Shown here piece by piece: positions 1-64,000 of a DNA stretch of 64,000 bases. Position numbers and translations under genes: made by a program. The notes beneath the pieces are model-generated. The model saw only the letters and a program-made list of their open reading frames with translations, was not told the origin of the DNA and made no database searches. This DNA comes from a virus (lineage: Duplodnaviria; Caudoviricetes): positions 1-64,000 of the IMG/VR virus record IMGVR_UViG_2690315628_000002; one strand, written 5' to 3'. Every line of letters starts with the position of its first letter. The first letter of the stretch is position 1.

Positions 1-3000
1 ATGGGTGTTATACGCAGGTCGATTCTCATAGACGAGCCGTCGAACGAGGACCATTTCAACGGAAAAGGTCATGAGCGGACCGCCGTGGCGCTCTCGAAAG
101 CGATTGCGAACTTCTCAGGAAGCGACCGAGCTATAGGGCTCGACGGCCCGTGGGGTAGTGGTAAATCTACAGTCGTGGAGATCGCTCGAAAAATCCTCGA
201 CCAACGGAAAACCAAGCAGAACCGGGCATATCACTTTTTCACGTTCGACATCTGGCAATCGCAGGGGTCGTCGTTCCGTAGGTCGCTCTTGGAGCACTTC
301 CTAGATTGGGCGATTGCAACTTTCCCAAAGCATCGCTCACAGTTGCAAGAGGTCGAGCGGAAAGTGAAGGGGAAAGTCCGAGAGGTTCGTTCAACGAACC
401 AGTCGATTTTGGATTGGTGGGGCGTGTTGGTTATCGCAGCCCTCCCGTTCCTTCCTCTCTATTATTTTTGGGCAAAATATCAATTCGATAAATCTGTTGT
501 GAAGGCTGACTTCTTCTGGTCCGGTTCATTCAAGCTGCTAGTGTTTTTCGTTGCCGGAACTTTCCTTTGGGCGCTCCGAAAGACTTTCTGCGAATGGAGA
601 AAGTCGGGCGCAGGCTTAAAAGGCCTATTGGGAAAATATCGAACGGCGCTCTCACAAACATTGCTGATCGGCTCGAAGCAGTTTGAAGATCAGAGGGTGA
701 CGCAATACATAAGGGAAATCGACCCAAACGATTTCGAATTTCAGACCACGCTTAGGGAAATCCTGTCGATTGTACAGTCCGAAAAGGTCAGAGTAGTTGT
801 CGTCCTCGACAACATAGACCGTCTGCCAAAAAAAGAACTTAATGACTATTGGGCGCAAGTGCGGGCTGTTTTTTCGGGCAGTTCGTCGGTTCAAAAAAAT
901 AACCCATCGCAGTCCGTGACCGTTATAGTACCATACCACCGTCACCTGATCGAAGAACAAGAGGCGACCGGTTCGGAAAAAAAAGAACGGTTGACCCTTT
1001 CTCCTCTAGGGGCGCGTGAAATTTTCACGAAGACCTTCGATGAAATACTTCAGGTTTCGCCTCCCGTCATGTCGAATTCTCGAGAGTTTTTCATTGAAAA
1101 AATGGGGGAGGCGCTGCCCGATGTCTCGGATCGCGACGAACTGTTTCGTGTGTATCTGGTATTCGACCGAATTATCAGACATCGAAGTGGTAGCGCGACG
1201 CCGAGGCAGATCATCGGTTTTATCAACGAGCTTGCTGGAATGTACGTACTGCACGGTGGGAGGTTCAAGCTTCCAACTGTTGCAGTTTACATAGCCTATC
1301 AGGACGCTTTGGAAGAGAATCCAGGGCTTCTGAATAATCCAGATTCAATCGAACCACGAGTTCGTCAAATAGCCGACGACAATGAGCTCGAGCAGAACCT
1401 TTCGGCAATGATCTTCAACGTCGAACCGGAGTTGGCACTTCAGTTAATGCTTGATCAGCGGATCAAAGACGCCGCCGTTCACAGCGCTGAAAAACTTATT
1501 GAAATTTCAAATTCGGCAGGTTTCGACGTTCGTGTGGACCAAGTTGTCCAAGAGAATGCCGACGAATGGGATGAAAGCGGCGAACTTCCGAACTCCGTTT
1601 CAAATTTTGCTGGCCTCTCCAAAGTCTATAACGGAGATGCCAAACCTCATTTCCAGAAGAGTTTGGTCGCATCAGTGATGCGCATGCGTCGTTTCAGCTT
1701 CGACCCGCAGGACTACGGTAGACTGCTGGCCGTGATTGAAATTGCACACCCCGATCAACTACCCGTATTGGTCAGATCGCTGATAGCTACAAGCCACGGC
1801 TCTCAAAACGACAAAAAAATTCTGCAGATTGAAGATGGAATTCGTTGGGTCTCGTTCCTTGGCAATTTGCATCGGAAGCTCACATCAGAAGCGTCGAACA
1901 ACCTTTTGCCGAGGGAACTGGGCAAGTTTGCGATATCGAGCGACCCGAGATTTTTGTTTGGGTTTGCAGCCCACGCAGCGAAGGAAGGTGTGCGTTTAAG
2001 TTGGCTAAGTCAGGCTAGAATAGATTTCGGTGGTGAGAACTCTCTATATCCAACCTATGCCGCTGAGCGACCCGCGGAAATGCGTGCCGCTTTCCCCGAG
2101 CTTTTATCCCTAAACTTGATCAATGACGAACTAAAAGTGTCCATTTTTTCGTATCTCGTGGAGCAGCTTGAGGCACCCGAGGTTGGCGACATGGTCAAGT
2201 TCCGAGAGCAACTTGAGCTTGCTGCCGAGGTTTACTCCGTGGTCCCGCACAACATGCGGAAAGACCTCAATGCCGAAAAGATTTTCGCAACATCACAGTT
2301 TTTTGAACATTTAACAGAATCGATGGAGTCAGAAAGCGATGCCGTCTTCGGCTCCGCACTCTTCCTAGCTATGCAGTCTCCTGGGCAGATGTCGCTCCCT
2401 GTGCCTACAAAGCAAGCCCGCAACGGCGTGTTGGTCCCAGATGAAACCGAGTTCTTTACGGCTTTCTCCAATGCTTTGACAGCTGGCGAGGGTGTTTCTT
2501 CCGAACAACTCGACAGGATCGCTGACCTTCACAAAAAGGCGATTGTCTTCACCACTCTCATCAATACGGGCGCTAGTCGAACCGAGAATCGATTGACCAA
2601 TGAGGTGATAAAGCGTGGGTTCGAGAACGGTGATCTACCATGGATAAACCTGCAGACCTTGAATAGGCACTATGACTTCTTGCAACGCCTTCTTGGTGCA
2701 TCGATGGCTGGAGTACTTGCGCGGTTTGAAGAACGAATTTCAGACTACGACATACCGAAGCTTGAACTTTCTGAGTATTCAGTGGCACTCATCCGCGACG
2801 CAAGGGAGCTAAGAACCAGCCGCTGGACGAAGGTTCGCGAGCATCTGACAAAACAGCTACAGGCTGTCCCGGTCATGGATTGGCCTGAACATTTATCAGA
2901 GGCCGATGGGCTTTCTAACGTTTTCCTAGAAATGATAGAGGGATCAAGTTTTAGGGTTGCCGATCCGAAGTTTCGCGATGTCATGGTTCAAATGTTGCTG

Positions 3001-3486
3001 GACATCTTGTCAGGCCGATTTACACCACCCGGTACACTTCAACTCGATTTGCTAATAAGCGCCATCGATCCTAGCTTTCACCGGGACATGTATCGTCAGA
3101 TTCGCGAATCGGCCAAGGACGTCACCCCAACAAATCTATCGGTCGCCGTGCTACACTTCCCCAATACAATCAGCCACGTTATCCGATCTTGGGAGCAGTT
3201 GCGGAAACCCGAAAAGGATGCCCTAGTCCGCTTTTTTCTTTGCTCTGCACTTGAGGGGGGGATCAATCGCGTTTTGAACGATTTTGAGGCCTTGGGGCAC
3301 ACGAAGGTCAAAGAGATGATTGCTTCTTCCCAGGAAAGTACACGTGAAAAGCTTCACGGAGCTATGACTGCCTTCTCGGAACCCTTTGATAGGAGAAATC
3401 GAGCTCGGCAACTGGGAGAGCTTTTCTACGGCAAGCGTAAGGTAAAGGGCTTCTTGGACATTTGGTTCAGGACCGACAGCGGCTGA
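1..3486 (+). CDS. KAP-family P-loop NTPase, large, with two internal TM helices; probable anti-phage protein
   Basis: Walker A GPWGSGKS, Walker B VVVLDNIDRL, FDIW motif, two hydrophobic helices inserted in the NTPase domain, TPRQI motif; long uncharacterised C-terminal region. Confidence 0.85.
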   Translation: MGVIRRSILIDEPSNEDHFNGKGHERTAVALSKAIANFSGSDRAIGLDGPWGSGKSTVVEIARKILDQRKTKQNRAYHFFTFDIWQSQGSSFRRSLLEHFLDWAIATFPKHRSQLQEVERKVKGKVREVRSTNQSILDWWGVLVIAALPFLPLYYFWAKYQFDKSVVKADFFWSGSFKLLVFFVAGTFLWALRKTFCEWRKSGAGLKGLLGKYRTALSQTLLIGSKQFEDQRVTQYIREIDPNDFEFQTTLREILSIVQSEKVRVVVVLDNIDRLPKKELNDYWAQVRAVFSGSSSVQKNNPSQSVTVIVPYHRHLIEEQEATGSEKKERLTLSPLGAREIFTKTFDEILQVSPPVMSNSREFFIEKMGEALPDVSDRDELFRVYLVFDRIIRHRSGSATPRQIIGFINELAGMYVLHGGRFKLPTVAVYIAYQDALEENPGLLNNPDSIEPRVRQIADDNELEQNLSAMIFNVEPELALQLMLDQRIKDAAVHSAEKLIEISNSAGFDVRVDQVVQENADEWDESGELPNSVSNFAGLSKVYNGDAKPHFQKSLVASVMRMRRFSFDPQDYGRLLAVIEIAHPDQLPVLVRSLIATSHGSQNDKKILQIEDGIRWVSFLGNLHRKLTSEASNNLLPRELGKFAISSDPRFLFGFAAHAAKEGVRLSWLSQARIDFGGENSLYPTYAAERPAEMRAAFPELLSLNLINDELKVSIFSYLVEQLEAPEVGDMVKFREQLELAAEVYSVVPHNMRKDLNAEKIFATSQFFEHLTESMESESDAVFGSALFLAMQSPGQMSLPVPTKQARNGVLVPDETEFFTAFSNALTAGEGVSSEQLDRIADLHKKAIVFTTLINTGASRTENRLTNEVIKRGFENGDLPWINLQTLNRHYDFLQRLLGASMAGVLARFEERISDYDIPKLELSEYSVALIRDARELRTSRWTKVREHLTKQLQAVPVMDWPEHLSEADGLSNVFLEMIEGSSFRVADPKFRDVMVQMLLDILSGRFTPPGTLQLDLLISAIDPSFHRDMYRQIRESAKDVTPTNLSVAVLHFPNTISHVIRSWEQLRKPEKDALVRFFLCSALEGGINRVLNDFEALGHTKVKEMIASSQESTREKLHGAMTAFSEPFDRRNRARQLGELFYGKRKVKGFLDIWFRTDSG

Positions 3487-3640
3487 GGAGGTGGCGCTCC
3501 GTGAATGAACGACGTGACCGATGTCGAGGTCAGCCGCATTGCTAATTGAGCTGCAGGACGCAGGCAGTCGCATTGTAACGACCTCAAAGATTAAGCTGCG
3601 TGCCGGTCAGCACCATCCGAGTGGATCGTGCGGATTTGCC

Positions 3641-5632
3641 TTATTGCTCGGCGTCCGAACTCGAACCCAGCGTCAAAATGGCTTTCCGTCCATCTTCCTG
3701 AAACCATAGTTCGACTATCTGTGTATCAGTGCTCGCGGGCAACGGGTCAGCACGACGAACTTTGAACGTCGTGGGAAGATTGACGGAATTGCCAAAGACG
3801 AGCGCATGCTGCTTCGGAAGGGACGGGAGCCGTTTCAACACGCTGTCGGAAATGAAGGGCGTCATTTGCCTGATCTGGAACAAGTCGTCAGGGTTTTGAA
3901 TTCGGTGGACGACGAAATTCGAGCATTGGGAGAGGACTGTCTTGGACAACTCGCTCGGGCGCTGTGAGGAGACCAGGAGAAATAAACCATATTTCCGTCC
4001 CTCCTTGGCGATCCGCTCAAAGACTCGTCCGGCATCCATGGCATATCGCGATGGAGTCGATGCTACGTAACGGTGGGCCTCCTCGAGCAATAAATGCACG
4101 GGGAAGCGATTGCGTGGTTCGGCGTGCCGAAGAAGCCGGAACACCATCCGCGCGAGCACAGCGCTGACCAGTTCCACGACTTCGTCCTCCACTAGGTTCA
4201 TGTCGAGAATGACGATTTGGGCGGATTTAACGTGTCCGCCCGCATCCCCGACGGTTAGTCCCAGCAAACCGGCAAGGAATTCTGACTGCGACAACTGGTC
4301 GGTGGATACGTGCCGGAGAAACTCGTAGTCGCCTCGTTTTTCCAGCGCCTTGAAGCGCGTGACCATCTGTGAGCAGTAATCTCGAATTTGGCGGTTGCCG
4401 TGAGATTCCTCGTAAAGCAGTGCTAGATCGATCGCGTCTCCAAGCGCTGTGAAATCGAAAGGGATATTCTCGTAGTCAGGGAACTTAATGTTGCGGTCTA
4501 TGTATCCGCCGGTACCATTGGTGCCGGCCAATAGTTTGTATGCGCTCTCCAAGCCGGGCATCTTGCCGAAGTCGACAGTGATATGGGAGCCAAGGACATT
4601 TGCATTGATCTCGGTCGTGCAAAACCGCTGAAGAATCCCGCGAATCCGCGTCTCTTTCGCCCCTGGAGGCGTCTCATCACCTAATATTTGTGTGATGCAA
4701 GTTGCGAGGATGTGGTTTTTGATCTTGGTGAGTTGTGCTCCTGAGGCCTGACCGAACAAAGTGACCAAGCCTAACGCCATTCGTAGGATAGGGAGTTGTG
4801 TACGTTCGCTTGCCTGGAGCAGGAGTTCCCATTCGGAAAGATCGAGAAACCAATGTGGGAGCCGAAAGGCATGGGAGGCGGAGGTGCCGTCGATGATGAG
4901 TCGTTTGACCCCAATCTGGGACTCATTTCCCAGTTTGTTGAATGATTCATAGTACTCGCCGTTGACGTCGAAGACGACGAATGTTGCGCCCCGGGCACGA
5001 TGTTCGTCCGTCTTTTCAAAGAGTGACTGCAGTACCGACGCGACGGTGCACGATTTGCCGCTTCCAGTATTGCCGAGAACCGCGATGTGACCGCCGAAGA
5101 AATCGTCGATCCTGACTTTGACGTGGTAATCTTCGAAGATGACGGATTTGCCAATCGCGAGATTGCGGTACCGGGTCGCTTCGGGTGGCGTCGGCGTTCC
5201 ACCGTCCTTATTCCTCGTCGGTTCCGTCCCATTTTCAGTGTCAAATATACGATCTAGTTCGGCGTCCAGTGAATACAAGGCGTCGGCGAAAAGCGATGGA
5301 AAAACTGAGACGCCGAAACGAAACTTGCCGTCACTTGCCATAGGGAGCATCCCGACAGGGACTAGATCGAGAAATTTGGCTCCACTTGCGTTTTCCATTT
5401 CTCCGCCTTCGCGGGATTGACCTTCCCTTTCCCGTAAGCCCACGACCTCGGCGACTACATACTCGGGAGGCGTGGGGATCATAAGAAACGATCCGAGCCG
5501 CGCGACGTAGTGAATGTCATCAAATCCGACCACGGTGAAATTGTCAGTGCCAGCGTGAAGCTCGACCACAAACCGATCGGCCGAGACGGATATCACCTTT
5601 CCGATTGCGCGCTTGCGGTCATCATTGCCCAT
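3641..5632 (-). CDS. herA: HerA/DUF87 ATPase of a Sir2-HerA defence system
   Basis: HAS-barrel-like N-terminus (IGKVISVS), Walker A GNTGSGKS, Walker B LLLEEAH, IAKEGRKYG and SQRPSE motifs; ATG at 5632 overlaps the end of the upstream SIR2 gene. Confidence 0.9.
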   Translation of the reverse strand: MGNDDRKRAIGKVISVSADRFVVELHAGTDNFTVVGFDDIHYVARLGSFLMIPTPPEYVVAEVVGLREREGQSREGGEMENASGAKFLDLVPVGMLPMASDGKFRFGVSVFPSLFADALYSLDAELDRIFDTENGTEPTRNKDGGTPTPPEATRYRNLAIGKSVIFEDYHVKVRIDDFFGGHIAVLGNTGSGKSCTVASVLQSLFEKTDEHRARGATFVVFDVNGEYYESFNKLGNESQIGVKRLIIDGTSASHAFRLPHWFLDLSEWELLLQASERTQLPILRMALGLVTLFGQASGAQLTKIKNHILATCITQILGDETPPGAKETRIRGILQRFCTTEINANVLGSHITVDFGKMPGLESAYKLLAGTNGTGGYIDRNIKFPDYENIPFDFTALGDAIDLALLYEESHGNRQIRDYCSQMVTRFKALEKRGDYEFLRHVSTDQLSQSEFLAGLLGLTVGDAGGHVKSAQIVILDMNLVEDEVVELVSAVLARMVFRLLRHAEPRNRFPVHLLLEEAHRYVASTPSRYAMDAGRVFERIAKEGRKYGLFLLVSSQRPSELSKTVLSQCSNFVVHRIQNPDDLFQIRQMTPFISDSVLKRLPSLPKQHALVFGNSVNLPTTFKVRRADPLPASTDTQIVELWFQEDGRKAILTLGSSSDAEQ

Positions 5633-6926
5633 CTGTCGCGTCCTTCGTCGCTCCCATGGTCTCAATGACTAACCTAACTGCGTTGTCGATCCTATCGCTC
5701 TGACGCTGTGGCATAAAATACTCGACAATCGTATTGAAATAGTGAGCAGGGTTTTTCTCGTCGGGACCATCGCCGCCAATAATCCAAATGCGTTCGTCGC
5801 TTAGGGCGCGTAGCTTGGCAATCTCTCCCTTGGAGTCGGGGTTCGCGAACACGATCAATCTGAAAGACGGGATGGTCAATGCCTGATAGATGATGTTGTT
5901 GAGATGCTCGTCTCCGAAGGCAAATCCGGCCGTAATTAGAACGCTCTGCTCTCGTACGACACGGCTCTGGAATTCGCGGAAAAGGTCTGAATAGGGCGAG
6001 CCAAGACTTGAATTCTGTTTCGCTGGAGTGGGGTAAATCATGACCTTGGAAGCGGCGTCCTGTGGCCAGACCTCACGGATTGGAAACAGTCCATGGTCGT
6101 CCTCCGTCCAGCTTAACGAGCCGTGCAGTTTGCAGAGATACACAAATCCGTCGACGGCGGACCATTTCCGACTCGTAACGTCGAGCTGTTCGGCAAGAGC
6201 GTAGCGGAACGTGGCGGGATTGAATCGACGCTCAACAACTCCCGAAAAGCCGTTGGTATACGGTAGACCCAGGCGGTCCATCGCGCGCTCATTGAAAAGG
6301 TCATAATTGGTAGTAAAAATCCACGGACGTGGTAGAGACCGATCCCGCAATACTAGACGACGGTAGAAGCTTTCATAGACATCTAAGAGTGAATTGTCTC
6401 CGGAGGCGAACATCCCCTCAGTGCACCGCTCCCAAAGAAACGTCTTTACCTTGTTGATGATGCCTTCGACGGTTTTTAATGAGACGCTGTGGCTAGCTTT
6501 GTCGCTGCGTCTATAAATGAACGCCAGACTGAACAGGAGCTCCATTAGCCTTTCGAGATTCCACGTGTACTCAGTTTCGTTGAGAGATGCTCCGTTGGCA
6601 TTAAGAAACTCGAGGTCATCGGAGGTAAGACCCCACGGGGGCGGGCTGATGAGGTTGAAATCATCATCGAACTGGGGAGGTAGTGGGTGCTTGCAGAACT
6701 CGGCAGCCAATGGGGCCATCGTCGGGATGCCTCGCTGCTTACCGTCGATTTCCAACGACGAGCAACCCGCGCCGAGGAGGAAAGCAACGTTGCGAGCGTT
6801 AAGGGCTTGGCCGAGGGCCTTCTGGACGATACTGGGGCCACTCTCCCAGTCCAGCGTCGTGCTCGACTGGTCGCCATGGCGAATAAACTGGAATTGCCTC
6901 ACCTGCGCCGTTTCCTGATCCGCCAC
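5622..6926 (-). CDS. SIR2-family NADase effector of a Sir2-HerA defence system
   Basis: FLLGAGCS, FTTNYD, KLHGS and GFAFGDEH sirtuin-like motifs; coupled to herA. Start taken as GTG 6926 after GGGGGA (alternative 6959). Confidence 0.88.
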   Translation of the reverse strand: MADQETAQVRQFQFIRHGDQSSTTLDWESGPSIVQKALGQALNARNVAFLLGAGCSSLEIDGKQRGIPTMAPLAAEFCKHPLPPQFDDDFNLISPPPWGLTSDDLEFLNANGASLNETEYTWNLERLMELLFSLAFIYRRSDKASHSVSLKTVEGIINKVKTFLWERCTEGMFASGDNSLLDVYESFYRRLVLRDRSLPRPWIFTTNYDLFNERAMDRLGLPYTNGFSGVVERRFNPATFRYALAEQLDVTSRKWSAVDGFVYLCKLHGSLSWTEDDHGLFPIREVWPQDAASKVMIYPTPAKQNSSLGSPYSDLFREFQSRVVREQSVLITAGFAFGDEHLNNIIYQALTIPSFRLIVFANPDSKGEIAKLRALSDERIWIIGGDGPDEKNPAHYFNTIVEYFMPQRQSDRIDNAVRLVIETMGATKDATDGQ

Positions 6927-7298
6927 CAAATCCCCCGTCTGAAAAAATCGCGCGAACACCGCCGTGAATCACAAACTCCGGTAGCAAGACACTATCGAAA
7001 TTCGCAGTGATATCCAGTGCGGTGAAAAATTGCCGGCGGGAAGCGATTATAGGTGCTGTAGGCAATTGGAGCATCGAACAAGTTTTGGCGGATGGCGACG
7101 AATGCTGCGATCGTGAGATTGATGCGCTATGATCCGACGCGTGAATTTCTCACTCAGAGATTGCGAGAAACGCTTCAAAAGCAAATATGCCCAAATCAAA
7201 TACCTCGAGTTGCCCCGATCAGTCAGCGCAGGGACAAACCAACCCCGCGAAATCATCAGACCCGACTAGTTGTCTTTCATCGATAATTTGAGAAGCGG

Positions 7299-7316
7299 TG
7301 GCGACCCCTGCAGGAC
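7299..7316 (-). repeat. att core: duplicated 3' end of a tRNA (probably tRNA-Arg)
   Basis: Minus strand reads GTCCTGCAGGGGTCGCCA (T-stem, acceptor strand, CCA); tRNA similarity stops abruptly; about 90 bp upstream of the integrase. tRNA identity is from recall. Confidence 0.75.
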
Positions 7317-7353
7317 ACACGACGTGTGTAGTATCAATTATTTAGTTGGCAAT

Positions 7354-7376
7354 TACCACGAATTGATACCACAATT
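7354..7376. repeat. Putative integrase arm-type sites
   Basis: Direct repeat TACCACGAATT / TACCACAATT between the att core and the int start. Confidence 0.45.
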
Positions 7377-7409
7377 GTCCGAGACGTATGGACACCTACG
7401 GAGACGCTA

Positions 7410-8609
7410 ATGCCATTGTCCGACCTCAAATGTCGCAACGCAAAGCCTGCTGAAAAGGACTATAAGCTCGCAGATGCAGGGCGGTTATATCTTCTTGTTC
7501 GCCCGAACGGGTCCAAACTCTGGCGCATGAATTATCAGTTTGCCGGAAAGCAAAAGACTCTTTCTATCGGAGCATATCCGTCCGTCTCGCTGGCCGACGC
7601 GCGGCAGTCTCGTGAGATCGCGAAGGAGCATTTGGCACATGGACGTGATCCTGCTCTAGCCAGTGCGGATCATCCCGAACGCAGATTTAAGATCGTCGCG
7701 ACAAACTGGTGGGATGCTCGGCGGAAAAGATGGAATGCCGTCTATGCTGAACGGATTTGGAGCCGATTGGAAAATCGGGTGTTTCCTCGTCTCGGCGAAC
7801 TGGACGTAACCAAGATTGCAGCGCGAGACATCCTCGCTCTAATTAAAGAAATCGAGGTCGAGGGAAAGCACGATCTAGCCCGCCGCGTGCGTCAATATGT
7901 GAGCGGCGTGTTTCGATTTGCAATTGCTTCCGAGATCACCGCAACAGACCCGTCCGCCACGGTGATCGATGCGATGGAGTCGAGGCCGAAAACAGTTCAC
8001 CGCGCCGCTATTCGTGAGGAAGAGTTGCCGGAATTTTTCCGACGCCTCCGCAATTACAACGGAGAATCACAGACAGCGCTGGCACTCGAACTTCTGATCC
8101 ACACAGCGGTCCGGTCCAAGGAGCTTCGCCTTGCGACGTGGTCAGAGTTCGATTTCGAGAAGAAGATCTGGCGGATACCGGAAGAGCGAATGAAAATGAA
8201 AAAGGAACACTTCGTTCCTTTGAGCAAGCGCGCCATCGAAATCCTGTATGAACTGAAGGAAATCGCTGGCGATAGTGATTTGATAGTGCCGAGCCCCGAC
8301 AAGGTGGCTCAACCAATATCGAACAACACAATGCTGTATTACCTGTATCGACTCGGCTACCACAGCAAGGCGACAGTGCACGGGTTTCGCAGCACATTCT
8401 CTACGATCGCAAATGAGTCCGGTCTTTGGCGCGAGGATGCGATCGAGACGCAGTTGGCTCATTCTGAGGAGGATGAAAGTCGGGATTCGTACAATGCCGC
8501 TCTGTACCTCTCTGAGCGGACCAGGATGATGAAGTGGTACAGCGAGAAGCTTGTCACCTTGTCAAAGAAGGTCCCCAATCGAGACGACTTGCTTGAGGGG
8601 CTTCTTTGA
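7410..8609 (+). CDS. int: Tyrosine integrase (P4-like, with arm-binding domain)
   Basis: N-terminal KDYKLADAGRLYL...GSKLW arm domain; catalytic R (AVRSKEL), HGFR, LAH and Y. Confidence 0.95.
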   Translation: MPLSDLKCRNAKPAEKDYKLADAGRLYLLVRPNGSKLWRMNYQFAGKQKTLSIGAYPSVSLADARQSREIAKEHLAHGRDPALASADHPERRFKIVATNWWDARRKRWNAVYAERIWSRLENRVFPRLGELDVTKIAARDILALIKEIEVEGKHDLARRVRQYVSGVFRFAIASEITATDPSATVIDAMESRPKTVHRAAIREEELPEFFRRLRNYNGESQTALALELLIHTAVRSKELRLATWSEFDFEKKIWRIPEERMKMKKEHFVPLSKRAIEILYELKEIAGDSDLIVPSPDKVAQPISNNTMLYYLYRLGYHSKATVHGFRSTFSTIANESGLWREDAIETQLAHSEEDESRDSYNAALYLSERTRMMKWYSEKLVTLSKKVPNRDDLLEGLL

Positions 8610-8936
8610 AGGCATGTGCAAGCGCAGAAACTCGATCACCTCCGTGGCCGTGTAGAACACATTGATTTCGACACCAACCTCGGCAAACCGTTTGATTTCG
8701 CCGCTTTGCCCCGGTGACAGTCCGCCATCTTTCCGCTTCCGAGCGGCGGGCTTTTTCATCTCGATGAGGAACAGCTTTCCGTATCCTGCGAAGAGGCGAT
8801 CAGGGCAGCCCACGCGACCCTGATACTGGATTTTGCGAACGATCCACGAATTGTTTTCCGCCCATGCTACAGCATCCAGCTCTTCGTTTTTCTCGATTTT
8901 GCGCGTGGCGAAGTCGAAATCGGCGAGGGGCTTCAT
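8562..8936 (-). CDS. VRR-NUC domain nuclease
   Basis: GCPDR...FLIEMK...LSPGQ PD-(D/E)xK pattern; ATGA overlap with the polymerase stop. Confidence 0.85.
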   Translation of the reverse strand: MKPLADFDFATRKIEKNEELDAVAWAENNSWIVRKIQYQGRVGCPDRLFAGYGKLFLIEMKKPAARKRKDGGLSPGQSGEIKRFAEVGVEINVFYTATEVIEFLRLHMPSKKPLKQVVSIGDLL

Positions 8937-10975
8937 GCTGCGACCACCCATGTGCGCAATACGGTTTCCCGGTTTGCTTTGGTGAGGCGGATGCGCTTCA
9001 GCTTCGGGGGCTTCGAACCATAAAAACCGAGATCGCTGAGGATCGTCTCGGTTTCCTCAATGTAGCGATGATAATCGATGTCCTCCGGAAAGTCGTCAGG
9101 GAGGCGCATGCATTCTGCCGCGCCGTCGGTTTTCGGGATTTTCTTGAAATTGCCTGTCGTCTCATGGGGCACGGTGTCATAGATCGCGTCACCATCCGTC
9201 GACCAATAGTATCGGATCGCCTTGCCGAGATACTGGTCGCGCCACGTTGCACCGTTGGCAGCTTTGATGACGGTGACAAACTGGCGGATGTCGCGGCAGG
9301 CCTTGATTGTTTCCTCAATCGGCGTGCCGTGCTTGATGCGAGCCAAGGCAGCGTCGGAGCAGATCGTCATCTGCGGGTTCTTCATCAACTGACCGCGTAC
9401 CGGATCGAAATCAGACTTGTCGGGGTTCCACGGGTTGCCGAGCGGTCCCTTGCGCTTGTGCTTGCCGTCCATCTTGATCGCAAAGTAGCTGTTGACCGAC
9501 TGATTGTAGATGGCCTTGTATTCGCCGAATTCGAGGTCGAAACCGGTGTCGGCTTCCCACTGAGCGCAAACCTGCTGTAGAACCGACGGCTTCAGGCGGT
9601 CTTTCACCATCCCGTCGTACATCTCGCGCGGGCACTGGAAGAGCACACCATCGGTGTTTCCGCTGACTACGTTAATGCCGGCTTCAAGCGCACGTTCGAC
9701 AAGCATCAGAATGGCGAGCTGGCACGTAAGCGTCACAGAAAGCAGCAGGTGAGGTGCATAAAGGATGCTGTACCGGCTGCCGAGCTTCCCGTAGACACCG
9801 TTCAACTGGATCTTACCACCCTTGTCCTTCACCTTGCACTCTTCGAGTTCGCGGTTCAGGGCCGCGATGCGATCGGGATCGTTGACCTTGGGTAGTTCTT
9901 CTTCGATCTCCTTAGCGCGCTTCTTGGCTGCCAGGCGTTCTCTGCGAATGCCATCGTAGGCTTCTAGGAATTCCGGGCCCAGTGACCGCGGATATAGACC
10001 GAGCATGAGGATCGCGGCCGGATACTGAGACGCCACGTCCGCATCGATGAGGATGTGCGTGTCTGTCGAGAAGGTCGCCCGGTTGGACTCGGTAGTGTGA
10101 ATGCCTCCGATCCCGAACTGATACACCTCCGTGCCGAGCTTGATCTGTGCAGCGTCCGTTGACATCCATTTCGGCGACGCAGTCTTTCCGTCGGCCTTGA
10201 CGACGAATTCTGTTTCGCGGACGCGCTCGAGCAGTTCCTGTAGGACAGGGGTGCGAAAGGAGACCCAATCAGGAACCGGATATTTGAACGTGGTTCCGGG
10301 TTTCGTCTCGACCTTTTTGACCTTGCGGCCGGTGATCTCTTCGACGCGGGTTTTGACGATCGCTTCGCCGATCTGGCTGTCCGATTTGGACATGAAGTTG
10401 CGATTGTAAACTGCTCCTAGTGCGCGGCGCAGTTCCATCGGTTCGCGCAAGGCGTTCCAGAGATTATGCGTGGCATCAAGATCGGAGTGGAGGCAGTAGT
10501 TGGCGACGATGTCCATCTGCTCGTGGGTCAGATGCATGTCGGGAGGGAAAGGCAGGTCTTGGAGCTGCTTGCCGTGCATGCGCCCGTTGAGGGACTTCAG
10601 GCTCGCGAACGCGTTGGGCTGCGGCTCGGAGAGGTCAATATGGAGTTTCTTGACCTCGAAGGGGATATTGATCCCGAGGAACTCTTCGGCTTCCCACCAC
10701 TGGATGTTACCTTCGATGAGGCGGTCGCTGGCGCGTTTGAGATGTGCGTTGGTGACGTGTTCCTGTAACGAGTACCAGATCATCGGAACGTCGTAGGATA
10801 AGCTTCGATATCCGACCGTGGTATGCTTCTTCAGAACTGAGCGCACATATCTGCGGTCATAGTTCGATGACCGTGAGCTGAGTTCAACGCCGACACGCTT
10901 GCCGTCTTCTTCGCGCTTGAAGCCGATATAGAAGAAATCGTGATAACACTCAATGTCGGTAAAAATCACACTCAT
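8933..10975 (-). CDS. Phage DNA polymerase, family B-like
   Basis: Exo I DIE; motif A DADVASQYP; motif B KIQLNGVYG; motif C variant GNTDG. Confidence 0.85.
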   Translation of the reverse strand: MSVIFTDIECYHDFFYIGFKREEDGKRVGVELSSRSSNYDRRYVRSVLKKHTTVGYRSLSYDVPMIWYSLQEHVTNAHLKRASDRLIEGNIQWWEAEEFLGINIPFEVKKLHIDLSEPQPNAFASLKSLNGRMHGKQLQDLPFPPDMHLTHEQMDIVANYCLHSDLDATHNLWNALREPMELRRALGAVYNRNFMSKSDSQIGEAIVKTRVEEITGRKVKKVETKPGTTFKYPVPDWVSFRTPVLQELLERVRETEFVVKADGKTASPKWMSTDAAQIKLGTEVYQFGIGGIHTTESNRATFSTDTHILIDADVASQYPAAILMLGLYPRSLGPEFLEAYDGIRRERLAAKKRAKEIEEELPKVNDPDRIAALNRELEECKVKDKGGKIQLNGVYGKLGSRYSILYAPHLLLSVTLTCQLAILMLVERALEAGINVVSGNTDGVLFQCPREMYDGMVKDRLKPSVLQQVCAQWEADTGFDLEFGEYKAIYNQSVNSYFAIKMDGKHKRKGPLGNPWNPDKSDFDPVRGQLMKNPQMTICSDAALARIKHGTPIEETIKACRDIRQFVTVIKAANGATWRDQYLGKAIRYYWSTDGDAIYDTVPHETTGNFKKIPKTDGAAECMRLPDDFPEDIDYHRYIEETETILSDLGFYGSKPPKLKRIRLTKANRETVLRTWVVAA

Positions 10976-11122
10976 GCGGCTTCTTCTCGTCTAAGATTTT
11001 GCCCGATTTGACCCTCGGAGCCGGGGTCGGTTGGCGGTCTTTAGCCGCCGATTGCATGGCGACCTCCATCTGCTCGGTTTCATCGAACATCGTTCGGCTG
11101 ACAAAATTACTCATAACGACTC

Positions 11123-11163
11123 TTGAATTTCACGTAAAGAGTGAATATCACTTTTAACGAGAC
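11123..11163 (+). promoter_or_regulatory. Putative promoter with tandem operator-like sites upstream of the AlpA/terminase operon
   Basis: TTGAAT, then the 17-bp TTCACGTAAAGAGTGAA filling the spacer, then TATCAC; second copy ATCACTTTTAACGAGAC. Confidence 0.6.
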
Positions 11164-11178
11164 GAATGGAGACACGAA

Positions 11179-11388
11179 ATGAATGATAGTCTTATGAGGG
11201 TGACCGACGTGTCGAAGGTGACGACCTTATCCCGCGCCGAAATTTACCGCCGAGTGAAGGCCGGCACCTTCCCCGCGCAGACGCGCATTTCCCATCGCTT
11301 CTCAGCCTGGAACAGGCGTGACGTTGAGCAGTGGATCGCAAACACCACACGCCGTCCGAATGTCGATCTCACTGACCTACTGGTGTGA
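11179..11388 (+). CDS. alpA: AlpA-family excisionase/regulator
   Basis: LMRVTDV...TLSRAEIYRRVKAGTFP...W winged-helix signature; GGAG RBS. Confidence 0.85.
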   Translation: MNDSLMRVTDVSKVTTLSRAEIYRRVKAGTFPAQTRISHRFSAWNRRDVEQWIANTTRRPNVDLTDLLV

Positions 11389-11391
11389 GCC

Positions 11392-12093
11392 ATGGTCGAT
11401 CTCAGTGATTTGATGGGTGGCGATGAGCCTACTGGCCGTCCTAGAGGTCGGCCGACGAAGGCCGAGGCCGAGGCACGGCTGCAGAAGCAGATGCAGGAAG
11501 ACCTCCCGCATTACACCGAGTTCCGTAAGCCCGTCGGTGTGATGTTCATCGCGAACGTGGTCGGCAAGCAGCCGAAGCAAATCCAGAAGCGACTGGAAAA
11601 GTGCCCGGTATCGAAATGGGCCACCCACGGCGGCAAGCAGGTGCCGTTCTACGATTTCATGACTGCCATGTCCTATCTCGTGCCGCCGCGCGGGAGCATC
11701 GAGGACTGGTTCGCTCAGCAGAATGCCGCCAGCCTACCGCCCTATGTCAACAAGATGTGGTGGGACTCCGCTCACCAACGAAACCGAGTGATGCTGGCGT
11801 CGGGTGATCTCTGGCATACCGAAGACGTGATGCTTGTTCTCGGGCGCGTCGCGATGATGATCCGCCAAGACGTGAAGATGTGGATCGAAGACCTGCCGGA
11901 GAAGGAGTTGCTCAGCAACAAGCAGTATGGCGCCTTAGTCGATGCCACAAACCGGCTTGTTGAAGAAATCCGCAAGACGCTCGTAGAGATGCCTCGCGAA
12001 ACCCTTTCCATGACCGCACACATCAAGAGCGAGCTGGATAGCAGCGGCCGGATGATTGATGATGCTGACCGGCCTGCGGGAGATGATGAGTGA
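11392..12093 (+). CDS. Terminase small subunit (DUF1441-like)
   Basis: Position upstream of a GpA-type terminase; N-terminal HTH-like region and helical C-terminus (WWDSAHQR...GDLWHTEDV). Confidence 0.65.
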   Translation: MVDLSDLMGGDEPTGRPRGRPTKAEAEARLQKQMQEDLPHYTEFRKPVGVMFIANVVGKQPKQIQKRLEKCPVSKWATHGGKQVPFYDFMTAMSYLVPPRGSIEDWFAQQNAASLPPYVNKMWWDSAHQRNRVMLASGDLWHTEDVMLVLGRVAMMIRQDVKMWIEDLPEKELLSNKQYGALVDATNRLVEEIRKTLVEMPRETLSMTAHIKSELDSSGRMIDDADRPAGDDE

Positions 12094-12902
12094 ACGCTCC
12101 TCTTCCCGGCGACACAATTGTAGTCTGGTTCTCGAATGGCGCCGCCAGTGCCGTTGCCGCGTGGGAGACTATCCGTCGCTACGGCGCGATTTGCGACGTT
12201 CGCGTTGTAAACAATCCGATTATTGAAGAAGACGAAGATAATCTTCGGTTTCAGACTGACGTTTCTCGGTGGTTAGGTCTGCCGATCATCCTTCATGGAA
12301 ACCCCGAGTATCCTTCTAATTCCGCTGTCGACATATGGGAAAAACGCAAGGCAATGGTGTTTCCGAAAGGGGCACCGTGTACAGTTCACGGGAAAAAAGA
12401 AGCGCGGCAGGACTACGAAAAGCATCATCGAGTTGACTGGCACGTATTCGGGTTCACTGCTGACGAACGGGATCGCCACGAGCGGTTTGTCTTAACCGAG
12501 CGCGACAATGTTTTACCGGTCCTGATTGATGGAAACTACACAAAAGACGACTGTGCATCGCTGCTGCAATTCTTCCGAATAGCGCTCCCTCGGATATATA
12601 GCCTTGGGTTCCCGAATGCCAACTGCAAGGGCTGCGTGAAGGCTACGAGCCCCACGTACTGGAATCTGGTTCGTCGCATATTTCCTGATGTTTTCGCTGC
12701 CCGCGCCGAGCAATCTCGCCGTCTTGGAGTTCGCCTAGTTCGTTACAAAGGCGAACGGATTTTCCTAGACGAGCTGCCTCCGGATGCTGTTGGCCGCCCT
12801 CTTAAAACGATGCGCATTGAATGCGGAATCGTCTGCGAGGAAGACCCGACAGGTGACCGTGAGGAATACTTCAATGTTACAGAATGGTTGTTGGCCGCAT
12901 GA
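12090..12902 (+). CDS. PP-loop / PAPS-reductase-like protein
   Basis: VVWFSNGAASAV PP-loop-like motif; Cys motifs APCT, NANCKGCVK, ECGIVC. Confidence 0.6.
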   Translation: MNAPLPGDTIVVWFSNGAASAVAAWETIRRYGAICDVRVVNNPIIEEDEDNLRFQTDVSRWLGLPIILHGNPEYPSNSAVDIWEKRKAMVFPKGAPCTVHGKKEARQDYEKHHRVDWHVFGFTADERDRHERFVLTERDNVLPVLIDGNYTKDDCASLLQFFRIALPRIYSLGFPNANCKGCVKATSPTYWNLVRRIFPDVFAARAEQSRRLGVRLVRYKGERIFLDELPPDAVGRPLKTMRIECGIVCEEDPTGDREEYFNVTEWLLAA

Positions 12903-15082
12903 ACTCACCTCTCCGCCAAATTCGCCCACCGACAATTGATGAACTAATCAGTTCCGTGCGGTTTAAAACGCTCGAGGATATTGTTGCATCAGCGTTCGAC
13001 GAGATGAAGCCGGCGAACCGCATGACGGTGACCGATGCTGCGAAGGAGTATTCGAGAATTGGCACCGGAGGCGGGCATAGCCAGCCATGGTCCGAAGATC
13101 GGACACCCTATCTCCGAGAGCCACAAGACGAAACGACATCGCTCGATTTCACGGGCATGGTTTTCTTAGGACCAGCGCGAACCGGTAAAACGGTGATGGT
13201 CCTGAACATGATCAGTCACACCGTAAAAACTGATCCCACCGACATGCTGCTGGTCCACATGGACCGCGAGAATGCCAGAAAGTGGTCAAACGGCGATTTA
13301 AGTCGATACCTCAAAGCCTCCACGCAAATCCGCGCTGAGCAGCTTACGGCCCGTCAGTACGACAACACGTTCGACAAAACATTCAAGAGCGGGATGCGGG
13401 TACTGGTGACCTATCCTACGCCAGCGAACCTCTCAGGCATCACCGTCAGGATCGGCGCATCGATCGACTACGACCGTTCAGAGGATGATATCGGCGGTGA
13501 AGGTAACCTCTACGACCTTCTGTCCATGCGCACGACGACATTCAAACGCTTCGGTATGACCATTGCTGAGTCATCGCCGAACCCGAATAAGGAAATCCAA
13601 GACCCTCGGTGGATGGCCAAGACGCCTCATGAGGCACCTCCAATCCGGGGCATATTCGCGCTGTATAATCGCGGTGACCGTCGCAGATGGCAGTGGTGTT
13701 GCCCTCAGTGCGAGGAGTGGTTTGAGCCGGATTTCAAATTACTTGACTGGGGCGGGCATACGGATCCCATGGAAGCGCGTGATGCGACGATTATGATTTG
13801 TCCTTCGCATGGCTGTATCATCAAGCCACATCAGAAACACGACCTCAACCGCCATGGCCGCTGGATCCGAGAAGGGGAAATGATAGAATCCGGCCTGTCT
13901 GGCAAGACTGTCGTCCGCCCAGGTATGAAAGTCACGCGGTCAACGATCGCCTCGTTTTGGTTGAAAGGCCCGGCCGCTGGTTATCGCGAGTGGGGCGATC
14001 TCGTGATGCTCGAGCTTAACGCTCTCAAGGAACTCGAAGAGACTGGCGACGACAGTGCGCTCAGGAAGACCAGAACGACTGACCAAGGGACCTTCTATAT
14101 CCCGCAGGCCCGGCTGTCCGATTTTGCACCCGAACTGCTGAAAGCCAAGGGCGAGGACTGGGGATCGACACCCGAAGAGCCTCTTGTGCCAGAAGGCGTG
14201 CGATACCTCGTTTCGACCGTCGACATCCAGAAGCGCGCGTTCGTAGTCCAGGTGTTGGGTTACACGGCAGACGGTGATCGTGTCGTCATCGACATGTACA
14301 AGGTTAGATTGTCAAACCGCCGCAACGCGAACGGTGATCGCCTGCCCATCGATCCTGCGGCATTTGGCGAAGATTGGGATGTTCTCATTCCGGAGGTTAT
14401 GGGGAAAACCTACGAATTGTGCGACGGCAGTGGTCGACGCATGGCGATCCGTGCCACTGCCTCCGACTCCGGCGGTGCTGAAGGTGTGACGGCTCACGCC
14501 TATAATTTCTGGCGCCGCCTGAAATCGAAGCAGGACGGCTCGCACCGTCGTTTTATCCTCGTAAAGGGTGAGGCGTCTAAATCGAAGCCGTTGGCTCGAA
14601 CGGAATGGCCCGACTCATCTCAGAAAGGACCGCTCGCAATCGCCCGAGGGGATGTGCCGGTCGTTATGCTGAATTCGAACAAGCTTAAGGATGCGGTCTC
14701 ATTGCTCATGTCGCGGCGAATCGCCGAGGAAGGCGGCGAGGGTGGAATGTTGCGGTTCCCTGACTGGGCTGAAGACTGGTATTTCGTTCAGCTAACGTCC
14801 GAGACGCGATCAGCGAAGGGGTGGCTGAACACCCGCAAGAAACGCAACGAAGCATTCGACTTGACCTACTATGCCGAGGGTATTTCGCTGCGACCAGTCG
14901 AAAAAAATGTGCCTTACACACATTTCGGCTTTGACCGAATTGACTGGAAAAACCCGCCGTCGTGGGCAGAGGAATGGGATCGAAACGACCTCGTGTCAGG
15001 CGGTACGCGGGACGATGAGCCTCCACCAGTAAAAAGCACTGGATTAAGCGCACTGGCAGAGCTTGCAAAAAAATTAGCATAA
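12899..15082 (+). CDS. terL: Terminase large subunit, lambda GpA family
   Basis: RTPYLREP, Walker A GPARTGKT, ESSP coupling motif, CPQC/CPSHGC Zn site, TVDIQ nuclease, RNEAFD. Confidence 0.93.
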   Translation: MNSPLRQIRPPTIDELISSVRFKTLEDIVASAFDEMKPANRMTVTDAAKEYSRIGTGGGHSQPWSEDRTPYLREPQDETTSLDFTGMVFLGPARTGKTVMVLNMISHTVKTDPTDMLLVHMDRENARKWSNGDLSRYLKASTQIRAEQLTARQYDNTFDKTFKSGMRVLVTYPTPANLSGITVRIGASIDYDRSEDDIGGEGNLYDLLSMRTTTFKRFGMTIAESSPNPNKEIQDPRWMAKTPHEAPPIRGIFALYNRGDRRRWQWCCPQCEEWFEPDFKLLDWGGHTDPMEARDATIMICPSHGCIIKPHQKHDLNRHGRWIREGEMIESGLSGKTVVRPGMKVTRSTIASFWLKGPAAGYREWGDLVMLELNALKELEETGDDSALRKTRTTDQGTFYIPQARLSDFAPELLKAKGEDWGSTPEEPLVPEGVRYLVSTVDIQKRAFVVQVLGYTADGDRVVIDMYKVRLSNRRNANGDRLPIDPAAFGEDWDVLIPEVMGKTYELCDGSGRRMAIRATASDSGGAEGVTAHAYNFWRRLKSKQDGSHRRFILVKGEASKSKPLARTEWPDSSQKGPLAIARGDVPVVMLNSNKLKDAVSLLMSRRIAEEGGEGGMLRFPDWAEDWYFVQLTSETRSAKGWLNTRKKRNEAFDLTYYAEGISLRPVEKNVPYTHFGFDRIDWKNPPSWAEEWDRNDLVSGGTRDDEPPPVKSTGLSALAELAKKLA

Positions 15083-15096
15083 AAATCACGCTAGGA

Positions 15097-15123
15097 TTGA
15101 CTTTCACCTTTTGAGTGCATAAT
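15097..15123 (+). promoter_or_regulatory. Putative promoter with operator-like site
   Basis: TTGACT followed by TTCACCTTTTGAGTGCA and CATAAT (short spacer). Confidence 0.5.
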
Positions 15124-15163
15124 TGTCACGTAACGGCAGCGCTTGAACAGAAAGGAGGTCTTG

Positions 15164-15241
15164 ATGAACTTGCTCGTTAACGTGGTTGAAATTGCTGAGT
15201 TTATGCATTTTCGCCCGCTACGGTTATTAAGTCGCCCATGA
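15164..15241 (+). CDS. Putative 25-aa peptide MNLLVNVVEIAEFMHFRPLRLLSRP
   Basis: Near-perfect SD AAAGGAGGT just upstream of ATG, downstream of a promoter-like sequence. Confidence 0.4.
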   Translation: MNLLVNVVEIAEFMHFRPLRLLSRP

Positions 15242-15344
15242 TGGGCAAAACATGGAAATGGTTTACAAAATTCCAACTTAATATTGTAATTAAGAATGAA
15301 CAGCGGTATTACTCACCCTGCAAGAGCGCATTGCGGGGTGACAC

Positions 15345-15572
15345 ATGGCGACAATCGCCGAATTACAGGGTTGGCTACGAGAGGCTGAAAAAGCCCTCCA
15401 CGAACTGTTGACCGGTAAAGGTGTCGCCGAGGTTCGTGACAGCAACGGCGAGTCCGTCCGCTATACGATGGCAAACGTCTCTCGCCTTCGTCAGTATATT
15501 GAAGATCTCAAAGCCCAAATCGCAGGACAGCCGAGAACCCCGCATCGTGTCATGAGGCCGACGTGGGGATGA
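15345..15572 (+). CDS. Head completion protein, gpW-like
   Basis: EAEKALHELLTGK...SVRYT..N...LRQYI pattern; between terL and portal. Confidence 0.85.
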   Translation: MATIAELQGWLREAEKALHELLTGKGVAEVRDSNGESVRYTMANVSRLRQYIEDLKAQIAGQPRTPHRVMRPTWG

Positions 15573-17260
15573 GAGCGGCTGTTGATCTTTCAGACCTGAT
15601 CGGAACCGCCGCTGATGTCTCCACAGCGGTTGCCGATGCGGTGCGTCCGCCCGGTGCTACGGCGGCAGCATCGGGCGGTGTTGCCTATGACGGCGCATCG
15701 AAAGTTGACCGGCTTGCTCGTTGGCAGCCCGCAATCCGTTCTGCTGACGCGGAAATCCTTCCTGAAAAACAAAACCTTGACGCGCGAGCGCGCGACACAA
15801 TTCGCAACGATGCATTTGTGTCCGGTGGCGCTGACATCTATCGCGACTCGATTGTTGGTTCTCGTTATCAACTGAATGCCCGCCCCGAGACGAAGGTCTT
15901 GTGGGGCAAAGAGGATGCGAAGTGGGAAGAAGAGTTTCAGGAAGAAACTGAGACCAAGTTTATGCTGTGGGGCGAAAGCCAGCAGAAATGGTCAGACGCT
16001 GCCCGTATCAATACCTTCACTGCACAGGTCCGTCTCGGTGTCTGCACGTTCTTCGGCGGCGGGGAAATTCTGGCAAGCGCCGAATGGATGCCGGCTGATG
16101 GTCGCCCATACCGTTCCGCCGTGCAGATGATCGACCCTGATCGGCTTTCCACTCCGATGGACAAGCTCATGCAGGATTGGTCTCGCATCCGAAACGGCGT
16201 TGAGCGTGACCGTCGCGGTGCTCCGATCGCCTACCACATTCGGAATTCCCATCCGAACGACGGCCCGTATCACGATTTCTCCAACCTCTCCGACATGAAC
16301 TGGACACGGGTCCCGGCTCGCAACCGGTGGGGTCGACCTATGATTCTGCACGTCTACGAGCAGGACCGGCCCGACCAGTCCCGCGGCGTGTCCGATATCG
16401 TTTCGGCACTGTCCGAAATGCGGATGACGAAGCATTTCCGTCGCACGGAGCTGGAACGCGCTGTCGTTGCAGCCAGCTACGCAGCTTCGGTCGAGTCGGA
16501 AATCCCTGACGATGTCTTGGCGGCCCTTGGCGGACAGCCTCCCGAGGGTAATGCCACGGTCGAATGGATGACCGCATATCTCGATGCGATCGCGGCGTAC
16601 AATTCCAATGCAACGAACTTACACATGGACGGAGCGAAGATACCCGTATTCGCTCCAGGTACAAAGCTCAAGATTCAGAACACCGGAGCCACCGGTCCAC
16701 TTGGCGACAAATACGAGCAGAGCCTTTTGCGCTACATCGCAGCCGCGCTCGGTCTTTCCTACGAGCAGTTCTCGCGCGATTTCACGCAGACAAACTATTC
16801 GTCGGCTCGCGCATCGATCGGCGAAACGCAGAAGGGCATGAATGCCAAGAAGGCGATTGCAGCCGACGGCGTCGCCAACTTCATTTATCGCCTCTGGCTT
16901 GAGGAAGCGATCAACAAGAACGACCTCGAATGCCTCAAGCGAAAGAACGTCCCACTCTTTTACGAGGGGTTGAACGCCGAGGCGTACTGCGCATGCGAAT
17001 GGATCGGCGCAGGGCAGGGCCAGATTGACCCGCTCAAGGAAACTCAGGCCGCTGTTCTCAAGGTCAAGAGCGGTTTTTCCACGAAGGAAGCCGAGATCGC
17101 GAAGATGAGCGGTGGCGACTATCGCCGTGTCGCGCGACAGATCCAGCGTGAGCGCGAACTGGACAGCTTCTACGGCAACCCGTCGATCTACGACAGCACC
17201 GACACCAAGGACATGGAAAACTCACTGTCCGCCACACCAAGAGAAGGAGAGGCGGCGTGA
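15569..17260 (+). CDS. Portal protein, lambda family
   Basis: ARARDTIRND, RPDQSRGV, NYSSARAS, IDPLKE motifs. Confidence 0.93.
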   Translation: MRAAVDLSDLIGTAADVSTAVADAVRPPGATAAASGGVAYDGASKVDRLARWQPAIRSADAEILPEKQNLDARARDTIRNDAFVSGGADIYRDSIVGSRYQLNARPETKVLWGKEDAKWEEEFQEETETKFMLWGESQQKWSDAARINTFTAQVRLGVCTFFGGGEILASAEWMPADGRPYRSAVQMIDPDRLSTPMDKLMQDWSRIRNGVERDRRGAPIAYHIRNSHPNDGPYHDFSNLSDMNWTRVPARNRWGRPMILHVYEQDRPDQSRGVSDIVSALSEMRMTKHFRRTELERAVVAASYAASVESEIPDDVLAALGGQPPEGNATVEWMTAYLDAIAAYNSNATNLHMDGAKIPVFAPGTKLKIQNTGATGPLGDKYEQSLLRYIAAALGLSYEQFSRDFTQTNYSSARASIGETQKGMNAKKAIAADGVANFIYRLWLEEAINKNDLECLKRKNVPLFYEGLNAEAYCACEWIGAGQGQIDPLKETQAAVLKVKSGFSTKEAEIAKMSGGDYRRVARQIQRERELDSFYGNPSIYDSTDTKDMENSLSATPREGEAA

Positions 17261-18555
17261 ACGCAATCCTCGCACGTTTTCAGGACAGCACAGCTCTCGT
17301 GGCCGAAACCCGTGGTTCGTGGCTCGAAGCCTGCGCGCAAATGGCTTCCGAACCTCTCGTTGAGATCGAGAAGGCTTCGGCCAACGACAATGATTTCTGG
17401 TTCAGCGAAGACGACTGGCGTGCGCGTTACCGGCCCTACAACGTCAAGAACGGCATTCTTTATGTTCCGGTTCAGGGTGTTCTCGTCAACAACTTCCCGT
17501 GGACGATCGGCGCCTGGATCACCGGTTACGAATACATCCGTCAGGCCATCAAGCGCGGTCGCGACGATAGCGACGTAAAAGCCATCGTCCTGGTCATCGA
17601 CTCCGGTGGGGGGATGGTTTCGGGCAACTGGGACCTCGTTGATTATATCTTCGAAACCCGCGACATCAAACCGATCCGCGCCGTAGCGTCCGAGCACGCG
17701 TATTCCGCTGCTTACAACATTGCCGCTGCGACCAGTCATATTACGGTCGCCCGCACAGGCGGGGTCGGTTCGATCGGCGTCATCATCACCCATTTCGAAT
17801 ATTCCGAATACCTCAAGAGCGCAGGCATCAAGGTCAACATCATCCGCTCCAAGCCCGGCAAGGCGCAGGGTAATTCGATCGAGCCGCTTTCCGAGGAAGC
17901 CCGGAAGAAGTGGAAAGCCGAGGTGGATGAACTCCACAAGCAATTCGTCGCCATGGTGGCGAGGGGTCGAGGCATGGAGGAGGAGGCGGTCGACGATACC
18001 GACGCGCAGACCTTCATGGCTCGTCAAGCCGTCAAGATCGGATTGGCTGACGCCATCGGAACTCTCGACGACGCTGTAACGGCCCTTGAGGCCACGTTCT
18101 CACAAGAAGGAGAAGAACCAATGGCCGAAAATAAACAGGCCGAATACGAAGCTGCGGTCGCTGCCGCACGTGCCGAAGGCGTCACTGAAGGTGAAAAAAC
18201 CGGTGCCGCCAACGCGATTTCCCGCATCAATGCGATCATCGGCTCCGACGCCGGCAAGGCACGTCCCACCGCCGCGCTGAACGCTGCTCTCAAGACATCG
18301 ATGTCTGCCGAGGAAGCAACGGAGTTTCTGGCTTCGCTGCCGGAAGAAGCGAAGCCAGATGCTGCCGCCACCACCACGCAGCCCGGCGCAGGTGCACCTG
18401 CCGGCATGTTCACCGCCGCGATGGACGGAAGCAAACAGCCGAACATCGCTGCTGGCGCTGACGGCAACGACGACAACCAGGCAACCGATGTCGACAAGGA
18501 CCGAGCGCTGATCCGCGGCTACGGCCTCGCCGGCTTCTCTGACAACAAGGAGTAA
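17257..18555 (+). CDS. S49-family prohead protease (gpC-like)
   Basis: IDSGGG, AYSAAY, GSIGV motifs. Confidence 0.9.
   Translation: MNAILARFQDSTALVAETRGSWLEACAQMASEPLVEIEKASANDNDFWFSEDDWRARYRPYNVKNGILYVPVQGVLVNNFPWTIGAWITGYEYIRQAIKRGRDDSDVKAIVLVIDSGGGMVSGNWDLVDYIFETRDIKPIRAVASEHAYSAAYNIAAATSHITVARTGGVGSIGVIITHFEYSEYLKSAGIKVNIIRSKPGKAQGNSIEPLSEEARKKWKAEVDELHKQFVAMVARGRGMEEEAVDDTDAQTFMARQAVKIGLADAIGTLDDAVTALEATFSQEGEEPMAENKQAEYEAAVAAARAEGVTEGEKTGAANAISRINAIIGSDAGKARPTAALNAALKTSMSAEEATEFLASLPEEAKPDAAATTTQPGAGAPAGMFTAAMDGSKQPNIAAGADGNDDNQATDVDKDRALIRGYGLAGFSDNKE
18121..18555 (+). CDS. Nested in-frame scaffolding protein (Nu3-like)
   Basis: Internal AAGGAG RBS and ATG in frame within the protease gene; Ala-rich product; same arrangement as lambda C/Nu3. 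Confidence 0.6.
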   Translation: MAENKQAEYEAAVAAARAEGVTEGEKTGAANAISRINAIIGSDAGKARPTAALNAALKTSMSAEEATEFLASLPEEAKPDAAATTTQPGAGAPAGMFTAAMDGSKQPNIAAGADGNDDNQATDVDKDRALIRGYGLAGFSDNKE

Positions 18556-18561
18556 ACCGCG

Positions 18562-18993
18562 ATGGCAAACATTACGCCTCCCTATGCAGATCCCGGCCGC
18601 GCAGCGTTCGAGGAACTCGACACCTACCTGCAGAACCATCTGCTGGCAGGTTCCCACCCGGAACTGGCACCCGCCTATTCGTTCCCGATTCCGCTGAACG
18701 CGAACTACGCGCAGTTCACCGTTCTCGGCTTGAACGCAACCGGTGAACTGGTGCCGGCCGTTACCGGAAGCGCCAGCCCTGACGATGACGTGCAGGCCAT
18801 CGGCGTACTCGCCCACGCCGTCTCGCGCGGCGGTGCTGGTTCGCCTGCCGTCAACGGTCAGGTGTTCTACTCCGGGTGCTTTAACCAGGACGCGCTCGTA
18901 TGGGACGACTCTTTCAGCACAGACGCGCTGAAGCAGGCGGCATTCCGTGGCGCGCCCACTCCCACCACCATCATCGTCGCGAAGCGCGCGTAA
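18562..18993 (+). CDS. Head decoration protein (gpD-like)
   Basis: Position between protease and capsid; AIGVL...YSGCFNQDALVW. Confidence 0.8.
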   Translation: MANITPPYADPGRAAFEELDTYLQNHLLAGSHPELAPAYSFPIPLNANYAQFTVLGLNATGELVPAVTGSASPDDDVQAIGVLAHAVSRGGAGSPAVNGQVFYSGCFNQDALVWDDSFSTDALKQAAFRGAPTPTTIIVAKRA

Positions 18994-19005
18994 CAGGAGG
19001 CTTCA

Positions 19006-20103
19006 ATGGGCACTCAGACCCAACATCTCGAACTCTGGGACACCAGCCGCTTCCTCGGCGTGTTCCGTGACATCAAGCCCGATCCGCTCTACTGGACTCA
19101 GTGGTTCCCTTACGAACTGCGCTCCAACGACGAATGGATCGACTTCGAAAAGATGCCGGTGCAGGGCCGCAAGCTCGCCCCGTTTGTCATGCCGCTCGCT
19201 CGCGGCGAGTCGGTCTACGAAGACACCGGAACTGGTTTCCGCTTCAAGCCGGCCTACATCAAACTGGAAGACCAGATCGACCCGCTCATGCCGCTTCGTC
19301 GTCGTGTCGGTATCGATGCAAACATGTCTCAGATGCCCGTTCAGCTTACGCCGATGCAGCGCCTCACACTGATCCGCGCTGCGATCGCCGAGAGCCATGT
19401 TCGTGCCATCAATCGCCGCTGGAACTGGATGGCGGCAACCGCGCTGCGTGACGGCAAAGTCACCATCTCCGGTGAAAATTACCCCACCACGCTCGTCGAC
19501 TTCAAGCGTGCAGCGAACCACACGATCACGCTTGGCGCCGGCAGCCGCTTCGGTGAGAGTGGTGTTTCCATCGTCGATTTTATCCAGTTGGTGATCGACC
19601 GCATGGCCAACGCAGACTTCGGCGGCGTTCCCGTTCGTGTGACGATGGGCGGCGGCGTTTGGGCCATCATGCGCAAGGACGAAGAGTTCAAAACGCATAT
19701 GGATATCAACATCAAGGGCGGGAACATCGTCTACGAACGCGGCTTGGTCACTGGTGATCCAGTCTTCAAAGTGGGCGAAATGACCATCGGCGGCGGTTCC
19801 GGCCAGTCAATTGAACTGTGGGTCGACAACTCCACCTTCATTGACCCCTCCACTGGCGCCTCTGCACGTTACATCGGCAACCACCAGATGCTGTTCACGA
19901 GCACGGCCGAAGCCGTCAGCGGAACTCGTGCATTTGGCCGGATCATCGACAAGAAGGCCGGCTACGAAGCCCTTCCGATCTTCCCGAAGAACTGGGAAAC
20001 TACGGGTGATGTCGAAGTCGAATACATCACCCACAAGTCGGCTCCGCTGTTCGTTCCGATCAACCCGAACGCCACGCTGCTGGCCAACGTCATCGCGCCG
20101 TAA
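19006..20103 (+). CDS. Major capsid protein (lambda gpE family)
   Basis: KLAPFVMP, FKPAYIK, HKSAPLFVP motifs; size and synteny. Confidence 0.92.
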   Translation: MGTQTQHLELWDTSRFLGVFRDIKPDPLYWTQWFPYELRSNDEWIDFEKMPVQGRKLAPFVMPLARGESVYEDTGTGFRFKPAYIKLEDQIDPLMPLRRRVGIDANMSQMPVQLTPMQRLTLIRAAIAESHVRAINRRWNWMAATALRDGKVTISGENYPTTLVDFKRAANHTITLGAGSRFGESGVSIVDFIQLVIDRMANADFGGVPVRVTMGGGVWAIMRKDEEFKTHMDINIKGGNIVYERGLVTGDPVFKVGEMTIGGGSGQSIELWVDNSTFIDPSTGASARYIGNHQMLFTSTAEAVSGTRAFGRIIDKKAGYEALPIFPKNWETTGDVEVEYITHKSAPLFVPINPNATLLANVIAP

Positions 20104-20135
20104 CCAGCGGGCGGCGTCTATTCTTTAGAGCATTC

Positions 20136-20162
20136 AGCATCCCCTGCATGGGGATGCTTTTT
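20136..20162 (+). terminator. Intrinsic terminator after the capsid gene
   Basis: AGCATCCCC-TGCAT-GGGGATGCT hairpin followed by a T run. Confidence 0.8.
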
Positions 20163-20185
20163 CCCATCAACAGGAGACTGAGAAA

Positions 20186-20497
20186 ATGGAATACGGTTTT
20201 ACGCTTCACAGCATCCGTCGCAAGGGCGAAGAGCTTGCCGTCGGCAAAGTCGAGGAATTCACCAATGCCGATTTCAAAGACATGGTTCGTCTCGGCGCCG
20301 TCCGCGAACCGACTGCAGACGAAATGAAGCTTTACAAGCTTGCTAACCCTGACCAGGCCGTCGATCTCGACAATGATGAGACCGGCGTCGACGAACCGAA
20401 GTCAGGTAAAAGCAAGGGTAAGGCTCCTGCGAAACCCAAAGCTGATGCCGCTACCGGTGAAGGTGCCGGCGAAGGTGAAGGCGGAGCACTCGTCTGA
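20186..20497 (+). CDS. Hypothetical head-region protein (gpFI position)
   Basis: AGGAG RBS; synteny. Confidence 0.6.
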   Translation: MEYGFTLHSIRRKGEELAVGKVEEFTNADFKDMVRLGAVREPTADEMKLYKLANPDQAVDLDNDETGVDEPKSGKSKGKAPAKPKADAATGEGAGEGEGGALV

Positions 20498-20907
20498 TGA
20501 ACTGGCGGGAAAGGAAGCGCGAGCATCTGCTTCCAGTCCATGAAACCTTCTCGATTCCCGCGGTGTATCTCACCCACGCCGCGGGAATTCCCGTGCCCGT
20601 CAATATTCGGCTCCATCAGCGTCCCGCGGTTATTGAAGCGCAGGGAGAGGACGGAACCGGACAGATCATCGACATCGTCGATCGCGTTATCTTTAAAGTC
20701 GCGGAAGTGGCTAACGTGGTTACGAGCGCCTTCGTCATTCTCAGTGATTCCGAGGCATATGTGACCGGCCCAAGCCGCCCGGAACGTGAGGGTTTCGTCT
20801 GGGTCGAGGTTCGGACTGCCACCAAAGCAGAGTTGGTAAGCTTGCTGTCCCAGGTCGATACCGCGGGCGACGAGTGGAGGGGCATCCCGCCATGGTCGCA
20901 GCAGTAA
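20497..20907 (+). CDS. Head-tail joining protein
   Basis: Synteny; coupled start (TGATG). Confidence 0.6.
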   Translation: MNWRERKREHLLPVHETFSIPAVYLTHAAGIPVPVNIRLHQRPAVIEAQGEDGTGQIIDIVDRVIFKVAEVANVVTSAFVILSDSEAYVTGPSRPEREGFVWVEVRTATKAELVSLLSQVDTAGDEWRGIPPWSQQ

Positions 20908-21503
20908 TTGCCATTGAATTCGATCAGCTTTCGTTCGTGGATGAAATGACGAACTCGACCGAACTGGCACTGGTCCGTGCTCTTAACACGACAGCGACGC
21001 GTGATCGTACCAAGTTTGCTCGTGCGGCCCGAGACCAAGTGGCGTTCCCGGCGTCTTACGTTTCTCCTTCCAGCAAGCGCCTTTGGGTGAAGACGAAGGC
21101 GAAACGTAACGCGCTTGAAACCGTGATCGAGGGCAGGGGGGCTGCAACGTCGCTGGCCCGTTTTACCAAGCAGAAGCCACTCGCGGGCGGTCAACGCCAC
21201 AAGGGCGGAAAGATCAATGTGACGGTGAAGCCGGGGCAAACCCGTTCCATTCGCCGGGCATTTCTCATGCGCCTGAAGAACAATAACGTCGGACTTGCTG
21301 TGAGGACAGACGGCTCGTTGCCGCAGGGTGCTTACAAACCACGATCATTGGGAAAGAACCTCTGGCTTCTTTACGGTCCGTCTGTCGACCAGGCTCTCCG
21401 CGCTGCATCAGATGGCGGCGGTATCTATGAGGAGATGACGCCTGAGTCGTTGGACTTCCTCGAGAATGAATTTTTCAGACAGTTGGAGTTGTTGAATGGG
21501 TGA
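20892..21503 (+). CDS. Tail completion protein (gpZ-like)
   Basis: RALN...LYGPSVDQ pattern; basic; synteny. Confidence 0.65.
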   Translation: MVAAVIAIEFDQLSFVDEMTNSTELALVRALNTTATRDRTKFARAARDQVAFPASYVSPSSKRLWVKTKAKRNALETVIEGRGAATSLARFTKQKPLAGGQRHKGGKINVTVKPGQTRSIRRAFLMRLKNNNVGLAVRTDGSLPQGAYKPRSLGKNLWLLYGPSVDQALRAASDGGGIYEEMTPESLDFLENEFFRQLELLNG

Positions 21504-22023
21504 TCCTTTCCGCCTGCGGGTCATGAAGCAGTTGAGCCTCCAGGTGAAGGAGGTGAATCCAGCGAACGGTTGCGAGTTTGATCTGTCGGATTTCGTTGAC
21601 AGCGCCGGCCGAGCCGCAGAGCGTGTATTCCGTGGTCGAACGGTGTTCGGTGACAACGATCCCCGACCGATGGTCGTGCTGCTCGAGGACCCACGTCCTG
21701 CCGAGGCCGTCAACGGCACGTCCACGTCCCCTGCCGCCATCAATCAGTTTCGCGTGTTGCTTCAGGGCTTCGTCGAAGATGATCGAGAGCATCCGCTCGA
21801 TCCGGCGTACAAGCTGTCGGCCGAAATTATCAGAGCACTGGTGCGCGCCAAGGCTAATCGCTTCGACATTCTCGGTCTCGGAAACAAGGCACCTTGCGTG
21901 ATGTCGTTATCGATAGGCCAGCCCGTGCATCGTCCACCGGATGACGAAGTTTCAAGCGTCGCGTATTTCCTCATACCCGTCACCCTCGGCCTTGCCGAAA
22001 ACCTTGAGACGCCTTTCGCGTAG
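21496..22023 (+). CDS. Tail terminator-like protein
   Basis: VFRGR..FG...P motif; directly before the major tail gene. Confidence 0.6.
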   Translation: MGDPFRLRVMKQLSLQVKEVNPANGCEFDLSDFVDSAGRAAERVFRGRTVFGDNDPRPMVVLLEDPRPAEAVNGTSTSPAAINQFRVLLQGFVEDDREHPLDPAYKLSAEIIRALVRAKANRFDILGLGNKAPCVMSLSIGQPVHRPPDDEVSSVAYFLIPVTLGLAENLETPFA

Positions 22024-22069
22024 CATAAAATCACGTTATAGTCGCAATACTCACAAGGAGAGAAATTCT

Positions 22070-22864
22070 ATGGATCTGCAATCCCGCAATCTTACTGTAC
22101 CGCGCGGAACCGCTCTTTTCGCAAAATACAAGCCCGGAACGCAGGTTCCTGGACCTTTTCGCGAACTCGGTAACACGCCTGAATTCACGCTGGCTCGCGA
22201 AGCTGAAACGCTGCCTCACTATTCGTCGCGGGTCGGCTTCCGTACACTGGATGAAGAAGTCGCGATTGAAGCGACTCTGACCGGTTCCGTCACGACGGAC
22301 GATATGAAGGCCGAGAACGCGGCGTACTTCTTTATGAGCGAGGTGAAGACGATCACCGTTACCGCCAGCTCGAACGTTGAAGAAACTTTCGAAGAAGTCA
22401 ATGCAGGTGACCTTTATCAGCTCGGCTTCAACGACACCAACCCGTCCGGTGCCCGAAAAGTCACCACCGTCGTTATTACCGACGGCGCCGCGACGACTCC
22501 GGCCACATTCGTTCTCGACGAGGATTACCTCCTCGATGCCGATCTGGGCACGGTCTACATCCCTGCCGGCAGCGCAGCGATCGGTGGTTCGATTGCAGTC
22601 AGTTATTCAGTGGCTGCCTCCACGCGCGACCAGATCGTTGCCGGGGAAACGCAGGTAGAAGGCGCGCTCAAATTCATCTCGAACAATCCGATCGGTCCAC
22701 AGTTCGACATCACGTTCCCGCGCGTTCGCCTGTCTCCCAATGGTGACCTCGCCCTGATCATGGACCCTGAGTCCAGCGAGTGGCAGCAGTTGCCGCTTTC
22801 GATCAGCGTCATGAAGAAGGGTAACCTCGCGCTCGCGTATCGCGACGGGCGTCCGGTAGCGTAA
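22070..22864 (+). CDS. Major tail tube protein
   Basis: AAGGAG RBS; RELGNTPEF, GALKFISNNPIG, LSPNGD..LI...EWQQL motifs as in Chi-like tail tubes. Confidence 0.8.
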   Translation: MDLQSRNLTVPRGTALFAKYKPGTQVPGPFRELGNTPEFTLAREAETLPHYSSRVGFRTLDEEVAIEATLTGSVTTDDMKAENAAYFFMSEVKTITVTASSNVEETFEEVNAGDLYQLGFNDTNPSGARKVTTVVITDGAATTPATFVLDEDYLLDADLGTVYIPAGSAAIGGSIAVSYSVAASTRDQIVAGETQVEGALKFISNNPIGPQFDITFPRVRLSPNGDLALIMDPESSEWQQLPLSISVMKKGNLALAYRDGRPVA

Positions 22865-22873
22865 GGGATCGAC

Positions 22874-23290
22874 ATGGGTCAGTTGGAGACACTGATACTG
22901 CCGAGCGAGACCGTTAAGGTTGGAGAGCAATCTTTCGAGGTTTACGGTCTCGCCCTTGCGCATATCACCCGCATCATTCGTGAACATCGCAGCGTGTGTG
23001 CGGATCTTTATACCAAAGCCATTGCCGGTGAGATGAGCGGAAGCGTCGAGGAAATTGCCTTGAGCATGACCGATGATTTTGCGCCGCTTGCGGCAATGGT
23101 CATCGCTTACGGCTCTGGAAATCCAACCGCAGTCGATATGGCCGCGCGACTACCGCTCAGTATCCAGGCCGACGCGTTGGAGAAGATCGTCAATCTCACG
23201 ATCATTGCGGAGGGCGGCTTGGAAAAACTCATGGAGATCGTCGTTCGGGCGATGGCGGGCGCGGCAAGCCTGACATCCCTGAAACCCTGA
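22874..23290 (+). CDS. Tail assembly chaperone (G-like)
   Basis: Between tail tube and tape measure; slippery GGAAAAA at 23221-23227. Confidence 0.75.
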   Translation: MGQLETLILPSETVKVGEQSFEVYGLALAHITRIIREHRSVCADLYTKAIAGEMSGSVEEIALSMTDDFAPLAAMVIAYGSGNPTAVDMAARLPLSIQADALEKIVNLTIIAEGGLEKLMEIVVRAMAGAASLTSLKP

Positions 23291-23556
23291 CAGAGTGGGT
23301 AGAGGGTGTCCATCGCCAGGTGAGCTTGTTGCTCGACCACGGACACCCATCCGCCTGGTTCTACCCAGTCTGTAAGGTTTTTGTAGAGGCTCGCTTCGTG
23401 GTCGACAGGATCAACGCTCAGATGGCAAGCGAAGCGGCTCTTCTGCAAATGGCGATCTCCACAGTTCCAAATCAGAGCGTGAAGCCCGCCTCCACCAAGA
23501 AAGCTCAAAAAGCTTTCGAGTCGCAATTGAAGGTGCTGAACAATGGCGAGCCGTGA
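23221..23556 (+). CDS. Tail assembly chaperone extension (T-like), probably made by -1 frameshift
   Basis: The -1 frame is open from the slippery site to the stop at 23556. Confidence 0.6.
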   Translation, partial: GKTHGDRRSGDGGRGKPDIPETLTEWVEGVHRQVSLLLDHGHPSAWFYPVCKVFVEARFVVDRINAQMASEAALLQMAISTVPNQSVKPASTKKAQKAFESQLKVLNNGEP

Positions 23557-26500
23557 AAGAGTCGTCGAATTTGCCGTCAAGGCTCGCGATGAATATTCGA
23601 AAGTCCTCCGCAATCTCGAGCAGCAGCAAAAGCGCCTCTCAGCGTCGGCTGCTGCTCAGAGCCGTCGTGCGGTTGTCGGCGTCGCAAAAGGTGAGATTGA
23701 AGCCGCCGTTGCAAATTACAAGCGGCTGAGCACCGAAGTTGATCGTTATCGGGCCGTGCAGGCTAACGCTGCTCGGACTGGAGCACTTTCCGCGTCGGAA
23801 ATGCGCGAACTGGGCGACACCATCAAGCTGGTGCGCGACAGGTCGCGGGAGGCCATGGGAGCGTTGCAGCAGAAGCGTGCGGCCCTTCAGCAGATCAACG
23901 GTGAGGCCCGTGTTGGGTTCGCAAGCTTTAGCCGGCTTGCAAGTGAGATGCAGCGCGGCGCTGTTGCGTCGACGAATGAGAGTGTTGCACTAGTCAACAC
24001 CACGGCGGAACTCAACAAACTCACCACGGCGTCGAAAAAGGCTACGACTGCGCAGGGTGCGCTCGGCGATCGCATGGATTCCGTCGGCGGTTCGGGCGGC
24101 GGAAAAAAGAAGGGGTCTTCGGCAGGCGGTGATCCTGAAGATATGCTGGTGTACGGTCTGCGACCGTGGCAGTTGACGAACCTTGGCTACCAGGTCAATG
24201 ACGTTGTCTCTGGCCTTGCCATGGGTCAGGCGCCGTTGCAGGTTCTCGCACAGCAAGCTGGTCAGTTCGCGCAGATTTGGCCGAACGTGATGGTGAGCGT
24301 TGCACGGTCGATTCCGCAGCTTGTTCTGTTGGGAGGCGTGCTGGCACCGTTCATAGCGGTCGCTATGCGGCTGAAAGAGGCTGGCGACTCTGTAGAGTAT
24401 TTCCAGAGAAAGCTTGCCCTATCCGCTGACGGCTACCGCAATACCGCGCAGGGGCTTGCTGGCGTCAGCGATGAAATCAAGAAACTCGGTATTTCCATTG
24501 ATGACGCACGGTCGTTGGCCGCTGGATTTGCGGCCGACGGATTGCCAACAGGCCAGTTCGCCCAGTTCGCGAAAATTGCGAAAAGTATCAGCGACGCTAC
24601 CGGTGAAGGGGTGGTCGACGCCGGTCAGAGGCTCTCGCAGGCTTTCGGTGGCAACGTCGAGTCGGTTCTCGAATTGAACAAAGAACTGAATTTCCTGACT
24701 CTCGCACAATACGATCAGGTGCGGGCGATGAAAGCTTCCGGTGACGAAGCCGGCGCCATGGCCTTTGCACTGGATGCTCTTAAGGCGCGCGCTGCTGCGA
24801 GCAAAGTGGAAACGAGCGAGTGGGGAAAAACACTCGTCGAAGCGAAGGGTGCGTGGAACGACTTCGTTCAGGCGCTTCAAGACACAGGTGTGATCCAGTT
24901 CGTTTCGCGGGAGGTCCAGTACTTCGGGCGCGATATTCGCAATATGACTCGAGATGCTCGAGCAGGCGCAAAAGCGCTCAAGGATGTTTTTACCACCGAT
25001 CTAGAGGACCGCATCCGCGATCTTCGCACCAGCATCCAAACCGAGGAATCTCTCCGGTCGACAGGCTTCACCTCTGGTGCCGCTGGTATGCTTGGTGAGG
25101 ACAATCTTTCAAAGATGAAGTCTGAACTGGCGACTTTGGTAAGCCAGCGTCGAGAACTCGTCGAACATGTAAAAGACGAGTCGTTGTATTCGGAGAAGGC
25201 CTATGAGGCCACGAAGAAGACGGTCGCCGCAACGGAGCAAAAGAAGGTGGCGGCGAGGGATGCCGTGTATCAATTGCAGGAGCAGATGAGCCAGGAAACC
25301 CGCTTGGCACAATTGAACGAGCGGCAGCAATACATCGAACAGAAAGCACTGGAAGCGAAGAACAGGTTGCTCGCCGAAGGTGTTCGGTTACGTCAGGAAG
25401 AGATTGACGCCGAACTTAAGAAGGTCCGTGCGTCTGCCGGTTCTGCCTATGACGCTCAGCGCTTTGGATCCAACGGCGGTGGTTACAATTCCGTGGCCGA
25501 CCGGATCGCCGGAATCGAAAGCGGTGGCAATCCACTGGCGAAGAACCCCAATTCCTCGGCAACCGGCCTCGGACAATTCATTGAGTCGACGTGGCTCCGG
25601 ATGTTCAAACAATATTTTCCCGATCGTGCCAAGAACATGACCGACAGCACGATCCTTGCTTTGCGTGAGAACGCCGATGTTTCACGGAGCATGATCGAGC
25701 TTTACGCACGGGAGAATGCAGCCATCCTCCAGAAGGCAGGTGTGGCGGTCAACGAGGCCTCCGTCTATCTCGCGCACTTCCTTGGCCCGAACGGCGCAGT
25801 GGCTGTTCTTACGGCGCAGGCGGATACACCCGTCAGCAAGTTGCTTTCGAGTGACGCGATCAAGTCCAATCGCAATATTCTCGACGGGAAAACGGCTGGC
25901 GATGTCGTCACCTGGGCCAACCAAAAGGCAGGGGCTTCCCCGGTGGAAGTTGAAACGCAGGCCCGCCTGACTGAGATGGGGCGCGAATATCTCACGGATT
26001 ACAGAAAGCGGGTCGAGCAGCAACAGTTCGAACTTGACCTGTTGTCCAAGTCCGCCAAAGAAGCGGCCGTCGCAAAGGCGCTTCGCGACGAGGAACTGAA
26101 GGCCCGAGAAGCCGGCAACGACCTCACAAAGGAGCAGCGGGCTGAAACTGAAAGGCTTGCTGCACTTGAGTTCGATCGCAACAACGTCAATCAGAAGGTG
26201 AACGAGCTTCTTGAAAAACGCTCGGTATTGATGGAGCGGATGGATTTGGCGCAGCAGAGCGGCGACCACTCCCTCTACGCGACAACTTTCACCGAACTGG
26301 ATGCTGTGAACAGCAAGCTGAACGAGGCGATTGCTTCCGCCATAGCATTTTGGCAGGCGATGGGCGGCGAAGGGTCCGTCAACGCTATCGCGAACCTCCA
26401 GAACATCGAGATAGCCATCGCGCAGACGACGCAGCGGATGAGATCGCAGTTTCTTCCGACGGCCGAGGATCTTAACAAGGAACTTGCCGACATCGGCGCT

Positions 26501-27061
26501 TCCGCATTCGATTCCATGGCAGAAGCGCTGGCGAAGGGTGAGAATGCCGCCGACGCCTTCTTTAATGCGTTACAGCAAGGTATTGCACAGTTTCTGATCG
26601 ACATCGGCAAGGCAATTGTGAAGCAGGCCTTGTTCAATCTGCTCACTGGCGGTGCAGACGCAAGCGGCGGTGCCGGGGGAGGTATTGCCAGTGCGATCAC
26701 CAAGCTTTTCAGTGCCAAACACAGTGGTGGTATCGTCGGCAACACAACGCAGTCTCGTCGCGTAAACCCCGCAGTATTTGCTGGTGCACAGCGCTACCAC
26801 AGCGGCGGTATCGTAACAGATGGTCTGCGTCAGGGTGAGGTTCCGATCGTCGCTCTCGAGGGCGAAGAAGTGTTGACCGAGAACGATCCTCGTCACTCCG
26901 CCAACGGCGGTGGCGGGAAAGCCGTCAACCTGAAGGTCGTCAACGCCTTCAGCCCCGAGGACGTGCTGGAAGCCGCCTTGTCCAGCGTCGCTGGCGAACG
27001 GGTTATCACCAATTGGATGACCCGGAACCAGAACAAGGTGAACGGTGCACTGGGTCGTTAG
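23543..27061 (+). CDS. Tape measure protein with lytic-transglycosylase-like domain
   Basis: NLGYQVNDV...QQAGQF N-terminal motif; helical and Ala-rich; internal IESGGNP...SSATGLGQF; C-terminal HSGGIV/GEVP. Confidence 0.92.
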   Translation: MASRERVVEFAVKARDEYSKVLRNLEQQQKRLSASAAAQSRRAVVGVAKGEIEAAVANYKRLSTEVDRYRAVQANAARTGALSASEMRELGDTIKLVRDRSREAMGALQQKRAALQQINGEARVGFASFSRLASEMQRGAVASTNESVALVNTTAELNKLTTASKKATTAQGALGDRMDSVGGSGGGKKKGSSAGGDPEDMLVYGLRPWQLTNLGYQVNDVVSGLAMGQAPLQVLAQQAGQFAQIWPNVMVSVARSIPQLVLLGGVLAPFIAVAMRLKEAGDSVEYFQRKLALSADGYRNTAQGLAGVSDEIKKLGISIDDARSLAAGFAADGLPTGQFAQFAKIAKSISDATGEGVVDAGQRLSQAFGGNVESVLELNKELNFLTLAQYDQVRAMKASGDEAGAMAFALDALKARAAASKVETSEWGKTLVEAKGAWNDFVQALQDTGVIQFVSREVQYFGRDIRNMTRDARAGAKALKDVFTTDLEDRIRDLRTSIQTEESLRSTGFTSGAAGMLGEDNLSKMKSELATLVSQRRELVEHVKDESLYSEKAYEATKKTVAATEQKKVAARDAVYQLQEQMSQETRLAQLNERQQYIEQKALEAKNRLLAEGVRLRQEEIDAELKKVRASAGSAYDAQRFGSNGGGYNSVADRIAGIESGGNPLAKNPNSSATGLGQFIESTWLRMFKQYFPDRAKNMTDSTILALRENADVSRSMIELYARENAAILQKAGVAVNEASVYLAHFLGPNGAVAVLTAQADTPVSKLLSSDAIKSNRNILDGKTAGDVVTWANQKAGASPVEVETQARLTEMGREYLTDYRKRVEQQQFELDLLSKSAKEAAVAKALRDEELKAREAGNDLTKEQRAETERLAALEFDRNNVNQKVNELLEKRSVLMERMDLAQQSGDHSLYATTFTELDAVNSKLNEAIASAIAFWQAMGGEGSVNAIANLQNIEIAIAQTTQRMRSQFLPTAEDLNKELADIGASAFDSMAEALAKGENAADAFFNALQQGIAQFLIDIGKAIVKQALFNLLTGGADASGGAGGGIASAITKLFSAKHSGGIVGNTTQSRRVNPAVFAGAQRYHSGGIVTDGLRQGEVPIVALEGEEVLTENDPRHSANGGGGKAVNLKVVNAFSPEDVLEAALSSVAGERVITNWMTRNQNKVNGALGR

Positions 27062-27122
27062 TTTGGTTGCGCAATTGCACCTTTTGTGAGAAATTCTCGC
27101 CAAACGAGGATCGGTTTAACAC

Positions 27123-28424
27123 ATGGTAGTCTTCCTCCCTTTCGTGCCGAACTGGCGTAACGGAATCCGGGATACCTACGAATTCAAAACGGATGTGTTC
27201 ACAGCCCGCGACGGCAGCGAACAACGACGCGCGCTTCGCATCCAACCACGGCGAGCGATTGAAGCAACAATCCTTCTCGATGGCGAAAGAATGCGAAACT
27301 TCGCGGACGCTGTTAATCGTGCGCGGGACGGTAAAATACAGATCGCCGATTTTTCCGCCGAGCCGGCGCTTGTGACAGCAACGACGGGAGCTGGCGCCAA
27401 TGTCCTGTCGATCGAGTCTACGCCGCCGTGGCTGGTTAACAGCGGGACTTACGTTCTGATGACGGGACGGACCGCAAGTAAGCTTGCGATCGATTTCGTC
27501 GACAACAATACGGTCATTCTAGTCAACCCTCTGACTAAGGCAGTGGGTGCCGGCGCGTATCTGCTTCCATACTTGCCTGCACAGCTTGCAAACTCGAACA
27601 CCCTGTCACTCTACACCAACCAGGTTGCGACTGCTCCTGTGAAGTTCGATGTTGAGCCCGGCTCGATTGTCCGTATCGCTGACCAGTTGCCTTTCGACGA
27701 AAGTGCGGAAGGGGACAGTGTTCAGTCTTTCGGACCTGCTGCAATTCTGTTCGGGCGCTATGTGCTTCTGCGCAAGCCGAACTTCTTGAACAGACCCCAG
27801 GTACAGTTCAACCTCAAATTTGAAACCGTCGACTATGATCGAGGCGTGGTCAAAACCTTCACGCCGGTTCCACTCGTGTCCAGGACGCTGACGGCAACAT
27901 ATCTGGCAATGAGCCGTCCAGAAGCAATGGCGATCCTCGATATCTTCGTGCGTTGCAAGGGCAGGGCGGGCGAGATTTATGTGCCGACGTGGGGAAGCGA
28001 TCTCCCGCAGGCACTCAATGTTGCCGACAGGGTGATCCAGTTCGCCGGTACTGATTTCTACGAAACGTATAACGAAGATCGCGCACACGCTGCGGTGTTG
28101 ATACGAACTCGCACTGGCCAACTGTTGCCCCGTGAAATCACGTTGATGGCGACGAGCGGCGGCAACACCTTCGTCGAGTTCCATGAGGATGTCGGTGTTG
28201 CTGCTTCGGAGATCGAGCAGATTTCGTGGATGTTTGTTTCTCGCTTCGCCCAAGACAGCCTCACGATAGAATGGGTGACGAATACCGTCGCCAACGTCAG
28301 CCTCTCTTTCGTGACTCTGGAGAACCTGGCCGCTGAAAGCTCGTATGGTAGCAACTGGGTGCTTGCCACCGGCTACTGGCGCGATCGCGGCCAATGGGTA
28401 GACACCGCCGTGTGGGAGGACTGA
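27123..28424 (+). CDS. Distal tail/baseplate structural protein
   Basis: PNW...YEFKTDV...GSEQRRALR..PRR pattern; follows tape measure. Confidence 0.7.
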   Translation: MVVFLPFVPNWRNGIRDTYEFKTDVFTARDGSEQRRALRIQPRRAIEATILLDGERMRNFADAVNRARDGKIQIADFSAEPALVTATTGAGANVLSIESTPPWLVNSGTYVLMTGRTASKLAIDFVDNNTVILVNPLTKAVGAGAYLLPYLPAQLANSNTLSLYTNQVATAPVKFDVEPGSIVRIADQLPFDESAEGDSVQSFGPAAILFGRYVLLRKPNFLNRPQVQFNLKFETVDYDRGVVKTFTPVPLVSRTLTATYLAMSRPEAMAILDIFVRCKGRAGEIYVPTWGSDLPQALNVADRVIQFAGTDFYETYNEDRAHAAVLIRTRTGQLLPREITLMATSGGNTFVEFHEDVGVAASEIEQISWMFVSRFAQDSLTIEWVTNTVANVSLSFVTLENLAAESSYGSNWVLATGYWRDRGQWVDTAVWED

Positions 28425-28425
28425 G

Positions 28426-30747
28426 ATGCCCATCGGTCCAGTCGAGCCCATCAAAAACGGAGAGTCCGGTGCCAGCGTCCGTGCGAAGCTGAACTTACTA
28501 TTGCAAGGCGCGATCGACGGGACTCTGGGTTCCGTGACGCCAGAAGATCTAGACGCCCTGATCGACACGGTCCCACCTGCTCGGCCGAAGGGTTTTACGC
28601 TGAACTCAACACTCGTTCCGTCGAACCTTCTGATCGGCACTTGGGAACCCTCTCTCGAGGGAGACTTTGCGTATTACGAAGTGCAATTGAAGCAAGGTCT
28701 CGGTAGCTGGATCGGTTACCAGACAAGCTCCACTCTGCATCAGGTTCCGATGATCCCGAACAGCGTCTACACCGGTCGTGTGTTCGCGGTCGACCGATCG
28801 GGCAACAAGTCGGAACCAAGCGCCGAGTTCACGCACACCACCGTTGCCGACGACGTGCCGCCAGCGATGCCGGTAGGTCTCAGTGCAACGGGAGGCATCA
28901 ATTCGACTTGGTTGAAGTGGGCGGCAAACAACGAAATCGACTTCGCGCGGTATGACCTCTTCGAAGCGTTGGAGGAGTTCCCCGCACCAACCGAGACCAC
29001 GCTTCCGTCATACACCTCGCAGACGAATGCCTTCGTCGTCGGTGGCCAGGAACCGGAAGTCACTCGCTGGTATTGGGTCCGCGCAATCGACACTTCCGGC
29101 AACGTGTCGCCGTGGTCTGCGCCGGCTTCGGCAACGACGGCCAAAATTCGAAGCGAAATCAAAGCAACGCTGGAAGGGATTCTTTTCAAGCCCGGCAACG
29201 CGCCCAATGGCAACCGGTTGACTTGGACCGCGGGTCAAATCACCTATGGCGTAGACGGCAGCACGCCGACCAGCCAGAACATACCTTCCGGTGCCGTCAC
29301 TTTCAGCGGCGCGACCGTCTACGTGTATTACATCCTCGGCGACAACAAGTTCTCGGTCACCACGTCGCTTGTTACGATGTATGCGCAGGATTCCGTCCTG
29401 ATCGGCGTCTACCGAGGAGGTAACGACTATCAGGCCGTAGAAGGCAAGGCTTACATCGATGGCGGCACGATCCTCGCGCAGACGATCGGTGCGAACCAGC
29501 TTGTCGCAGATCAAGCAGTCATCACCGGTTCCGCTCAAATTGCTGAAGCAATTATCGAGAACGCCCACATTGTGGAACTGAGTGCCGCGAAACTGATGGC
29601 TGAGACGGCACTCGCGGGCTCCATAACAGTCGGCGGACATGCTTTGGGTGATGTGGCCGATTATGCCAACGACCCTGCCGGCCGCATCAATGAGGCTGTG
29701 ACGCAGATTGATCCCGGTAAAATCCTGATCTCTGGCGGAACGTCCCTCGCAGACTGGCGGTCAGGCGGAGACACCACCAAGATCAACGGCGGTAACATTG
29801 CCACGAATTCCATCCGCGCAAACGTGCTTGAGATAGGTGCACGGGGCGTCGCGACTGCGGGTATTGCGTTCTCCGGAAATACACCAACTTCGAACCGCGT
29901 GAGTTGGACTGGCGGAACGATCACCTACCTGAATGACGCAGGCTCCCCGGTCGAGGTTACAGTAACCGAAAACCCTATTGGGGCGATGTGGACTGACGCT
30001 ACGATCTATATCTATTGGACGAAAGGGGCCACGTCTCTTTCATCGACGACGCTGGCGCCAACGGCTTTCTCGTCGAACAACATCGTCCTCGCGACTTACA
30101 AAGGCGGGTTAAATCTCACCACTGATTACGGCCGCACGATCATTGATGGTCAGGGTATCAAAACCGGGAGCATTGGCGCCGACCAGATTGCGGCGAATGC
30201 CATCCGCGCCCAACATATCGCCGCCGACAGCATAACGTCGGCAATGATTAGAGCCGGTGCAGTCACAGCGGACAAGATGAGCGTGACATCGCTTGCAGCG
30301 ATCACCGCTGTTCTGGGTAACGTTGATATCGGTGACGCTAACATAAGTCGCCTGGTCGTAGGCACCTCCAACATCGCGCCGGGTGCGATCACGAGCGTGT
30401 CGTTCGCGGAGAGCGGCGGTGGACCAAACACAATCACGCTCGATGTTACAGCAAACCACGGCTTGGGGTCTCCCAAGGTGAAGGTCGAGTTCCGCGGTAA
30501 CGTCAAGGCTGCGGCAGGTTCCACGTTGCAGACATATGCAGAACTCAGAGACCTCAACGCAAACGTCGTCATCGACAGTATACCTCTCGTAACCACGGGG
30601 AACTACGGCCAAACGATACTCTGGTCAAAACTCTTCACACCGCCAGGGAACAGGGCCGCAACAACTTTCCGAGTCACGTTTGCCGGGGTCCCCAACTCCA
30701 ATTGGTCCATGCTTGAGGCTACGACGTTCACATTCAAGCAATCGTAG
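28426..30747 (+). CDS. Tail fibre with fibronectin-III-like domains
   Basis: VFAVDRSGNKS and VRAIDTSGNVS FN3-like motifs; I(T/G)AxxI repeats; duplicated internal domain. Confidence 0.75.
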   Translation: MPIGPVEPIKNGESGASVRAKLNLLLQGAIDGTLGSVTPEDLDALIDTVPPARPKGFTLNSTLVPSNLLIGTWEPSLEGDFAYYEVQLKQGLGSWIGYQTSSTLHQVPMIPNSVYTGRVFAVDRSGNKSEPSAEFTHTTVADDVPPAMPVGLSATGGINSTWLKWAANNEIDFARYDLFEALEEFPAPTETTLPSYTSQTNAFVVGGQEPEVTRWYWVRAIDTSGNVSPWSAPASATTAKIRSEIKATLEGILFKPGNAPNGNRLTWTAGQITYGVDGSTPTSQNIPSGAVTFSGATVYVYYILGDNKFSVTTSLVTMYAQDSVLIGVYRGGNDYQAVEGKAYIDGGTILAQTIGANQLVADQAVITGSAQIAEAIIENAHIVELSAAKLMAETALAGSITVGGHALGDVADYANDPAGRINEAVTQIDPGKILISGGTSLADWRSGGDTTKINGGNIATNSIRANVLEIGARGVATAGIAFSGNTPTSNRVSWTGGTITYLNDAGSPVEVTVTENPIGAMWTDATIYIYWTKGATSLSSTTLAPTAFSSNNIVLATYKGGLNLTTDYGRTIIDGQGIKTGSIGADQIAANAIRAQHIAADSITSAMIRAGAVTADKMSVTSLAAITAVLGNVDIGDANISRLVVGTSNIAPGAITSVSFAESGGGPNTITLDVTANHGLGSPKVKVEFRGNVKAAAGSTLQTYAELRDLNANVVIDSIPLVTTGNYGQTILWSKLFTPPGNRAATTFRVTFAGVPNSNWSMLEATTFTFKQS

Positions 30748-30774
30748 ACGGTGGCAATTTAAGGGAACAGAATC

Positions 30775-31668
30775 GTGTCGTTCGACCAATTTGAAAATAG
30801 CCGGTATAGCGGCACACCTGTATCGCTCTATTTGATCCAAGGTGCAGAAAACAACGGTGAAAACGGAAAGATTGGACCGTTCGGGTTCAACAATGGCGAA
30901 ACGACGATCACTAAAAAGATCGGCGTCGATGATCAGGGACAGGACATTCTTCTCCCGTTTTATCCTTGGCCAATCAAGAACAGCACCATCAGTCATGACG
31001 GATCGCTCGACAAATCCGATGTTACCGTAACCATGTCCCTCGGCACTGAGATCGACCAGCTCTTTCTCGCATATCCCCCGTCACAGGTTGTGAACCTCAC
31101 AATCTTTGAAGGCCACGTTGGCGCTCCCGTAACAGACGAGAATTATCCTGCCATTTGGTTAGGGCGGATACTTGGAAGCACCTACAGGAAAAACGAAATG
31201 GAATTGTCGTGCCAGCCCGTGTCAACCGCATTGCGACGACCAGGTCTGAGGCGAAATTACCAGATCGGGTGCCCTCACGTTCTTTACGGCTCTCAGTGCA
31301 GAGCGAATCGTGCCGCAGCGACCGTCGGTAAGTCCGTGGCCAGCGTCTCGAGAAACAGGATCACGACCGACTCGTGGTTGGGTGACAATTTCGCGCTCTA
31401 TGTGGGCGGCCTGCTGGAGTGGAGCAATTCTGAAACCGGTGTCCGAGAGCTGCGCACAATCGCCTCGGTGGAGAATGTGGGCTTCACCAGTGTGATCGTC
31501 ATTCGCGGCGTGGCCCGTGGATTGGCTGTCGGGACGCCGCTTTCTGTCATCAGGGGCTGCAATCGACAGATGAGCGGCTGTAACCAGCACGGCAACATCT
31601 TGAACTATGGCGGCCAACCGTTCATCCCGCTTGAAAATCCCCTTTCCTCCAAGAACCAATTCTACTAG
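30775..31668 (+). CDS. Baseplate hub protein (DUF2163/BR0599-like)
   Basis: YQIGCPHVLYGSQC...GCNR...C...NILNYGG Cys pattern. Confidence 0.85.
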   Translation: MSFDQFENSRYSGTPVSLYLIQGAENNGENGKIGPFGFNNGETTITKKIGVDDQGQDILLPFYPWPIKNSTISHDGSLDKSDVTVTMSLGTEIDQLFLAYPPSQVVNLTIFEGHVGAPVTDENYPAIWLGRILGSTYRKNEMELSCQPVSTALRRPGLRRNYQIGCPHVLYGSQCRANRAAATVGKSVASVSRNRITTDSWLGDNFALYVGGLLEWSNSETGVRELRTIASVENVGFTSVIVIRGVARGLAVGTPLSVIRGCNRQMSGCNQHGNILNYGGQPFIPLENPLSSKNQFY

Positions 31669-31706
31669 AATTACTCACTAAACGTGAAATCCACGAAAAG
31701 TGAGCC

Positions 31707-31943
31707 ATGCCCTTTCCGTTCCTTGCATTGTTCGTTCAGCTTCTGGTCGGCATAGGATCGATGGTGATCGGCTACCTCATGATGCCGAAAGCCTCGACAT
31801 CTCAGCCCGAGGAAGTGACGGACATGGACGAGCCGACGGCTGAGAGCCGGCCTATACCTGTCGTCTTTGGCGAACTCGATGTTGCGCCCAATATCCTCTG
31901 GTTCGGCGACAAGGCAACGACCAGCAGAAAGGTTTCTGCGTGA
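31707..31943 (+). CDS. Small tail assembly protein
   Basis: Hydrophobic N-terminus; PTAE..PIPVVFG...PNILWFGD. Confidence 0.75.
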   Translation: MPFPFLALFVQLLVGIGSMVIGYLMMPKASTSQPEEVTDMDEPTAESRPIPVVFGELDVAPNILWFGDKATTSRKVSA

Positions 31944-32143
31944 GCGAGGTCGATCCCATCGTTACGATCAGCGACATCCGTCCGTTCTTCTGCGTGAAGG
32001 GCGTGCGCAAAGCGTTTGCGGCTGGCGGTGGCGACTTCGACCACTTCCTCAGACACGGTATGCCAGCCTCAGAATTGAGGGGCAAAGGCTTTGACGCTCA
32101 GCTGGATCGCGTTCTCGATGCTATCCGCTCGAGGGCCTCCTAA
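31940..32143 (+). CDS. Small tail assembly protein
   Basis: CVKGVR..F...DF..FLRHG pattern; coupled. Confidence 0.7.
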   Translation: MSEVDPIVTISDIRPFFCVKGVRKAFAAGGGDFDHFLRHGMPASELRGKGFDAQLDRVLDAIRSRAS

Positions 32144-34509
32144 TGGGAATGGGCGGCAAGGGCGAAGGCAAAGTCGAAATCTTCGAGTACACGATGGGTC
32201 TCCATATGGGCATTTGCGCCTATGGAGACGGCGTGAAGCTGATTGCCGCGAAGTACAACGAAAAGGAAATCTGGCGCGGGGAATTGGTCGACGAGACGAC
32301 CGTCGCAATCAACAAGCCAGATCTGTTCGGCGATGTGAAAAAGGAGGGCGGAGTCAAAGGCCTTCTGTGGTGGTTGCCTGGGAAAGCAACGCAAGTCATG
32401 CCGGCATCACTGGCAGCCCGCCTTGGTTTAACGAGCGCAACGTGCCCCGGCTTTCGTGGCTTCACCAGTGTGTTCCTGACAGGCGTGGCAGACGTTTGGG
32501 AAGGGGCATATCAAGGGCTCGTGAACGCGCTGAACAATCAGCCGTCGGCTTTCAAGCGCGGCTTTTATCTCGCTGCAAACAATCCATATCTGCGCGCCTT
32601 TTCGTTCCGTATTCGCCGGGCTCCGATCGGTCTCAATCCTGCTCTTGCGCTTATTCAGGTCGACAGCGATTCCTACGGTCGACCGCAGTACGGCGCAAAC
32701 CCCGCGCACATCATCTACGAATGCCTCACCAACCAGGATTGGGGAATGGGAGAGTCGCCGGGCGTCATCGACAAGGACTCCTTTGAGGCTGCCGCACAAC
32801 TGTTCTACAACGAACGACTTGGAATGAGCCTTGTCTGGACCCGCCAGAGCGAAATCCAGAAGTTCATCGGCGAGGTCTGCAATCATGTTCAGGCCGCTGT
32901 CTTCGTGAAGCCGTCGACTGGAAAGCACACGATCAAGGCTCTCCGAGGCGACTATGATGTCGATCTCCTTCCGGTCATTGATGCGAGCAATGCAGTCCTT
33001 GCCAATTTCGCGCGCAAGGCGTGGGGCGAACTCGCGAATGAAATCGTGGTCACGATGACCAATGCCGAAACCGGTAAGAGTGAAACGATCACCGTTCAGG
33101 ACTTGGCAGGCATTGCCGCAGAGGGTGGCATCGTCAGCTCGTCGAGAAACTATTATGGTTTCACTTCGAAATCTGCGGCACAGTATGTGGCCGAGCGCGA
33201 TCTGGCCGCGTCCGTAAATCCCATCGCAACATGTCAGGCGCAGGTGACGCGGCAGTTTTGGGATACTGTCAGCAGCGACGTGGTCGTGCTGTCGTGGCCT
33301 GAATACGACATTGAGCGCATAGTATTTCGTGTCTCCGAGGCTCAGAGAGATTCCAACACGGTGACGCTGGATCTCTACGAAGACATCTTCGGGCTCGATC
33401 TTGCGAGCTACCTCGAGTCTGATGACACGGCGTGGGTCAATCCATCACAACCGCCGACGCCAGCTTCATATTACCAGATTGGCACAGCACCTGCTTTCAT
33501 GGCTGCAGCTGCCCTGAAGCTCAATGATCCGTCCGAACTCGAATACCCGGAAGCGCTGGCAGCCGTGACGGTTGGTGCCGACAGCGACGATGATGTGAAC
33601 TACGATCTCGTGACCTATGTCACGGACGTGAACGGGACCACCAAACGTTCATCGATCGGCACGCGCCCGTTCTTCGGCACCTTTGCACTAACCACGCCAC
33701 TCGTGGCCGAGTCGCAAAGCCAGTTGACAACGCTACCAGGTCTTCGCGGTGGGGTTCCGTCGGCTGGCGATTTCATTCTCATAGGAACAGGAAATGACGA
33801 GTATACGGAAATCTGCACAGTGCAGACAGCGGACGCGCTCGGCTATCTGTTGAACCGCGGGATGCTCGACACGGTGCCAAAAGCATGGCCTGTCGGGACG
33901 CGTTGTTTCATCATTCCAGCGGACTCAGTCATGGTTGACCCCACGGTGCGATCCGTTTTCGAAAGCACTTCCTACTGGCTGCTGACCAGGACAACAGCCG
34001 GCGCGCTGCCTCTAGCGAACGCACCACAGCTCAACATCTCAATCAGCCCACGTCCGTATCGGCCCAACCGACCTGCCAACGTGAAGATCAATGGCGTCAG
34101 TTTCGGTGCAGTCGACGCGCGTTCTGCGTCCGAACTGTCTGTAAGCTGGTCGAACCGCAACCGCATCCTCGAGTCGACGCAGGCTCTGAAATGGAATGAG
34201 GCTGATGTTGGCGGCGAAGACGGTCAGACGACGCGCATCGATGTTCGCACGACGACCGGGACATTGATCACCAGTTATTCCGGTCTGACCGGGAACACGT
34301 TCACCATTCCGCTGAGTGACCTTGGTACGAACGTCAACTCGACGGTCACCGTATCGGCCGAACGGGAGGGTTATCGCTCCCTGCAGGCACACTCGCTGGC
34401 GGTCCAAATCACACCTCGCGACGCGATCAGATTGTCCGGTGACGAGAGCGGGTATCTCCGCCTGTCGGGCGACCAAAGCGGCCGCATTCTACTCTCAGGA
34501 GACGCCTGA
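32143..34509 (+). CDS. Tail tip / central fibre protein
   Basis: LFG..KKEGG, NPAHIIYECLT...WGMG, RGMLDTVP motifs. Confidence 0.85.
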   Translation: MGMGGKGEGKVEIFEYTMGLHMGICAYGDGVKLIAAKYNEKEIWRGELVDETTVAINKPDLFGDVKKEGGVKGLLWWLPGKATQVMPASLAARLGLTSATCPGFRGFTSVFLTGVADVWEGAYQGLVNALNNQPSAFKRGFYLAANNPYLRAFSFRIRRAPIGLNPALALIQVDSDSYGRPQYGANPAHIIYECLTNQDWGMGESPGVIDKDSFEAAAQLFYNERLGMSLVWTRQSEIQKFIGEVCNHVQAAVFVKPSTGKHTIKALRGDYDVDLLPVIDASNAVLANFARKAWGELANEIVVTMTNAETGKSETITVQDLAGIAAEGGIVSSSRNYYGFTSKSAAQYVAERDLAASVNPIATCQAQVTRQFWDTVSSDVVVLSWPEYDIERIVFRVSEAQRDSNTVTLDLYEDIFGLDLASYLESDDTAWVNPSQPPTPASYYQIGTAPAFMAAAALKLNDPSELEYPEALAAVTVGADSDDDVNYDLVTYVTDVNGTTKRSSIGTRPFFGTFALTTPLVAESQSQLTTLPGLRGGVPSAGDFILIGTGNDEYTEICTVQTADALGYLLNRGMLDTVPKAWPVGTRCFIIPADSVMVDPTVRSVFESTSYWLLTRTTAGALPLANAPQLNISISPRPYRPNRPANVKINGVSFGAVDARSASELSVSWSNRNRILESTQALKWNEADVGGEDGQTTRIDVRTTTGTLITSYSGLTGNTFTIPLSDLGTNVNSTVTVSAEREGYRSLQAHSLAVQITPRDAIRLSGDESGYLRLSGDQSGRILLSGDA

Positions 34510-35624
34510 TGGCCGACAAAGAACTTGGAGCCTTATCACCGATCGAAACTCTGCTCGCGGCGGCGCTGTTTCATACCGTCCAAGGTGGCAATAGCCGGAA
34601 GGTGACAGCGCAGCAGATTGCTGACTTTGTCAACGGGAACTATCCGGCGTTCATTCAGGCACTTCTGTCGGCGCAGGATGCTGATGATGTCTATGCGGCT
34701 ATCGGTGCGGCGCCCGACGCAGATAAACTTGGTGGTCAGTTGCCGTCTTTCTTCGCCTCAGCGGAGGCAGTTGATGATGCACTTGCGGATAAGGTGCCCA
34801 CTTCGCGCACGATCGCAGGCCATGCGCTGACCGCGGACGTTACGCTCGCAAAAGCGGACGTTGGACTGGGGAATGTCGACAATACGTCGGATGCCAACAA
34901 GCCGGTCAGTACAGCACAGCAGGCTGCTCTCGACCTCAAGGTGGCCGGGCCAACGACATCGGTTGCCGGAGGCTTGGTACAGTTCACAGATGCAACCGGT
35001 GACAACATCGGTCCCGCAACAATCGGATCGCCAGCTATACTTGGCCGAGCTTCTGCGGGGGTGGGAGATGTCGAGCGGTTGACGCAAGCGCAGGCACGTC
35101 AGGTTCTCGGCGGCTGGGAATACATCAACAGGTTTGATCTTGCTGGCATCTCTCAATTGGACATAACGGGGCTAGGGGCTTTTCTTAGTATACGGCTAAG
35201 TATGTGCGCAATTTTCAATGGTCAATCTTCGGCTGGATTGCGGTTCTCGGTCGACAACGGCACGACTTACGGTGCCGATACAGATGAATTTAGGTTCACA
35301 ACCCTTGATGGATCGTTTACGTACTCGACCAATACTTCGGTGGCCGCGGCCAGTGATGCTAGTTCTTTTTGGGCGCCGATTATGGACCACGGCGGGGATT
35401 CGGGCTGGCCTACGGTTTCGGAGTCAGTGATACACAATTTCAACGTTGCTAGGAATGCTGCAATAATCACTAGCAGCCGAGTAGCAACGGCTAACTCTAG
35501 AGTTTCAAGAGTAATAGCGAATGCACACAAGAGAGGAAACGCGCAGAACGCAATAAGGCTACTGCTTAATCAGGTCACGACAATTCAGAGTGGTTACATT
35601 ATAGCAGAGGGTGTAAGGTCATGA
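34509..35624 (+). CDS. Tail fibre / receptor-binding protein
   Basis: KADVGLGNVDNTSDANKPVSTAQQAALD fibre repeat; divergent C-terminus. Confidence 0.8.
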   Translation: MADKELGALSPIETLLAAALFHTVQGGNSRKVTAQQIADFVNGNYPAFIQALLSAQDADDVYAAIGAAPDADKLGGQLPSFFASAEAVDDALADKVPTSRTIAGHALTADVTLAKADVGLGNVDNTSDANKPVSTAQQAALDLKVAGPTTSVAGGLVQFTDATGDNIGPATIGSPAILGRASAGVGDVERLTQAQARQVLGGWEYINRFDLAGISQLDITGLGAFLSIRLSMCAIFNGQSSAGLRFSVDNGTTYGADTDEFRFTTLDGSFTYSTNTSVAAASDASSFWAPIMDHGGDSGWPTVSESVIHNFNVARNAAIITSSRVATANSRVSRVIANAHKRGNAQNAIRLLLNQVTTIQSGYIIAEGVRS

Positions 35625-35995
35625 AAATAGCAACTTTTAATTTTGAAACAGGTGTAGCGACCGAACGCTCCATGACCGTAGACGAAATTGCACAAATTGG
35701 GGTGCATCCTGAGCCTCCGATCCCCACCGTCATCGACTACGAAAACGCCATCCAGAACCTTGTCGACAGCACGGCGCGCGAGAAGCAATTCCGCGATGGC
35801 GTCACGCTCGCATCCTACACGGCATCGACAAAGCCCAACTGGGCAGCAGAGGCTCAAGCCTTTGTCGCATGGCGCGATAATGTCTGGTTCTACGCTTATG
35901 GCGAATTGGCCAAGGTGCAGGCCGGGCAACGCCAGCAGCCCTCAGTCGAAGAGTTTCTTGCAGAGATCACTCCGATCGAATGGCCTCAAGCGTAA
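35621..35995 (+). CDS. Tail fibre assembly-like protein
   Basis: EAQAFVAWRD.VW...I.WP pattern; coupled to the fibre gene. Confidence 0.65.
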   Translation: MKIATFNFETGVATERSMTVDEIAQIGVHPEPPIPTVIDYENAIQNLVDSTAREKQFRDGVTLASYTASTKPNWAAEAQAFVAWRDNVWFYAYGELAKVQAGQRQQPSVEEFLAEITPIEWPQA

Positions 35996-36006
35996 AGGAC
36001 ACCCCA

Positions 36007-36213
36007 ATGACATCCTACGTTGACTCACTGAAACGACAGAACGCTTTCCTCCAATCGGAAATCGAGCGGCATGCGAACGCGGTTGACGCTCTCGCGTCCG
36101 AACTCGACCTGAGGACCCGTCAATGCGACGATCTACAAAAGCAACTTGAGGAATCGCAGAACGATCAAGCAGAGCTTCCTTTTGATGCTCAAAATTCCTC
36201 ACAAAAGTTGTAA
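36007..36213 (+). CDS. Small coiled-coil hypothetical protein
   Basis: AAGGA RBS; heptad pattern. Confidence 0.5.
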   Translation: MTSYVDSLKRQNAFLQSEIERHANAVDALASELDLRTRQCDDLQKQLEESQNDQAELPFDAQNSSQKL

Positions 36214-36270
36214 TTTGCGCTAACGTTGTGTATTTCTGATCGGGTCCGCATCGTTCCCGAGGATTAATTC

Positions 36271-37266
36271 ATGACAGCAGTGTCCGTCTCGCAGGTCCGC
36301 GCCGCCGCAAAGGGGCGCGTCGACGAAAGCAACCTGAATTCTGTCATGATGGCGCTGTCGAAATATGGTGCCGGTGCCGGTTTGAACCTGCCGCATCGCG
36401 CCGTTCCGTACCTGTCACAACTGATGCATGAGAGCGGATCGTTCCGGTATGACCGCGAAATTTGGGGTCCGACACCTGCGCAAGAGCGCTACGACACCCG
36501 CACGGATCTCGGTAACACCCCCGAGAAAGACGGCGACGGCTACAAGAACCGTGGTCGCGGCCCCATCCAGGTTACCGGCGCTCACAACATCCGTGCCTTC
36601 TACCAGTGGTGCGTGCGGAAAGGGCTCAATCCTCCGGACTTCGTTAAAAACCCCGATCTCATCAACACCGACCCATGGGAAGGCCTCTCGGCGATCTGGT
36701 ACTGGGATGAGGGCAACCCTGATGGCAAGAGCCTCAACCGTTACGCAGATCGCAACGACCCCGAAATGCTCACCCGTCGCATCAACGGTGGCCTTAACGG
36801 CTATGCGGATCGCCTGGATTATTACACCCGACTCGGTCTTGCCGTGCTTGGTTTCAGCGTCACTGACATCATCGGCCTGCAGAACGCAGGGCAGAAAACG
36901 GGATACTACAAAGGTAAGCTCGACGGTCTGGATGGTCCGCAGACGCGTGCTGCCATCCACCTCATGCTCGTCGACCTGTCACCCAAGTCGCAGGTCATCG
37001 AGGTTAAAGCTGCGCCCGTTACCGAAGAAAAGCCGGTGCCGGTTACTCCGCCGAGCCTAGACGCTCCGTGGTGGAAATCGAAGGAAGTCATCGTGCCCGC
37101 AGTTACAGGTGGCGGACTTTCCTCCGGGCTGGCTGCCGTCGGCTCGATGCCGTGGCAAAACCTCGCATTGATCCTCGTTGCATTCGGCCTCGCTGGCGCA
37201 TTCCTGCTCTGGCGGAAGAAGTCCGATGCGAAGGCCGTCTCCGACCAGGTGCAGGGGATGGCGTGA
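36271..37266 (+). CDS. Endolysin, GH19 family, with PG-binding-like segment and C-terminal TM
   Basis: QLMHESG, RGRGPIQVTG, TRRINGGLNG; LDGLDGPQTRAAI. Confidence 0.9.
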   Translation: MTAVSVSQVRAAAKGRVDESNLNSVMMALSKYGAGAGLNLPHRAVPYLSQLMHESGSFRYDREIWGPTPAQERYDTRTDLGNTPEKDGDGYKNRGRGPIQVTGAHNIRAFYQWCVRKGLNPPDFVKNPDLINTDPWEGLSAIWYWDEGNPDGKSLNRYADRNDPEMLTRRINGGLNGYADRLDYYTRLGLAVLGFSVTDIIGLQNAGQKTGYYKGKLDGLDGPQTRAAIHLMLVDLSPKSQVIEVKAAPVTEEKPVPVTPPSLDAPWWKSKEVIVPAVTGGGLSSGLAAVGSMPWQNLALILVAFGLAGAFLLWRKKSDAKAVSDQVQGMA

Positions 37267-37526
37267 TGATGTTCAGTTTCACCGACTATCTCAAACTCGG
37301 TATCGGCGCGATCGCTGGTGCAGCACTGATGGCTGTGCCGGCGTGCTCCTACGGCGTCCATCAAGAACGCGAAAGCGCGAAGGTCGAGGCCGCGAAAGAA
37401 GCGCTCGGCCGCATCACCAAAATGGAGGAAAACGATGCTTCGTTCCGCAAGCTTCCGTCTCACGAGCGTTGCCTTGCTATCGTGCGTGATAGCGGGCTGC
37501 CAGACAGCACCTGCGATGAACGGTAG
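37266..37526 (+). CDS. Putative i-spanin (Rz-like)
   Basis: N-terminal TM then helical region; overlaps a lipoprotein ORF. Confidence 0.6.
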   Translation: MMFSFTDYLKLGIGAIAGAALMAVPACSYGVHQERESAKVEAAKEALGRITKMEENDASFRKLPSHERCLAIVRDSGLPDSTCDER

Positions 37527-37653
37527 CGGGTATCAGGTCACCCGGTTCTCTGATCCGGAGGCCGCACGGCTTGCTTCACAGGATCCGACAGCCGGTCCTG
37601 CGATCTATTCCAACAATCGCCAGTGCAGCCGCGACGCTGCCTGCCGCAAGTAA
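37435..37653 (+). CDS. Putative o-spanin lipoprotein (Rz1-like)
   Basis: Signal peptide with lipobox IAGC; overlapping reading frame. Confidence 0.6.
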   Translation: MLRSASFRLTSVALLSCVIAGCQTAPAMNGSGYQVTRFSDPEAARLASQDPTAGPAIYSNNRQCSRDAACRK

Positions 37654-37670
37654 GGGCAGGAAACCGTGAC

Positions 37671-37952
37671 ATGACAGAACAACTTCCGGAGAAGATGGTG
37701 GAGCTGCCAGAAAAGACCAGGGCCTTCCTTGCCGGGCTCCGTCTCGATGAATTGAAAACCCTCGAGGCAATCATCGAGATGCCTGCCGAAGATGTCCGAG
37801 AAGGATTTCGAATGGTGCGGGATATGCGGACCGTGGGCAAGTTCATGCGCTGGCTGCTGTTATCAATGATCGCGCTCTTCGTCGGCTCCATCATGCTTTA
37901 CGAGAATATTCAAAAAGCTATCGGCTATCTGAAGGGAGGGCCGGCGCCATGA
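37671..37952 (+). CDS. Single-TM membrane protein, possible holin
   Basis: One C-terminal TM; in lysis cassette. Confidence 0.5.
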   Translation: MTEQLPEKMVELPEKTRAFLAGLRLDELKTLEAIIEMPAEDVREGFRMVRDMRTVGKFMRWLLLSMIALFVGSIMLYENIQKAIGYLKGGPAP

Positions 37953-38419
37953 AACGCATCGTGTGGAAAGTGGTAGGTGTTGGCGTCTTTGCGCTCGCTG
38001 GGTTGGGTTCAATCAATCTAGGCATATGGGTTGCCGATCGGGAACCTCCGATCATCTATGAAGATGCAAAAGCACTGTCGCCCTCGGTAGAGCAGGGCGG
38101 AACGATCGAGATCGAGTTCTCAGTATTCAGGACGCGGATCTGCCCGCTCATTGCCAAGCGTTGGCTCACTGACTCTGCGAACGAACGACACAACATCCCG
38201 CAGTTCACCACCGGGCTAAAGCTGTTGGCGGGCAGGGAAACCTACCGACGGTCTATCACTGTGCCTCAGTCGGCATCTGCCGGATCGGCCGAATATCGCG
38301 TGACCTTGGAGTACGTGTGCAACCCTCTCCAGAGGTTCCTCGGACCCATTGTTGTCACTTCGCCGCCCGTCCGATTCGATGTGTTGCCTGGACGATTTGT
38401 AGTCGCGCCGCCAGCTTAA
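37949..38419 (+). CDS. Membrane-anchored hypothetical protein
   Basis: N-terminal TM, two Cys; ATGA-coupled. Confidence 0.6.
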   Translation: MKRIVWKVVGVGVFALAGLGSINLGIWVADREPPIIYEDAKALSPSVEQGGTIEIEFSVFRTRICPLIAKRWLTDSANERHNIPQFTTGLKLLAGRETYRRSITVPQSASAGSAEYRVTLEYVCNPLQRFLGPIVVTSPPVRFDVLPGRFVVAPPA

Positions 38420-38455
38420 CAAATCGCCGGCAGTCCTCGATCTTGCTTTCGCAGA

Positions 38456-39856
38456 CTACAAAAACGCCGGATGCTGCGGAATCAGAATAGGATTGCCTGG
38501 GGGCAAAATCGTAAACGCAAACTTTGCTTCAAACATTTCATCTGGTTGGGGATCGTTTGTCGCAAGCAATGTTGCTATAAGGATGTATCCTAGCGCATTT
38601 CTCGCCCATATCATGTCCCCCTTGTTTACGGAGAAAGCGCTCTGCGCTCCTAAAACTAGCTTGGAGTCAATTATTTGCCCGGCACTGATTGCTGGAATAA
38701 CGTTCAGTTGATCTTTACCGTTCGGATATGCCCACAAAGAGTCTTTGCCTTGCTCGGAAACGCTGAATTCAAATCGAGCGTCGCCGGCGGTAAATGTTAT
38801 GTTTTGTCCGCCGTTACGCATCCGAAAATTGGCAAGAGCAGTTGAACCCAGAGATGATTTAGCTTCTCGGAAATTGAGTAAGCCTTTTCCAACGTCAAAC
38901 GATAGTGAATCACGAATGACGTTGTTGGCCGCAATCTCGGCACTTTCAATCAGACTAACGAAGTCTCTTGAAACCTCCATCTCACTGAGGACTTCGTGGA
39001 ACTCAACCAGTCTGATGCTCTTCCCGCCTGAGTGTTTCCTATATTCGGCCACCAGTTCTGGTCTCGGATATATACCTTGGCTGTTAAGCCGAACGAACCA
39101 GTCAGCTTTCTCCTCACCGGTGACAAATATCAAATCTTTCTGTTGAGACGCGCCTAGCGCAAGCAGCGATTTCCAAACCAAAAAATCGCCGATCCCCGTA
39201 TCCTCTTTGCCGCCGTCCTTGTAACCCGGAGGCACTTTATTGATTAGCCGCCTCTGCCAGTCGGCCAGTATATCCACATTCGCGTCAGTAGGTGAGATGA
39301 TGTTCGCGCTATCGAAAACGGTGTTGTAAATGCTCGTGACAGGATCGTCACCGCTCCAAGATTGAACCCTTGCTTCGACTTTCTCGAGCGCTGCTGTATA
39401 CTGTTTCTTGGCCGCATTAAGCGCTTGGCTCGCGGTCGCCATCTCTTCACTTCCGTCAACACCGTCCAAGATCGGAGACAGCTTTTTCTCGCCGATATTT
39501 ATCCGAGATTTTACGTCTCCGAGCGTTTTCAGCAGCTCGGCGAGCTTCTTGTCTCTATTGGTGATGAACTCTCTTGCAACTCTTGCCGGGAGGAAAAGCC
39601 TGTTTTCGGATCGGAGGTCTTGATAGAACTTCTGGAGCGTCGATAATCCGTCCTTCCTTATTGTGTAAGGCAATAGAAGCACGTTGGTGTCAACGGCGAT
39701 CAGAACGTTTTTGTTTGACGCCTTCGCCACTTTATTGGGTTTGAATATTTGAGACACATCTTCGAAGCTGCTCTCGAGCTTGAATGGGTCGAACCCCGCA
39801 ACCAAGCCTTCGGTGTTCGCTGCCTTCTGCAGTTTCGCTTCTTTAGGTGTAGTCAT
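38456..39856 (-). CDS. PIN-like domain protein (moron)
   Basis: VDTNVLL, PPGYKD, GDFLVW, FVTGEEKADW acidic PIN motifs; extra C-terminal domain. Confidence 0.8.
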   Translation of the reverse strand: MTTPKEAKLQKAANTEGLVAGFDPFKLESSFEDVSQIFKPNKVAKASNKNVLIAVDTNVLLLPYTIRKDGLSTLQKFYQDLRSENRLFLPARVAREFITNRDKKLAELLKTLGDVKSRINIGEKKLSPILDGVDGSEEMATASQALNAAKKQYTAALEKVEARVQSWSGDDPVTSIYNTVFDSANIISPTDANVDILADWQRRLINKVPPGYKDGGKEDTGIGDFLVWKSLLALGASQQKDLIFVTGEEKADWFVRLNSQGIYPRPELVAEYRKHSGGKSIRLVEFHEVLSEMEVSRDFVSLIESAEIAANNVIRDSLSFDVGKGLLNFREAKSSLGSTALANFRMRNGGQNITFTAGDARFEFSVSEQGKDSLWAYPNGKDQLNVIPAISAGQIIDSKLVLGAQSAFSVNKGDMIWARNALGYILIATLLATNDPQPDEMFEAKFAFTILPPGNPILIPQHPAFL

Positions 39857-40132
39857 CGCAGTCCCCAAATAACCAAACGAGTGCCAGCATCTTCAGCATT
39901 ATCGCTGAACGCGCAACGTTAAGTAGTGGTTATCCACGGTTCCTGCACTCATCCGGTATGGTGCCGCATACTCATTTCTCGCTGCGGGTAGTGCTCCCAG
40001 CAATGCCACGTGGACTTTTCGGCTTTCGATCGGGAGAAGCCAAATCCACCCCACTGCTTGCAACCTGGATGTTCGCACCAATGATTTTCGTGGATACCGT
40101 CGCCGGCCTTGTTAGTCTGGTCGCTCATTGCC

Positions 40133-40450
40133 TCACGGTCCCTTCATGGATTGCAGGTCGTCTGCTAATCGCTCCAGTTTCCATCCGCCCGTAGGTGGGG
40201 AGGCCGACAGGCGCTCGGCACGCTGGTTGAGTTTCGCGACGGCGATGATCTTGGCATCACGATACGAAGTAGCTTCAACCGAGACGCGCCAGCGGCCGGC
40301 CTGAAACCGGTATGATTTGAACTTCTTTTGCTCAACGAAGACGCAGCCAGCGGTAAATGCGTCACGGTACGACTCCTTGTCGCCGTTTACGGCTTCCGAC
40401 CGCGATTTCCACCACCGCTCGAAGTTTCTGTCTATATCTGCTTTTAGCAT
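40133..40450 (-). CDS. Hypothetical protein, probably SOS-regulated
   Basis: 105-aa ORF directly behind an SOS box. Confidence 0.65.
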   Translation of the reverse strand: MLKADIDRNFERWWKSRSEAVNGDKESYRDAFTAGCVFVEQKKFKSYRFQAGRWRVSVEATSYRDAKIIAVAKLNQRAERLSASPPTGGWKLERLADDLQSMKGP

Positions 40451-40484
40451 GTTCCTATTATGTTCTTCTGTCGGGAAGAGTCAA
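40451..40484 (-). promoter_or_regulatory. Promoter with alphaproteobacterial LexA box
   Basis: Minus strand TTGACT-16-CATAAT with GAACATAATAGGAAC immediately before ATG. Confidence 0.75.
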
Positions 40485-40634
40485 TATCTGCAGAGAAGCG
40501 CTCTTTTTGATTTGAAAGGTGCACGAAAACTGGCGGGGCTTTCGCCCTTCTTTTTCGCAGACCGTATCTAGGGGGGACGGGCTTGTATTGCTCGCGCTTT
40601 GGTTTATTTCTTCGAGCATAAAGTCGGGGGCGAA

Positions 40635-42161
40635 ATGGTAGCTTTAGGATCAACCGCTGGTAAAGTGTTCAGCGCCTGTAGAACAACACTGATCGAGGTT
40701 TCAGCACACCTACAGGCCCACGGATCGACTGCTCTGATGGAGGTTGCAACCATTTTAGACAGACTGGTGGACGACCTCGGCGATGGCAAGAAACCAGAAG
40801 AAAATCTGGATTTCATTCTCTTCGAATTGGATAGCATATTCGAGTCAGCGTACTACGAACCGCTCGACGCTGAGGAAATGTACGGAATATCAGTTGCGAC
40901 TCGCCTTACCGACGTAGTGAGAGGTTTGAGGATTCTTTCAGATCACCACCATTTTGAACAGCAACTGAAATCGAGTGGAGACGCAACTAGAGCTTCGTTG
41001 CTAACGGCGTCCGCGCAACCTGCACCCATTCAGGATAAAGTTAATCAGATCAACAGGCGTATCAGATTAGGGGAAAATGAATACCGCCAGCTCGTGCTCG
41101 ATCAGCCAAGGACCTCGCGGATTGAGGAGCTAGGTTTCCATGCTGAGCGCGTCAGCGACCTTGTCGACCAACTGCGATTGGCCGGAGAGTCAACACTGCT
41201 TATGGCCGTTGAAAATCTTGCGCATGCAATAGATGGTCTCATGGACGAGTACGCTGACTTCTTTTCCTCTGAGTCAGCCGATCAACTGCGTCAGACGTTC
41301 GAGGCGGCGTCTGAAATCGCTCATGACTTGCTTGCTGAAACGGCAGGAACTGCCGGCGTTGATGAACCTGTCGTTACGCATCGCGAGCAAGCATTGGCTC
41401 CCTTTCAGTTCGCCATCTCTGGCGACCGGCTGACATTACAACCTCAGCAGACACATCCGAAATCAGGCTCAGAGCGGATCGTAGCAGCTGCATCGCGAGC
41501 CCTGCACGCACACGCAGAAGACCTTGCCGATGATCTTGAGGGCTCGAACCACCCTCGGCTCTTCCGGGCGTTTAACCGCCTGCGTGCGGCCCTCAATGAC
41601 GGGTCCAACGTAGTCGAGATCGGGATGCTCTGCGCCACGCTAGATGGACAAATCCGAGCCGCGTCAGAAGAACTGTCGGATAGCCTGTTAGCACTTCTAT
41701 TGAGCTTCAGTAAGGGCGTGATGGATTTTGCATCTCAGTTTGACGAGTGGCAAGAGTTCTCTGACAATGCGGCTGAGGCCAACTTCGAACCGCAGGACGG
41801 CGAGAACTATACCAAGATCGCTCGGGTTCTCGCAGTTGAATTGGAACGTCGTCAAGAAGTGGACTCGAAGGTGCCTGAAGCCCTTCGCCAAGTTGCGGAG
41901 TGGAATGAAAAAACCGATTCGCCGCGGTCACGTCTGAGCCTTGGAAGGACAGTTCTGAACATCATCACCGTCTGTTTCAACGAACTCGTCAAAAAACCAG
42001 CGCAGATGGTGATCGGCGTGACTGGGACCGCGATTGTCGCGATCGTGCTCCACCACGCAGCGATCTATGCTGCTGAGATTTCACGAACGCCCGAAGGCTC
42101 ATGGTTAAGACCTGCCGTAAGGGTGATCGAGAGCCACGTCGGGAAATTAGAAACCCCTTGA
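40635..42161 (+). CDS. Hypothetical helical protein (moron)
   Basis: Long ORF opposite to its neighbours; no recognised motif. Confidence 0.7.
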   Translation: MVALGSTAGKVFSACRTTLIEVSAHLQAHGSTALMEVATILDRLVDDLGDGKKPEENLDFILFELDSIFESAYYEPLDAEEMYGISVATRLTDVVRGLRILSDHHHFEQQLKSSGDATRASLLTASAQPAPIQDKVNQINRRIRLGENEYRQLVLDQPRTSRIEELGFHAERVSDLVDQLRLAGESTLLMAVENLAHAIDGLMDEYADFFSSESADQLRQTFEAASEIAHDLLAETAGTAGVDEPVVTHREQALAPFQFAISGDRLTLQPQQTHPKSGSERIVAAASRALHAHAEDLADDLEGSNHPRLFRAFNRLRAALNDGSNVVEIGMLCATLDGQIRAASEELSDSLLALLLSFSKGVMDFASQFDEWQEFSDNAAEANFEPQDGENYTKIARVLAVELERRQEVDSKVPEALRQVAEWNEKTDSPRSRLSLGRTVLNIITVCFNELVKKPAQMVIGVTGTAIVAIVLHHAAIYAAEISRTPEGSWLRPAVRVIESHVGKLETP

Positions 42162-42164
42162 CGT

Positions 42165-42425
42165 TCAGCACAGCGCCTCGGCCATAGCCTGGGCAAAGCC
42201 GATCTCGACACCTTCCCATTTACCGGCCTCCACCTGCGCCTGCAACACGCGGGACAGGTGGAGTGGATTTTCGGTGGCAGTCATCACAGAACGAAGTTGC
42301 GTGAAATATAAGCGACCAGTGTCGCAGTCTGCCTGATAATCATCGGTGCGTACCGGAGCCCATGGTTGGATGCGGCCTGTATCGGAGGCGACGAAAGGAA
42401 GCTGCTCAAAACTCGTTACAATCAT
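42165..42425 (-). CDS. Hypothetical protein
   Basis: 86-aa ORF at the end of the leftward operon. Confidence 0.6.
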   Translation of the reverse strand: MIVTSFEQLPFVASDTGRIQPWAPVRTDDYQADCDTGRLYFTQLRSVMTATENPLHLSRVLQAQVEAGKWEGVEIGFAQAMAEALC

Positions 42426-42435
42426 TGTTCCACTC

Positions 42436-43896
42436 TTATATTAGGTCGCTGAGGTCGACGGTTTCACCGATCAAGTCTGATAGGTAGGAATTTAATCCTT
42501 TTATTTTAGAATGTGAACATACCGAGAACAAATTTTCGGCAAGTGGTTCATCCGTAAGGGACATTTTTTGGTTGTGTTCCTCGATCTCTGGGAATCTGCG
42601 ACCCAGAAACTCGACGTACTCAGTTTCAGCTTCCATGAGGATACAGTCAAAACCTTCGCGGCGGGCAGCCTCTGCTGTTGTTCCGGAGCCGGCGAATGGA
42701 TCAAGCACGATGCCACCCGGTGGGGTGATGTGCCGGATCAGGTTCGCCATTAGCGCGATGGGCTTTACGGTGGGATGAGCGCCAACCGGCTTCCCGTTCT
42801 CATCGACCGGGAGAAGATGATGTGCTCGATCAGATTTACCGGCTTTCGCCTGGTAGATTAGTGCGTCACCGAGGTCGTCGCTTATAAAGCCGGCGAGCTT
42901 CGCCAGCGCATAATCTTCGTCGGTCAGCGGGAAATGATGAAAAAACCGACTGGCTGATGCCGAGCCATCGCCGGGAAACATCGAGAGCACGTTCTGAGAC
43001 CCGTCGAGGATGAGATTAGACGGATGTCTGCCGACCGGATCGTAGTTTTCGCGAGCCTTGTCAAACACGCCGTAGACGAGATTGGTCATGGCCCCGCTGC
43101 CGAAATCAGCGTGCTGGTTCTTTTCTTTCGATTCCCGTTCATCTGTGTCGCCTGCGAAGGCGACACGGCACCCATCGATGTTGACCGCTCCGAGACCGTG
43201 TTTCAGGAGATTGGCAGCCCCGTTCTTTTCGCTGAACGGTTTCTGGGCGAGATAAATGGGTTCGAGCGCTGGTTTCTGCGCCTGAGTGCCGTAAGCCCAT
43301 CCTTCCCATTCCGCAGCTTCATCGGAGCCGGGAACGTAAGTGCCGGGCTGATATTCTCGCCCATTGTCCTTGATCCAGCTTCCGTCGCGATTTTGATCTG
43401 CGCCGGGGATCATGCGCTTCACCGGATTACCAGCGGCGTTGAAATGTCCCTCGACACCCAAGTGTTTGTCGATCGCCTTGTCGGCAGCGTGCGCCTTCGG
43501 AAAGCCGCTTCCAAAACACCAACCGTGCATCGGATGCATGACGAATCCGGCCAATTCCATGGCGCATGCCTGCCAGTGGCCGGTTCGGCTTCCGCTGAAA
43601 GCGAACACATACCCGCCTGGTAACAGGATGTCGTAGATTAGCTTCCAGAACTCAGGATCGCGCTCAATACCGGTGCCATCCCACGCGCGACCCATGAAGC
43701 CGCCCGACAGACGGGCGAAGCTGCCGTCGTTCTTCTCGCGACGGGCAGGGGCTGAGCCTTCCTTGCCGAAACGCTTCTGGATCGAAACCAGTCCATACGG
43801 CGGATCGGTTACGACCGAATGGACGCGCACGCCATCTGCAATCAGGCGTCGTAATGAGGCGCGGTTGTCGCCGGGATGCAGGGTGATGCTTGTCAT
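42436..43896 (-). CDS. DNA N6-adenine/N4-cytosine methyltransferase (beta class)
   Basis: TDPPY precedes HPTVKP and DPFAGSGTT. Confidence 0.9.
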   Translation of the reverse strand: MTSITLHPGDNRASLRRLIADGVRVHSVVTDPPYGLVSIQKRFGKEGSAPARREKNDGSFARLSGGFMGRAWDGTGIERDPEFWKLIYDILLPGGYVFAFSGSRTGHWQACAMELAGFVMHPMHGWCFGSGFPKAHAADKAIDKHLGVEGHFNAAGNPVKRMIPGADQNRDGSWIKDNGREYQPGTYVPGSDEAAEWEGWAYGTQAQKPALEPIYLAQKPFSEKNGAANLLKHGLGAVNIDGCRVAFAGDTDERESKEKNQHADFGSGAMTNLVYGVFDKARENYDPVGRHPSNLILDGSQNVLSMFPGDGSASASRFFHHFPLTDEDYALAKLAGFISDDLGDALIYQAKAGKSDRAHHLLPVDENGKPVGAHPTVKPIALMANLIRHITPPGGIVLDPFAGSGTTAEAARREGFDCILMEAETEYVEFLGRRFPEIEEHNQKMSLTDEPLAENLFSVCSHSKIKGLNSYLSDLIGETVDLSDLI

Positions 43897-43906
43897 AGGA
43901 ATACTT

Positions 43907-44158
43907 TCAGACCAGAAGATCGTCGGATGCGTCGGCGGTCGTTTTTGGTCGCAGCACCTGAAGCAGGACGCGACGCAATTTCTCCGACGGTGATGCTTCG
44001 GGCACCAGGTCGTCGACAACGAAGCTGTTATGATCGCGGCCCATGCTGACGAGGCTGCCGGTGCCGCCCATCTTGCTGTTGAAGATGCGGATCGAGTGCC
44101 AGTCGCCGTTGGACATTGCGAGATCGATCAGTTCTTCGAGAGACATTTCCTCGATCAT
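43907..44158 (-). CDS. Hypothetical protein ending ...SDDLLV
   Basis: Coupled small ORF in operon. Confidence 0.65.
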   Translation of the reverse strand: MIEEMSLEELIDLAMSNGDWHSIRIFNSKMGGTGSLVSMGRDHNSFVVDDLVPEASPSEKLRRVLLQVLRPKTTADASDDLLV

Positions 44159-44400
44159 ACGAGCAGCTCTTCCTCAGATGGTTTGGCGGGTGCAGCGAAA
44201 GCCGGCATGTCGCGCGTTCGGTGGCTCGGTGGCAGCAGCTTGACCGCCTCGAAGATTGCCTGATCGAGATCGGCGATGTGTTGGGTGTCGGTTTGCGATG
44301 TATCCTGTGAGATCGCCCACAGGGCGGCGATCGCTTCATAGGCGGCGTCGAGTTGGCCGCGCAGGAAAGCAACTTGGATGTAGTTGTCGCTGGCGGCCAT
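44155..44400 (-). CDS. Hypothetical protein ending ...EEELLV
   Basis: Coupled small ORF in operon. Confidence 0.65.
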   Translation of the reverse strand: MAASDNYIQVAFLRGQLDAAYEAIAALWAISQDTSQTDTQHIADLDQAIFEAVKLLPPSHRTRDMPAFAAPAKPSEEELLV

Positions 44401-44403
44401 GGT

Positions 44404-44745
44404 TCACACCAGCAGGTCGTCGGGGTCGATGTTGCGCATAATGGCATCAGCGACAACCAGGGTTCCGTGCGCAACTTCACCAAGGTCAAGATCGATGTCA
44501 TCGTCGATAACAACAGCGGTAACCGCCGACGCGCCAGCCGCGTCGAAGCCCTCGAGTTTGCCGGTCGCTGCGTCGAACGTCAGACCGGTTTCAGCAGCCT
44601 TCCCACCTGGAAACACGCGGTCCAGCTCTTCGAGGAGAGGGGTCTTCTGCAGCACGAGTGTTACAGCCTCGCCGCCTATGGTTACGATGGTGAAGGGGCT
44701 GCCCTTCGTCTTGCGGATCGCGCCGCGCAGTTCGCCGAGTTTCAT
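44404..44745 (-). CDS. Hypothetical protein ending ...PDDLLV
   Basis: GGAG RBS; operon context. Confidence 0.7.
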   Translation of the reverse strand: MKLGELRGAIRKTKGSPFTIVTIGGEAVTLVLQKTPLLEELDRVFPGGKAAETGLTFDAATGKLEGFDAAGASAVTAVVIDDDIDLDLGEVAHGTLVVADAIMRNIDPDDLLV

Positions 44746-44766
44746 TTGAAGTCTCCGTTGTTGGGA

Positions 44767-45045
44767 TCAGGGGTCGAGCATCGTCATGCCGAGCGCGGCC
44801 ATATACGTCTGCAGAATGGTTTCTTCTTCGAGGCGTTCGTTGGCGTCCTTTTTGCGGAGCCGAATGATGGTGCGGATCGCCTTGGTGTCGTAGCCGCGGC
44901 CCTTGGCCTCGCCCATCACGTCTTTGATGTCCCCTTGGATCGCTGCCTTTTCTTCCTCGAGCCGCTCGACGCGCTCAATAAACTGACGAAGTTCGGCGGA
45001 GGCGACCGTTTCGACCGTTTCTCCGCTGTTGTGTCCGATAGACAT
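44767..45045 (-). CDS. gapR: GapR/DUF2312 nucleoid-associated protein homologue
   Basis: [16 protein letters not shown]...[21 protein letters not shown]...[11 protein letters not shown]; AGGAG RBS. Confidence 0.9.
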
Positions 45046-45094
45046 TTCAACTCCTAATGATTGGAAATCACGTAAAACGTGAAATATAAGCGCG

Positions 45095-45601
45095 TCAAGA
45101 AGCGACTGGTTTGCCTTCAAGTCCACCATCGATGAACGACTTCGCGCCGGACAGGTGGGCCGGTCGAAGATGGTTCTTCCCGCTTTCAGTAAACGGCGGA
45201 ACTCCCTCCGGATACTTCGCGAAAATTTCGTCGACGACACGCTGAAGCTCTACACGAACGGCTTCTAGGTTCGCTTTCGGCGGTCGGTCGTCGTTCAACT
45301 GCTGCTGGATCATCGCGTCGCGCAGGACCACGAGGCTGCTGATGGCTTTGGTGATGTGGGACAGCTTGCTATCGTCGTCGATGTCTTCGCCTTCCCACCA
45401 CTGCATGATGTGTCCCATCGCAGCGTCGACGTAGACCGATGCTTTGACACCAGATACGCGATAGTTATGCCTACCGTATTTCGCTGCGCCTTCCAGCATC
45501 GCGACACCAACTTCGCACATGACGGTCATCGGAACCGTTGCAAACTGCCGCCACTTCCTGATGCCGAAGCCGTCTTTTGGGTTCGTTTCCTTGGTGCTCA
45601 T
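45095..45601 (-). CDS. dATP/dGTP diphosphohydrolase-domain protein (DUF5664-like)
   Basis: TNPKD...[11 protein letters not shown]...H...WWEGED.D..S...H pattern. Confidence 0.75.
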
Positions 45602-45810
45602 TGGCGGGCCTCCGCGGCGAGTGCCTCGCGGACACGATCAAAAGCTTCCCACACATTCTCGTTGTGGACCGGCTGAACATTGTGTTCGGCACCATCGCGC
45701 ATGCGCACGGTCACATGCCCGGAGCTATAGTAGCACTGGACGCTCTGCACGTAGCGAGGATTGACGCTGGTGGTCTTCGTGATCTCGACGAGCGCCATGG
45801 CAATCACCAC
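45598..45810 (-). CDS. Hypothetical protein
   Basis: Coupled small ORF. Confidence 0.55.
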   Translation of the reverse strand: MVIAMALVEITKTTSVNPRYVQSVQCYYSSGHVTVRMRDGAEHNVQPVHNENVWEAFDRVREALAAEARQ

Positions 45811-46349
45811 TTCTTGCCGTTTGCAGCAAGCCTGGCCTCGTTCTTGTGATCGGCGCGAACAGCGTTGTATTCTCGCTTCTCCGTAACTGCGCCGTCGACA
45901 TCATAGCCGAACTTCGCGGCATAGGCGGCGATCGTCGCGAGGACGCGGGTGATTTCGATTCCGACACGAACGTGCCAGTTCGACTCGATGAGGTTGCCGA
46001 CGCCCGTGACAAGCCGCACGATCGCAAATAGAGCTTCTGCGCGGTTGTCGCTGAGATCGATTGCGAGCCCTTCCGGATCGACGAGCTTAAATCCACAGCC
46101 GCCAGCGAAATCGAAGAGTCTGATCTTGGCGTCGGCCAATTCCACTTCCGCCATCTTGCGGTGGGGCAGGTGGTCATCCATGAGATCCTTCCGCTCGCCT
46201 TCCATGGCTTCGGAAAGTTCGCTGACGACCAGCATCAGCATCTCGCCCTTGTTTCGGTCCAGACGCTCACCGGTCGCCGGGTCGCGCCACCAGTGGGCAT
46301 TGGAGGCGTGAATTTCAGCGGCAATGCTGTTTAAGTCGATCATTTCCAC
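45804..46349 (-). CDS. MazG-like NTP pyrophosphohydrolase
   Basis: SELSEAMEG...EVELAD..IR..D and EKREYN..R motifs. Confidence 0.75.
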   Translation of the reverse strand: MEMIDLNSIAAEIHASNAHWWRDPATGERLDRNKGEMLMLVVSELSEAMEGERKDLMDDHLPHRKMAEVELADAKIRLFDFAGGCGFKLVDPEGLAIDLSDNRAEALFAIVRLVTGVGNLIESNWHVRVGIEITRVLATIAAYAAKFGYDVDGAVTEKREYNAVRADHKNEARLAANGKKW

Positions 46350-46525
46350 TTGTTCCTCATCTTGCGCTTGTTAGTGCTTCGACCGAGATGGAAGAAGCCG
46401 CAGAATGTACATTTGTAGGGCGGTGCTTTGGGATAGCGCTTCCTGACTGAGGCGACGACGTTTGCGGTGAACCGCTCTTTGCCCTGACAGGAAGACTCCC
46501 AAACCGTATCCTTATTTCGCCTCAT
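46340..46525 (-). CDS. Small basic Zn-binding hypothetical protein
   Basis: C..K.RF...YKCTFCGFFHL. Confidence 0.55.
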   Translation of the reverse strand: MRRNKDTVWESSCQGKERFTANVVASVRKRYPKAPPYKCTFCGFFHLGRSTNKRKMRNKWK

Positions 46526-46547
46526 AATTCCACCTTTAAAGTGAAAG

Positions 46548-47147
46548 TCAAGATAAAAGTGAAACAATTGGCCGCAGATCGTCTATCCACGTTACGAGCG
46601 GATCACCAGGCTTCTCATGCGACCGATTGTGGGACCGACGGACCATAAATGAGTTATGGCCACAGTCGTGCCCGGAGAGCGCATGGGTGTAATTGTCCTC
46701 GATCCAGACGCCACGCTCAAGGATACCGAGCCACTTCTTTTTGCTTTCTCCGAGCGGCAGGCAGATAACCTGCTCGAAGATGTCGCCGAAGATGAGATCG
46801 AGATTGAACTTACGCCGCGCGACCACCACGGGATTGTCGGAGCAACTGGTCAGGACCGAGAGCCGATGACCCATCTCTTTGAGCACCGAAACATTTTCGA
46901 TTGCATGGGGGCATGCTTCAAGATTGGCGAACTGGGAACTGTGGTTGAAGCCGGCAACCATTTCACGCGATGCTGCCGGCGTCAGGCCGAGCCAACCGCT
47001 CATGTCCCATGAGTCGGGGAGCCCTTTGATTTCTCGGTTTTCGATAGAAGACACAAAGCGCTTGAAACCGCCAAGCCAGTCTAAAAGAACGTCGTCGCAG
47101 TCCAGGATGATGTGGAGGTTTCGGTTCTGGCGATGGAAGTCGATCAT
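46548..47147 (-). CDS. HAD-family 5'(3')-deoxyribonucleotidase-like protein
   Basis: LDCDDVL, LTS, WIEDN, HN motifs. Confidence 0.75.
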   Translation of the reverse strand: MIDFHRQNRNLHIILDCDDVLLDWLGGFKRFVSSIENREIKGLPDSWDMSGWLGLTPAASREMVAGFNHSSQFANLEACPHAIENVSVLKEMGHRLSVLTSCSDNPVVVARRKFNLDLIFGDIFEQVICLPLGESKKKWLGILERGVWIEDNYTHALSGHDCGHNSFMVRRSHNRSHEKPGDPLVTWIDDLRPIVSLLS

Positions 47148-48070
47148 GCCTGCAACTCCAGTTGACGACGAAACTGGCGGAAGCCGACGAAATTGCCGTG
47201 TTCTTCGCTGTGCTTCCAGCACGCGGCAGCTTTGAATGCGGGGCGTTCGAAATGGTAAGCTAGGTCTTCGTACTCATCAGCCTGCGCGACATGCTCAAAC
47301 GGGCTGGCATGGAAGGGCTTCGAGAACAGCTTGTCATAGATCGCCGTGGCGCGGCCGAGCGACATGTCGAAACCGTCCGTCGTCTTGTAGGAAGTGCTGG
47401 CACAGCGGGCGACGGAGACTTTGCGCAGAGTTTCGACGCCGATGTTGTGATCACCGCCACTAGCTTCATAAAGCAAGTCCTCGTCGAAGGTGGTGATAAA
47501 CGGCATGTGCCATTGTCCCGGCTTGAGCGTCTGCACCGTGGACTCGTCCTCAAGGCACTTCCGAATCTCAAGGGCAAGCATTTGGATGTGCGGCTCTGCG
47601 TCCCTGTGGTCTCGCAGTTCGAGAAAGTTGTCCCATTCCGTCGACGACACAAGCACAGTTATGTGGAGAAACGGTTCGAGCAGGCGGTTGATGACCTGCT
47701 TGTGGTAGCCGGCGTTATCGAAAGCTGTGGCGATACGAATAGCTTCATCTCGCGCCCATAGCCATGCTCGTTCGCGGGAAACGCCTCCTGGCACAATGAG
47801 AGGCAGAGGCGCGTCGCATTCCTGATCGGCCTGCATACCCTTCTGCGCAGCTCCCCAATGGATCGGCATAGCGGTGTCGGCGAGGATATCGTCGATCATC
47901 TTTTTCACCGGGATCGCACGGCTGCTGGCCGCATTCCGGCTGAACACGCGATGCGTCATGAACTCGGCATGGATGAACCGCGGATAGCGCAGCAGAAGCG
48001 TCGAAAGCACCTTGTCTGGTGCACTAGCGTTACGGCTGCGCAAGATTGTTTTGGCGGAAATTGTGGTCAT
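47144..48070 (-). CDS. thyX: FAD-dependent thymidylate synthase
   Basis: THRVFSRNAASSRAIP, NFLELR...A, HASPFEH. Confidence 0.85.
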   Translation of the reverse strand: MTTISAKTILRSRNASAPDKVLSTLLLRYPRFIHAEFMTHRVFSRNAASSRAIPVKKMIDDILADTAMPIHWGAAQKGMQADQECDAPLPLIVPGGVSRERAWLWARDEAIRIATAFDNAGYHKQVINRLLEPFLHITVLVSSTEWDNFLELRDHRDAEPHIQMLALEIRKCLEDESTVQTLKPGQWHMPFITTFDEDLLYEASGGDHNIGVETLRKVSVARCASTSYKTTDGFDMSLGRATAIYDKLFSKPFHASPFEHVAQADEYEDLAYHFERPAFKAAACWKHSEEHGNFVGFRQFRRQLELQA

Positions 48071-48969
48071 TCCTCGGTTTCCTTTGCTTGGCTCGCGGTG
48101 GCATTGTCGATCGCATCCCTGAGCGATTTGCCGGTCCAAAAATGTTTACCGACGTGGACCAACCACTCGCGCGTCGCATCGTCTTGTGAAATTGAAACGG
48201 AAGTGTGCGTGCCGTTTTCAACGTAGCCACATAGATCGCGCAAGGCGTCCAGGCGAACCGTGTCTCCGAGAAGCGGCTTCGGTTTCTCACCGGCATCCAT
48301 GTGTTTCGCGGTGGCGCGCTTTTTCCCTTCCGCCTGCGCCTTGTCGATGGCACGCGTCAGATCGCCAGCGGCTTTCACACCGTCGCCGCCGTGTTTCTTC
48401 AACGTGGCCATGGCGAGCGTCGCAGCGACCTGACCTGCGGCCACCAGAGTGGTGACAGCAGCCGGCGCGGCCTGCAGTTCAAGAAGCTCGACGATCCACT
48501 GGCGAGCGAGACCGGTCTTCTGCTGGATATCTTTTTCCGTCCACCCGAGATCGATGAGACGCTTGAAGACGCGCGCCTGTTCGATGGGTGTCAGCGGCTT
48601 GCCGGAATTACGCACGATCTGGCTGAAAACGCGGTCCGCCTCGCTCGAATAACGATCTTCGGTCTGGACCGGAACGCTTTTGATTTCGGCTCCGAGGTGC
48701 TCGATCGCATACATCGTCGCACCGTGACGGCGATGACCGTCGGAGATGAACGCCTTACCATCTTCCGTATAGACGGTGAGTGCCTGCTTGACGCCGACCT
48801 GCGAGATGGATTCAGCGAGCGCCAAATCTTCCGCGTCGTCCGGATTGAAGTTGACGCTGCGGCAGTTCCAGTCGACCTTCACATGCAGGTCGCGCGGGTC
48901 CATGCGGTAGATGTCGGAGCGTCCAACGGCGAGCGATTTGATGACGCCCTGATTTGAAGTTGCAGTCAT
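48067..48969 (-). CDS. ParB/Srx-like N-terminal domain protein with HTH
   Basis: LAESI...GV.Q, SDGHRR, LTPIEQA, GWTEKDI..KTG. Confidence 0.75.
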   Translation of the reverse strand: MTATSNQGVIKSLAVGRSDIYRMDPRDLHVKVDWNCRSVNFNPDDAEDLALAESISQVGVKQALTVYTEDGKAFISDGHRRHGATMYAIEHLGAEIKSVPVQTEDRYSSEADRVFSQIVRNSGKPLTPIEQARVFKRLIDLGWTEKDIQQKTGLARQWIVELLELQAAPAAVTTLVAAGQVAATLAMATLKKHGGDGVKAAGDLTRAIDKAQAEGKKRATAKHMDAGEKPKPLLGDTVRLDALRDLCGYVENGTHTSVSISQDDATREWLVHVGKHFWTGKSLRDAIDNATASQAKETEE

Positions 48970-48978
48970 GGAATTTCC

Positions 48979-49257
48979 TCACACGAGCAGGTCGTCGAGA
49001 TCGACCGGCGTTGGTTTGACAGGCGGAGTGTCGATCAGGTCATCTAGGTCGACGATTGGTTTGGTGGAGGGCGGCGCGGTAGCGATCCGCCACGTAGCAC
49101 CGAAGTGTCTGACACCCCGGCCGTCCTCGACGAGCACATTGGTTTCGCCGTAGTGCTTGATGACCACACCGTCGATCGGCTCAAGTCCATAGGCGTTGCC
49201 GTATGTTACCTTCGTGCCGACGGGCCAGAGTACGTTGGGGCGATTTTCCGCTGCCAT
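48979..49257 (-). CDS. Hypothetical protein with two VDLDDL motifs
   Basis: SH3-like small domain plus Pro-rich tail; coupled start. Confidence 0.65.
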   Translation of the reverse strand: MAAENRPNVLWPVGTKVTYGNAYGLEPIDGVVIKHYGETNVLVEDGRGVRHFGATWRIATAPPSTKPIVDLDDLIDTPPVKPTPVDLDDLLV

Positions 49258-49352
49258 CACAGCATCCCTATGAGTAAAAGGATCCGCAGCGTGGAAAGCA
49301 GAAGGAACCATGCAGCGAGACCGAGGACCGACAAGATGAGAACTGTCCTCAT
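49257..49352 (-). CDS. Putative 31-aa hydrophobic peptide
   Basis: MRTVLILSVLGLAAWFLLLSTLRILLLIGML; start/stop overlaps on both sides. Confidence 0.45.
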   Translation of the reverse strand: MRTVLILSVLGLAAWFLLLSTLRILLLIGML

Positions 49353-49591
49353 CGCGCGTACCTCGACTGCTGATGCGCCCGTAAGCCGGTCTCTTCGACT
49401 AAACAGCGAATGGAGCCGTCGATGAAGCGTTCAAGTAGCTCGCCGCGGAACTCGGACAGAGGAGTGCCGGGCGCGAGTTCTTCCCGCATCGGGACGGCAG
49501 TTTCGTGTATCCACTGGCGGTAAGCGGGGCTGCGTCTGGAAGATATGGTATTATCTCGCGCACTGCGAGCGATGTCAGCTTCGGTCATCAT
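49349..49591 (-). CDS. Hypothetical protein
   Basis: Coupled ORF. Confidence 0.5.
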   Translation of the reverse strand: MMTEADIARSARDNTISSRRSPAYRQWIHETAVPMREELAPGTPLSEFRGELLERFIDGSIRCLVEETGLRAHQQSRYAR

Positions 49592-49914
49592 GCGTCACCG
49601 CCTTTGACCCGACCGATGCGGATTTCGCGATGATTGATCGAGCAGTGTGTAGGGTTCGGTGACTCGCCATACCACATCAAAAACCACCGTTTTGGTTGGC
49701 GGATAGGTCGCGATCCCGGTGCGCAGGGTCCAGGGTACGCACGCTTCCAGCATTTACCGGGATAGACACCGCTCGGACTGGTGGCGGAGTATTCAGGCAA
49801 ACCCTCGAATTGCCGGCGCGTCAACAAAACGTGCGTCGCGTTCATCGGTGCTTCGCGAATGTCTCGTGGCTGCTTCCAGTGTTTCCCCATCGGGTCGATC
49901 ATTGCAGGTATCAT
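49588..49914 (-). CDS. Hypothetical phage protein
   Basis: LPEYSATSPSGVYPGKCWKR; coupled. Confidence 0.6.
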   Translation of the reverse strand: MIPAMIDPMGKHWKQPRDIREAPMNATHVLLTRRQFEGLPEYSATSPSGVYPGKCWKRAYPGPCAPGSRPIRQPKRWFLMWYGESPNPTHCSINHREIRIGRVKGGDA

Positions 49915-50483
49915 CACGCGCCACCTTCCCCGGGCTTGTCCCACAGGGGCAAGAAATCACGATCGAGCGCGCACTTGGTGAAGCGAAGCAGTTGTTCCTG
50001 CGTGAAAGCGTAAACCGTCGCGTCATCGTTGATCGACTGGGCGCCGGCCTGCAACGCGGCCTCAAGCAGGTATCCGTCCCCATCAGATGCGATGGGCGAC
50101 GCTTCGTATTTCAGAAGCTCAGGAATGGGACCCGGATCGACGTTGTCTCTCACCAGCTCCTGCGCGAATTTCGCTTGCGCGGTCCAACGTTCTGCGCCAT
50201 CTGGTACTGTCATTTCACCGTATCCGGTCCAGTTCGCTTCGTTCTGGTGGCACCAGTCTTCCAGGTCGGATAGCGCCTGCAACGCCCGCTTCATCAAAGC
50301 GCCTCGATCCATGAACGGCGAGAAATCGCCACCAGTGAGATCAGGATCAGTTGATTGTTCGAGGCCTGCGTCGCGTGCCAGAACCCGCACAATCGCACAT
50401 GTCTCAGTGGCATTTCTCACGGGCACGTTGAGTGCTTTCAAAATCACATTGACGGTCCGAGCGTCCAGCAAAGTCTCAGTCAT
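49914..50483 (-). CDS. Hypothetical protein
   Basis: AGGAG RBS; first gene after promoter. Confidence 0.65.
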   Translation of the reverse strand: MTETLLDARTVNVILKALNVPVRNATETCAIVRVLARDAGLEQSTDPDLTGGDFSPFMDRGALMKRALQALSDLEDWCHQNEANWTGYGEMTVPDGAERWTAQAKFAQELVRDNVDPGPIPELLKYEASPIASDGDGYLLEAALQAGAQSINDDATVYAFTQEQLLRFTKCALDRDFLPLWDKPGEGGA

Positions 50484-50506
50484 GTTCCAGGTCTCCTAGA
50501 CATAAT

Positions 50507-50561
50507 TACACGATAAAAGTGAAATTCAATCAGGTCAACAAAAATACTCACTAAAAGTGAA
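50507..50561 (-). promoter_or_regulatory. Leftward promoter flanked by two operator-like sites
   Basis: TTGACC-17-TATCGT on minus strand; TACACGATAAAAGTGAA and TACTCACTAAAAGTGAA. Confidence 0.6.
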
Positions 50562-50563
50562 AT

Positions 50564-50776
50564 TTAGTTGCTGGAACTGATCCGTTTCGGCTTTCTGACC
50601 TGGCACGCTGGCAGTCTTTCGAACTGCGTGTTCCAACCGTAACCGTTCTTCGGGTCCGCGATGAATTTCGACATGGTGGATTTGGCTGCATAAAGGCTTG
50701 GGGCTATCACTTCGAACGTCTTTCGACTGCGACCGACAGCGAACCAAAACTGTTTCTGTGGGCTCATCCGAGGCAC
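50564..50776 (-). CDS. Hypothetical protein
   Basis: Small basic ORF; start uncertain. Confidence 0.4.
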   Translation of the reverse strand: MPRMSPQKQFWFAVGRSRKTFEVIAPSLYAAKSTMSKFIADPKNGYGWNTQFERLPACQVRKPKRISSSN

Positions 50777-50779
50777 CTC

Positions 50780-50814
50780 TTGACTGTCACATTAAACGTG
50801 AACAAAATAAGAAC
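50780..50814 (+). promoter_or_regulatory. Promoter carrying both a phage operator-like site and a LexA box
   Basis: TTGACT-GTCACATTAAACGTGAA-CAAAAT; GAACAAAATAAGAAC abuts ATG 50815. Confidence 0.75.
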
Positions 50815-51102
50815 ATGAAACACCGTCGCGGCATAAACCTTGTTCCGGATTCCTTTCGAGTGATCTACGAAGGGACGGTGAGTCGCGATCTGTATCCGAC
50901 GCTGAACGCATATCCCGAATGGTACGTATTCGGCGGACGATGTTCCCGCTGCGAACGGGAAGGGTGGCTGGATCGCCAGCAACTAACCCGACGCTTTGGC
51001 ACGAACGTCTTTCTCAACCAGTTGCGCCCCAAGTTGCGATGCCTGAAATGCGGTAACAAAGGAAACAACAACTGGATTATTGGGAAGATGGGCAGGGATT
51101 AG
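50815..51102 (+). CDS. Small Zn-ribbon protein, probably SOS-regulated
   Basis: CSRC...LRCLKCG; behind SOS box. Confidence 0.7.
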   Translation: MKHRRGINLVPDSFRVIYEGTVSRDLYPTLNAYPEWYVFGGRCSRCEREGWLDRQQLTRRFGTNVFLNQLRPKLRCLKCGNKGNNNWIIGKMGRD

Positions 51103-51336
51103 TCACCGATCAGTGACGCGCGCCATCAGCTCGGGCAGAATGATGTGCCACATGGTGGCGTCATAGACCGGTTCACCTGGTGCGAATTGCATCGGCGCCA
51201 TATGCGACATGTAGAATTTCGCCGTCGCAATCAGGTTCTCGTTCGACAACGCCTGCATCTCGCCGCGTTTCCTACGTGACCAATCTTCGTACTGTTGTGC
51301 TCGTGCCTGCGCTTCAGGCGTCAGTTTAAAGGTCAT
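51103..51336 (-). CDS. Hypothetical protein
   Basis: Small ORF in leftward run. Confidence 0.55.
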   Translation of the reverse strand: MTFKLTPEAQARAQQYEDWSRRKRGEMQALSNENLIATAKFYMSHMAPMQFAPGEPVYDATMWHIILPELMARVTDR

Positions 51337-51475
51337 AGAGTGTCTTCCGTTCGAAAGCGTCGCCCAGCAAGGAGCCCGCAAAGTAGGGCCAGACGAGCGA
51401 CTTCCAGAACCCGTGTTTGTCTGCGAAGCCATCAGCGATGCCGGCGTAAATGGCGCAAAGAACAATTGAGGTCAT
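51326..51475 (-). CDS. Small membrane-like hypothetical protein
   Basis: AGGAG RBS; ATGA overlap. Confidence 0.45.
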   Translation of the reverse strand: MTSIVLCAIYAGIADGFADKHGFWKSLVWPYFAGSLLGDAFERKTLYDL

Positions 51476-52197
51476 TCCCCGCTCCTGATGTTTGTGTGTT
51501 TGTGGAGGATGCGTTCCTCCTGCTTTGCGGGTGCTGCGGCGAGCATGACGTGGTAGTACATTTTTGCGCGGGCCTGGACGCGAGACCGCATCGCCTCGCT
51601 TTCGCCTGTCTGGCCCCAATATGCGTCAAGCATTTCCTCGGTCGGTCGGACCGGCACAAGCTGCCACCCCGCCACGTCCTGCACCTGTGCGGAGAGGGCA
51701 GAGCGTATGCGGGCCTCGTAGTCGGCTTGGGCGGCGGCTTTGGCTTCTTCGAGGCTTTCGGTCATCGGTAGGTGAACTGCTTTACCATCAATATGATGGA
51801 CGCAGCCCCAGCAACCGGCTTTTACTCTGCTTACACCATACCAGTGCCCGAATGCGCCGGTTCCGTAATGCATCCGACCGTGACTGAAGCCTTCGTTATG
51901 AGCCTTCCACTCCAAAGCCTTCACAGCCACGGATGGCGCGGGAGGGGCGACGTAGAATTTTGTGCCGATAGGCAAGTGATCCGCCGATCCGGGAGGGTGC
52001 GGCATCAATACGCGCATCCCGCCAGCACCCATTTCGGCCACGGTCGCCACCGGCTCCGCAGCGGACAGGGCGGCTTCACGTTCCGCCATGATGGCGCGGG
52101 CGATGAAAGGAGCCATAGCAAGCATCGGCGCTTTCATCATCTCTACGACAACTGCATTGGCAGACTGCATCACGTCGTCGGGGATTTCACTCTGCAT
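51472..52197 (-). CDS. Hypothetical mosaic phage protein
   Basis: EEAKAAAQADYEARIRSAL and LVPVRPTEEML modules typical of phage accessory ORFs. Confidence 0.65.
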   Translation of the reverse strand: MQSEIPDDVMQSANAVVVEMMKAPMLAMAPFIARAIMAEREAALSAAEPVATVAEMGAGGMRVLMPHPPGSADHLPIGTKFYVAPPAPSVAVKALEWKAHNEGFSHGRMHYGTGAFGHWYGVSRVKAGCWGCVHHIDGKAVHLPMTESLEEAKAAAQADYEARIRSALSAQVQDVAGWQLVPVRPTEEMLDAYWGQTGESEAMRSRVQARAKMYYHVMLAAAPAKQEERILHKHTNIRSGE

Positions 52198-52693
52198 TTT
52201 CTTCCCTCTGCCAAAGAACGTTGCCTACCAGGTCTTCGATCGACGTAAGGTGGTCGTTCAGCTTGCCGTGGTCCTCGGGCTTGCATTTGTCGGTCGGCTG
52301 GATCGGATAAACTCCACCATCAACCGTTCTCATGATCCAGACGGTTGGGAGGAGCGAGGCGAGGGGTTCAAAGCGGCCGTCCTCAAACTCCTCGCGCGGA
52401 CGAACCCACAGGGAACCGTCGTCGATCGAGCGGTAGATCGCGACCTCGCGCATGTCAGTAGATGCGCCGGTATCGTATTCAAACCACTTCTCCGCCTGCA
52501 TCTTGCCGACGCCGAGCAGTTCGTATTCTGTGCCGCGTTTCTTGTGGCGATGCGTTGGCGTCGGCGCAGTCGCAGCGCCGTGCTTCATCACCAGGTCGAT
52601 GATGTCGTTCTTGTCCGCTTCGACGAAATGGCCATTGAACCATCCGGCGAAAAGGTCATCCACGTCTTTCGAAATTTCGTCTCTGTTTGTCAT
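52187..52693 (-). CDS. Hypothetical protein (DUF1653-like segment)
   Basis: HKKRGTEY...IYRS...LWVRPREEF. Confidence 0.6.
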   Translation of the reverse strand: MTNRDEISKDVDDLFAGWFNGHFVEADKNDIIDLVMKHGAATAPTPTHRHKKRGTEYELLGVGKMQAEKWFEYDTGASTDMREVAIYRSIDDGSLWVRPREEFEDGRFEPLASLLPTVWIMRTVDGGVYPIQPTDKCKPEDHGKLNDHLTSIEDLVGNVLWQREENAE

Positions 52694-52922
52694 AGTCCAC
52701 CATGAATCCTGATTGATGTTTCTTGCTGCTCTCGATCGACCACGCCGGCGCCCAAAAGCCGCCCTCGGCCTTCACCAGCGCCTTCTTCGGGATCCAGACC
52801 TCGTGGCCGTAATACTGAAAAAGGTAGGCCCGGTGCGTCTCGTGCAGACACTGGCCGAGCCCGCGATAGCCTGACGGCACCTCGTCGAGTTCCTTCGCCC
52901 TCACCTGTGAATCGGGGATCAT
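52656..52922 (-). CDS. Hypothetical protein
   Basis: GGAGGT RBS; HETHRAYL...VWIPK. Confidence 0.55.
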   Translation of the reverse strand: MIPDSQVRAKELDEVPSGYRGLGQCLHETHRAYLFQYYGHEVWIPKKALVKAEGGFWAPAWSIESSKKHQSGFMVDYDKQRRNFERRG

Positions 52923-53093
52923 TTCAACCTCCGCGAACCTGTTGGGAAACCGGCATCTCTGACCTGCCGGAAACCGAAGAGGCTCAGCTTGCTTTCCAGC
53001 GCTCGAAACGACGACCGCCGTAAAAGAGGACACAACTCCAGCAGAAGCCGAGGATCAGATCGGGAAGATTGTTGAGGATGGCGATAACCACGG

Positions 53094-53960
53094 TCAGCTC
53101 CCGAAGTTGGAGACGATCCCGCCGCGGGCCTTCATCACCGCGCGGATGAATGTCTTCAGTTCGGCCTGGTCCGCGACAGCGTCCTTATTGACGTAAACCT
53201 TCGCCAGCCACGTCAGCGTCGACTTGCTCGAGAACCAGCCCTGCAGGCTCTTCTTGTAGGTGTCACTCGGGATTTCCGCGTAGGAGTAGAGTGGCTTGCC
53301 CTGCGGATCGACGGCATCGTCAAAATCACGGTCGTTGACACCGACCAGTGACAGGCCATCGCCGTAGAACTCGTCGGCCGAACGAACCAGTGTGTTACCG
53401 AGCGCTGCCGGCACGAGCATGCAGGTCGTTTGCTCGTTGCTCACCGAGGATAGTGCAATGTCACCGGACTCGTCAGTCTGACGGACCGGAGCATAATCAG
53501 CGTCTTCGGAGATGAAGTTCTGCCAGATGAGCCAAGCACCCGACCCGCGTTCGCCGAGTGCGATCGAATACTTCTTCGCGTCGCTCTCGAGATCACCGAT
53601 GTCGTCGACGCCGGATTTGCTGCCGCAGAGCGCATGCAGATATTCGCGATGCAGATCGGCAACCGGGACGAACTTGGCAGCGTTAGCCGGCTCGGTGCGC
53701 TTGAGGTACGCCAGACCATCGGGCTGCCCGACGAACGCATCGCATTTGCCCTGAAGGCTGAGCTGGATATTGCCCCAGGTGCCGCCCGTGTCCTTGACAA
53801 CGTCAACGATCAGGCCAGCTCCTTTCGCTTCTGCGCGGATCATTTCCCCGGCTGCTGCATAGGGCTGGTCTGCGGCACCTGTGCAAAGTGTGAGAGCCGC
53901 TGCGGGGCTGCTGAACATGCAAGCGAGCGCAAGCGCCGCTCCGATGAAGAGCTTCTTCAT
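53094..53960 (-). CDS. Exported TAXI-type solute-binding-like protein
   Basis: Signal peptide; TG....Y, TGGTWGNI, Q.D, LHREYLH, G..GSG motifs. Confidence 0.7.
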   Translation of the reverse strand: MKKLFIGAALALACMFSSPAAALTLCTGAADQPYAAAGEMIRAEAKGAGLIVDVVKDTGGTWGNIQLSLQGKCDAFVGQPDGLAYLKRTEPANAAKFVPVADLHREYLHALCGSKSGVDDIGDLESDAKKYSIALGERGSGAWLIWQNFISEDADYAPVRQTDESGDIALSSVSNEQTTCMLVPAALGNTLVRSADEFYGDGLSLVGVNDRDFDDAVDPQGKPLYSYAEIPSDTYKKSLQGWFSSKSTLTWLAKVYVNKDAVADQAELKTFIRAVMKARGGIVSNFGS

Positions 53961-53995
53961 GTTGTCTCCTGTTAGGTTGGTGTGTTGAGGGGAAT

Positions 53996-54406
53996 TCATC
54001 GCGTGCTCCGCACTGGACGGAGATTGCGGCCGACTGCCTCGCGCTTGGCGGGGTAGCTGCGGATGGAATGACGAATGGTCGTATGATCCCGCCCACCGAG
54101 GTACATGCCGATCTCGGCGAGGCTCGACGTGGTTCTACGCACCATCCAGTAGCAGCAGGCCTGTCGCACCAGGACGACATGCTTCTGCATACGGTCGCTC
54201 GTGATCGTTTCAGCCGAAAGACCGGTGCGCTTGCAGAATAGTGCGAGGATCCGTTCCTTGGTCGTCATCAGGCGAGTGGGTTCGACGATGAGCAGCGTCT
54301 TCGGCTTGCTGGCGATGTTGATGACCTTCGGTGCGCCGTAGATGCGCCGACGGACGGCGGCATAGCGCGCCAGTAGTTCCTCCGCTGTCTTGGGTTCAGG
54401 CTTCAT
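53996..54406 (-). CDS. Stand-alone DnaA C-terminal (domain IV) HTH protein
   Basis: RQ...Y...R.T.SSLAEIG..LGGRDHTTI.H DnaA signature. Confidence 0.85.
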   Translation of the reverse strand: MKPEPKTAEELLARYAAVRRRIYGAPKVINIASKPKTLLIVEPTRLMTTKERILALFCKRTGLSAETITSDRMQKHVVLVRQACCYWMVRRTTSSLAEIGMYLGGRDHTTIRHSIRSYPAKREAVGRNLRPVRSTR

Positions 54407-54691
54407 AGCAGGCCTGCCAAGGAAGCGACTGAGGCTACGGTCAAGGTGAGGAGTAAAGTCACGGTGCTGCTGATAGCAGCGCTCATGTGCTCAACCGCAC
54501 CACGGTGACGATCGAAAGAGACGGATGCGCGTTGAAAAAATAACCGCGCATCGCGGACATCATGTTTCAAGCTCATCACCGATCCCCTTCGAAGTGGCCG
54601 GCAAGTACGCTGACGAGGAAAGCGGTCAGAGCACTGGTCGCGAAAATGTATAGAAGCATGCTCATTCCAAATTCCTCTTAAAAGTTGAAAT

Positions 54692-54916
54692 TTAGGACGC
54701 GAAAACTTTGGTTTGGCGGGCGCGCTTCCGATCGCCGCGGGTCATTCCCTGCGCGTCGACCTTCGGAACTTTCTTCGGAGTCCGAAACCCTCTGCCGCCA
54801 GTCAAAGCCGCGAAGTGGGTTAACCTACGCTGGATCGCCATGGTGTCACGCAACGGAGCACCGAGCGAGGTTTCAAGAGCGGCTTGATCTCCAACGATCT
54901 TGTCAAAAATGTTCAT
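54692..54916 (-). CDS. Hypothetical basic protein
   Basis: AAAGGAG RBS; first gene after a promoter-like TTGACT at about 54979. Confidence 0.6.
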   Translation of the reverse strand: MNIFDKIVGDQAALETSLGAPLRDTMAIQRRLTHFAALTGGRGFRTPKKVPKVDAQGMTRGDRKRARQTKVFAS

Positions 54917-55180
54917 TGTCACTTCTCCTTTGAGTTTCACGTTTAATGAGCAATATTGCACGAATTAAACGCAAGTCAACTGAGAAGTGAAATTTATTGA
55001 GATTTCTTCGGGATGGTTACCACGGCAGGTAATCACGTGTGCATGGTCGTCCAAAAACAATTTCAAAGTGAAAAAATTTGCGATCGATGGAGCATTTCAG
55101 GTTGCAGTGCTTTATTAACATGCTATCTGCATTATATAAATAATCGTGGAACGTGCTGCTAATAAACTAAGGGGTGTGAA

Positions 55181-55411
55181 ATGGCCGTTTTGACTTGGCG
55201 TAAATTGCTGACAATCTCCGCGCTTATCAAAGCCGGCGTTGCAGGCGCTGGTCTGATGCTGGCTGTTTTTGGCGCGTTCGATTTCGCTGCTGCCATATTT
55301 GTCCAAGATTGGATTGCTGAGCAGAAAGCCCTGCTGTCGATCGACATGGCTGCATCGCTCGGCGCGGCTGCCGGCGTGACGTGGAGACTCTTCAACATCG
55401 TTGCCTCCTGA
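55181..55411 (+). CDS. Small membrane protein (moron)
   Basis: Two hydrophobic segments; AT-rich upstream region. Confidence 0.45.
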   Translation: MAVLTWRKLLTISALIKAGVAGAGLMLAVFGAFDFAAAIFVQDWIAEQKALLSIDMAASLGAAAGVTWRLFNIVAS

Positions 55412-55425
55412 ATTCGTCGCAGCCA

Positions 55426-55800
55426 ATGGAAACGCTGCCGCCTTCCAGTTCCGTCGAGCCCGTGGAAACCCTCTATTACATCCTCCAATGTGCGTTCAAT
55501 CCGAGCGATGCGGCGGCTATCAAGATTTTCTATTTCGTTTGGATCGGCGGCTACTGTCTGATTCATATCCTTTGGGATGCGTCGAGCAAACACACGCCAG
55601 CCTTCGAGTTCGGCAATCTCACCAAATACGCTCCTACGATTTACAATGCTACGACGTTGACCAGTAGCGTGCTTGTTCTCATCGCAATCTTCAACGAGCA
55701 CGTCAGAAACTATAACAACGATTTCGTTGTGCATTACATTCTGGCTGGGCTCCCTGGTATTTTGGTATCGGCAGCTCAACTTAAGCCCAAAGCAGAGTGA
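55426..55800 (+). CDS. Membrane protein (moron)
   Basis: About three hydrophobic segments. Confidence 0.55.
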   Translation: METLPPSSSVEPVETLYYILQCAFNPSDAAAIKIFYFVWIGGYCLIHILWDASSKHTPAFEFGNLTKYAPTIYNATTLTSSVLVLIAIFNEHVRNYNNDFVVHYILAGLPGILVSAAQLKPKAE

Positions 55801-55819
55801 CCATTATCCCCGATACACC

Positions 55820-56218
55820 TCAAAGCAAGCCAAGTGTGTAATCGCAGTTGCCCGTTTTACCCTGCCACGCTCCAAAACCGTTAACCCGGTAGATTTCCAC
55901 CGCTCCAGAGCGAGTGTCGTAGGAAAATGGCGCGTAGCCAGTGTAGCCGCCGAGCGAGTTCTTCGCATTCACAAAGCCGCAAACGTAGCTCGCCGCGTCA
56001 CGATCCTCGCTGGCGTATCCGCGATGCCGGCCGCGCTGGAAATCCTTGAACTGGGCGGAATCCGGATCCTTTAGAACGCCTTTGACAGCCTGTTTGATTT
56101 GTTCTTCCTGTTTCCGGTCTATTTCAGCCGCGTAGGCTGTCACGTTCAACGCCAGAAGAATGACCAAAGTGCTGCGCAAAAACATCCTCGCCCCCACAAC
56201 CACGGATTTAGCGCACAA
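55820..56218 (-). CDS. Exported hypothetical protein
   Basis: Signal peptide; LKDPDSAQF...VCGFVNAKNSLGGYTG. Confidence 0.7.
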   Translation of the reverse strand: MCAKSVVVGARMFLRSTLVILLALNVTAYAAEIDRKQEEQIKQAVKGVLKDPDSAQFKDFQRGRHRGYASEDRDAASYVCGFVNAKNSLGGYTGYAPFSYDTRSGAVEIYRVNGFGAWQGKTGNCDYTLGLL

Positions 56219-56251
56219 ACTATTCGATTTGACCGACTGTCGAAAGCTCTA

Positions 56252-56323
56252 TTTCTCCGAGGTGTAGATTTCTCCGAGGGCAGACTCTGTCGAGATTTCT
56301 CCGGGGTCTGATTTTCTCCGAGG
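56252..56323. repeat. Four direct repeats TTTCTCCG(A/G)GG
   Basis: Copies at 56252, 56269, 56296, 56313. Confidence 0.85.
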
Positions 56324-56420
56324 GGCGGGTCCGCAGGGGTCAGCTACAGGGGCTGTAAAACTCGTGATATTGACGCTGTTTTTGCGTTGATATGTAATAA
56401 CATAACGTGCATGCCGTTTC

Positions 56421-56516
56421 GGCAGCAGGGCAGCAGGGCAGCAGGGCAGCAGGGCAGCAGGGCAGCAGGGCAGCAGGGCAGCAGGGCAGCAGGGCAGCAG
56501 GGCAGCAGGGCAGCAG
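56421..56516. repeat. Perfect tandem repeat (GGCAGCAG)x12
   Basis: Counted directly. Confidence 0.97.
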
Positions 56517-56521
56517 GCAAC

Positions 56522-56545
56522 AAAAAACCCGCCACAACGGGCGGG
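56522..56545 (-). terminator. Intrinsic terminator of the leftward cos-proximal operon
   Basis: AAAAAA-CCCGCC-ACAACG-GGCGGG on the plus strand. Confidence 0.75.
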
Positions 56546-56567
56546 CTGAAGGCGGGAAGGGTTCGGT

Positions 56568-57743
56568 TCAACTCATTACGTTAGCAAGCAAAGCCGCCCC
56601 ATACAAAGCAATCCCAATCGAGACCGGCATGAAATACCATTTGCCGCGCAACCGTTCCCATAGGCCTGAATCCGGCTTATAGGTCACTTCATTCGATACC
56701 GTCGGCACGGTTGCCGGTTGAACGGCTGGACGCGCCACGCCAACACTATGCAGCGGTTTGGAGCCACGAGACACGGCAACCTTGCAAGCCGGCATAGGCG
56801 CGCCGCTGGCGTTCGGCACGGACACAATAGCTTGCCCGGTTCCAAGTCCCGCAATGTCGGCAGCCGTGATATTGCCCGGCATGGTATCGGCTGCCGCCTT
56901 CAATGCCTTTTGGTGGACTGGAGTCGAGCCGCGCAACGCGTGCTGGATCCGCGTGGCCAATTGCCCGCTAATGACGTGCGGCAGGTCAGACGGCGCTTGC
57001 GTCACATAAATCAGGCCGACTCCCTTGGATCGAATAAGCCGCGTGATTTGCTCGATACGTTGCACAATGGCAGGGCTTGCGCCGTCGAAAACCAAATGCG
57101 CCTCATCGATCATGACCATCAGACCAGGCGTGCCAGCGTCGCCAATTTCACCGAGACCGCGATAAAGCGATTCCAGCACATGCGCGACAAATGCGCCATA
57201 GAGGCCGGGCAGGTGGGTTAGGTCTGAGGCCGCATAAACGGTTATGCCTGCCGTGTCCCTTGGATCATGCCGGGCACTGCCAAAAGCCCATGCCGCGCCG
57301 CGCTCGAGCCGCAACATGGCACGTTGAACGGCAGAAACGGAAACAGGCGATATCAGGCCGTATGAAACGGACAGGTTTACCCGCGTGGCGTCGTTCAGGA
57401 GCTGGCGCAAGTCCTGCAGCGTGGCGACGGCGCGACCGGTATCTTCAGCCCATGCAAGAGCAATGGCCAATGCGCCCGCTTGCGCCTCCGATAGGTTCAG
57501 GGCGCGTGCGATCAAGTCCGCCCCCAAATCATCGATGCGCATTTGCGGGCATATCAGAGATGAGCCTAGCGACTCCAAGTCGCCTTTAGCATCCAGCACC
57601 AAAACCGGACACGGGCAGCGTTCCGCGATCGCTCCTAGCGTCGTGGTTTTACCCGTGCCCGTGGCGCCGAAAATGCCGACATGGCGCGGCAGATACCGGT
57701 AGGGAATCTGTGCGCCCGGTCCGATGGAAAGGGAATAGGTCAT
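56568..57743 (-). CDS. HerA-like (DUF853/YjgR-type) ATPase with C-terminal TM
   Basis: GATGTGKTTTL, LDAKGD, MIDEAH, LIRSKGVG...VTQAPSD. Confidence 0.8.
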   Translation of the reverse strand: MTYSLSIGPGAQIPYRYLPRHVGIFGATGTGKTTTLGAIAERCPCPVLVLDAKGDLESLGSSLICPQMRIDDLGADLIARALNLSEAQAGALAIALAWAEDTGRAVATLQDLRQLLNDATRVNLSVSYGLISPVSVSAVQRAMLRLERGAAWAFGSARHDPRDTAGITVYAASDLTHLPGLYGAFVAHVLESLYRGLGEIGDAGTPGLMVMIDEAHLVFDGASPAIVQRIEQITRLIRSKGVGLIYVTQAPSDLPHVISGQLATRIQHALRGSTPVHQKALKAAADTMPGNITAADIAGLGTGQAIVSVPNASGAPMPACKVAVSRGSKPLHSVGVARPAVQPATVPTVSNEVTYKPDSGLWERLRGKWYFMPVSIGIALYGAALLANVMS

Positions 57744-57958
57744 TTGACGAAAGCCATATAGAGCATGACGAGAAATCCGCCCAATCCAAGACCCGTCGCA
57801 ACTGCAAGGGCAAAACCGTTAAAGGCGAAACGGTCTTTCTGATAATCATTCTTTTCCGCCACGTATGCCGCATGGTTTTTAATCAATGCGATGACAGCGG
57901 GAAAACCGATTGCGCCAAACATGGCAGCGACAAAAAGCAAGGGGCCGGTATTAGACAT
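57740..57958 (-). CDS. Two-TM small membrane protein
   Basis: AGGAG RBS; ATGA-coupled to the ATPase. Confidence 0.65.
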   Translation of the reverse strand: MSNTGPLLFVAAMFGAIGFPAVIALIKNHAAYVAEKNDYQKDRFAFNGFALAVATGLGLGGFLVMLYMAFVK

Positions 57959-58018
57959 TGGATAACTCCTCTTGAATCCGTCGCAACCGGCCTATTCATA
58001 CAGCCGGTTGAAAGAGAC

Positions 58019-58240
58019 TCAAGCCGTGACGTAGTCGCTCATACTTTGGTGAAGGAAGGCGGGCAGGGTGGTTTCATCGCTCGACTCGTCCGCCGCGTCA
58101 TATTGATCCCGCCATGTGCTGGCGTCGTCGCCCTGCAAAAAGAATTCTCGTCCGTCCGTTTCATTGACGACGGCATAGGCCAGCCCGTTGCCATATGAGG
58201 TGATAGCAAAGCTTCCGATATGCCAAGTTGCCTGTTTCAA
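58019..58240 (-). CDS. Hypothetical acidic protein
   Basis: TTG start after AAGGAGGA RBS. Confidence 0.55.
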   Translation of the reverse strand: MKQATWHIGSFAITSYGNGLAYAVVNETDGREFFLQGDDASTWRDQYDAADESSDETTLPAFLHQSMSDYVTA

Positions 58241-58268
58241 GGTTGAATTCCTCCTTAAACGTGAAATT

Positions 58269-58727
58269 TTAGGCGTAAATCTGCCCGTCGTCGCCGACAA
58301 CCAAATCCACGTTGCCGAATTCCTTGCTTGCCTCAGTGAGCGCGCTTGCAGCCGGTTCCGGCCAGTCACCATCCCAAAAGCCCGCGCCATGGTCGCAACG
58401 GGTTAGCCAAAAATCGTGTCCTGCCATGGCGGCCTCACGTGCAGCAATTGAGCCTTCAAATTCACGCGACAATGGCGCGTCGTCGCAATGGATATGCTCT
58501 TTGTTTGCGTCATAGAAACGGGCGCAATCGGCAAGCATGGATTCAAGCGTTTCGGGTGCAATGTCGGAAATATCATAATTGCGGTCTAGCGGTTCCCCGC
58601 CGCTTTCGTCGGACTCGTCATTGCTAGACCATAGCGCCGTGCCAACATAGGAGCGGAAAAAGTGCCATTCAACGCTGTGACCGGAAACCGGGCTATCGGC
58701 GCGCATTGCTTCAAGAGTGGCTGTCAT
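58269..58727 (-). CDS. Hypothetical acidic phage protein
   Basis: TALWSS...AGHDFWLTR..HGAGFWD. Confidence 0.7.
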   Translation of the reverse strand: MTATLEAMRADSPVSGHSVEWHFFRSYVGTALWSSNDESDESGGEPLDRNYDISDIAPETLESMLADCARFYDANKEHIHCDDAPLSREFEGSIAAREAAMAGHDFWLTRCDHGAGFWDGDWPEPAASALTEASKEFGNVDLVVGDDGQIYA

Positions 58728-58740
58728 GTTGATAAACCCC

Positions 58741-59541
58741 CTAATGATTGATCTGTGTTGCGGATGGCGACCACATAAACCCGCAAGCTTCAACGTCGCT
58801 TTTGAATTCTGACATGAGGCGTCCATGACGCGATTCAAGCAACGCCTTCAATTCATCACGCGGCAGGCTCAATTGTTCGTCGGTAGCATCAGGCCAGACG
58901 GCTGCATTTCGAGCGGCTGCAAAATCCCGCGCCTTACCTTCACCCACGCGGCACCATGGGCGGTATTCCAGGGTGTAAGGGCAATCGGGCTTTTCTTCAC
59001 CGTCAATATTCTTTTCGATCTCGTGCAATGCGAATTCGTCACCGGCTGGACCGATTGCCATTAGACGCCATGCGGGCTGTTTTGTGCGACCGTTGATAAT
59101 TTGACGGCGTTCACCTTTGAGCAAGCCGTTATAATCGCGGTCACTGGCATGATAGATCGTATTGGCGATATAGTGCATAGGTCCGTCACTAGACGTCAGA
59201 TGCCATTTGATGAGCGGCGCAAGCTTAGGGAATACCTTTGCAATCTCATCATGGGCGGCACCGCCGCCAAATTCGCGCCATGCGCCCGCCCGCCATTCGT
59301 CAATATCGCAAGTGATGGAAAATGTGTTGTGCCCGTTGCGGCATTCATCATCAAAGCGGATTTTGACGCGCATGCGAAGTTTCGCCCCGTGGTCTCGATA
59401 TTCGCGGCTTGCCGCCCACTTCTGACTAGTGAATGTGTTTTCCTTGTAGTTTTTGCCGCCGACAGTGCGGGCAAACATGCGACCGGCAACGCCGTTGATT
59501 GCGTGGGCGTACTCTTCAGTCACAACAGGTGAATTTGTCAT
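58741..59541 (-). CDS. Hypothetical phage protein
   Basis: GAGGA RBS; RFDDECRNGHNTFSIT...KWHL....GPMHYIANT. Confidence 0.75.
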   Translation of the reverse strand: MTNSPVVTEEYAHAINGVAGRMFARTVGGKNYKENTFTSQKWAASREYRDHGAKLRMRVKIRFDDECRNGHNTFSITCDIDEWRAGAWREFGGGAAHDEIAKVFPKLAPLIKWHLTSSDGPMHYIANTIYHASDRDYNGLLKGERRQIINGRTKQPAWRLMAIGPAGDEFALHEIEKNIDGEEKPDCPYTLEYRPWCRVGEGKARDFAAARNAAVWPDATDEQLSLPRDELKALLESRHGRLMSEFKSDVEACGFMWSPSATQINH

Positions 59542-59569
59542 ATCTTGAATTCCTCTTTAAACGTGAAAT

Positions 59570-60511
59570 TTAGCGCAAGACGACGCAACCGGCGCCTTCG
59601 TTGAATGCTCCCTGCAGCCGTTCGTCGCCCGGCCAAAAATAGAGCGAGTCCGCTTCGCCTTCCTTGAGGCGTTCCATGCGCTGAAAAATGGTTTCCCGTT
59701 CGCTCAATTCCTCTTTGATGGATGAACGCAGCCGAGCTTTCAGGCTATCGGGCAGGGCGCGCAACGTGGCGCATGCACCTTTTATGTCGCGGATGGTCTG
59801 GCGAACTGACTCACGGATTGCGGCCAAGTCCTGAAGGCAACCGGCATACTGAGAACCGGCCTGCCATGCGGTTTGATATTCGCGTTCCTTTTCAGCTTCC
59901 GATTCTGCGAAATCATTCGCGGCGCGTGCGGCTTCTTTCTTTGCCGTCTCATGCGCGGATTCAGCCCAATAACCGTGTTTCAGCATGGCGGGCGTCTGAT
60001 AACGCTTGCTGATAGTTTCCAGCGCTGTGAACATTTCGTGTTTGAAATTGGACCGGTAAACCGTGGAAAAGTCGACATATGCAGGCCCGCCGCAATCTGC
60101 CGCGCCGTTATCCTCATTGTCATGGGCGGCCACAAAGCGCGCCTTGCCGCCACGGCCGGGCAACTGATAGACGCAGCCGCGAATCTTACCGTCTTGATGT
60201 GGGTCTGTGAACCATCCCGTATGACGGATGGAGTCGCTGATAACGTCGCAATAACCGACGAAACGGAGTCCCATTGCGGCGGGGTTCTCGATCCACCTGC
60301 AGCCGGTTTCAGCGCTGCCATTGGTGACGGGCTTTGCCCATGGGCTTGACGCATAACGGCGTACCGAATTCACAGCGTCACGGCGTGCCTTATCAAGGGC
60401 AGCAACTGCAAACGTCGTCGGAATACCCTTAAGCCCGTCACGGGTAGGGTTCCAACGCGAAAGCGCCGTGGCGCGATGATAGCGATACGCCGATAATAAT
60501 AACTCGTTCAT
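59570..60511 (-). CDS. Hypothetical phage protein
   Basis: GAGGA RBS; 313-aa ORF. Confidence 0.75.
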   Translation of the reverse strand: MNELLLSAYRYHRATALSRWNPTRDGLKGIPTTFAVAALDKARRDAVNSVRRYASSPWAKPVTNGSAETGCRWIENPAAMGLRFVGYCDVISDSIRHTGWFTDPHQDGKIRGCVYQLPGRGGKARFVAAHDNEDNGAADCGGPAYVDFSTVYRSNFKHEMFTALETISKRYQTPAMLKHGYWAESAHETAKKEAARAANDFAESEAEKEREYQTAWQAGSQYAGCLQDLAAIRESVRQTIRDIKGACATLRALPDSLKARLRSSIKEELSERETIFQRMERLKEGEADSLYFWPGDERLQGAFNEGAGCVVLR

Positions 60512-60543
60512 GGTTGAATTCCTCTTTTAAGTTGAAAGCGTGG

Positions 60544-60636
60544 TTACAGAAAAAGCGGCGCTATGAGCTGGCCGAACTGGAGACCGGCTAACAGAACTGC
60601 GGGGAGGGCGACGGGTAACAAAAGCGGGTGGATCAT
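60544..60636 (-). CDS. Putative 30-aa hydrophobic peptide
   Basis: MIHPLLLPVALPAVLLAGLQFGQLIAPLFL; AGGTG upstream; fills the intergenic gap. Confidence 0.4.
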   Translation of the reverse strand: MIHPLLLPVALPAVLLAGLQFGQLIAPLFL

Positions 60637-60644
60637 GACGACAC

Positions 60645-61262
60645 CTACGCGAAGAATTCAGCCGCCTTGGCAATCTGCCATGCGTCATTCCAGAGGGCTA
60701 AATCTGCCGCTTCTTCGGGATTGGTAAGGAATGCCGGTTCACGCTCGAAAGTGACTTTGAACGCGTCAAGCATCACCATGTTGGCGTCGCAAAAGTCATG
60801 TGTGTGGCAGGCGGCGGAGTCGTTCCGGTTCAACTCGATAACGGCGCGAAAGTCCGCACGGCTCAATTCCTCTTGCACCTTGGTACCGAATTCGCGGGCA
60901 AGGACAATCTTGTCGCCGATTGTGGCGGCAGGTGTCACGACGTGACCGCCTAGCGCAAGGTCAAATGCGTCCGCCGCTGCCAAGGCTTCGGCAACACTTG
61001 CGGCCTCTACACAACGTTCCACATAGTCGCCATTGTCATTATGAGCGCCGACAATCCATGTGCCATCCTCGGATACATGATCGCAACCGCCTACGTCAGT
61101 GATAAGCACTTTCCAGCCGGTTTCATCTACCTGCCGTTCCCATGCGGATGTGCCGCCGCCATTGTGTCCAACGTGGAAATTAGACGCGGCAAAGAGTTTG
61201 CCCGTTTCCGTCAATTCGGCTGCAGCGGCCATTTCATTAAAGCGTGTCCAAAAATCGGTCAT
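60645..61262 (-). CDS. Hypothetical acidic phage protein
   Basis: GGAG RBS; CHTHDFCDANM. Confidence 0.7.
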   Translation of the reverse strand: MTDFWTRFNEMAAAAELTETGKLFAASNFHVGHNGGGTSAWERQVDETGWKVLITDVGGCDHVSEDGTWIVGAHNDNGDYVERCVEAASVAEALAAADAFDLALGGHVVTPAATIGDKIVLAREFGTKVQEELSRADFRAVIELNRNDSAACHTHDFCDANMVMLDAFKVTFEREPAFLTNPEEAADLALWNDAWQIAKAAEFFA

Positions 61263-61289
61263 CGGTTCGCGTGTCTCCGTTTCGATAAT

Positions 61290-61344
61290 TCCAATCTAAA
61301 CGTGAAATATGCGAAGCGCAAGAGACATTCACATTAAAAGTGAA
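61290..61344 (-). promoter_or_regulatory. Control region of the cos-proximal operon with two operator-like sites
   Basis: TCCAATCTAAACGTGAA (61290) and perfect-arm TTCACATTAAAAGTGAA (61328). Confidence 0.65.
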
Positions 61345-61441
61345 AGTTAGTTTGTTCGGCCTGGTTTCCTGCAGGCGGATACAATGAGGGCGATGACTGC
61401 CCGTCTTCCTGCTTACATCATCGACGATACAGGCCGCTGCC

Positions 61442-61531
61442 TCTCAATGCGTCTGTACGTGTGTTGAGCTGGCGTCATCGTCTCAATGCGTCTCGCGTCA
61501 CTGCTACCGGGCAACGTGTCTCAATGCGTCT
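61442..61531. repeat. Three 13-bp direct repeats TCTCAATGCGTCT
   Basis: Copies at 61442, 61481, 61519 (periods 39 and 38). Confidence 0.9.
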
Positions 61532-61618
61532 CGATAAGGTGCAAATGGGCTGTATCACATCATGCGATAGGATCGATTATCGCTAAAAGATAAACTAAAA
61601 CAATAACATAGTGGCTTT

Positions 61619-61692
61619 GGGTCCTTCCTGGGGGTGGCCTGCGGGGGGCGGGAGACACCGACCGCGATTCACGCGCAATTTGAAAATTTCGG
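61619..61692 (+). other. Putative lambda-like cos site (cosQ-cosN-I2)
   Basis: GGGTCCT (lambda cosQ heptamer), then GC-rich GCGG...GGGCGGGAGACACC...CCGC with partial dyad, then TGAAAATTT; same order as recalled lambda cos; phage has a GpA terminase. Confidence 0.65.
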
Positions 61693-61767
61693 CAACGAAA
61701 CGACTTTTGATGCGTAATACTGTAACGTTTGGCAGAGAAAATGGGATAAAATCGAACAGGGAAACCG

Positions 61768-62085
61768 CTCTCAGTCTGGTTTCAGAGTGAGAGTTAGAGT
61801 GAGCGCAAAAAACGTAATGATTTCAATGGAGTCTCACTCTCTCTAATTCTCAGTCTAAAAGTAAAGTAAGATAGATATAGAGGGAGGAAACGGTGCGAAG
61901 CACCAGACAGTGGAAGTGATGAAAAGGGGTAAATAAGAAAAAGAATAAGGAAAGGGGGTGAATCTAGTGAGATATGTGAGAGCGCTTTGTAAGTTATTGA
62001 AAATGAAGAATAAAGTCTCTCACATGGGGCTCTCTCACATCTGAGACCCGTATGAGAGTGGGTGAGAGCGCGTCGGCTCAGATTG
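61768..62085. repeat. Dispersed TGAGAG/CTCTCA repeats in an AT-rich tract; candidate replication origin
   Basis: Many copies in both orientations, non-coding, just downstream of the primase. Confidence 0.5.
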
Positions 62086-62183
62086 ATTTAAACCGATTTC
62101 CTTTAAAACATGCGTTTAATTCGGTCTTGCGTTAGTTCGAATGTAACCCATCTTCTCGGAAATCGAATACAGCGCATCACAGC

Positions 62184-62205
62184 AAAAACCCCGCCGAAGC
62201 GGGGT
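62184..62205 (-). terminator. Intrinsic terminator after the primase
   Basis: Minus strand ACCCCGC-TTCG-GCGGGGT-TTTT. Confidence 0.85.
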
Positions 62206-62232
62206 GAAATGCGACTGAAACGATGATCGATT

Positions 62233-64000
62233 TTATTCCAACTGCTCCGGTCGGGTGTATATGCGGCATTTTCCGTATTTCTTGTTCAATTCGTGGCCGC
62301 TCACCGGTCCCTTGGACCTATCCCAACCAACGAGCTGCAGCGCCTTACCAATCTTAATTGCGCTCGTGTGTGGGATATCGCCATCGCGCCCCATCATTTC
62401 TCGCCAGACCTGCGACATGCAGGTTTCGTTCCGGTAGACCTTGGGAATGTCGTCGTCCAGATCGTCAAATTCTGCCCCAAGCGGTGTGTCCAGCCATGCA
62501 GTGATCACGCCAGCCAATTCTTCTTCCGGCGTCTCTACGCGTCGGCTTTCCTGCATTTCGAGGGCGATCTGCGCGGCTTCGTGTTTCATGTAAAGCGGCA
62601 GTGCTGGCAGATGTGCGTAATCCTTCGACATCTGCTGATAGATCGACACCGCCTCGGCCCAAATCTGCATGACGTTGGCCCGGAATTTCAGATTGTCGAT
62701 CTGCCTGTCGCCGGGAAGGTTGCAGACGATAGGCCAGAAGCGCCGGCCACCGGTCTGGTCTCGCAGGTACTCGCGGTCGTTGGTCGATCCGATGAAGATG
62801 CACTGGCGACCGAACTCTTTCGCGCGCTTCTCCCACGCCAGGCGGGCTTTGTCGTGCGTGCGGCTAACGAATGCCTTCAGGTCGTTGACCTCGGATCGCT
62901 GCATGGCGGAAAGCTCACCCAGTTCAAGGATCCATTTGCCCTGCATCACCTCGATCATCTGCTTTGGGTCACCAACATCGCCGGTCAGTTCACCATACCA
63001 TTGGAGCCCTAGGACTTCGATGAAGGTGGATTTACCCTTGCCCTGAACACCTTCCAGGATCGGGACGAAATCAAACTTGTGACCGGGCTGGAAGATGCGC
63101 GCCACGGCGCCGACGAGGGTGAGTAGGGCGGCTTGTCGGTTGTAGGTGTTGTCCTCGCAGCCGAGATAGTCGACGAACATCGTCTCTGCGCGGGGAACAC
63201 CGTCCCATTCGACGGACGTGATGACTTCCTTGACCGGGTGAAACGTCCGCTTGTGCGCGGCCATGTCGATCGCGCCGCGTAAATCACGGTCGGAAACCTT
63301 GATGCCGTAGCCTTGAAGCTGCGTTTTGGTCTCGATCAGCGATCTGATGGCGATATCGTGGCTGTCGGTCCAGTTGTCTCCGTTCAGGTCGTCTTTTACC
63401 CGCCAGATCGAACTGTCGAGGTTGACTGGCTCGTAGGCAGCGTCGCGCTTCTTTTTCGCCCGCTTAGGTGCTGCTCGAAGCACCACTTCCTGTGCAAATT
63501 CGTTGAAATGGGCGATCCCGCGGACGCGCAGATCGTTTTCTACAATGAGATTGATATTCGGAAGGGTGGTCTTTAACTCGCCTTCCTCGTTGCGATGAAA
63601 TCGCTGCATCCAGTTGGGGTCGACCTCGTCGACAATCTCCGCTTTCGCGGGAACTGGGGAGGGCCCGTCGCCTAAAAGGTCGGCGAGATCTATGACCGGT
63701 TTGTCAAAGTCAGTTTCGATGTCGATGTCGAGATCGAGATCCTGCGACATGCGATTACTGTTTGCCGCCTGGATCAGCGTGCGGAAGGTGACCGGGTGCG
63801 GCTTGCCCTTGAAGGAATTCCACCTGACCTCGGAATATTTACGATCAAACTTGGCAGATTGCTCGGACCAGTCGCACCAGGCCTCGAAGCCTTCATCCTC
63901 GCCACGGAACTGGTGATGGAAGGCCATGCCGACGGTCAGCCAGTAATCGCGATCTTCGACCCAGTCTTCCGGCAGGTCGTCGAGGATGGCTTGAATTTCT
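62233..64000 (-). CDS. Primase/helicase with PriCT-2 and VapE domains (5' end outside window)
   Basis: W..VGMA.HH...W.DWS..S.K PriCT-2; ILEGVQGKGKST, ELGEL, GSTN...YLRDQTGGRRFWP. Confidence 0.9.
   Translation of the reverse strand, partial: EIQAILDDLPEDWVEDRDYWLTVGMAFHHQFRGEDEGFEAWCDWSEQSAKFDRKYSEVRWNSFKGKPHPVTFRTLIQAANSNRMSQDLDLDIDIETDFDKPVIDLADLLGDGPSPVPAKAEIVDEVDPNWMQRFHRNEEGELKTTLPNINLIVENDLRVRGIAHFNEFAQEVVLRAAPKRAKKKRDAAYEPVNLDSSIWRVKDDLNGDNWTDSHDIAIRSLIETKTQLQGYGIKVSDRDLRGAIDMAAHKRTFHPVKEVITSVEWDGVPRAETMFVDYLGCEDNTYNRQAALLTLVGAVARIFQPGHKFDFVPILEGVQGKGKSTFIEVLGLQWYGELTGDVGDPKQMIEVMQGKWILELGELSAMQRSEVNDLKAFVSRTHDKARLAWEKRAKEFGRQCIFIGSTNDREYLRDQTGGRRFWPIVCNLPGDRQIDNLKFRANVMQIWAEAVSIYQQMSKDYAHLPALPLYMKHEAAQIALEMQESRRVETPEEELAGVITAWLDTPLGAEFDDLDDDIPKVYRNETCMSQVWREMMGRDGDIPHTSAIKIGKALQLVGWDRSKGPVSGHELNKKYGKCRIYTRPEQLE

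Follow-up and report, generated by a model that had tools for sequence, protein, structure and literature searches.

In phage T4, the C-terminal tails of gp43, gp33 and gp55 bind the clamp, and in bacteria the C-terminal tip of SSB (D-D-D-I-P-F) recruits many genome-maintenance proteins. The bacterial β-clamp motif has the consensus QL(S/D)LF, and clamp-binding motifs occur at N ends, at C ends and in linkers. In phage T7, the acidic C-terminal tails of gp2.5 (SSB) and gp4 (primase-helicase) bind the DNA polymerase. For SSBs of the T7 type, the available text of the Enc34 SSB paper describes tails that in T7 mediate contacts with the polymerase and the primase-helicase and that compete with DNA on their own protein; in the Enc34 SSB crystal, according to the same text, the traceable C end is inserted into the β-sheet groove of a neighbour and the last 11 residues are disordered. 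Short terminal sequences can also target proteins to the capsid, as the available part of PMC9024508 describes for T4 IPIII and for the P1 methyltransferase-helicase DarB. The portal of phage lambda, gpB, is made with a leader that the mature protein no longer has; the mature model begins at residue 24 with the wing domain, and one paper states in its introduction that the gpC protease modifies gpB.

Here, we analysed a 64,000-nucleotide stretch (the window) of a Caudoviricetes provirus, together with the remaining 8.5 kb of its 72,516-bp contig. The main finding is that an acidic-leucine peptide is common to about 18 unrelated proteins of this prophage, in which it sits at the start, at the end or in a hinge. 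The first-pass annotation had noticed it in about 11 proteins and knew of no description; the tag is real and larger than reported, and the literature searched, a limited collection, held nothing relevant. Its carriers are the small terminase (TerS), the portal leader, the integrase, AlpA, four methyltransferase families, nucleases, the primase-helicase, SSB and small early proteins; the earlier suggestion that the identifiable ones all act on DNA applies to every one except the portal. In a six-frame translation of the whole contig, the strict pattern [VI]DL.DL[LIM] has exactly seven matches (11362-11382, 11395-11415, 15581-15601, 42439-42459, 48985-49005, 49033-49053 and 63673-63693), every one of them in frame with a long ORF; the other frames contain none. 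When each of 86 ORFs was shuffled, 0.012 matches were obtained on average and never more than 2, and 7 was reached in 0 of 5000 shuffles. Likewise, DL[LIM] occurs within the last eight residues of 10 of the 86 ORFs, against an expectation of 0.40 (shuffle mean) or 0.38 (interior 8-mers), a number that none of 5000 composition-preserving shuffles equalled. These counts are conservative, because ORFs 44404-44745 and 43907-44158 are missing from the 86-ORF set. Nor is the tag a host habit: in the 8.7-Mb Mesorhizobium genome, four of the five DNA matches encoding DL(S/T)DLLG fall inside the prophage.

It is the peptide that is selected, because the copies differ in their codons roughly to the extent expected from codon usage. 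Pairwise codon identity at the four fixed D/L positions is 0.52, 0.48, 0.71 and 0.19, where the codon usage of the genome leads one to expect 0.52, 0.23, 0.52 and 0.23, and the DNA flanking the copies is 30% identical. Together with the seven in-frame copies, this supports the original proposal of selection at the peptide level and not of a DNA repeat. By Pfam domain limits, every strict copy lies outside folded domains, again as first proposed, in flanks containing 0.31-0.93 disorder-type residues against a background of 0.50, a composition that is not distinctive by itself. With a core of six to seven residues, carriers from different Pfam/PHROG families, enrichment in these unrelated proteins, a position outside domains and conservation in orthologues, the peptide shares these general properties with short linear motifs (SLiMs).

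The carriers in the left part of the window include integration and packaging proteins. The tyrosine integrase (gene 7410-8609, plus strand) ends in RDDLLEGLL (8583-8606), beyond a Pfam catalytic domain that stops at residue 362 of 399, and its orthologues end in NDLTALLA, NDLSALLA, NDLGSLLD, DDFDELLRH or, in RcPescado, TDLSDIFGDTELLV. On the minus strand, a VRR-NUC-like endonuclease (gene 8562-8951) ends in SIGDLL (8565-8582), with orthologues ending in SDLLV, MLLV and SLLV; the label that it had been given is based on a PHROG endonuclease match and on orthologues, as Pfam gives no match. The other carriers of this part are on the plus strand. The AlpA-family HTH protein (gene 11179-11388) ends in NVDLTDLLV (11362-11385), outside an AlpA domain spanning residues 5-53 of 69; this tag is present in two close loci (86-94% identical; L002 and L005) and was not found in the nine more distant loci compared. 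TerS (gene 11392-12093) carries VDLSDLM directly after its initial methionine (11395-11415) and before GG, followed by an AT-hook-like arginine-rich GRPRGRP, and matches the terminase small subunit family phrog_141 over residues 52-203. The lambda-family portal (gene 15569-17260), whose ATG overlaps the stop of the preceding gene as ATGA, begins with MRAA, the tag VDLSDLI (15581-15601) and a glycine, and its Pfam portal domain starts at residue 50.

The carriers further right in the window are all on the minus strand. An N6/N4 DNA methyltransferase (ORF 42436-44019) has two tags at its C end (42439-42486; YLSDLIGETVDLSDLI), the weaker of which reads YLSDLIG, after a Pfam methylase stretch that runs to residue 470 of 527; its orthologues show the ends YDLTELLS, HDLTALLY, YDLSELLGPDDNDLTSLLD or FDFDDILG followed by HDILGA. 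Close by, three small ORFs end in DASDDLLV (83 aa, ORF 43907-44158; tag 43910-43933), in the weak copy SEEELLV (81 aa, ORF 44155-44400; tag 44158-44178) and in IDPDDLLV (113 aa, ORF 44404-44745; tag 44407-44430). The 113-aa product has orthologues in G003, G004 and G005 (54-63% identity) ending in DDLSDLLV, NDLDDLLV and VEDLLV. Neither of the other two matches a Pfam or PHROG family, and the 83-aa ORF is the least certain gene because G003, G004 and G005 all lack an orthologue of it and because it overlaps the methylase in its long reading. All of the weaker copies listed by the first-pass annotation, namely those of the integrase, the endonuclease and these three ORFs and the second methyltransferase copy, are present. 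A 110-aa ORF (48979-49311), also without a Pfam or PHROG match, carries two tags spaced 16 residues apart in a proline-rich tail (48985-49053; KPIVDLDDLIDTPPVKPTPVDLDDLLV); a ParB-HTH-like gene lies directly downstream of it. In the Prim-Pol/PriCT-2/VapE primase-helicase (gene 62233-64653, which extends beyond the end of the window), the tag is internal (63673-63693; KPVIDLADLLGDGP): it occupies residues 321-327, after PriCT_2 (221-297) and ahead of the VapE domain (479-702), and orthologues have one or two tandem copies, e.g., NDLSDLLGTDTNDLSDLLGG. Just outside the window are five more carriers: an SSB of the Enc34/T7 gp2.5-type family (PF10991) ending in DNDLLDF, a C5-methylase-like protein (IGDLL), a 64-aa ORF (ADLLGDLL), an exonuclease (SSDLLDGL) and a 174-aa ORF (DDDLLD). 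The DNA polymerase ends in RTWVVAA and is untagged, as are its orthologues. A small protein ends in TDLIPFLPIP, and its orthologues have DDLIPF.

Comparison with related phages supports the conclusion that the tag stays at the same termini in orthologues as the flanks drift. An acidic-hydrophobic-L-G element lies within the first ~20 residues of 26 of 27 portal orthologues (43-100% identity; L025 is doubtful, and the truncated L018 was left out), the N-terminal TerS tag is found in 17 of the 17 orthologues listed, and orthologues of the integrase, nuclease, methylase, primase and 113-aa ORF are likewise tagged. The tag is family-wide, cultured Casjensviridae of alpha-, beta- and gammaproteobacteria included, with the core (D/E)(D/E)-L-(L/I)-G, of which the L-L-G part is conserved throughout. 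Each genome has its own variant: VDLxDL(L/I/M) in the window, DLSDLL in G003 and G004, TDL(S/T)D(L/I)(F/L) in RcPescado, DDFDxLL in about 11 proteins of G007, DF(S/D)DILG in G009 and EL(E/D)DL(I/L) in PspYZU01. Tag copies are 0.59 identical within a genome versus 0.38 between genomes, a gap reached in 0 of 5000 label permutations, and such likeness within a genome is what a single shared partner predicts. Phage Chi has a different shared tail, (D/E)n-EV, on its primase, exonuclease, SSB and helicase, and its TerS bears the same phage-specific tail. The carriers shared by all the alphaproteobacterial relatives examined are TerS and portal. Across the family at large, C-terminal tags are most constant on the DUF2800 exonuclease and on the primase, the tag of the primase-helicase being in the linker in the window phage and at the C end in G006, DSS3-P1, AchV4 and Chi. 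In G007, tagged C ends are found on a PAPS-reductase-like gene between TerS and TerL and on an endonuclease-VII-like gene between TerL and gpW. The proteins universal in 12 relatives are TerS, TerL, gpW, portal, S49 protease, capsid protein, several tail proteins and DUF2800, with SNF2 in 11 of the 12; carriers themselves are TerS, portal, DUF2800 and, in places, SNF2. The type of capsid protein is swapped among relatives, with the tag unchanged. The DNA polymerase (PolA) is not universal: the phrog_1252 polymerase is missing from tag-bearing G006, G008, PspYZU01, DSS3-P1 and Chi, the last of these having a different polymerase. By tblastn, no SSB orthologue was found in G006, G008 or Chi; protein clustering grouped one for G006 and G008.

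Because related phages retain the tag and vary it in step, we propose that the peptide is very probably a short linear docking motif for one common partner, which would read it on the termini and linkers of about 18 otherwise unrelated proteins. The motif would take the form of an acidic turn of LxxLL-like type, D-hydrophobic-x-D-L-(L/I/M), with a glycine or the C end closing it in most cases. A phage-wide docking code addressed to one hub had been suggested at the outset; the pattern expected of a shared partner is there, but the hub itself was not found. Since the universal and untagged proteins of the family are late ones only, there is an even chance that the partner is a late protein of the phage. 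The best candidate would be the DNA-packaging machine, the gpA-type large terminase before the portal, although TerL or the packaging motor as receptor is a tentative assignment. The tag would then dock TerS onto the packaging machine and bring methyltransferases, branch-resolving nucleases, helicases and other DNA enzymes to DNA about to be packaged, and tandem copies might provide avidity on an oligomeric receptor. On the side of packaging are the TerS and portal tags of all alphaproteobacterial relatives examined, the tagged accessory enzymes in the terminase operon of G007 and the identity of the Chi TerS tail with that of the Chi replication proteins. On the other side, docking to TerL gives no obvious role to the integrase or AlpA. 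In lambda, the portal leader has already been lost in packaging-competent proheads, and a portal leader would for this reason hardly be in a position to meet TerL. Across the loci, the divergence of TerL runs in parallel with that of portal and protease, so co-variation does not separate the three as candidate receptors.

Several other readings need to be weighed against this proposal. That the copies arise by chance, from composition or from a translated DNA/RNA element at gene junctions is extremely improbable: many do lie at gene boundaries, and GTC GAT CTC opens three of the seven strict copies, but this origin is contradicted by the in-frame, coding-strand position of all seven, by shuffles that never reach the counts, by synonymous codon variation close to that predicted from usage within unrelated flanks, and by orthologues that keep the peptide despite DNA divergence. 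The absence of any single partner, with generic acidic-hydrophobic tails folding onto the DNA-binding surface of their own protein or making weak contacts with basic stretches like the AT-hook of TerS, would leave the DNA-acting proteins loosely assembled. DNA binding is common to nearly all carriers, the tag of TerS is followed by the arginine-rich GRPRGRP, the Chi tail is purely acidic, and the available text of the Enc34 paper offers the competition of SSB tails with DNA as a precedent. However, electrostatics alone require neither near-identical heptapeptides nor variants that are uniform within a genome and different between genomes, and the L-L-G core is conserved family-wide, which makes this an improbable account. 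We also think it unlikely that the tags are replisome tails as in T7, which would bind either the DNA polymerase of the phage or its T7-type SSB and would have drawn TerS and portal into the network. This reading can point to the PF10991 SSB with its tail DNDLLDF and to the tail contacts reported in the available Enc34 text, to the constancy of the DUF2800 exonuclease and primase as carriers and to the single acidic tail on primase, exonuclease, SSB and helicase of Chi. Yet the phrog_1252 polymerase cannot be the general receptor because it is missing from five tag-bearing relatives, and the SSB is itself tailed and has no tblastn orthologue in three phages. Furthermore, the tag site would fall in the last 11 residues of Enc34 SSB, disordered according to that text, T7 tails act through a free C end that is not available in N-terminal or internal copies, and portal, integrase and AlpA are given no role.

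A further alternative, to which we assign little likelihood, is that the tag binds a universal bacterial clamp, chaperone or protease/adaptor that sets the location or lifetime of its carriers. A conserved host protein would permit the core (D/E)(D/E)-L-(L/I)-G in phages of alpha-, beta- and gammaproteobacteria alike, the N-terminal, C-terminal and linker positions resemble those of clamp-binding motifs, and some of the carriers have lambda counterparts known to be unstable. By contrast, the strict motif is scarce in the Mesorhizobium host genome once the prophage is set aside (one of five matches), an invariant host pocket would not be expected to select genome-specific variants, and an internal, tandem acidic tag is unusual beside C-terminal degrons. 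Nor do the copies follow QL(S/D)LF: glutamine occurs in none of the seven strict copies, and the position of its fourth-residue leucine is occupied by D whichever register is chosen, provided that the final hydrophobic pair is kept. It is similarly doubtful that the tag binds the S49 head protease-scaffold, its carriers being loaded for co-injection or marked for late processing. In favour are the portal copy at the position of the lambda leader (itself missing from the mature portal, and gpB said to be modified by gpC), the IPIII and DarB precedent in the available part of PMC9024508, the use that many carriers, such as methylases, the integrase and small early proteins, would have just after entry into a new cell, and the protease, which is universal, untagged and similar in sequence to the SppA oligomer, a form that would suit tandem tags. 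Against it, TerS is no capsid component, more than 15 enzymes of up to 806 residues are a large cargo, and the virion mass-spectrometry table available for the Chi-like phages PIN1 and PIN2, which may bear the other type of tag, is almost without equivalents, listing no primase, helicase, SSB or terminase and an exonuclease in PIN2 only.

Among known systems, the T4 clamp tails, the analogy favoured by the first-pass annotation, are acidic-hydrophobic end peptides by which functionally different phage proteins share one ring-shaped hub. Gene content gives this analogy no support: the carriers here form a much larger and more diverse set, the polymerase is untagged and no clamp gene was found in the contig. 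PF00712 (β-clamp) has no match in its six frames, with a positive control detected, and no clamp was found in Pfam scans of 49 ORFs; a PF02916 (gp45 family) search, uninformative because its control was silent, gave no match either, and the sole clamp-type hint is a phrog_168 clamp-loader match that covers the P-loop of a HerA-like ATPase (E = 8e-4). The bacterial SSB tip is a short acidic-hydrophobic end peptide that serves as a general handle in DNA metabolism, and TDLIPFLPIP recalls it here, but in that system one carrier meets many pocketed partners, whereas we expect many carriers and one receptor. T4 IPIII and P1 DarB, with its N-terminal 30 residues, show in the available part of PMC9024508 how a short end peptide sends unrelated proteins to one phage structure; by comparison, TerS and replication enzymes would be unexpected cargo here. 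The lambda portal, homologous to ours (35% identity), has a 22-residue annotated leader peptide at the same N-terminal position, with a hydrophobic L-L-G element (TIPTLLGPDG), but this leader is not acidic, and L-L-G is absent from the portal leaders of the lambda relatives Gifsy-1, PhiR63_2 and Valp1. The lambda Nu1 tail (LIPGLL) resembles the lambda portal leader (TIPTLL), and the C ends of gpC and Nu1 are tag-like among the partial list of lambda termini inspected; in none of the same three relatives do the C end of TerS and the N end of the portal share a motif, and the only match to the seven-residue pattern in a six-frame scan of lambda is inside gpA, not at a protein end. Finally, the tails of T7 gp2.5 and gp4 are, as here, short acidic-hydrophobic end peptides that several replication proteins of a single phage have in common; our phage has an SSB that is of the T7/Enc34 type and ends in DNDLLDF, and Chi places one tail on SSB, primase, helicase and exonuclease. 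Unlike the T7 tails, the tag in this phage is also N-terminal and internal, occurs on four methyltransferase families as well as on TerS, portal, integrase and AlpA, is built around a defined core, L-x-x-L-L-G, and persists in relatives that lack the polymerase.

Our main finding is that unrelated proteins of this phage carry, on their ends or linkers, a short acidic-leucine peptide tag, (V/I)DLxDL(L/I/M), which is maintained at the level of the protein. The whole contig—72,516 bp long, with the window as its first 64 kb, and classed by its source as a complete provirus—contains seven matches to [VI]DL.DL[LIM] in six-frame translation, 7/7 in frame with a long ORF; the remaining frames have none. 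When each of the 86 called ORFs was shuffled, the mean was 0.012 strict matches and 0/5000 shuffles reached seven. The shorter signature DL[LIM] falls within the last eight residues of 10 of the 86 ORFs, where shuffles average 0.40 and interior windows predict 0.38; this ORF set had dropped two tagged small ORFs and kept an antisense reading instead. One of the two, the 113-aa ORF at 44404-44745 (ORF113), is a real gene, to judge from its orthologues in three relatives, which end in the tag in 3/3. All seven strict copies stand in frame where the first-pass annotation had placed them, and every weaker copy that it listed is present. Past the window there are five further C-terminal carriers (SSB, a C5-methylase-like protein, a 64-aa ORF, an exonuclease, and a 174-aa protein) and two variant tails, FDDLD at the end of DUF2800 and DLIPF in the tail of a 104-aa protein, the latter resembling the tip of bacterial SSB. 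The annotation had also proposed selection on the peptide rather than a DNA repeat, and this interpretation is borne out. Pairwise codon identity of the strict copies at the fixed D and L positions is 0.52, 0.48, 0.71, and 0.19, the codon usage of this genome predicts 0.52, 0.23, 0.52, and 0.23 at the same positions, and the 30 flanking bases are 30% identical. With all copies in frame, synonymous codons varying, and flanks unrelated, a DNA or RNA repeat at gene junctions was rejected; such an element would not hold to a single frame and a single strand in 7/7 cases.

The strict copies all lie outside folded domains, as delimited by Pfam. The catalytic domain of the integrase ends at residue 362 of 399, the AlpA domain spans residues 5-53 of 69, and the portal domain starts at residue 50, while the family match of the small terminase TerS begins near residue 52. 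In the primase, the tag (residues 321-327) is internal, falling after the end of PriCT-2 (297) and before the start of VapE (479). In TerS, an AT-hook-like GRPRGRP directly follows the tag (window 11416-11460), and an arginine-rich G-R-P element is kept after the tag in relatives (e.g., RRRRGRP, KRKRGRPS, and RRGPGRPT).

The phage encodes a tyrosine integrase, a TerS matching phrog_141, and a lambda-like head and packaging module—a gpA-type large terminase (TerL), gpW, a portal of the lambda family, an S49 protease, and proteins resembling gpD and gpE—together with a replication block of the kind known from Chi- and Enc34-type phages, consisting of a Prim-Pol/VapE primase-helicase, a DUF2800 nuclease, an Enc34/T7-type SSB, a family-A-like polymerase (phrog_1252), a VRR-NUC-like nuclease, an SNF2 helicase, and a 3'-5' exonuclease. 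Among cultured phages, the Rhodobacter capsulatus RcD cluster (Casjensviridae) is closest, at 62% portal identity, and prophage relatives occur in Mesorhizobium, Manganibacter, and Aquamicrobium; DNA matches to the nearest annotated phage are short, a few hundred bases or less. Gene order differs from that of relatives, as compared with the related genome G003. The contig resembles a circularly permuted, or rearranged, version of the G003 plan, because there the integrase is followed by a repressor-like gene and the SNF2 helicase gene, both of which are at the far right end here. A search for a terminal overlap of the contig found none.

Each relative writes the tag in its own way. The form is DLSDLL in G003 and G004, DF(S/D)DILG in G009, and TDL(S/T)D(L/I)(F/L) in the annotated genes of the related phage RcPescado, where it is found on the integrase, TerS, portal, a methylase, and small proteins. 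In G007 it is DDFDxLL, on ~11 proteins that include the integrase, C5 and MT-A70 methylases, TerS, portal, and PAPS-reductase-like and endonuclease-VII-like proteins, and in Pseudomonas phage PspYZU01 it is EL(E/D)DL(I/L), on the portal, DUF2800, and two small proteins. Tag identity, computed on a partly hand-curated list of instances, is 0.59 within genomes vs. 0.38 between genomes, a gap reached by 0/5000 label permutations, so that unrelated proteins of one phage are more alike in their tag than are orthologues across phages. This is the pattern that a shared partner would leave. It is not explained by DNA-level homogenisation, codon identity among the copies being near the codon-usage prediction.

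The tag also persists in orthologues, the behaviour that had been suggested as a check (motif kept while flanks drift). An acidic-hydrophobic-L-G element, such as MSEFDLTDLLGP, MIDTDLTDLLDA, MTRRSIEDLLGI, or MKVYAPDIEELLGG, lies within ~20 residues of the portal start in 26 of 27 orthologues (43-100% identity), a set drawn from viral and bacterial contigs in which locus L025 is doubtful and from which L018, with an incomplete gene, was left out. TerS has the N-terminal tag in 17 of the 17 orthologues listed. In three complete proviruses with portals 68-73% identical, the tag is found at the orthologous ends of the integrase, VRR-NUC-like nuclease, N6-methylase, C5-methylase, exonuclease, and ORF113, and the primase linker has one or two tandem copies. 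Phages further afield that share a core (D/E)(D/E)-L-(L/I)-G are Ruegeria phage DSS3-P1 (portal, TerS, primase, and DUF2800), Achromobacter phage AchV4 (portal, TerS, and DUF2800), and PspYZU01. Salmonella phage Chi (NC_025442), of the same family, is without this tag; its own, different C-terminal tail, (D/E)n-EV, is common to the primase, gp4, exonuclease, SSB, TerS, gp18, and a PAPS reductase, and the helicase (VWDDEE) and a second PAPS reductase (MWDEI) end in close variants of it. The N end of the Chi portal is strongly basic and has no tag. In a six-frame scan of lambda, the seven-residue pattern matched once, within gpA and away from any protein end. Among a partial list of lambda termini, the C ends of gpC (head protease) and Nu1 look tag-like, and the Nu1 tail and the portal leader share IPxLL. 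This likeness was found in 0/3 of Gifsy-1, PhiR63_2, and Valp1, and we gave lambda no weight as a model of a TerS-portal motif; viral contigs scanned with gpB, the lambda portal, returned only copies 99-100% identical. In the 8.7-Mb Mesorhizobium host genome, 4/5 DNA matches encoding DL(S/T)DLLG lie within prophage, and therefore the host proteome does not share the tag habit.

Several neighbouring genes deserve mention in their own right. Beside the integrase, a 1161-aa KAP-family P-loop NTPase (window 1-3486; weak PifA/QatA-like matches) precedes a HerA (3641-5665) and SIR2 (5622-6959) pair matching PADLOC defence models (E = 1e-296 and 2e-220), and the tag is in none of these three proteins (1-6959). 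A GapR-like DNA-binding protein (44767-45240, minus strand; PF10073, E = 1e-32), 62-67% identical in G003-G005, lies amid tagged small early genes. A HerA_C-like P-loop ATPase (56568-57743, minus strand; PF05872, E = 3e-72) ranks with the best conserved early proteins, at 62-68% identity in G003-G005 and 51% in RcPescado, but is absent from most other relatives. Three more accessory genes (38456-39868, 48067-48969, and 53996-54406) encode a PIN_8-domain protein, a ParB-HTH/KorB-like protein, and a small DnaA C-terminal HTH protein, the ParB-HTH/KorB-like gene being directly downstream of a doubly tagged 110-aa ORF (ORF110, 48979-49311). A gene set of nucleotide- or DNA-modification type (12090-12902, 45095-46349, and 47144-48139) comprises a PAPS-reductase-like gene (phrog_424) between TerS and TerL, a dATP/dGTP diphosphohydrolase N-domain protein (PF18909), a pyrophosphatase (phrog_5658), and a weak Thy1-like protein; with two DNA methylases, it hints at modified DNA. 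Past the window, one gene cluster (contig 64673-68019; L001 4673-8019) has a second class of tails, in which the DUF2800 ending is kept as (D/E)FDDLD in relatives, SSB ends in DF (DDFDF in relatives), and the 104-aa protein has its DLIPF tail; this may be a separate recombination-module network. A universal 209-aa neck or tail protein (20874-21503, plus strand), unlisted in the first-pass annotation, ends in a tag-like FFRQLELLNG, with QLDLLNAL, QMELLRNG, and QLDLLEDG in orthologues, which may simply be a structural helix.

Who reads the tag can be approached by elimination and context. The first-pass annotation had suggested a single hub, with the T4 clamp tails as closest analogy: the idea of one shared partner fits the within-genome identity of the tags, but a six-frame search of the contig turned up no beta-clamp domain and its DNA polymerase is untagged. 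That polymerase was also rejected as general receptor, being absent from G006, G008, PspYZU01, DSS3-P1, and Chi, all tag-bearing. The major capsid protein is unlikely, as capsid type is swapped between genomes with the same tag: the window and G003-G005 have DL(S/T)DLL in common with capsid proteins only 28-31% identical, and the window's capsid type recurs at 70-81% identity in loci L007, L027, and L016. The HerA-like ATPase at 56568-57743 and the GapR-like and ParB-like proteins were set aside as hubs, none being universal among tag-bearing relatives, and a host hub could not be named through tagged host proteins, since use of the motif by host proteins was not seen in Mesorhizobium. Universal across 12 relatives are TerS, TerL, gpW, portal, S49 protease, capsid protein, tail proteins, and DUF2800 (SNF2 in 11/12); TerS, portal, DUF2800, and sometimes SNF2 themselves carry the tag. 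Because this set is late once the carriers are excluded, the receptor, if encoded by the phage, is likely a late protein. TerS and portal carry tags throughout the alphaproteobacterial relatives, and the two tags vary in concert; to our knowledge, TerL is the only common partner of these two proteins. Elimination, this co-variation, the tagging of accessory enzymes within the terminase operon of G007, and the Chi TerS tail, which is common to the replication proteins of that phage, lead us to favour the packaging machine as the receptor, if only tentatively. TerL, portal, and protease diverge together across loci, and therefore co-variation cannot separate these three candidates. A sequence search for solved structures of TerL or TerS relatives found none; the head protease matched the SppA structure.

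We therefore put forward, as a possibility we would not yet rate as probable, that Casjensviridae-like phages use a genome-specific peptide "address code" with a single receptor in the late machine. One tag would be written on TerS, the portal leader, integrase, all DNA methyltransferases, nucleases, helicases, primase, SSB, and small early proteins, and the receptor would read them all, physically tying genome packaging to replication, modification, recombination, and excision. Alternatively, a stock of pre-made enzymes would be packed into the head to be co-injected. Co-evolution of tag and receptor would leave every phage reading its own proteins alone. The lambda portal has, at the homologous N end, an annotated leader of 22 residues; this leader is missing from the mature protein and already gone from packaging-competent proheads, which by analogy points to the head protease-scaffold as partner of the portal leader, and thus to capsid targeting; absence of the leader from the mature portal speaks against the packaging-machine reading. 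The model of the mature lambda portal begins at residue 24, in the wing domain (PMC10721106), gpC is said to modify gpB (PMC12617516), and T4 IPIII and P1 DarB provide short capsid-targeting precedents (PMC9024508). Against capsid targeting, the virion table of the Chi-like phages PIN1 and PIN2 has no primase, helicase, SSB, or terminase (PMC12264135). A T7-like replisome in which the tag joins replication proteins would fit SSB, primase, and exonuclease, going by the Enc34 paper, but not the portal, the integrase, or the polymerase-less relatives.

If one receptor does read the tag, it would organise the late phase of infection in a manner for which lambda-like phages offer no described example. 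Functional partners of small proteins without known function could then be sought through the tag, which could also be used to load or recruit foreign proteins and to study motif-receptor co-evolution. The tagged proteins come from modules that are usually distinct (integration, replication, DNA modification, and packaging), and throughout the whole phage family the tag varies in concert within a genome. In the literature searched in full text, in which the RcD-cluster paper was checked only for phage names and mass spectrometry, we found no such tag described for phages or bacteria, in agreement with the initial claim of an undescribed motif. The concept of a shared docking peptide is already known: in phages, T7 tails, T4 clamp tails, and the T4 capsid-targeting sequence each serve two or three clients. 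What is new is the breadth of clients—roughly a fifth of the phage's proteins, in contrast to the two or three of T7 and T4—the placement at N ends, C ends, and internal sites alike, and a co-variation that is specific to each genome and extends through the family.
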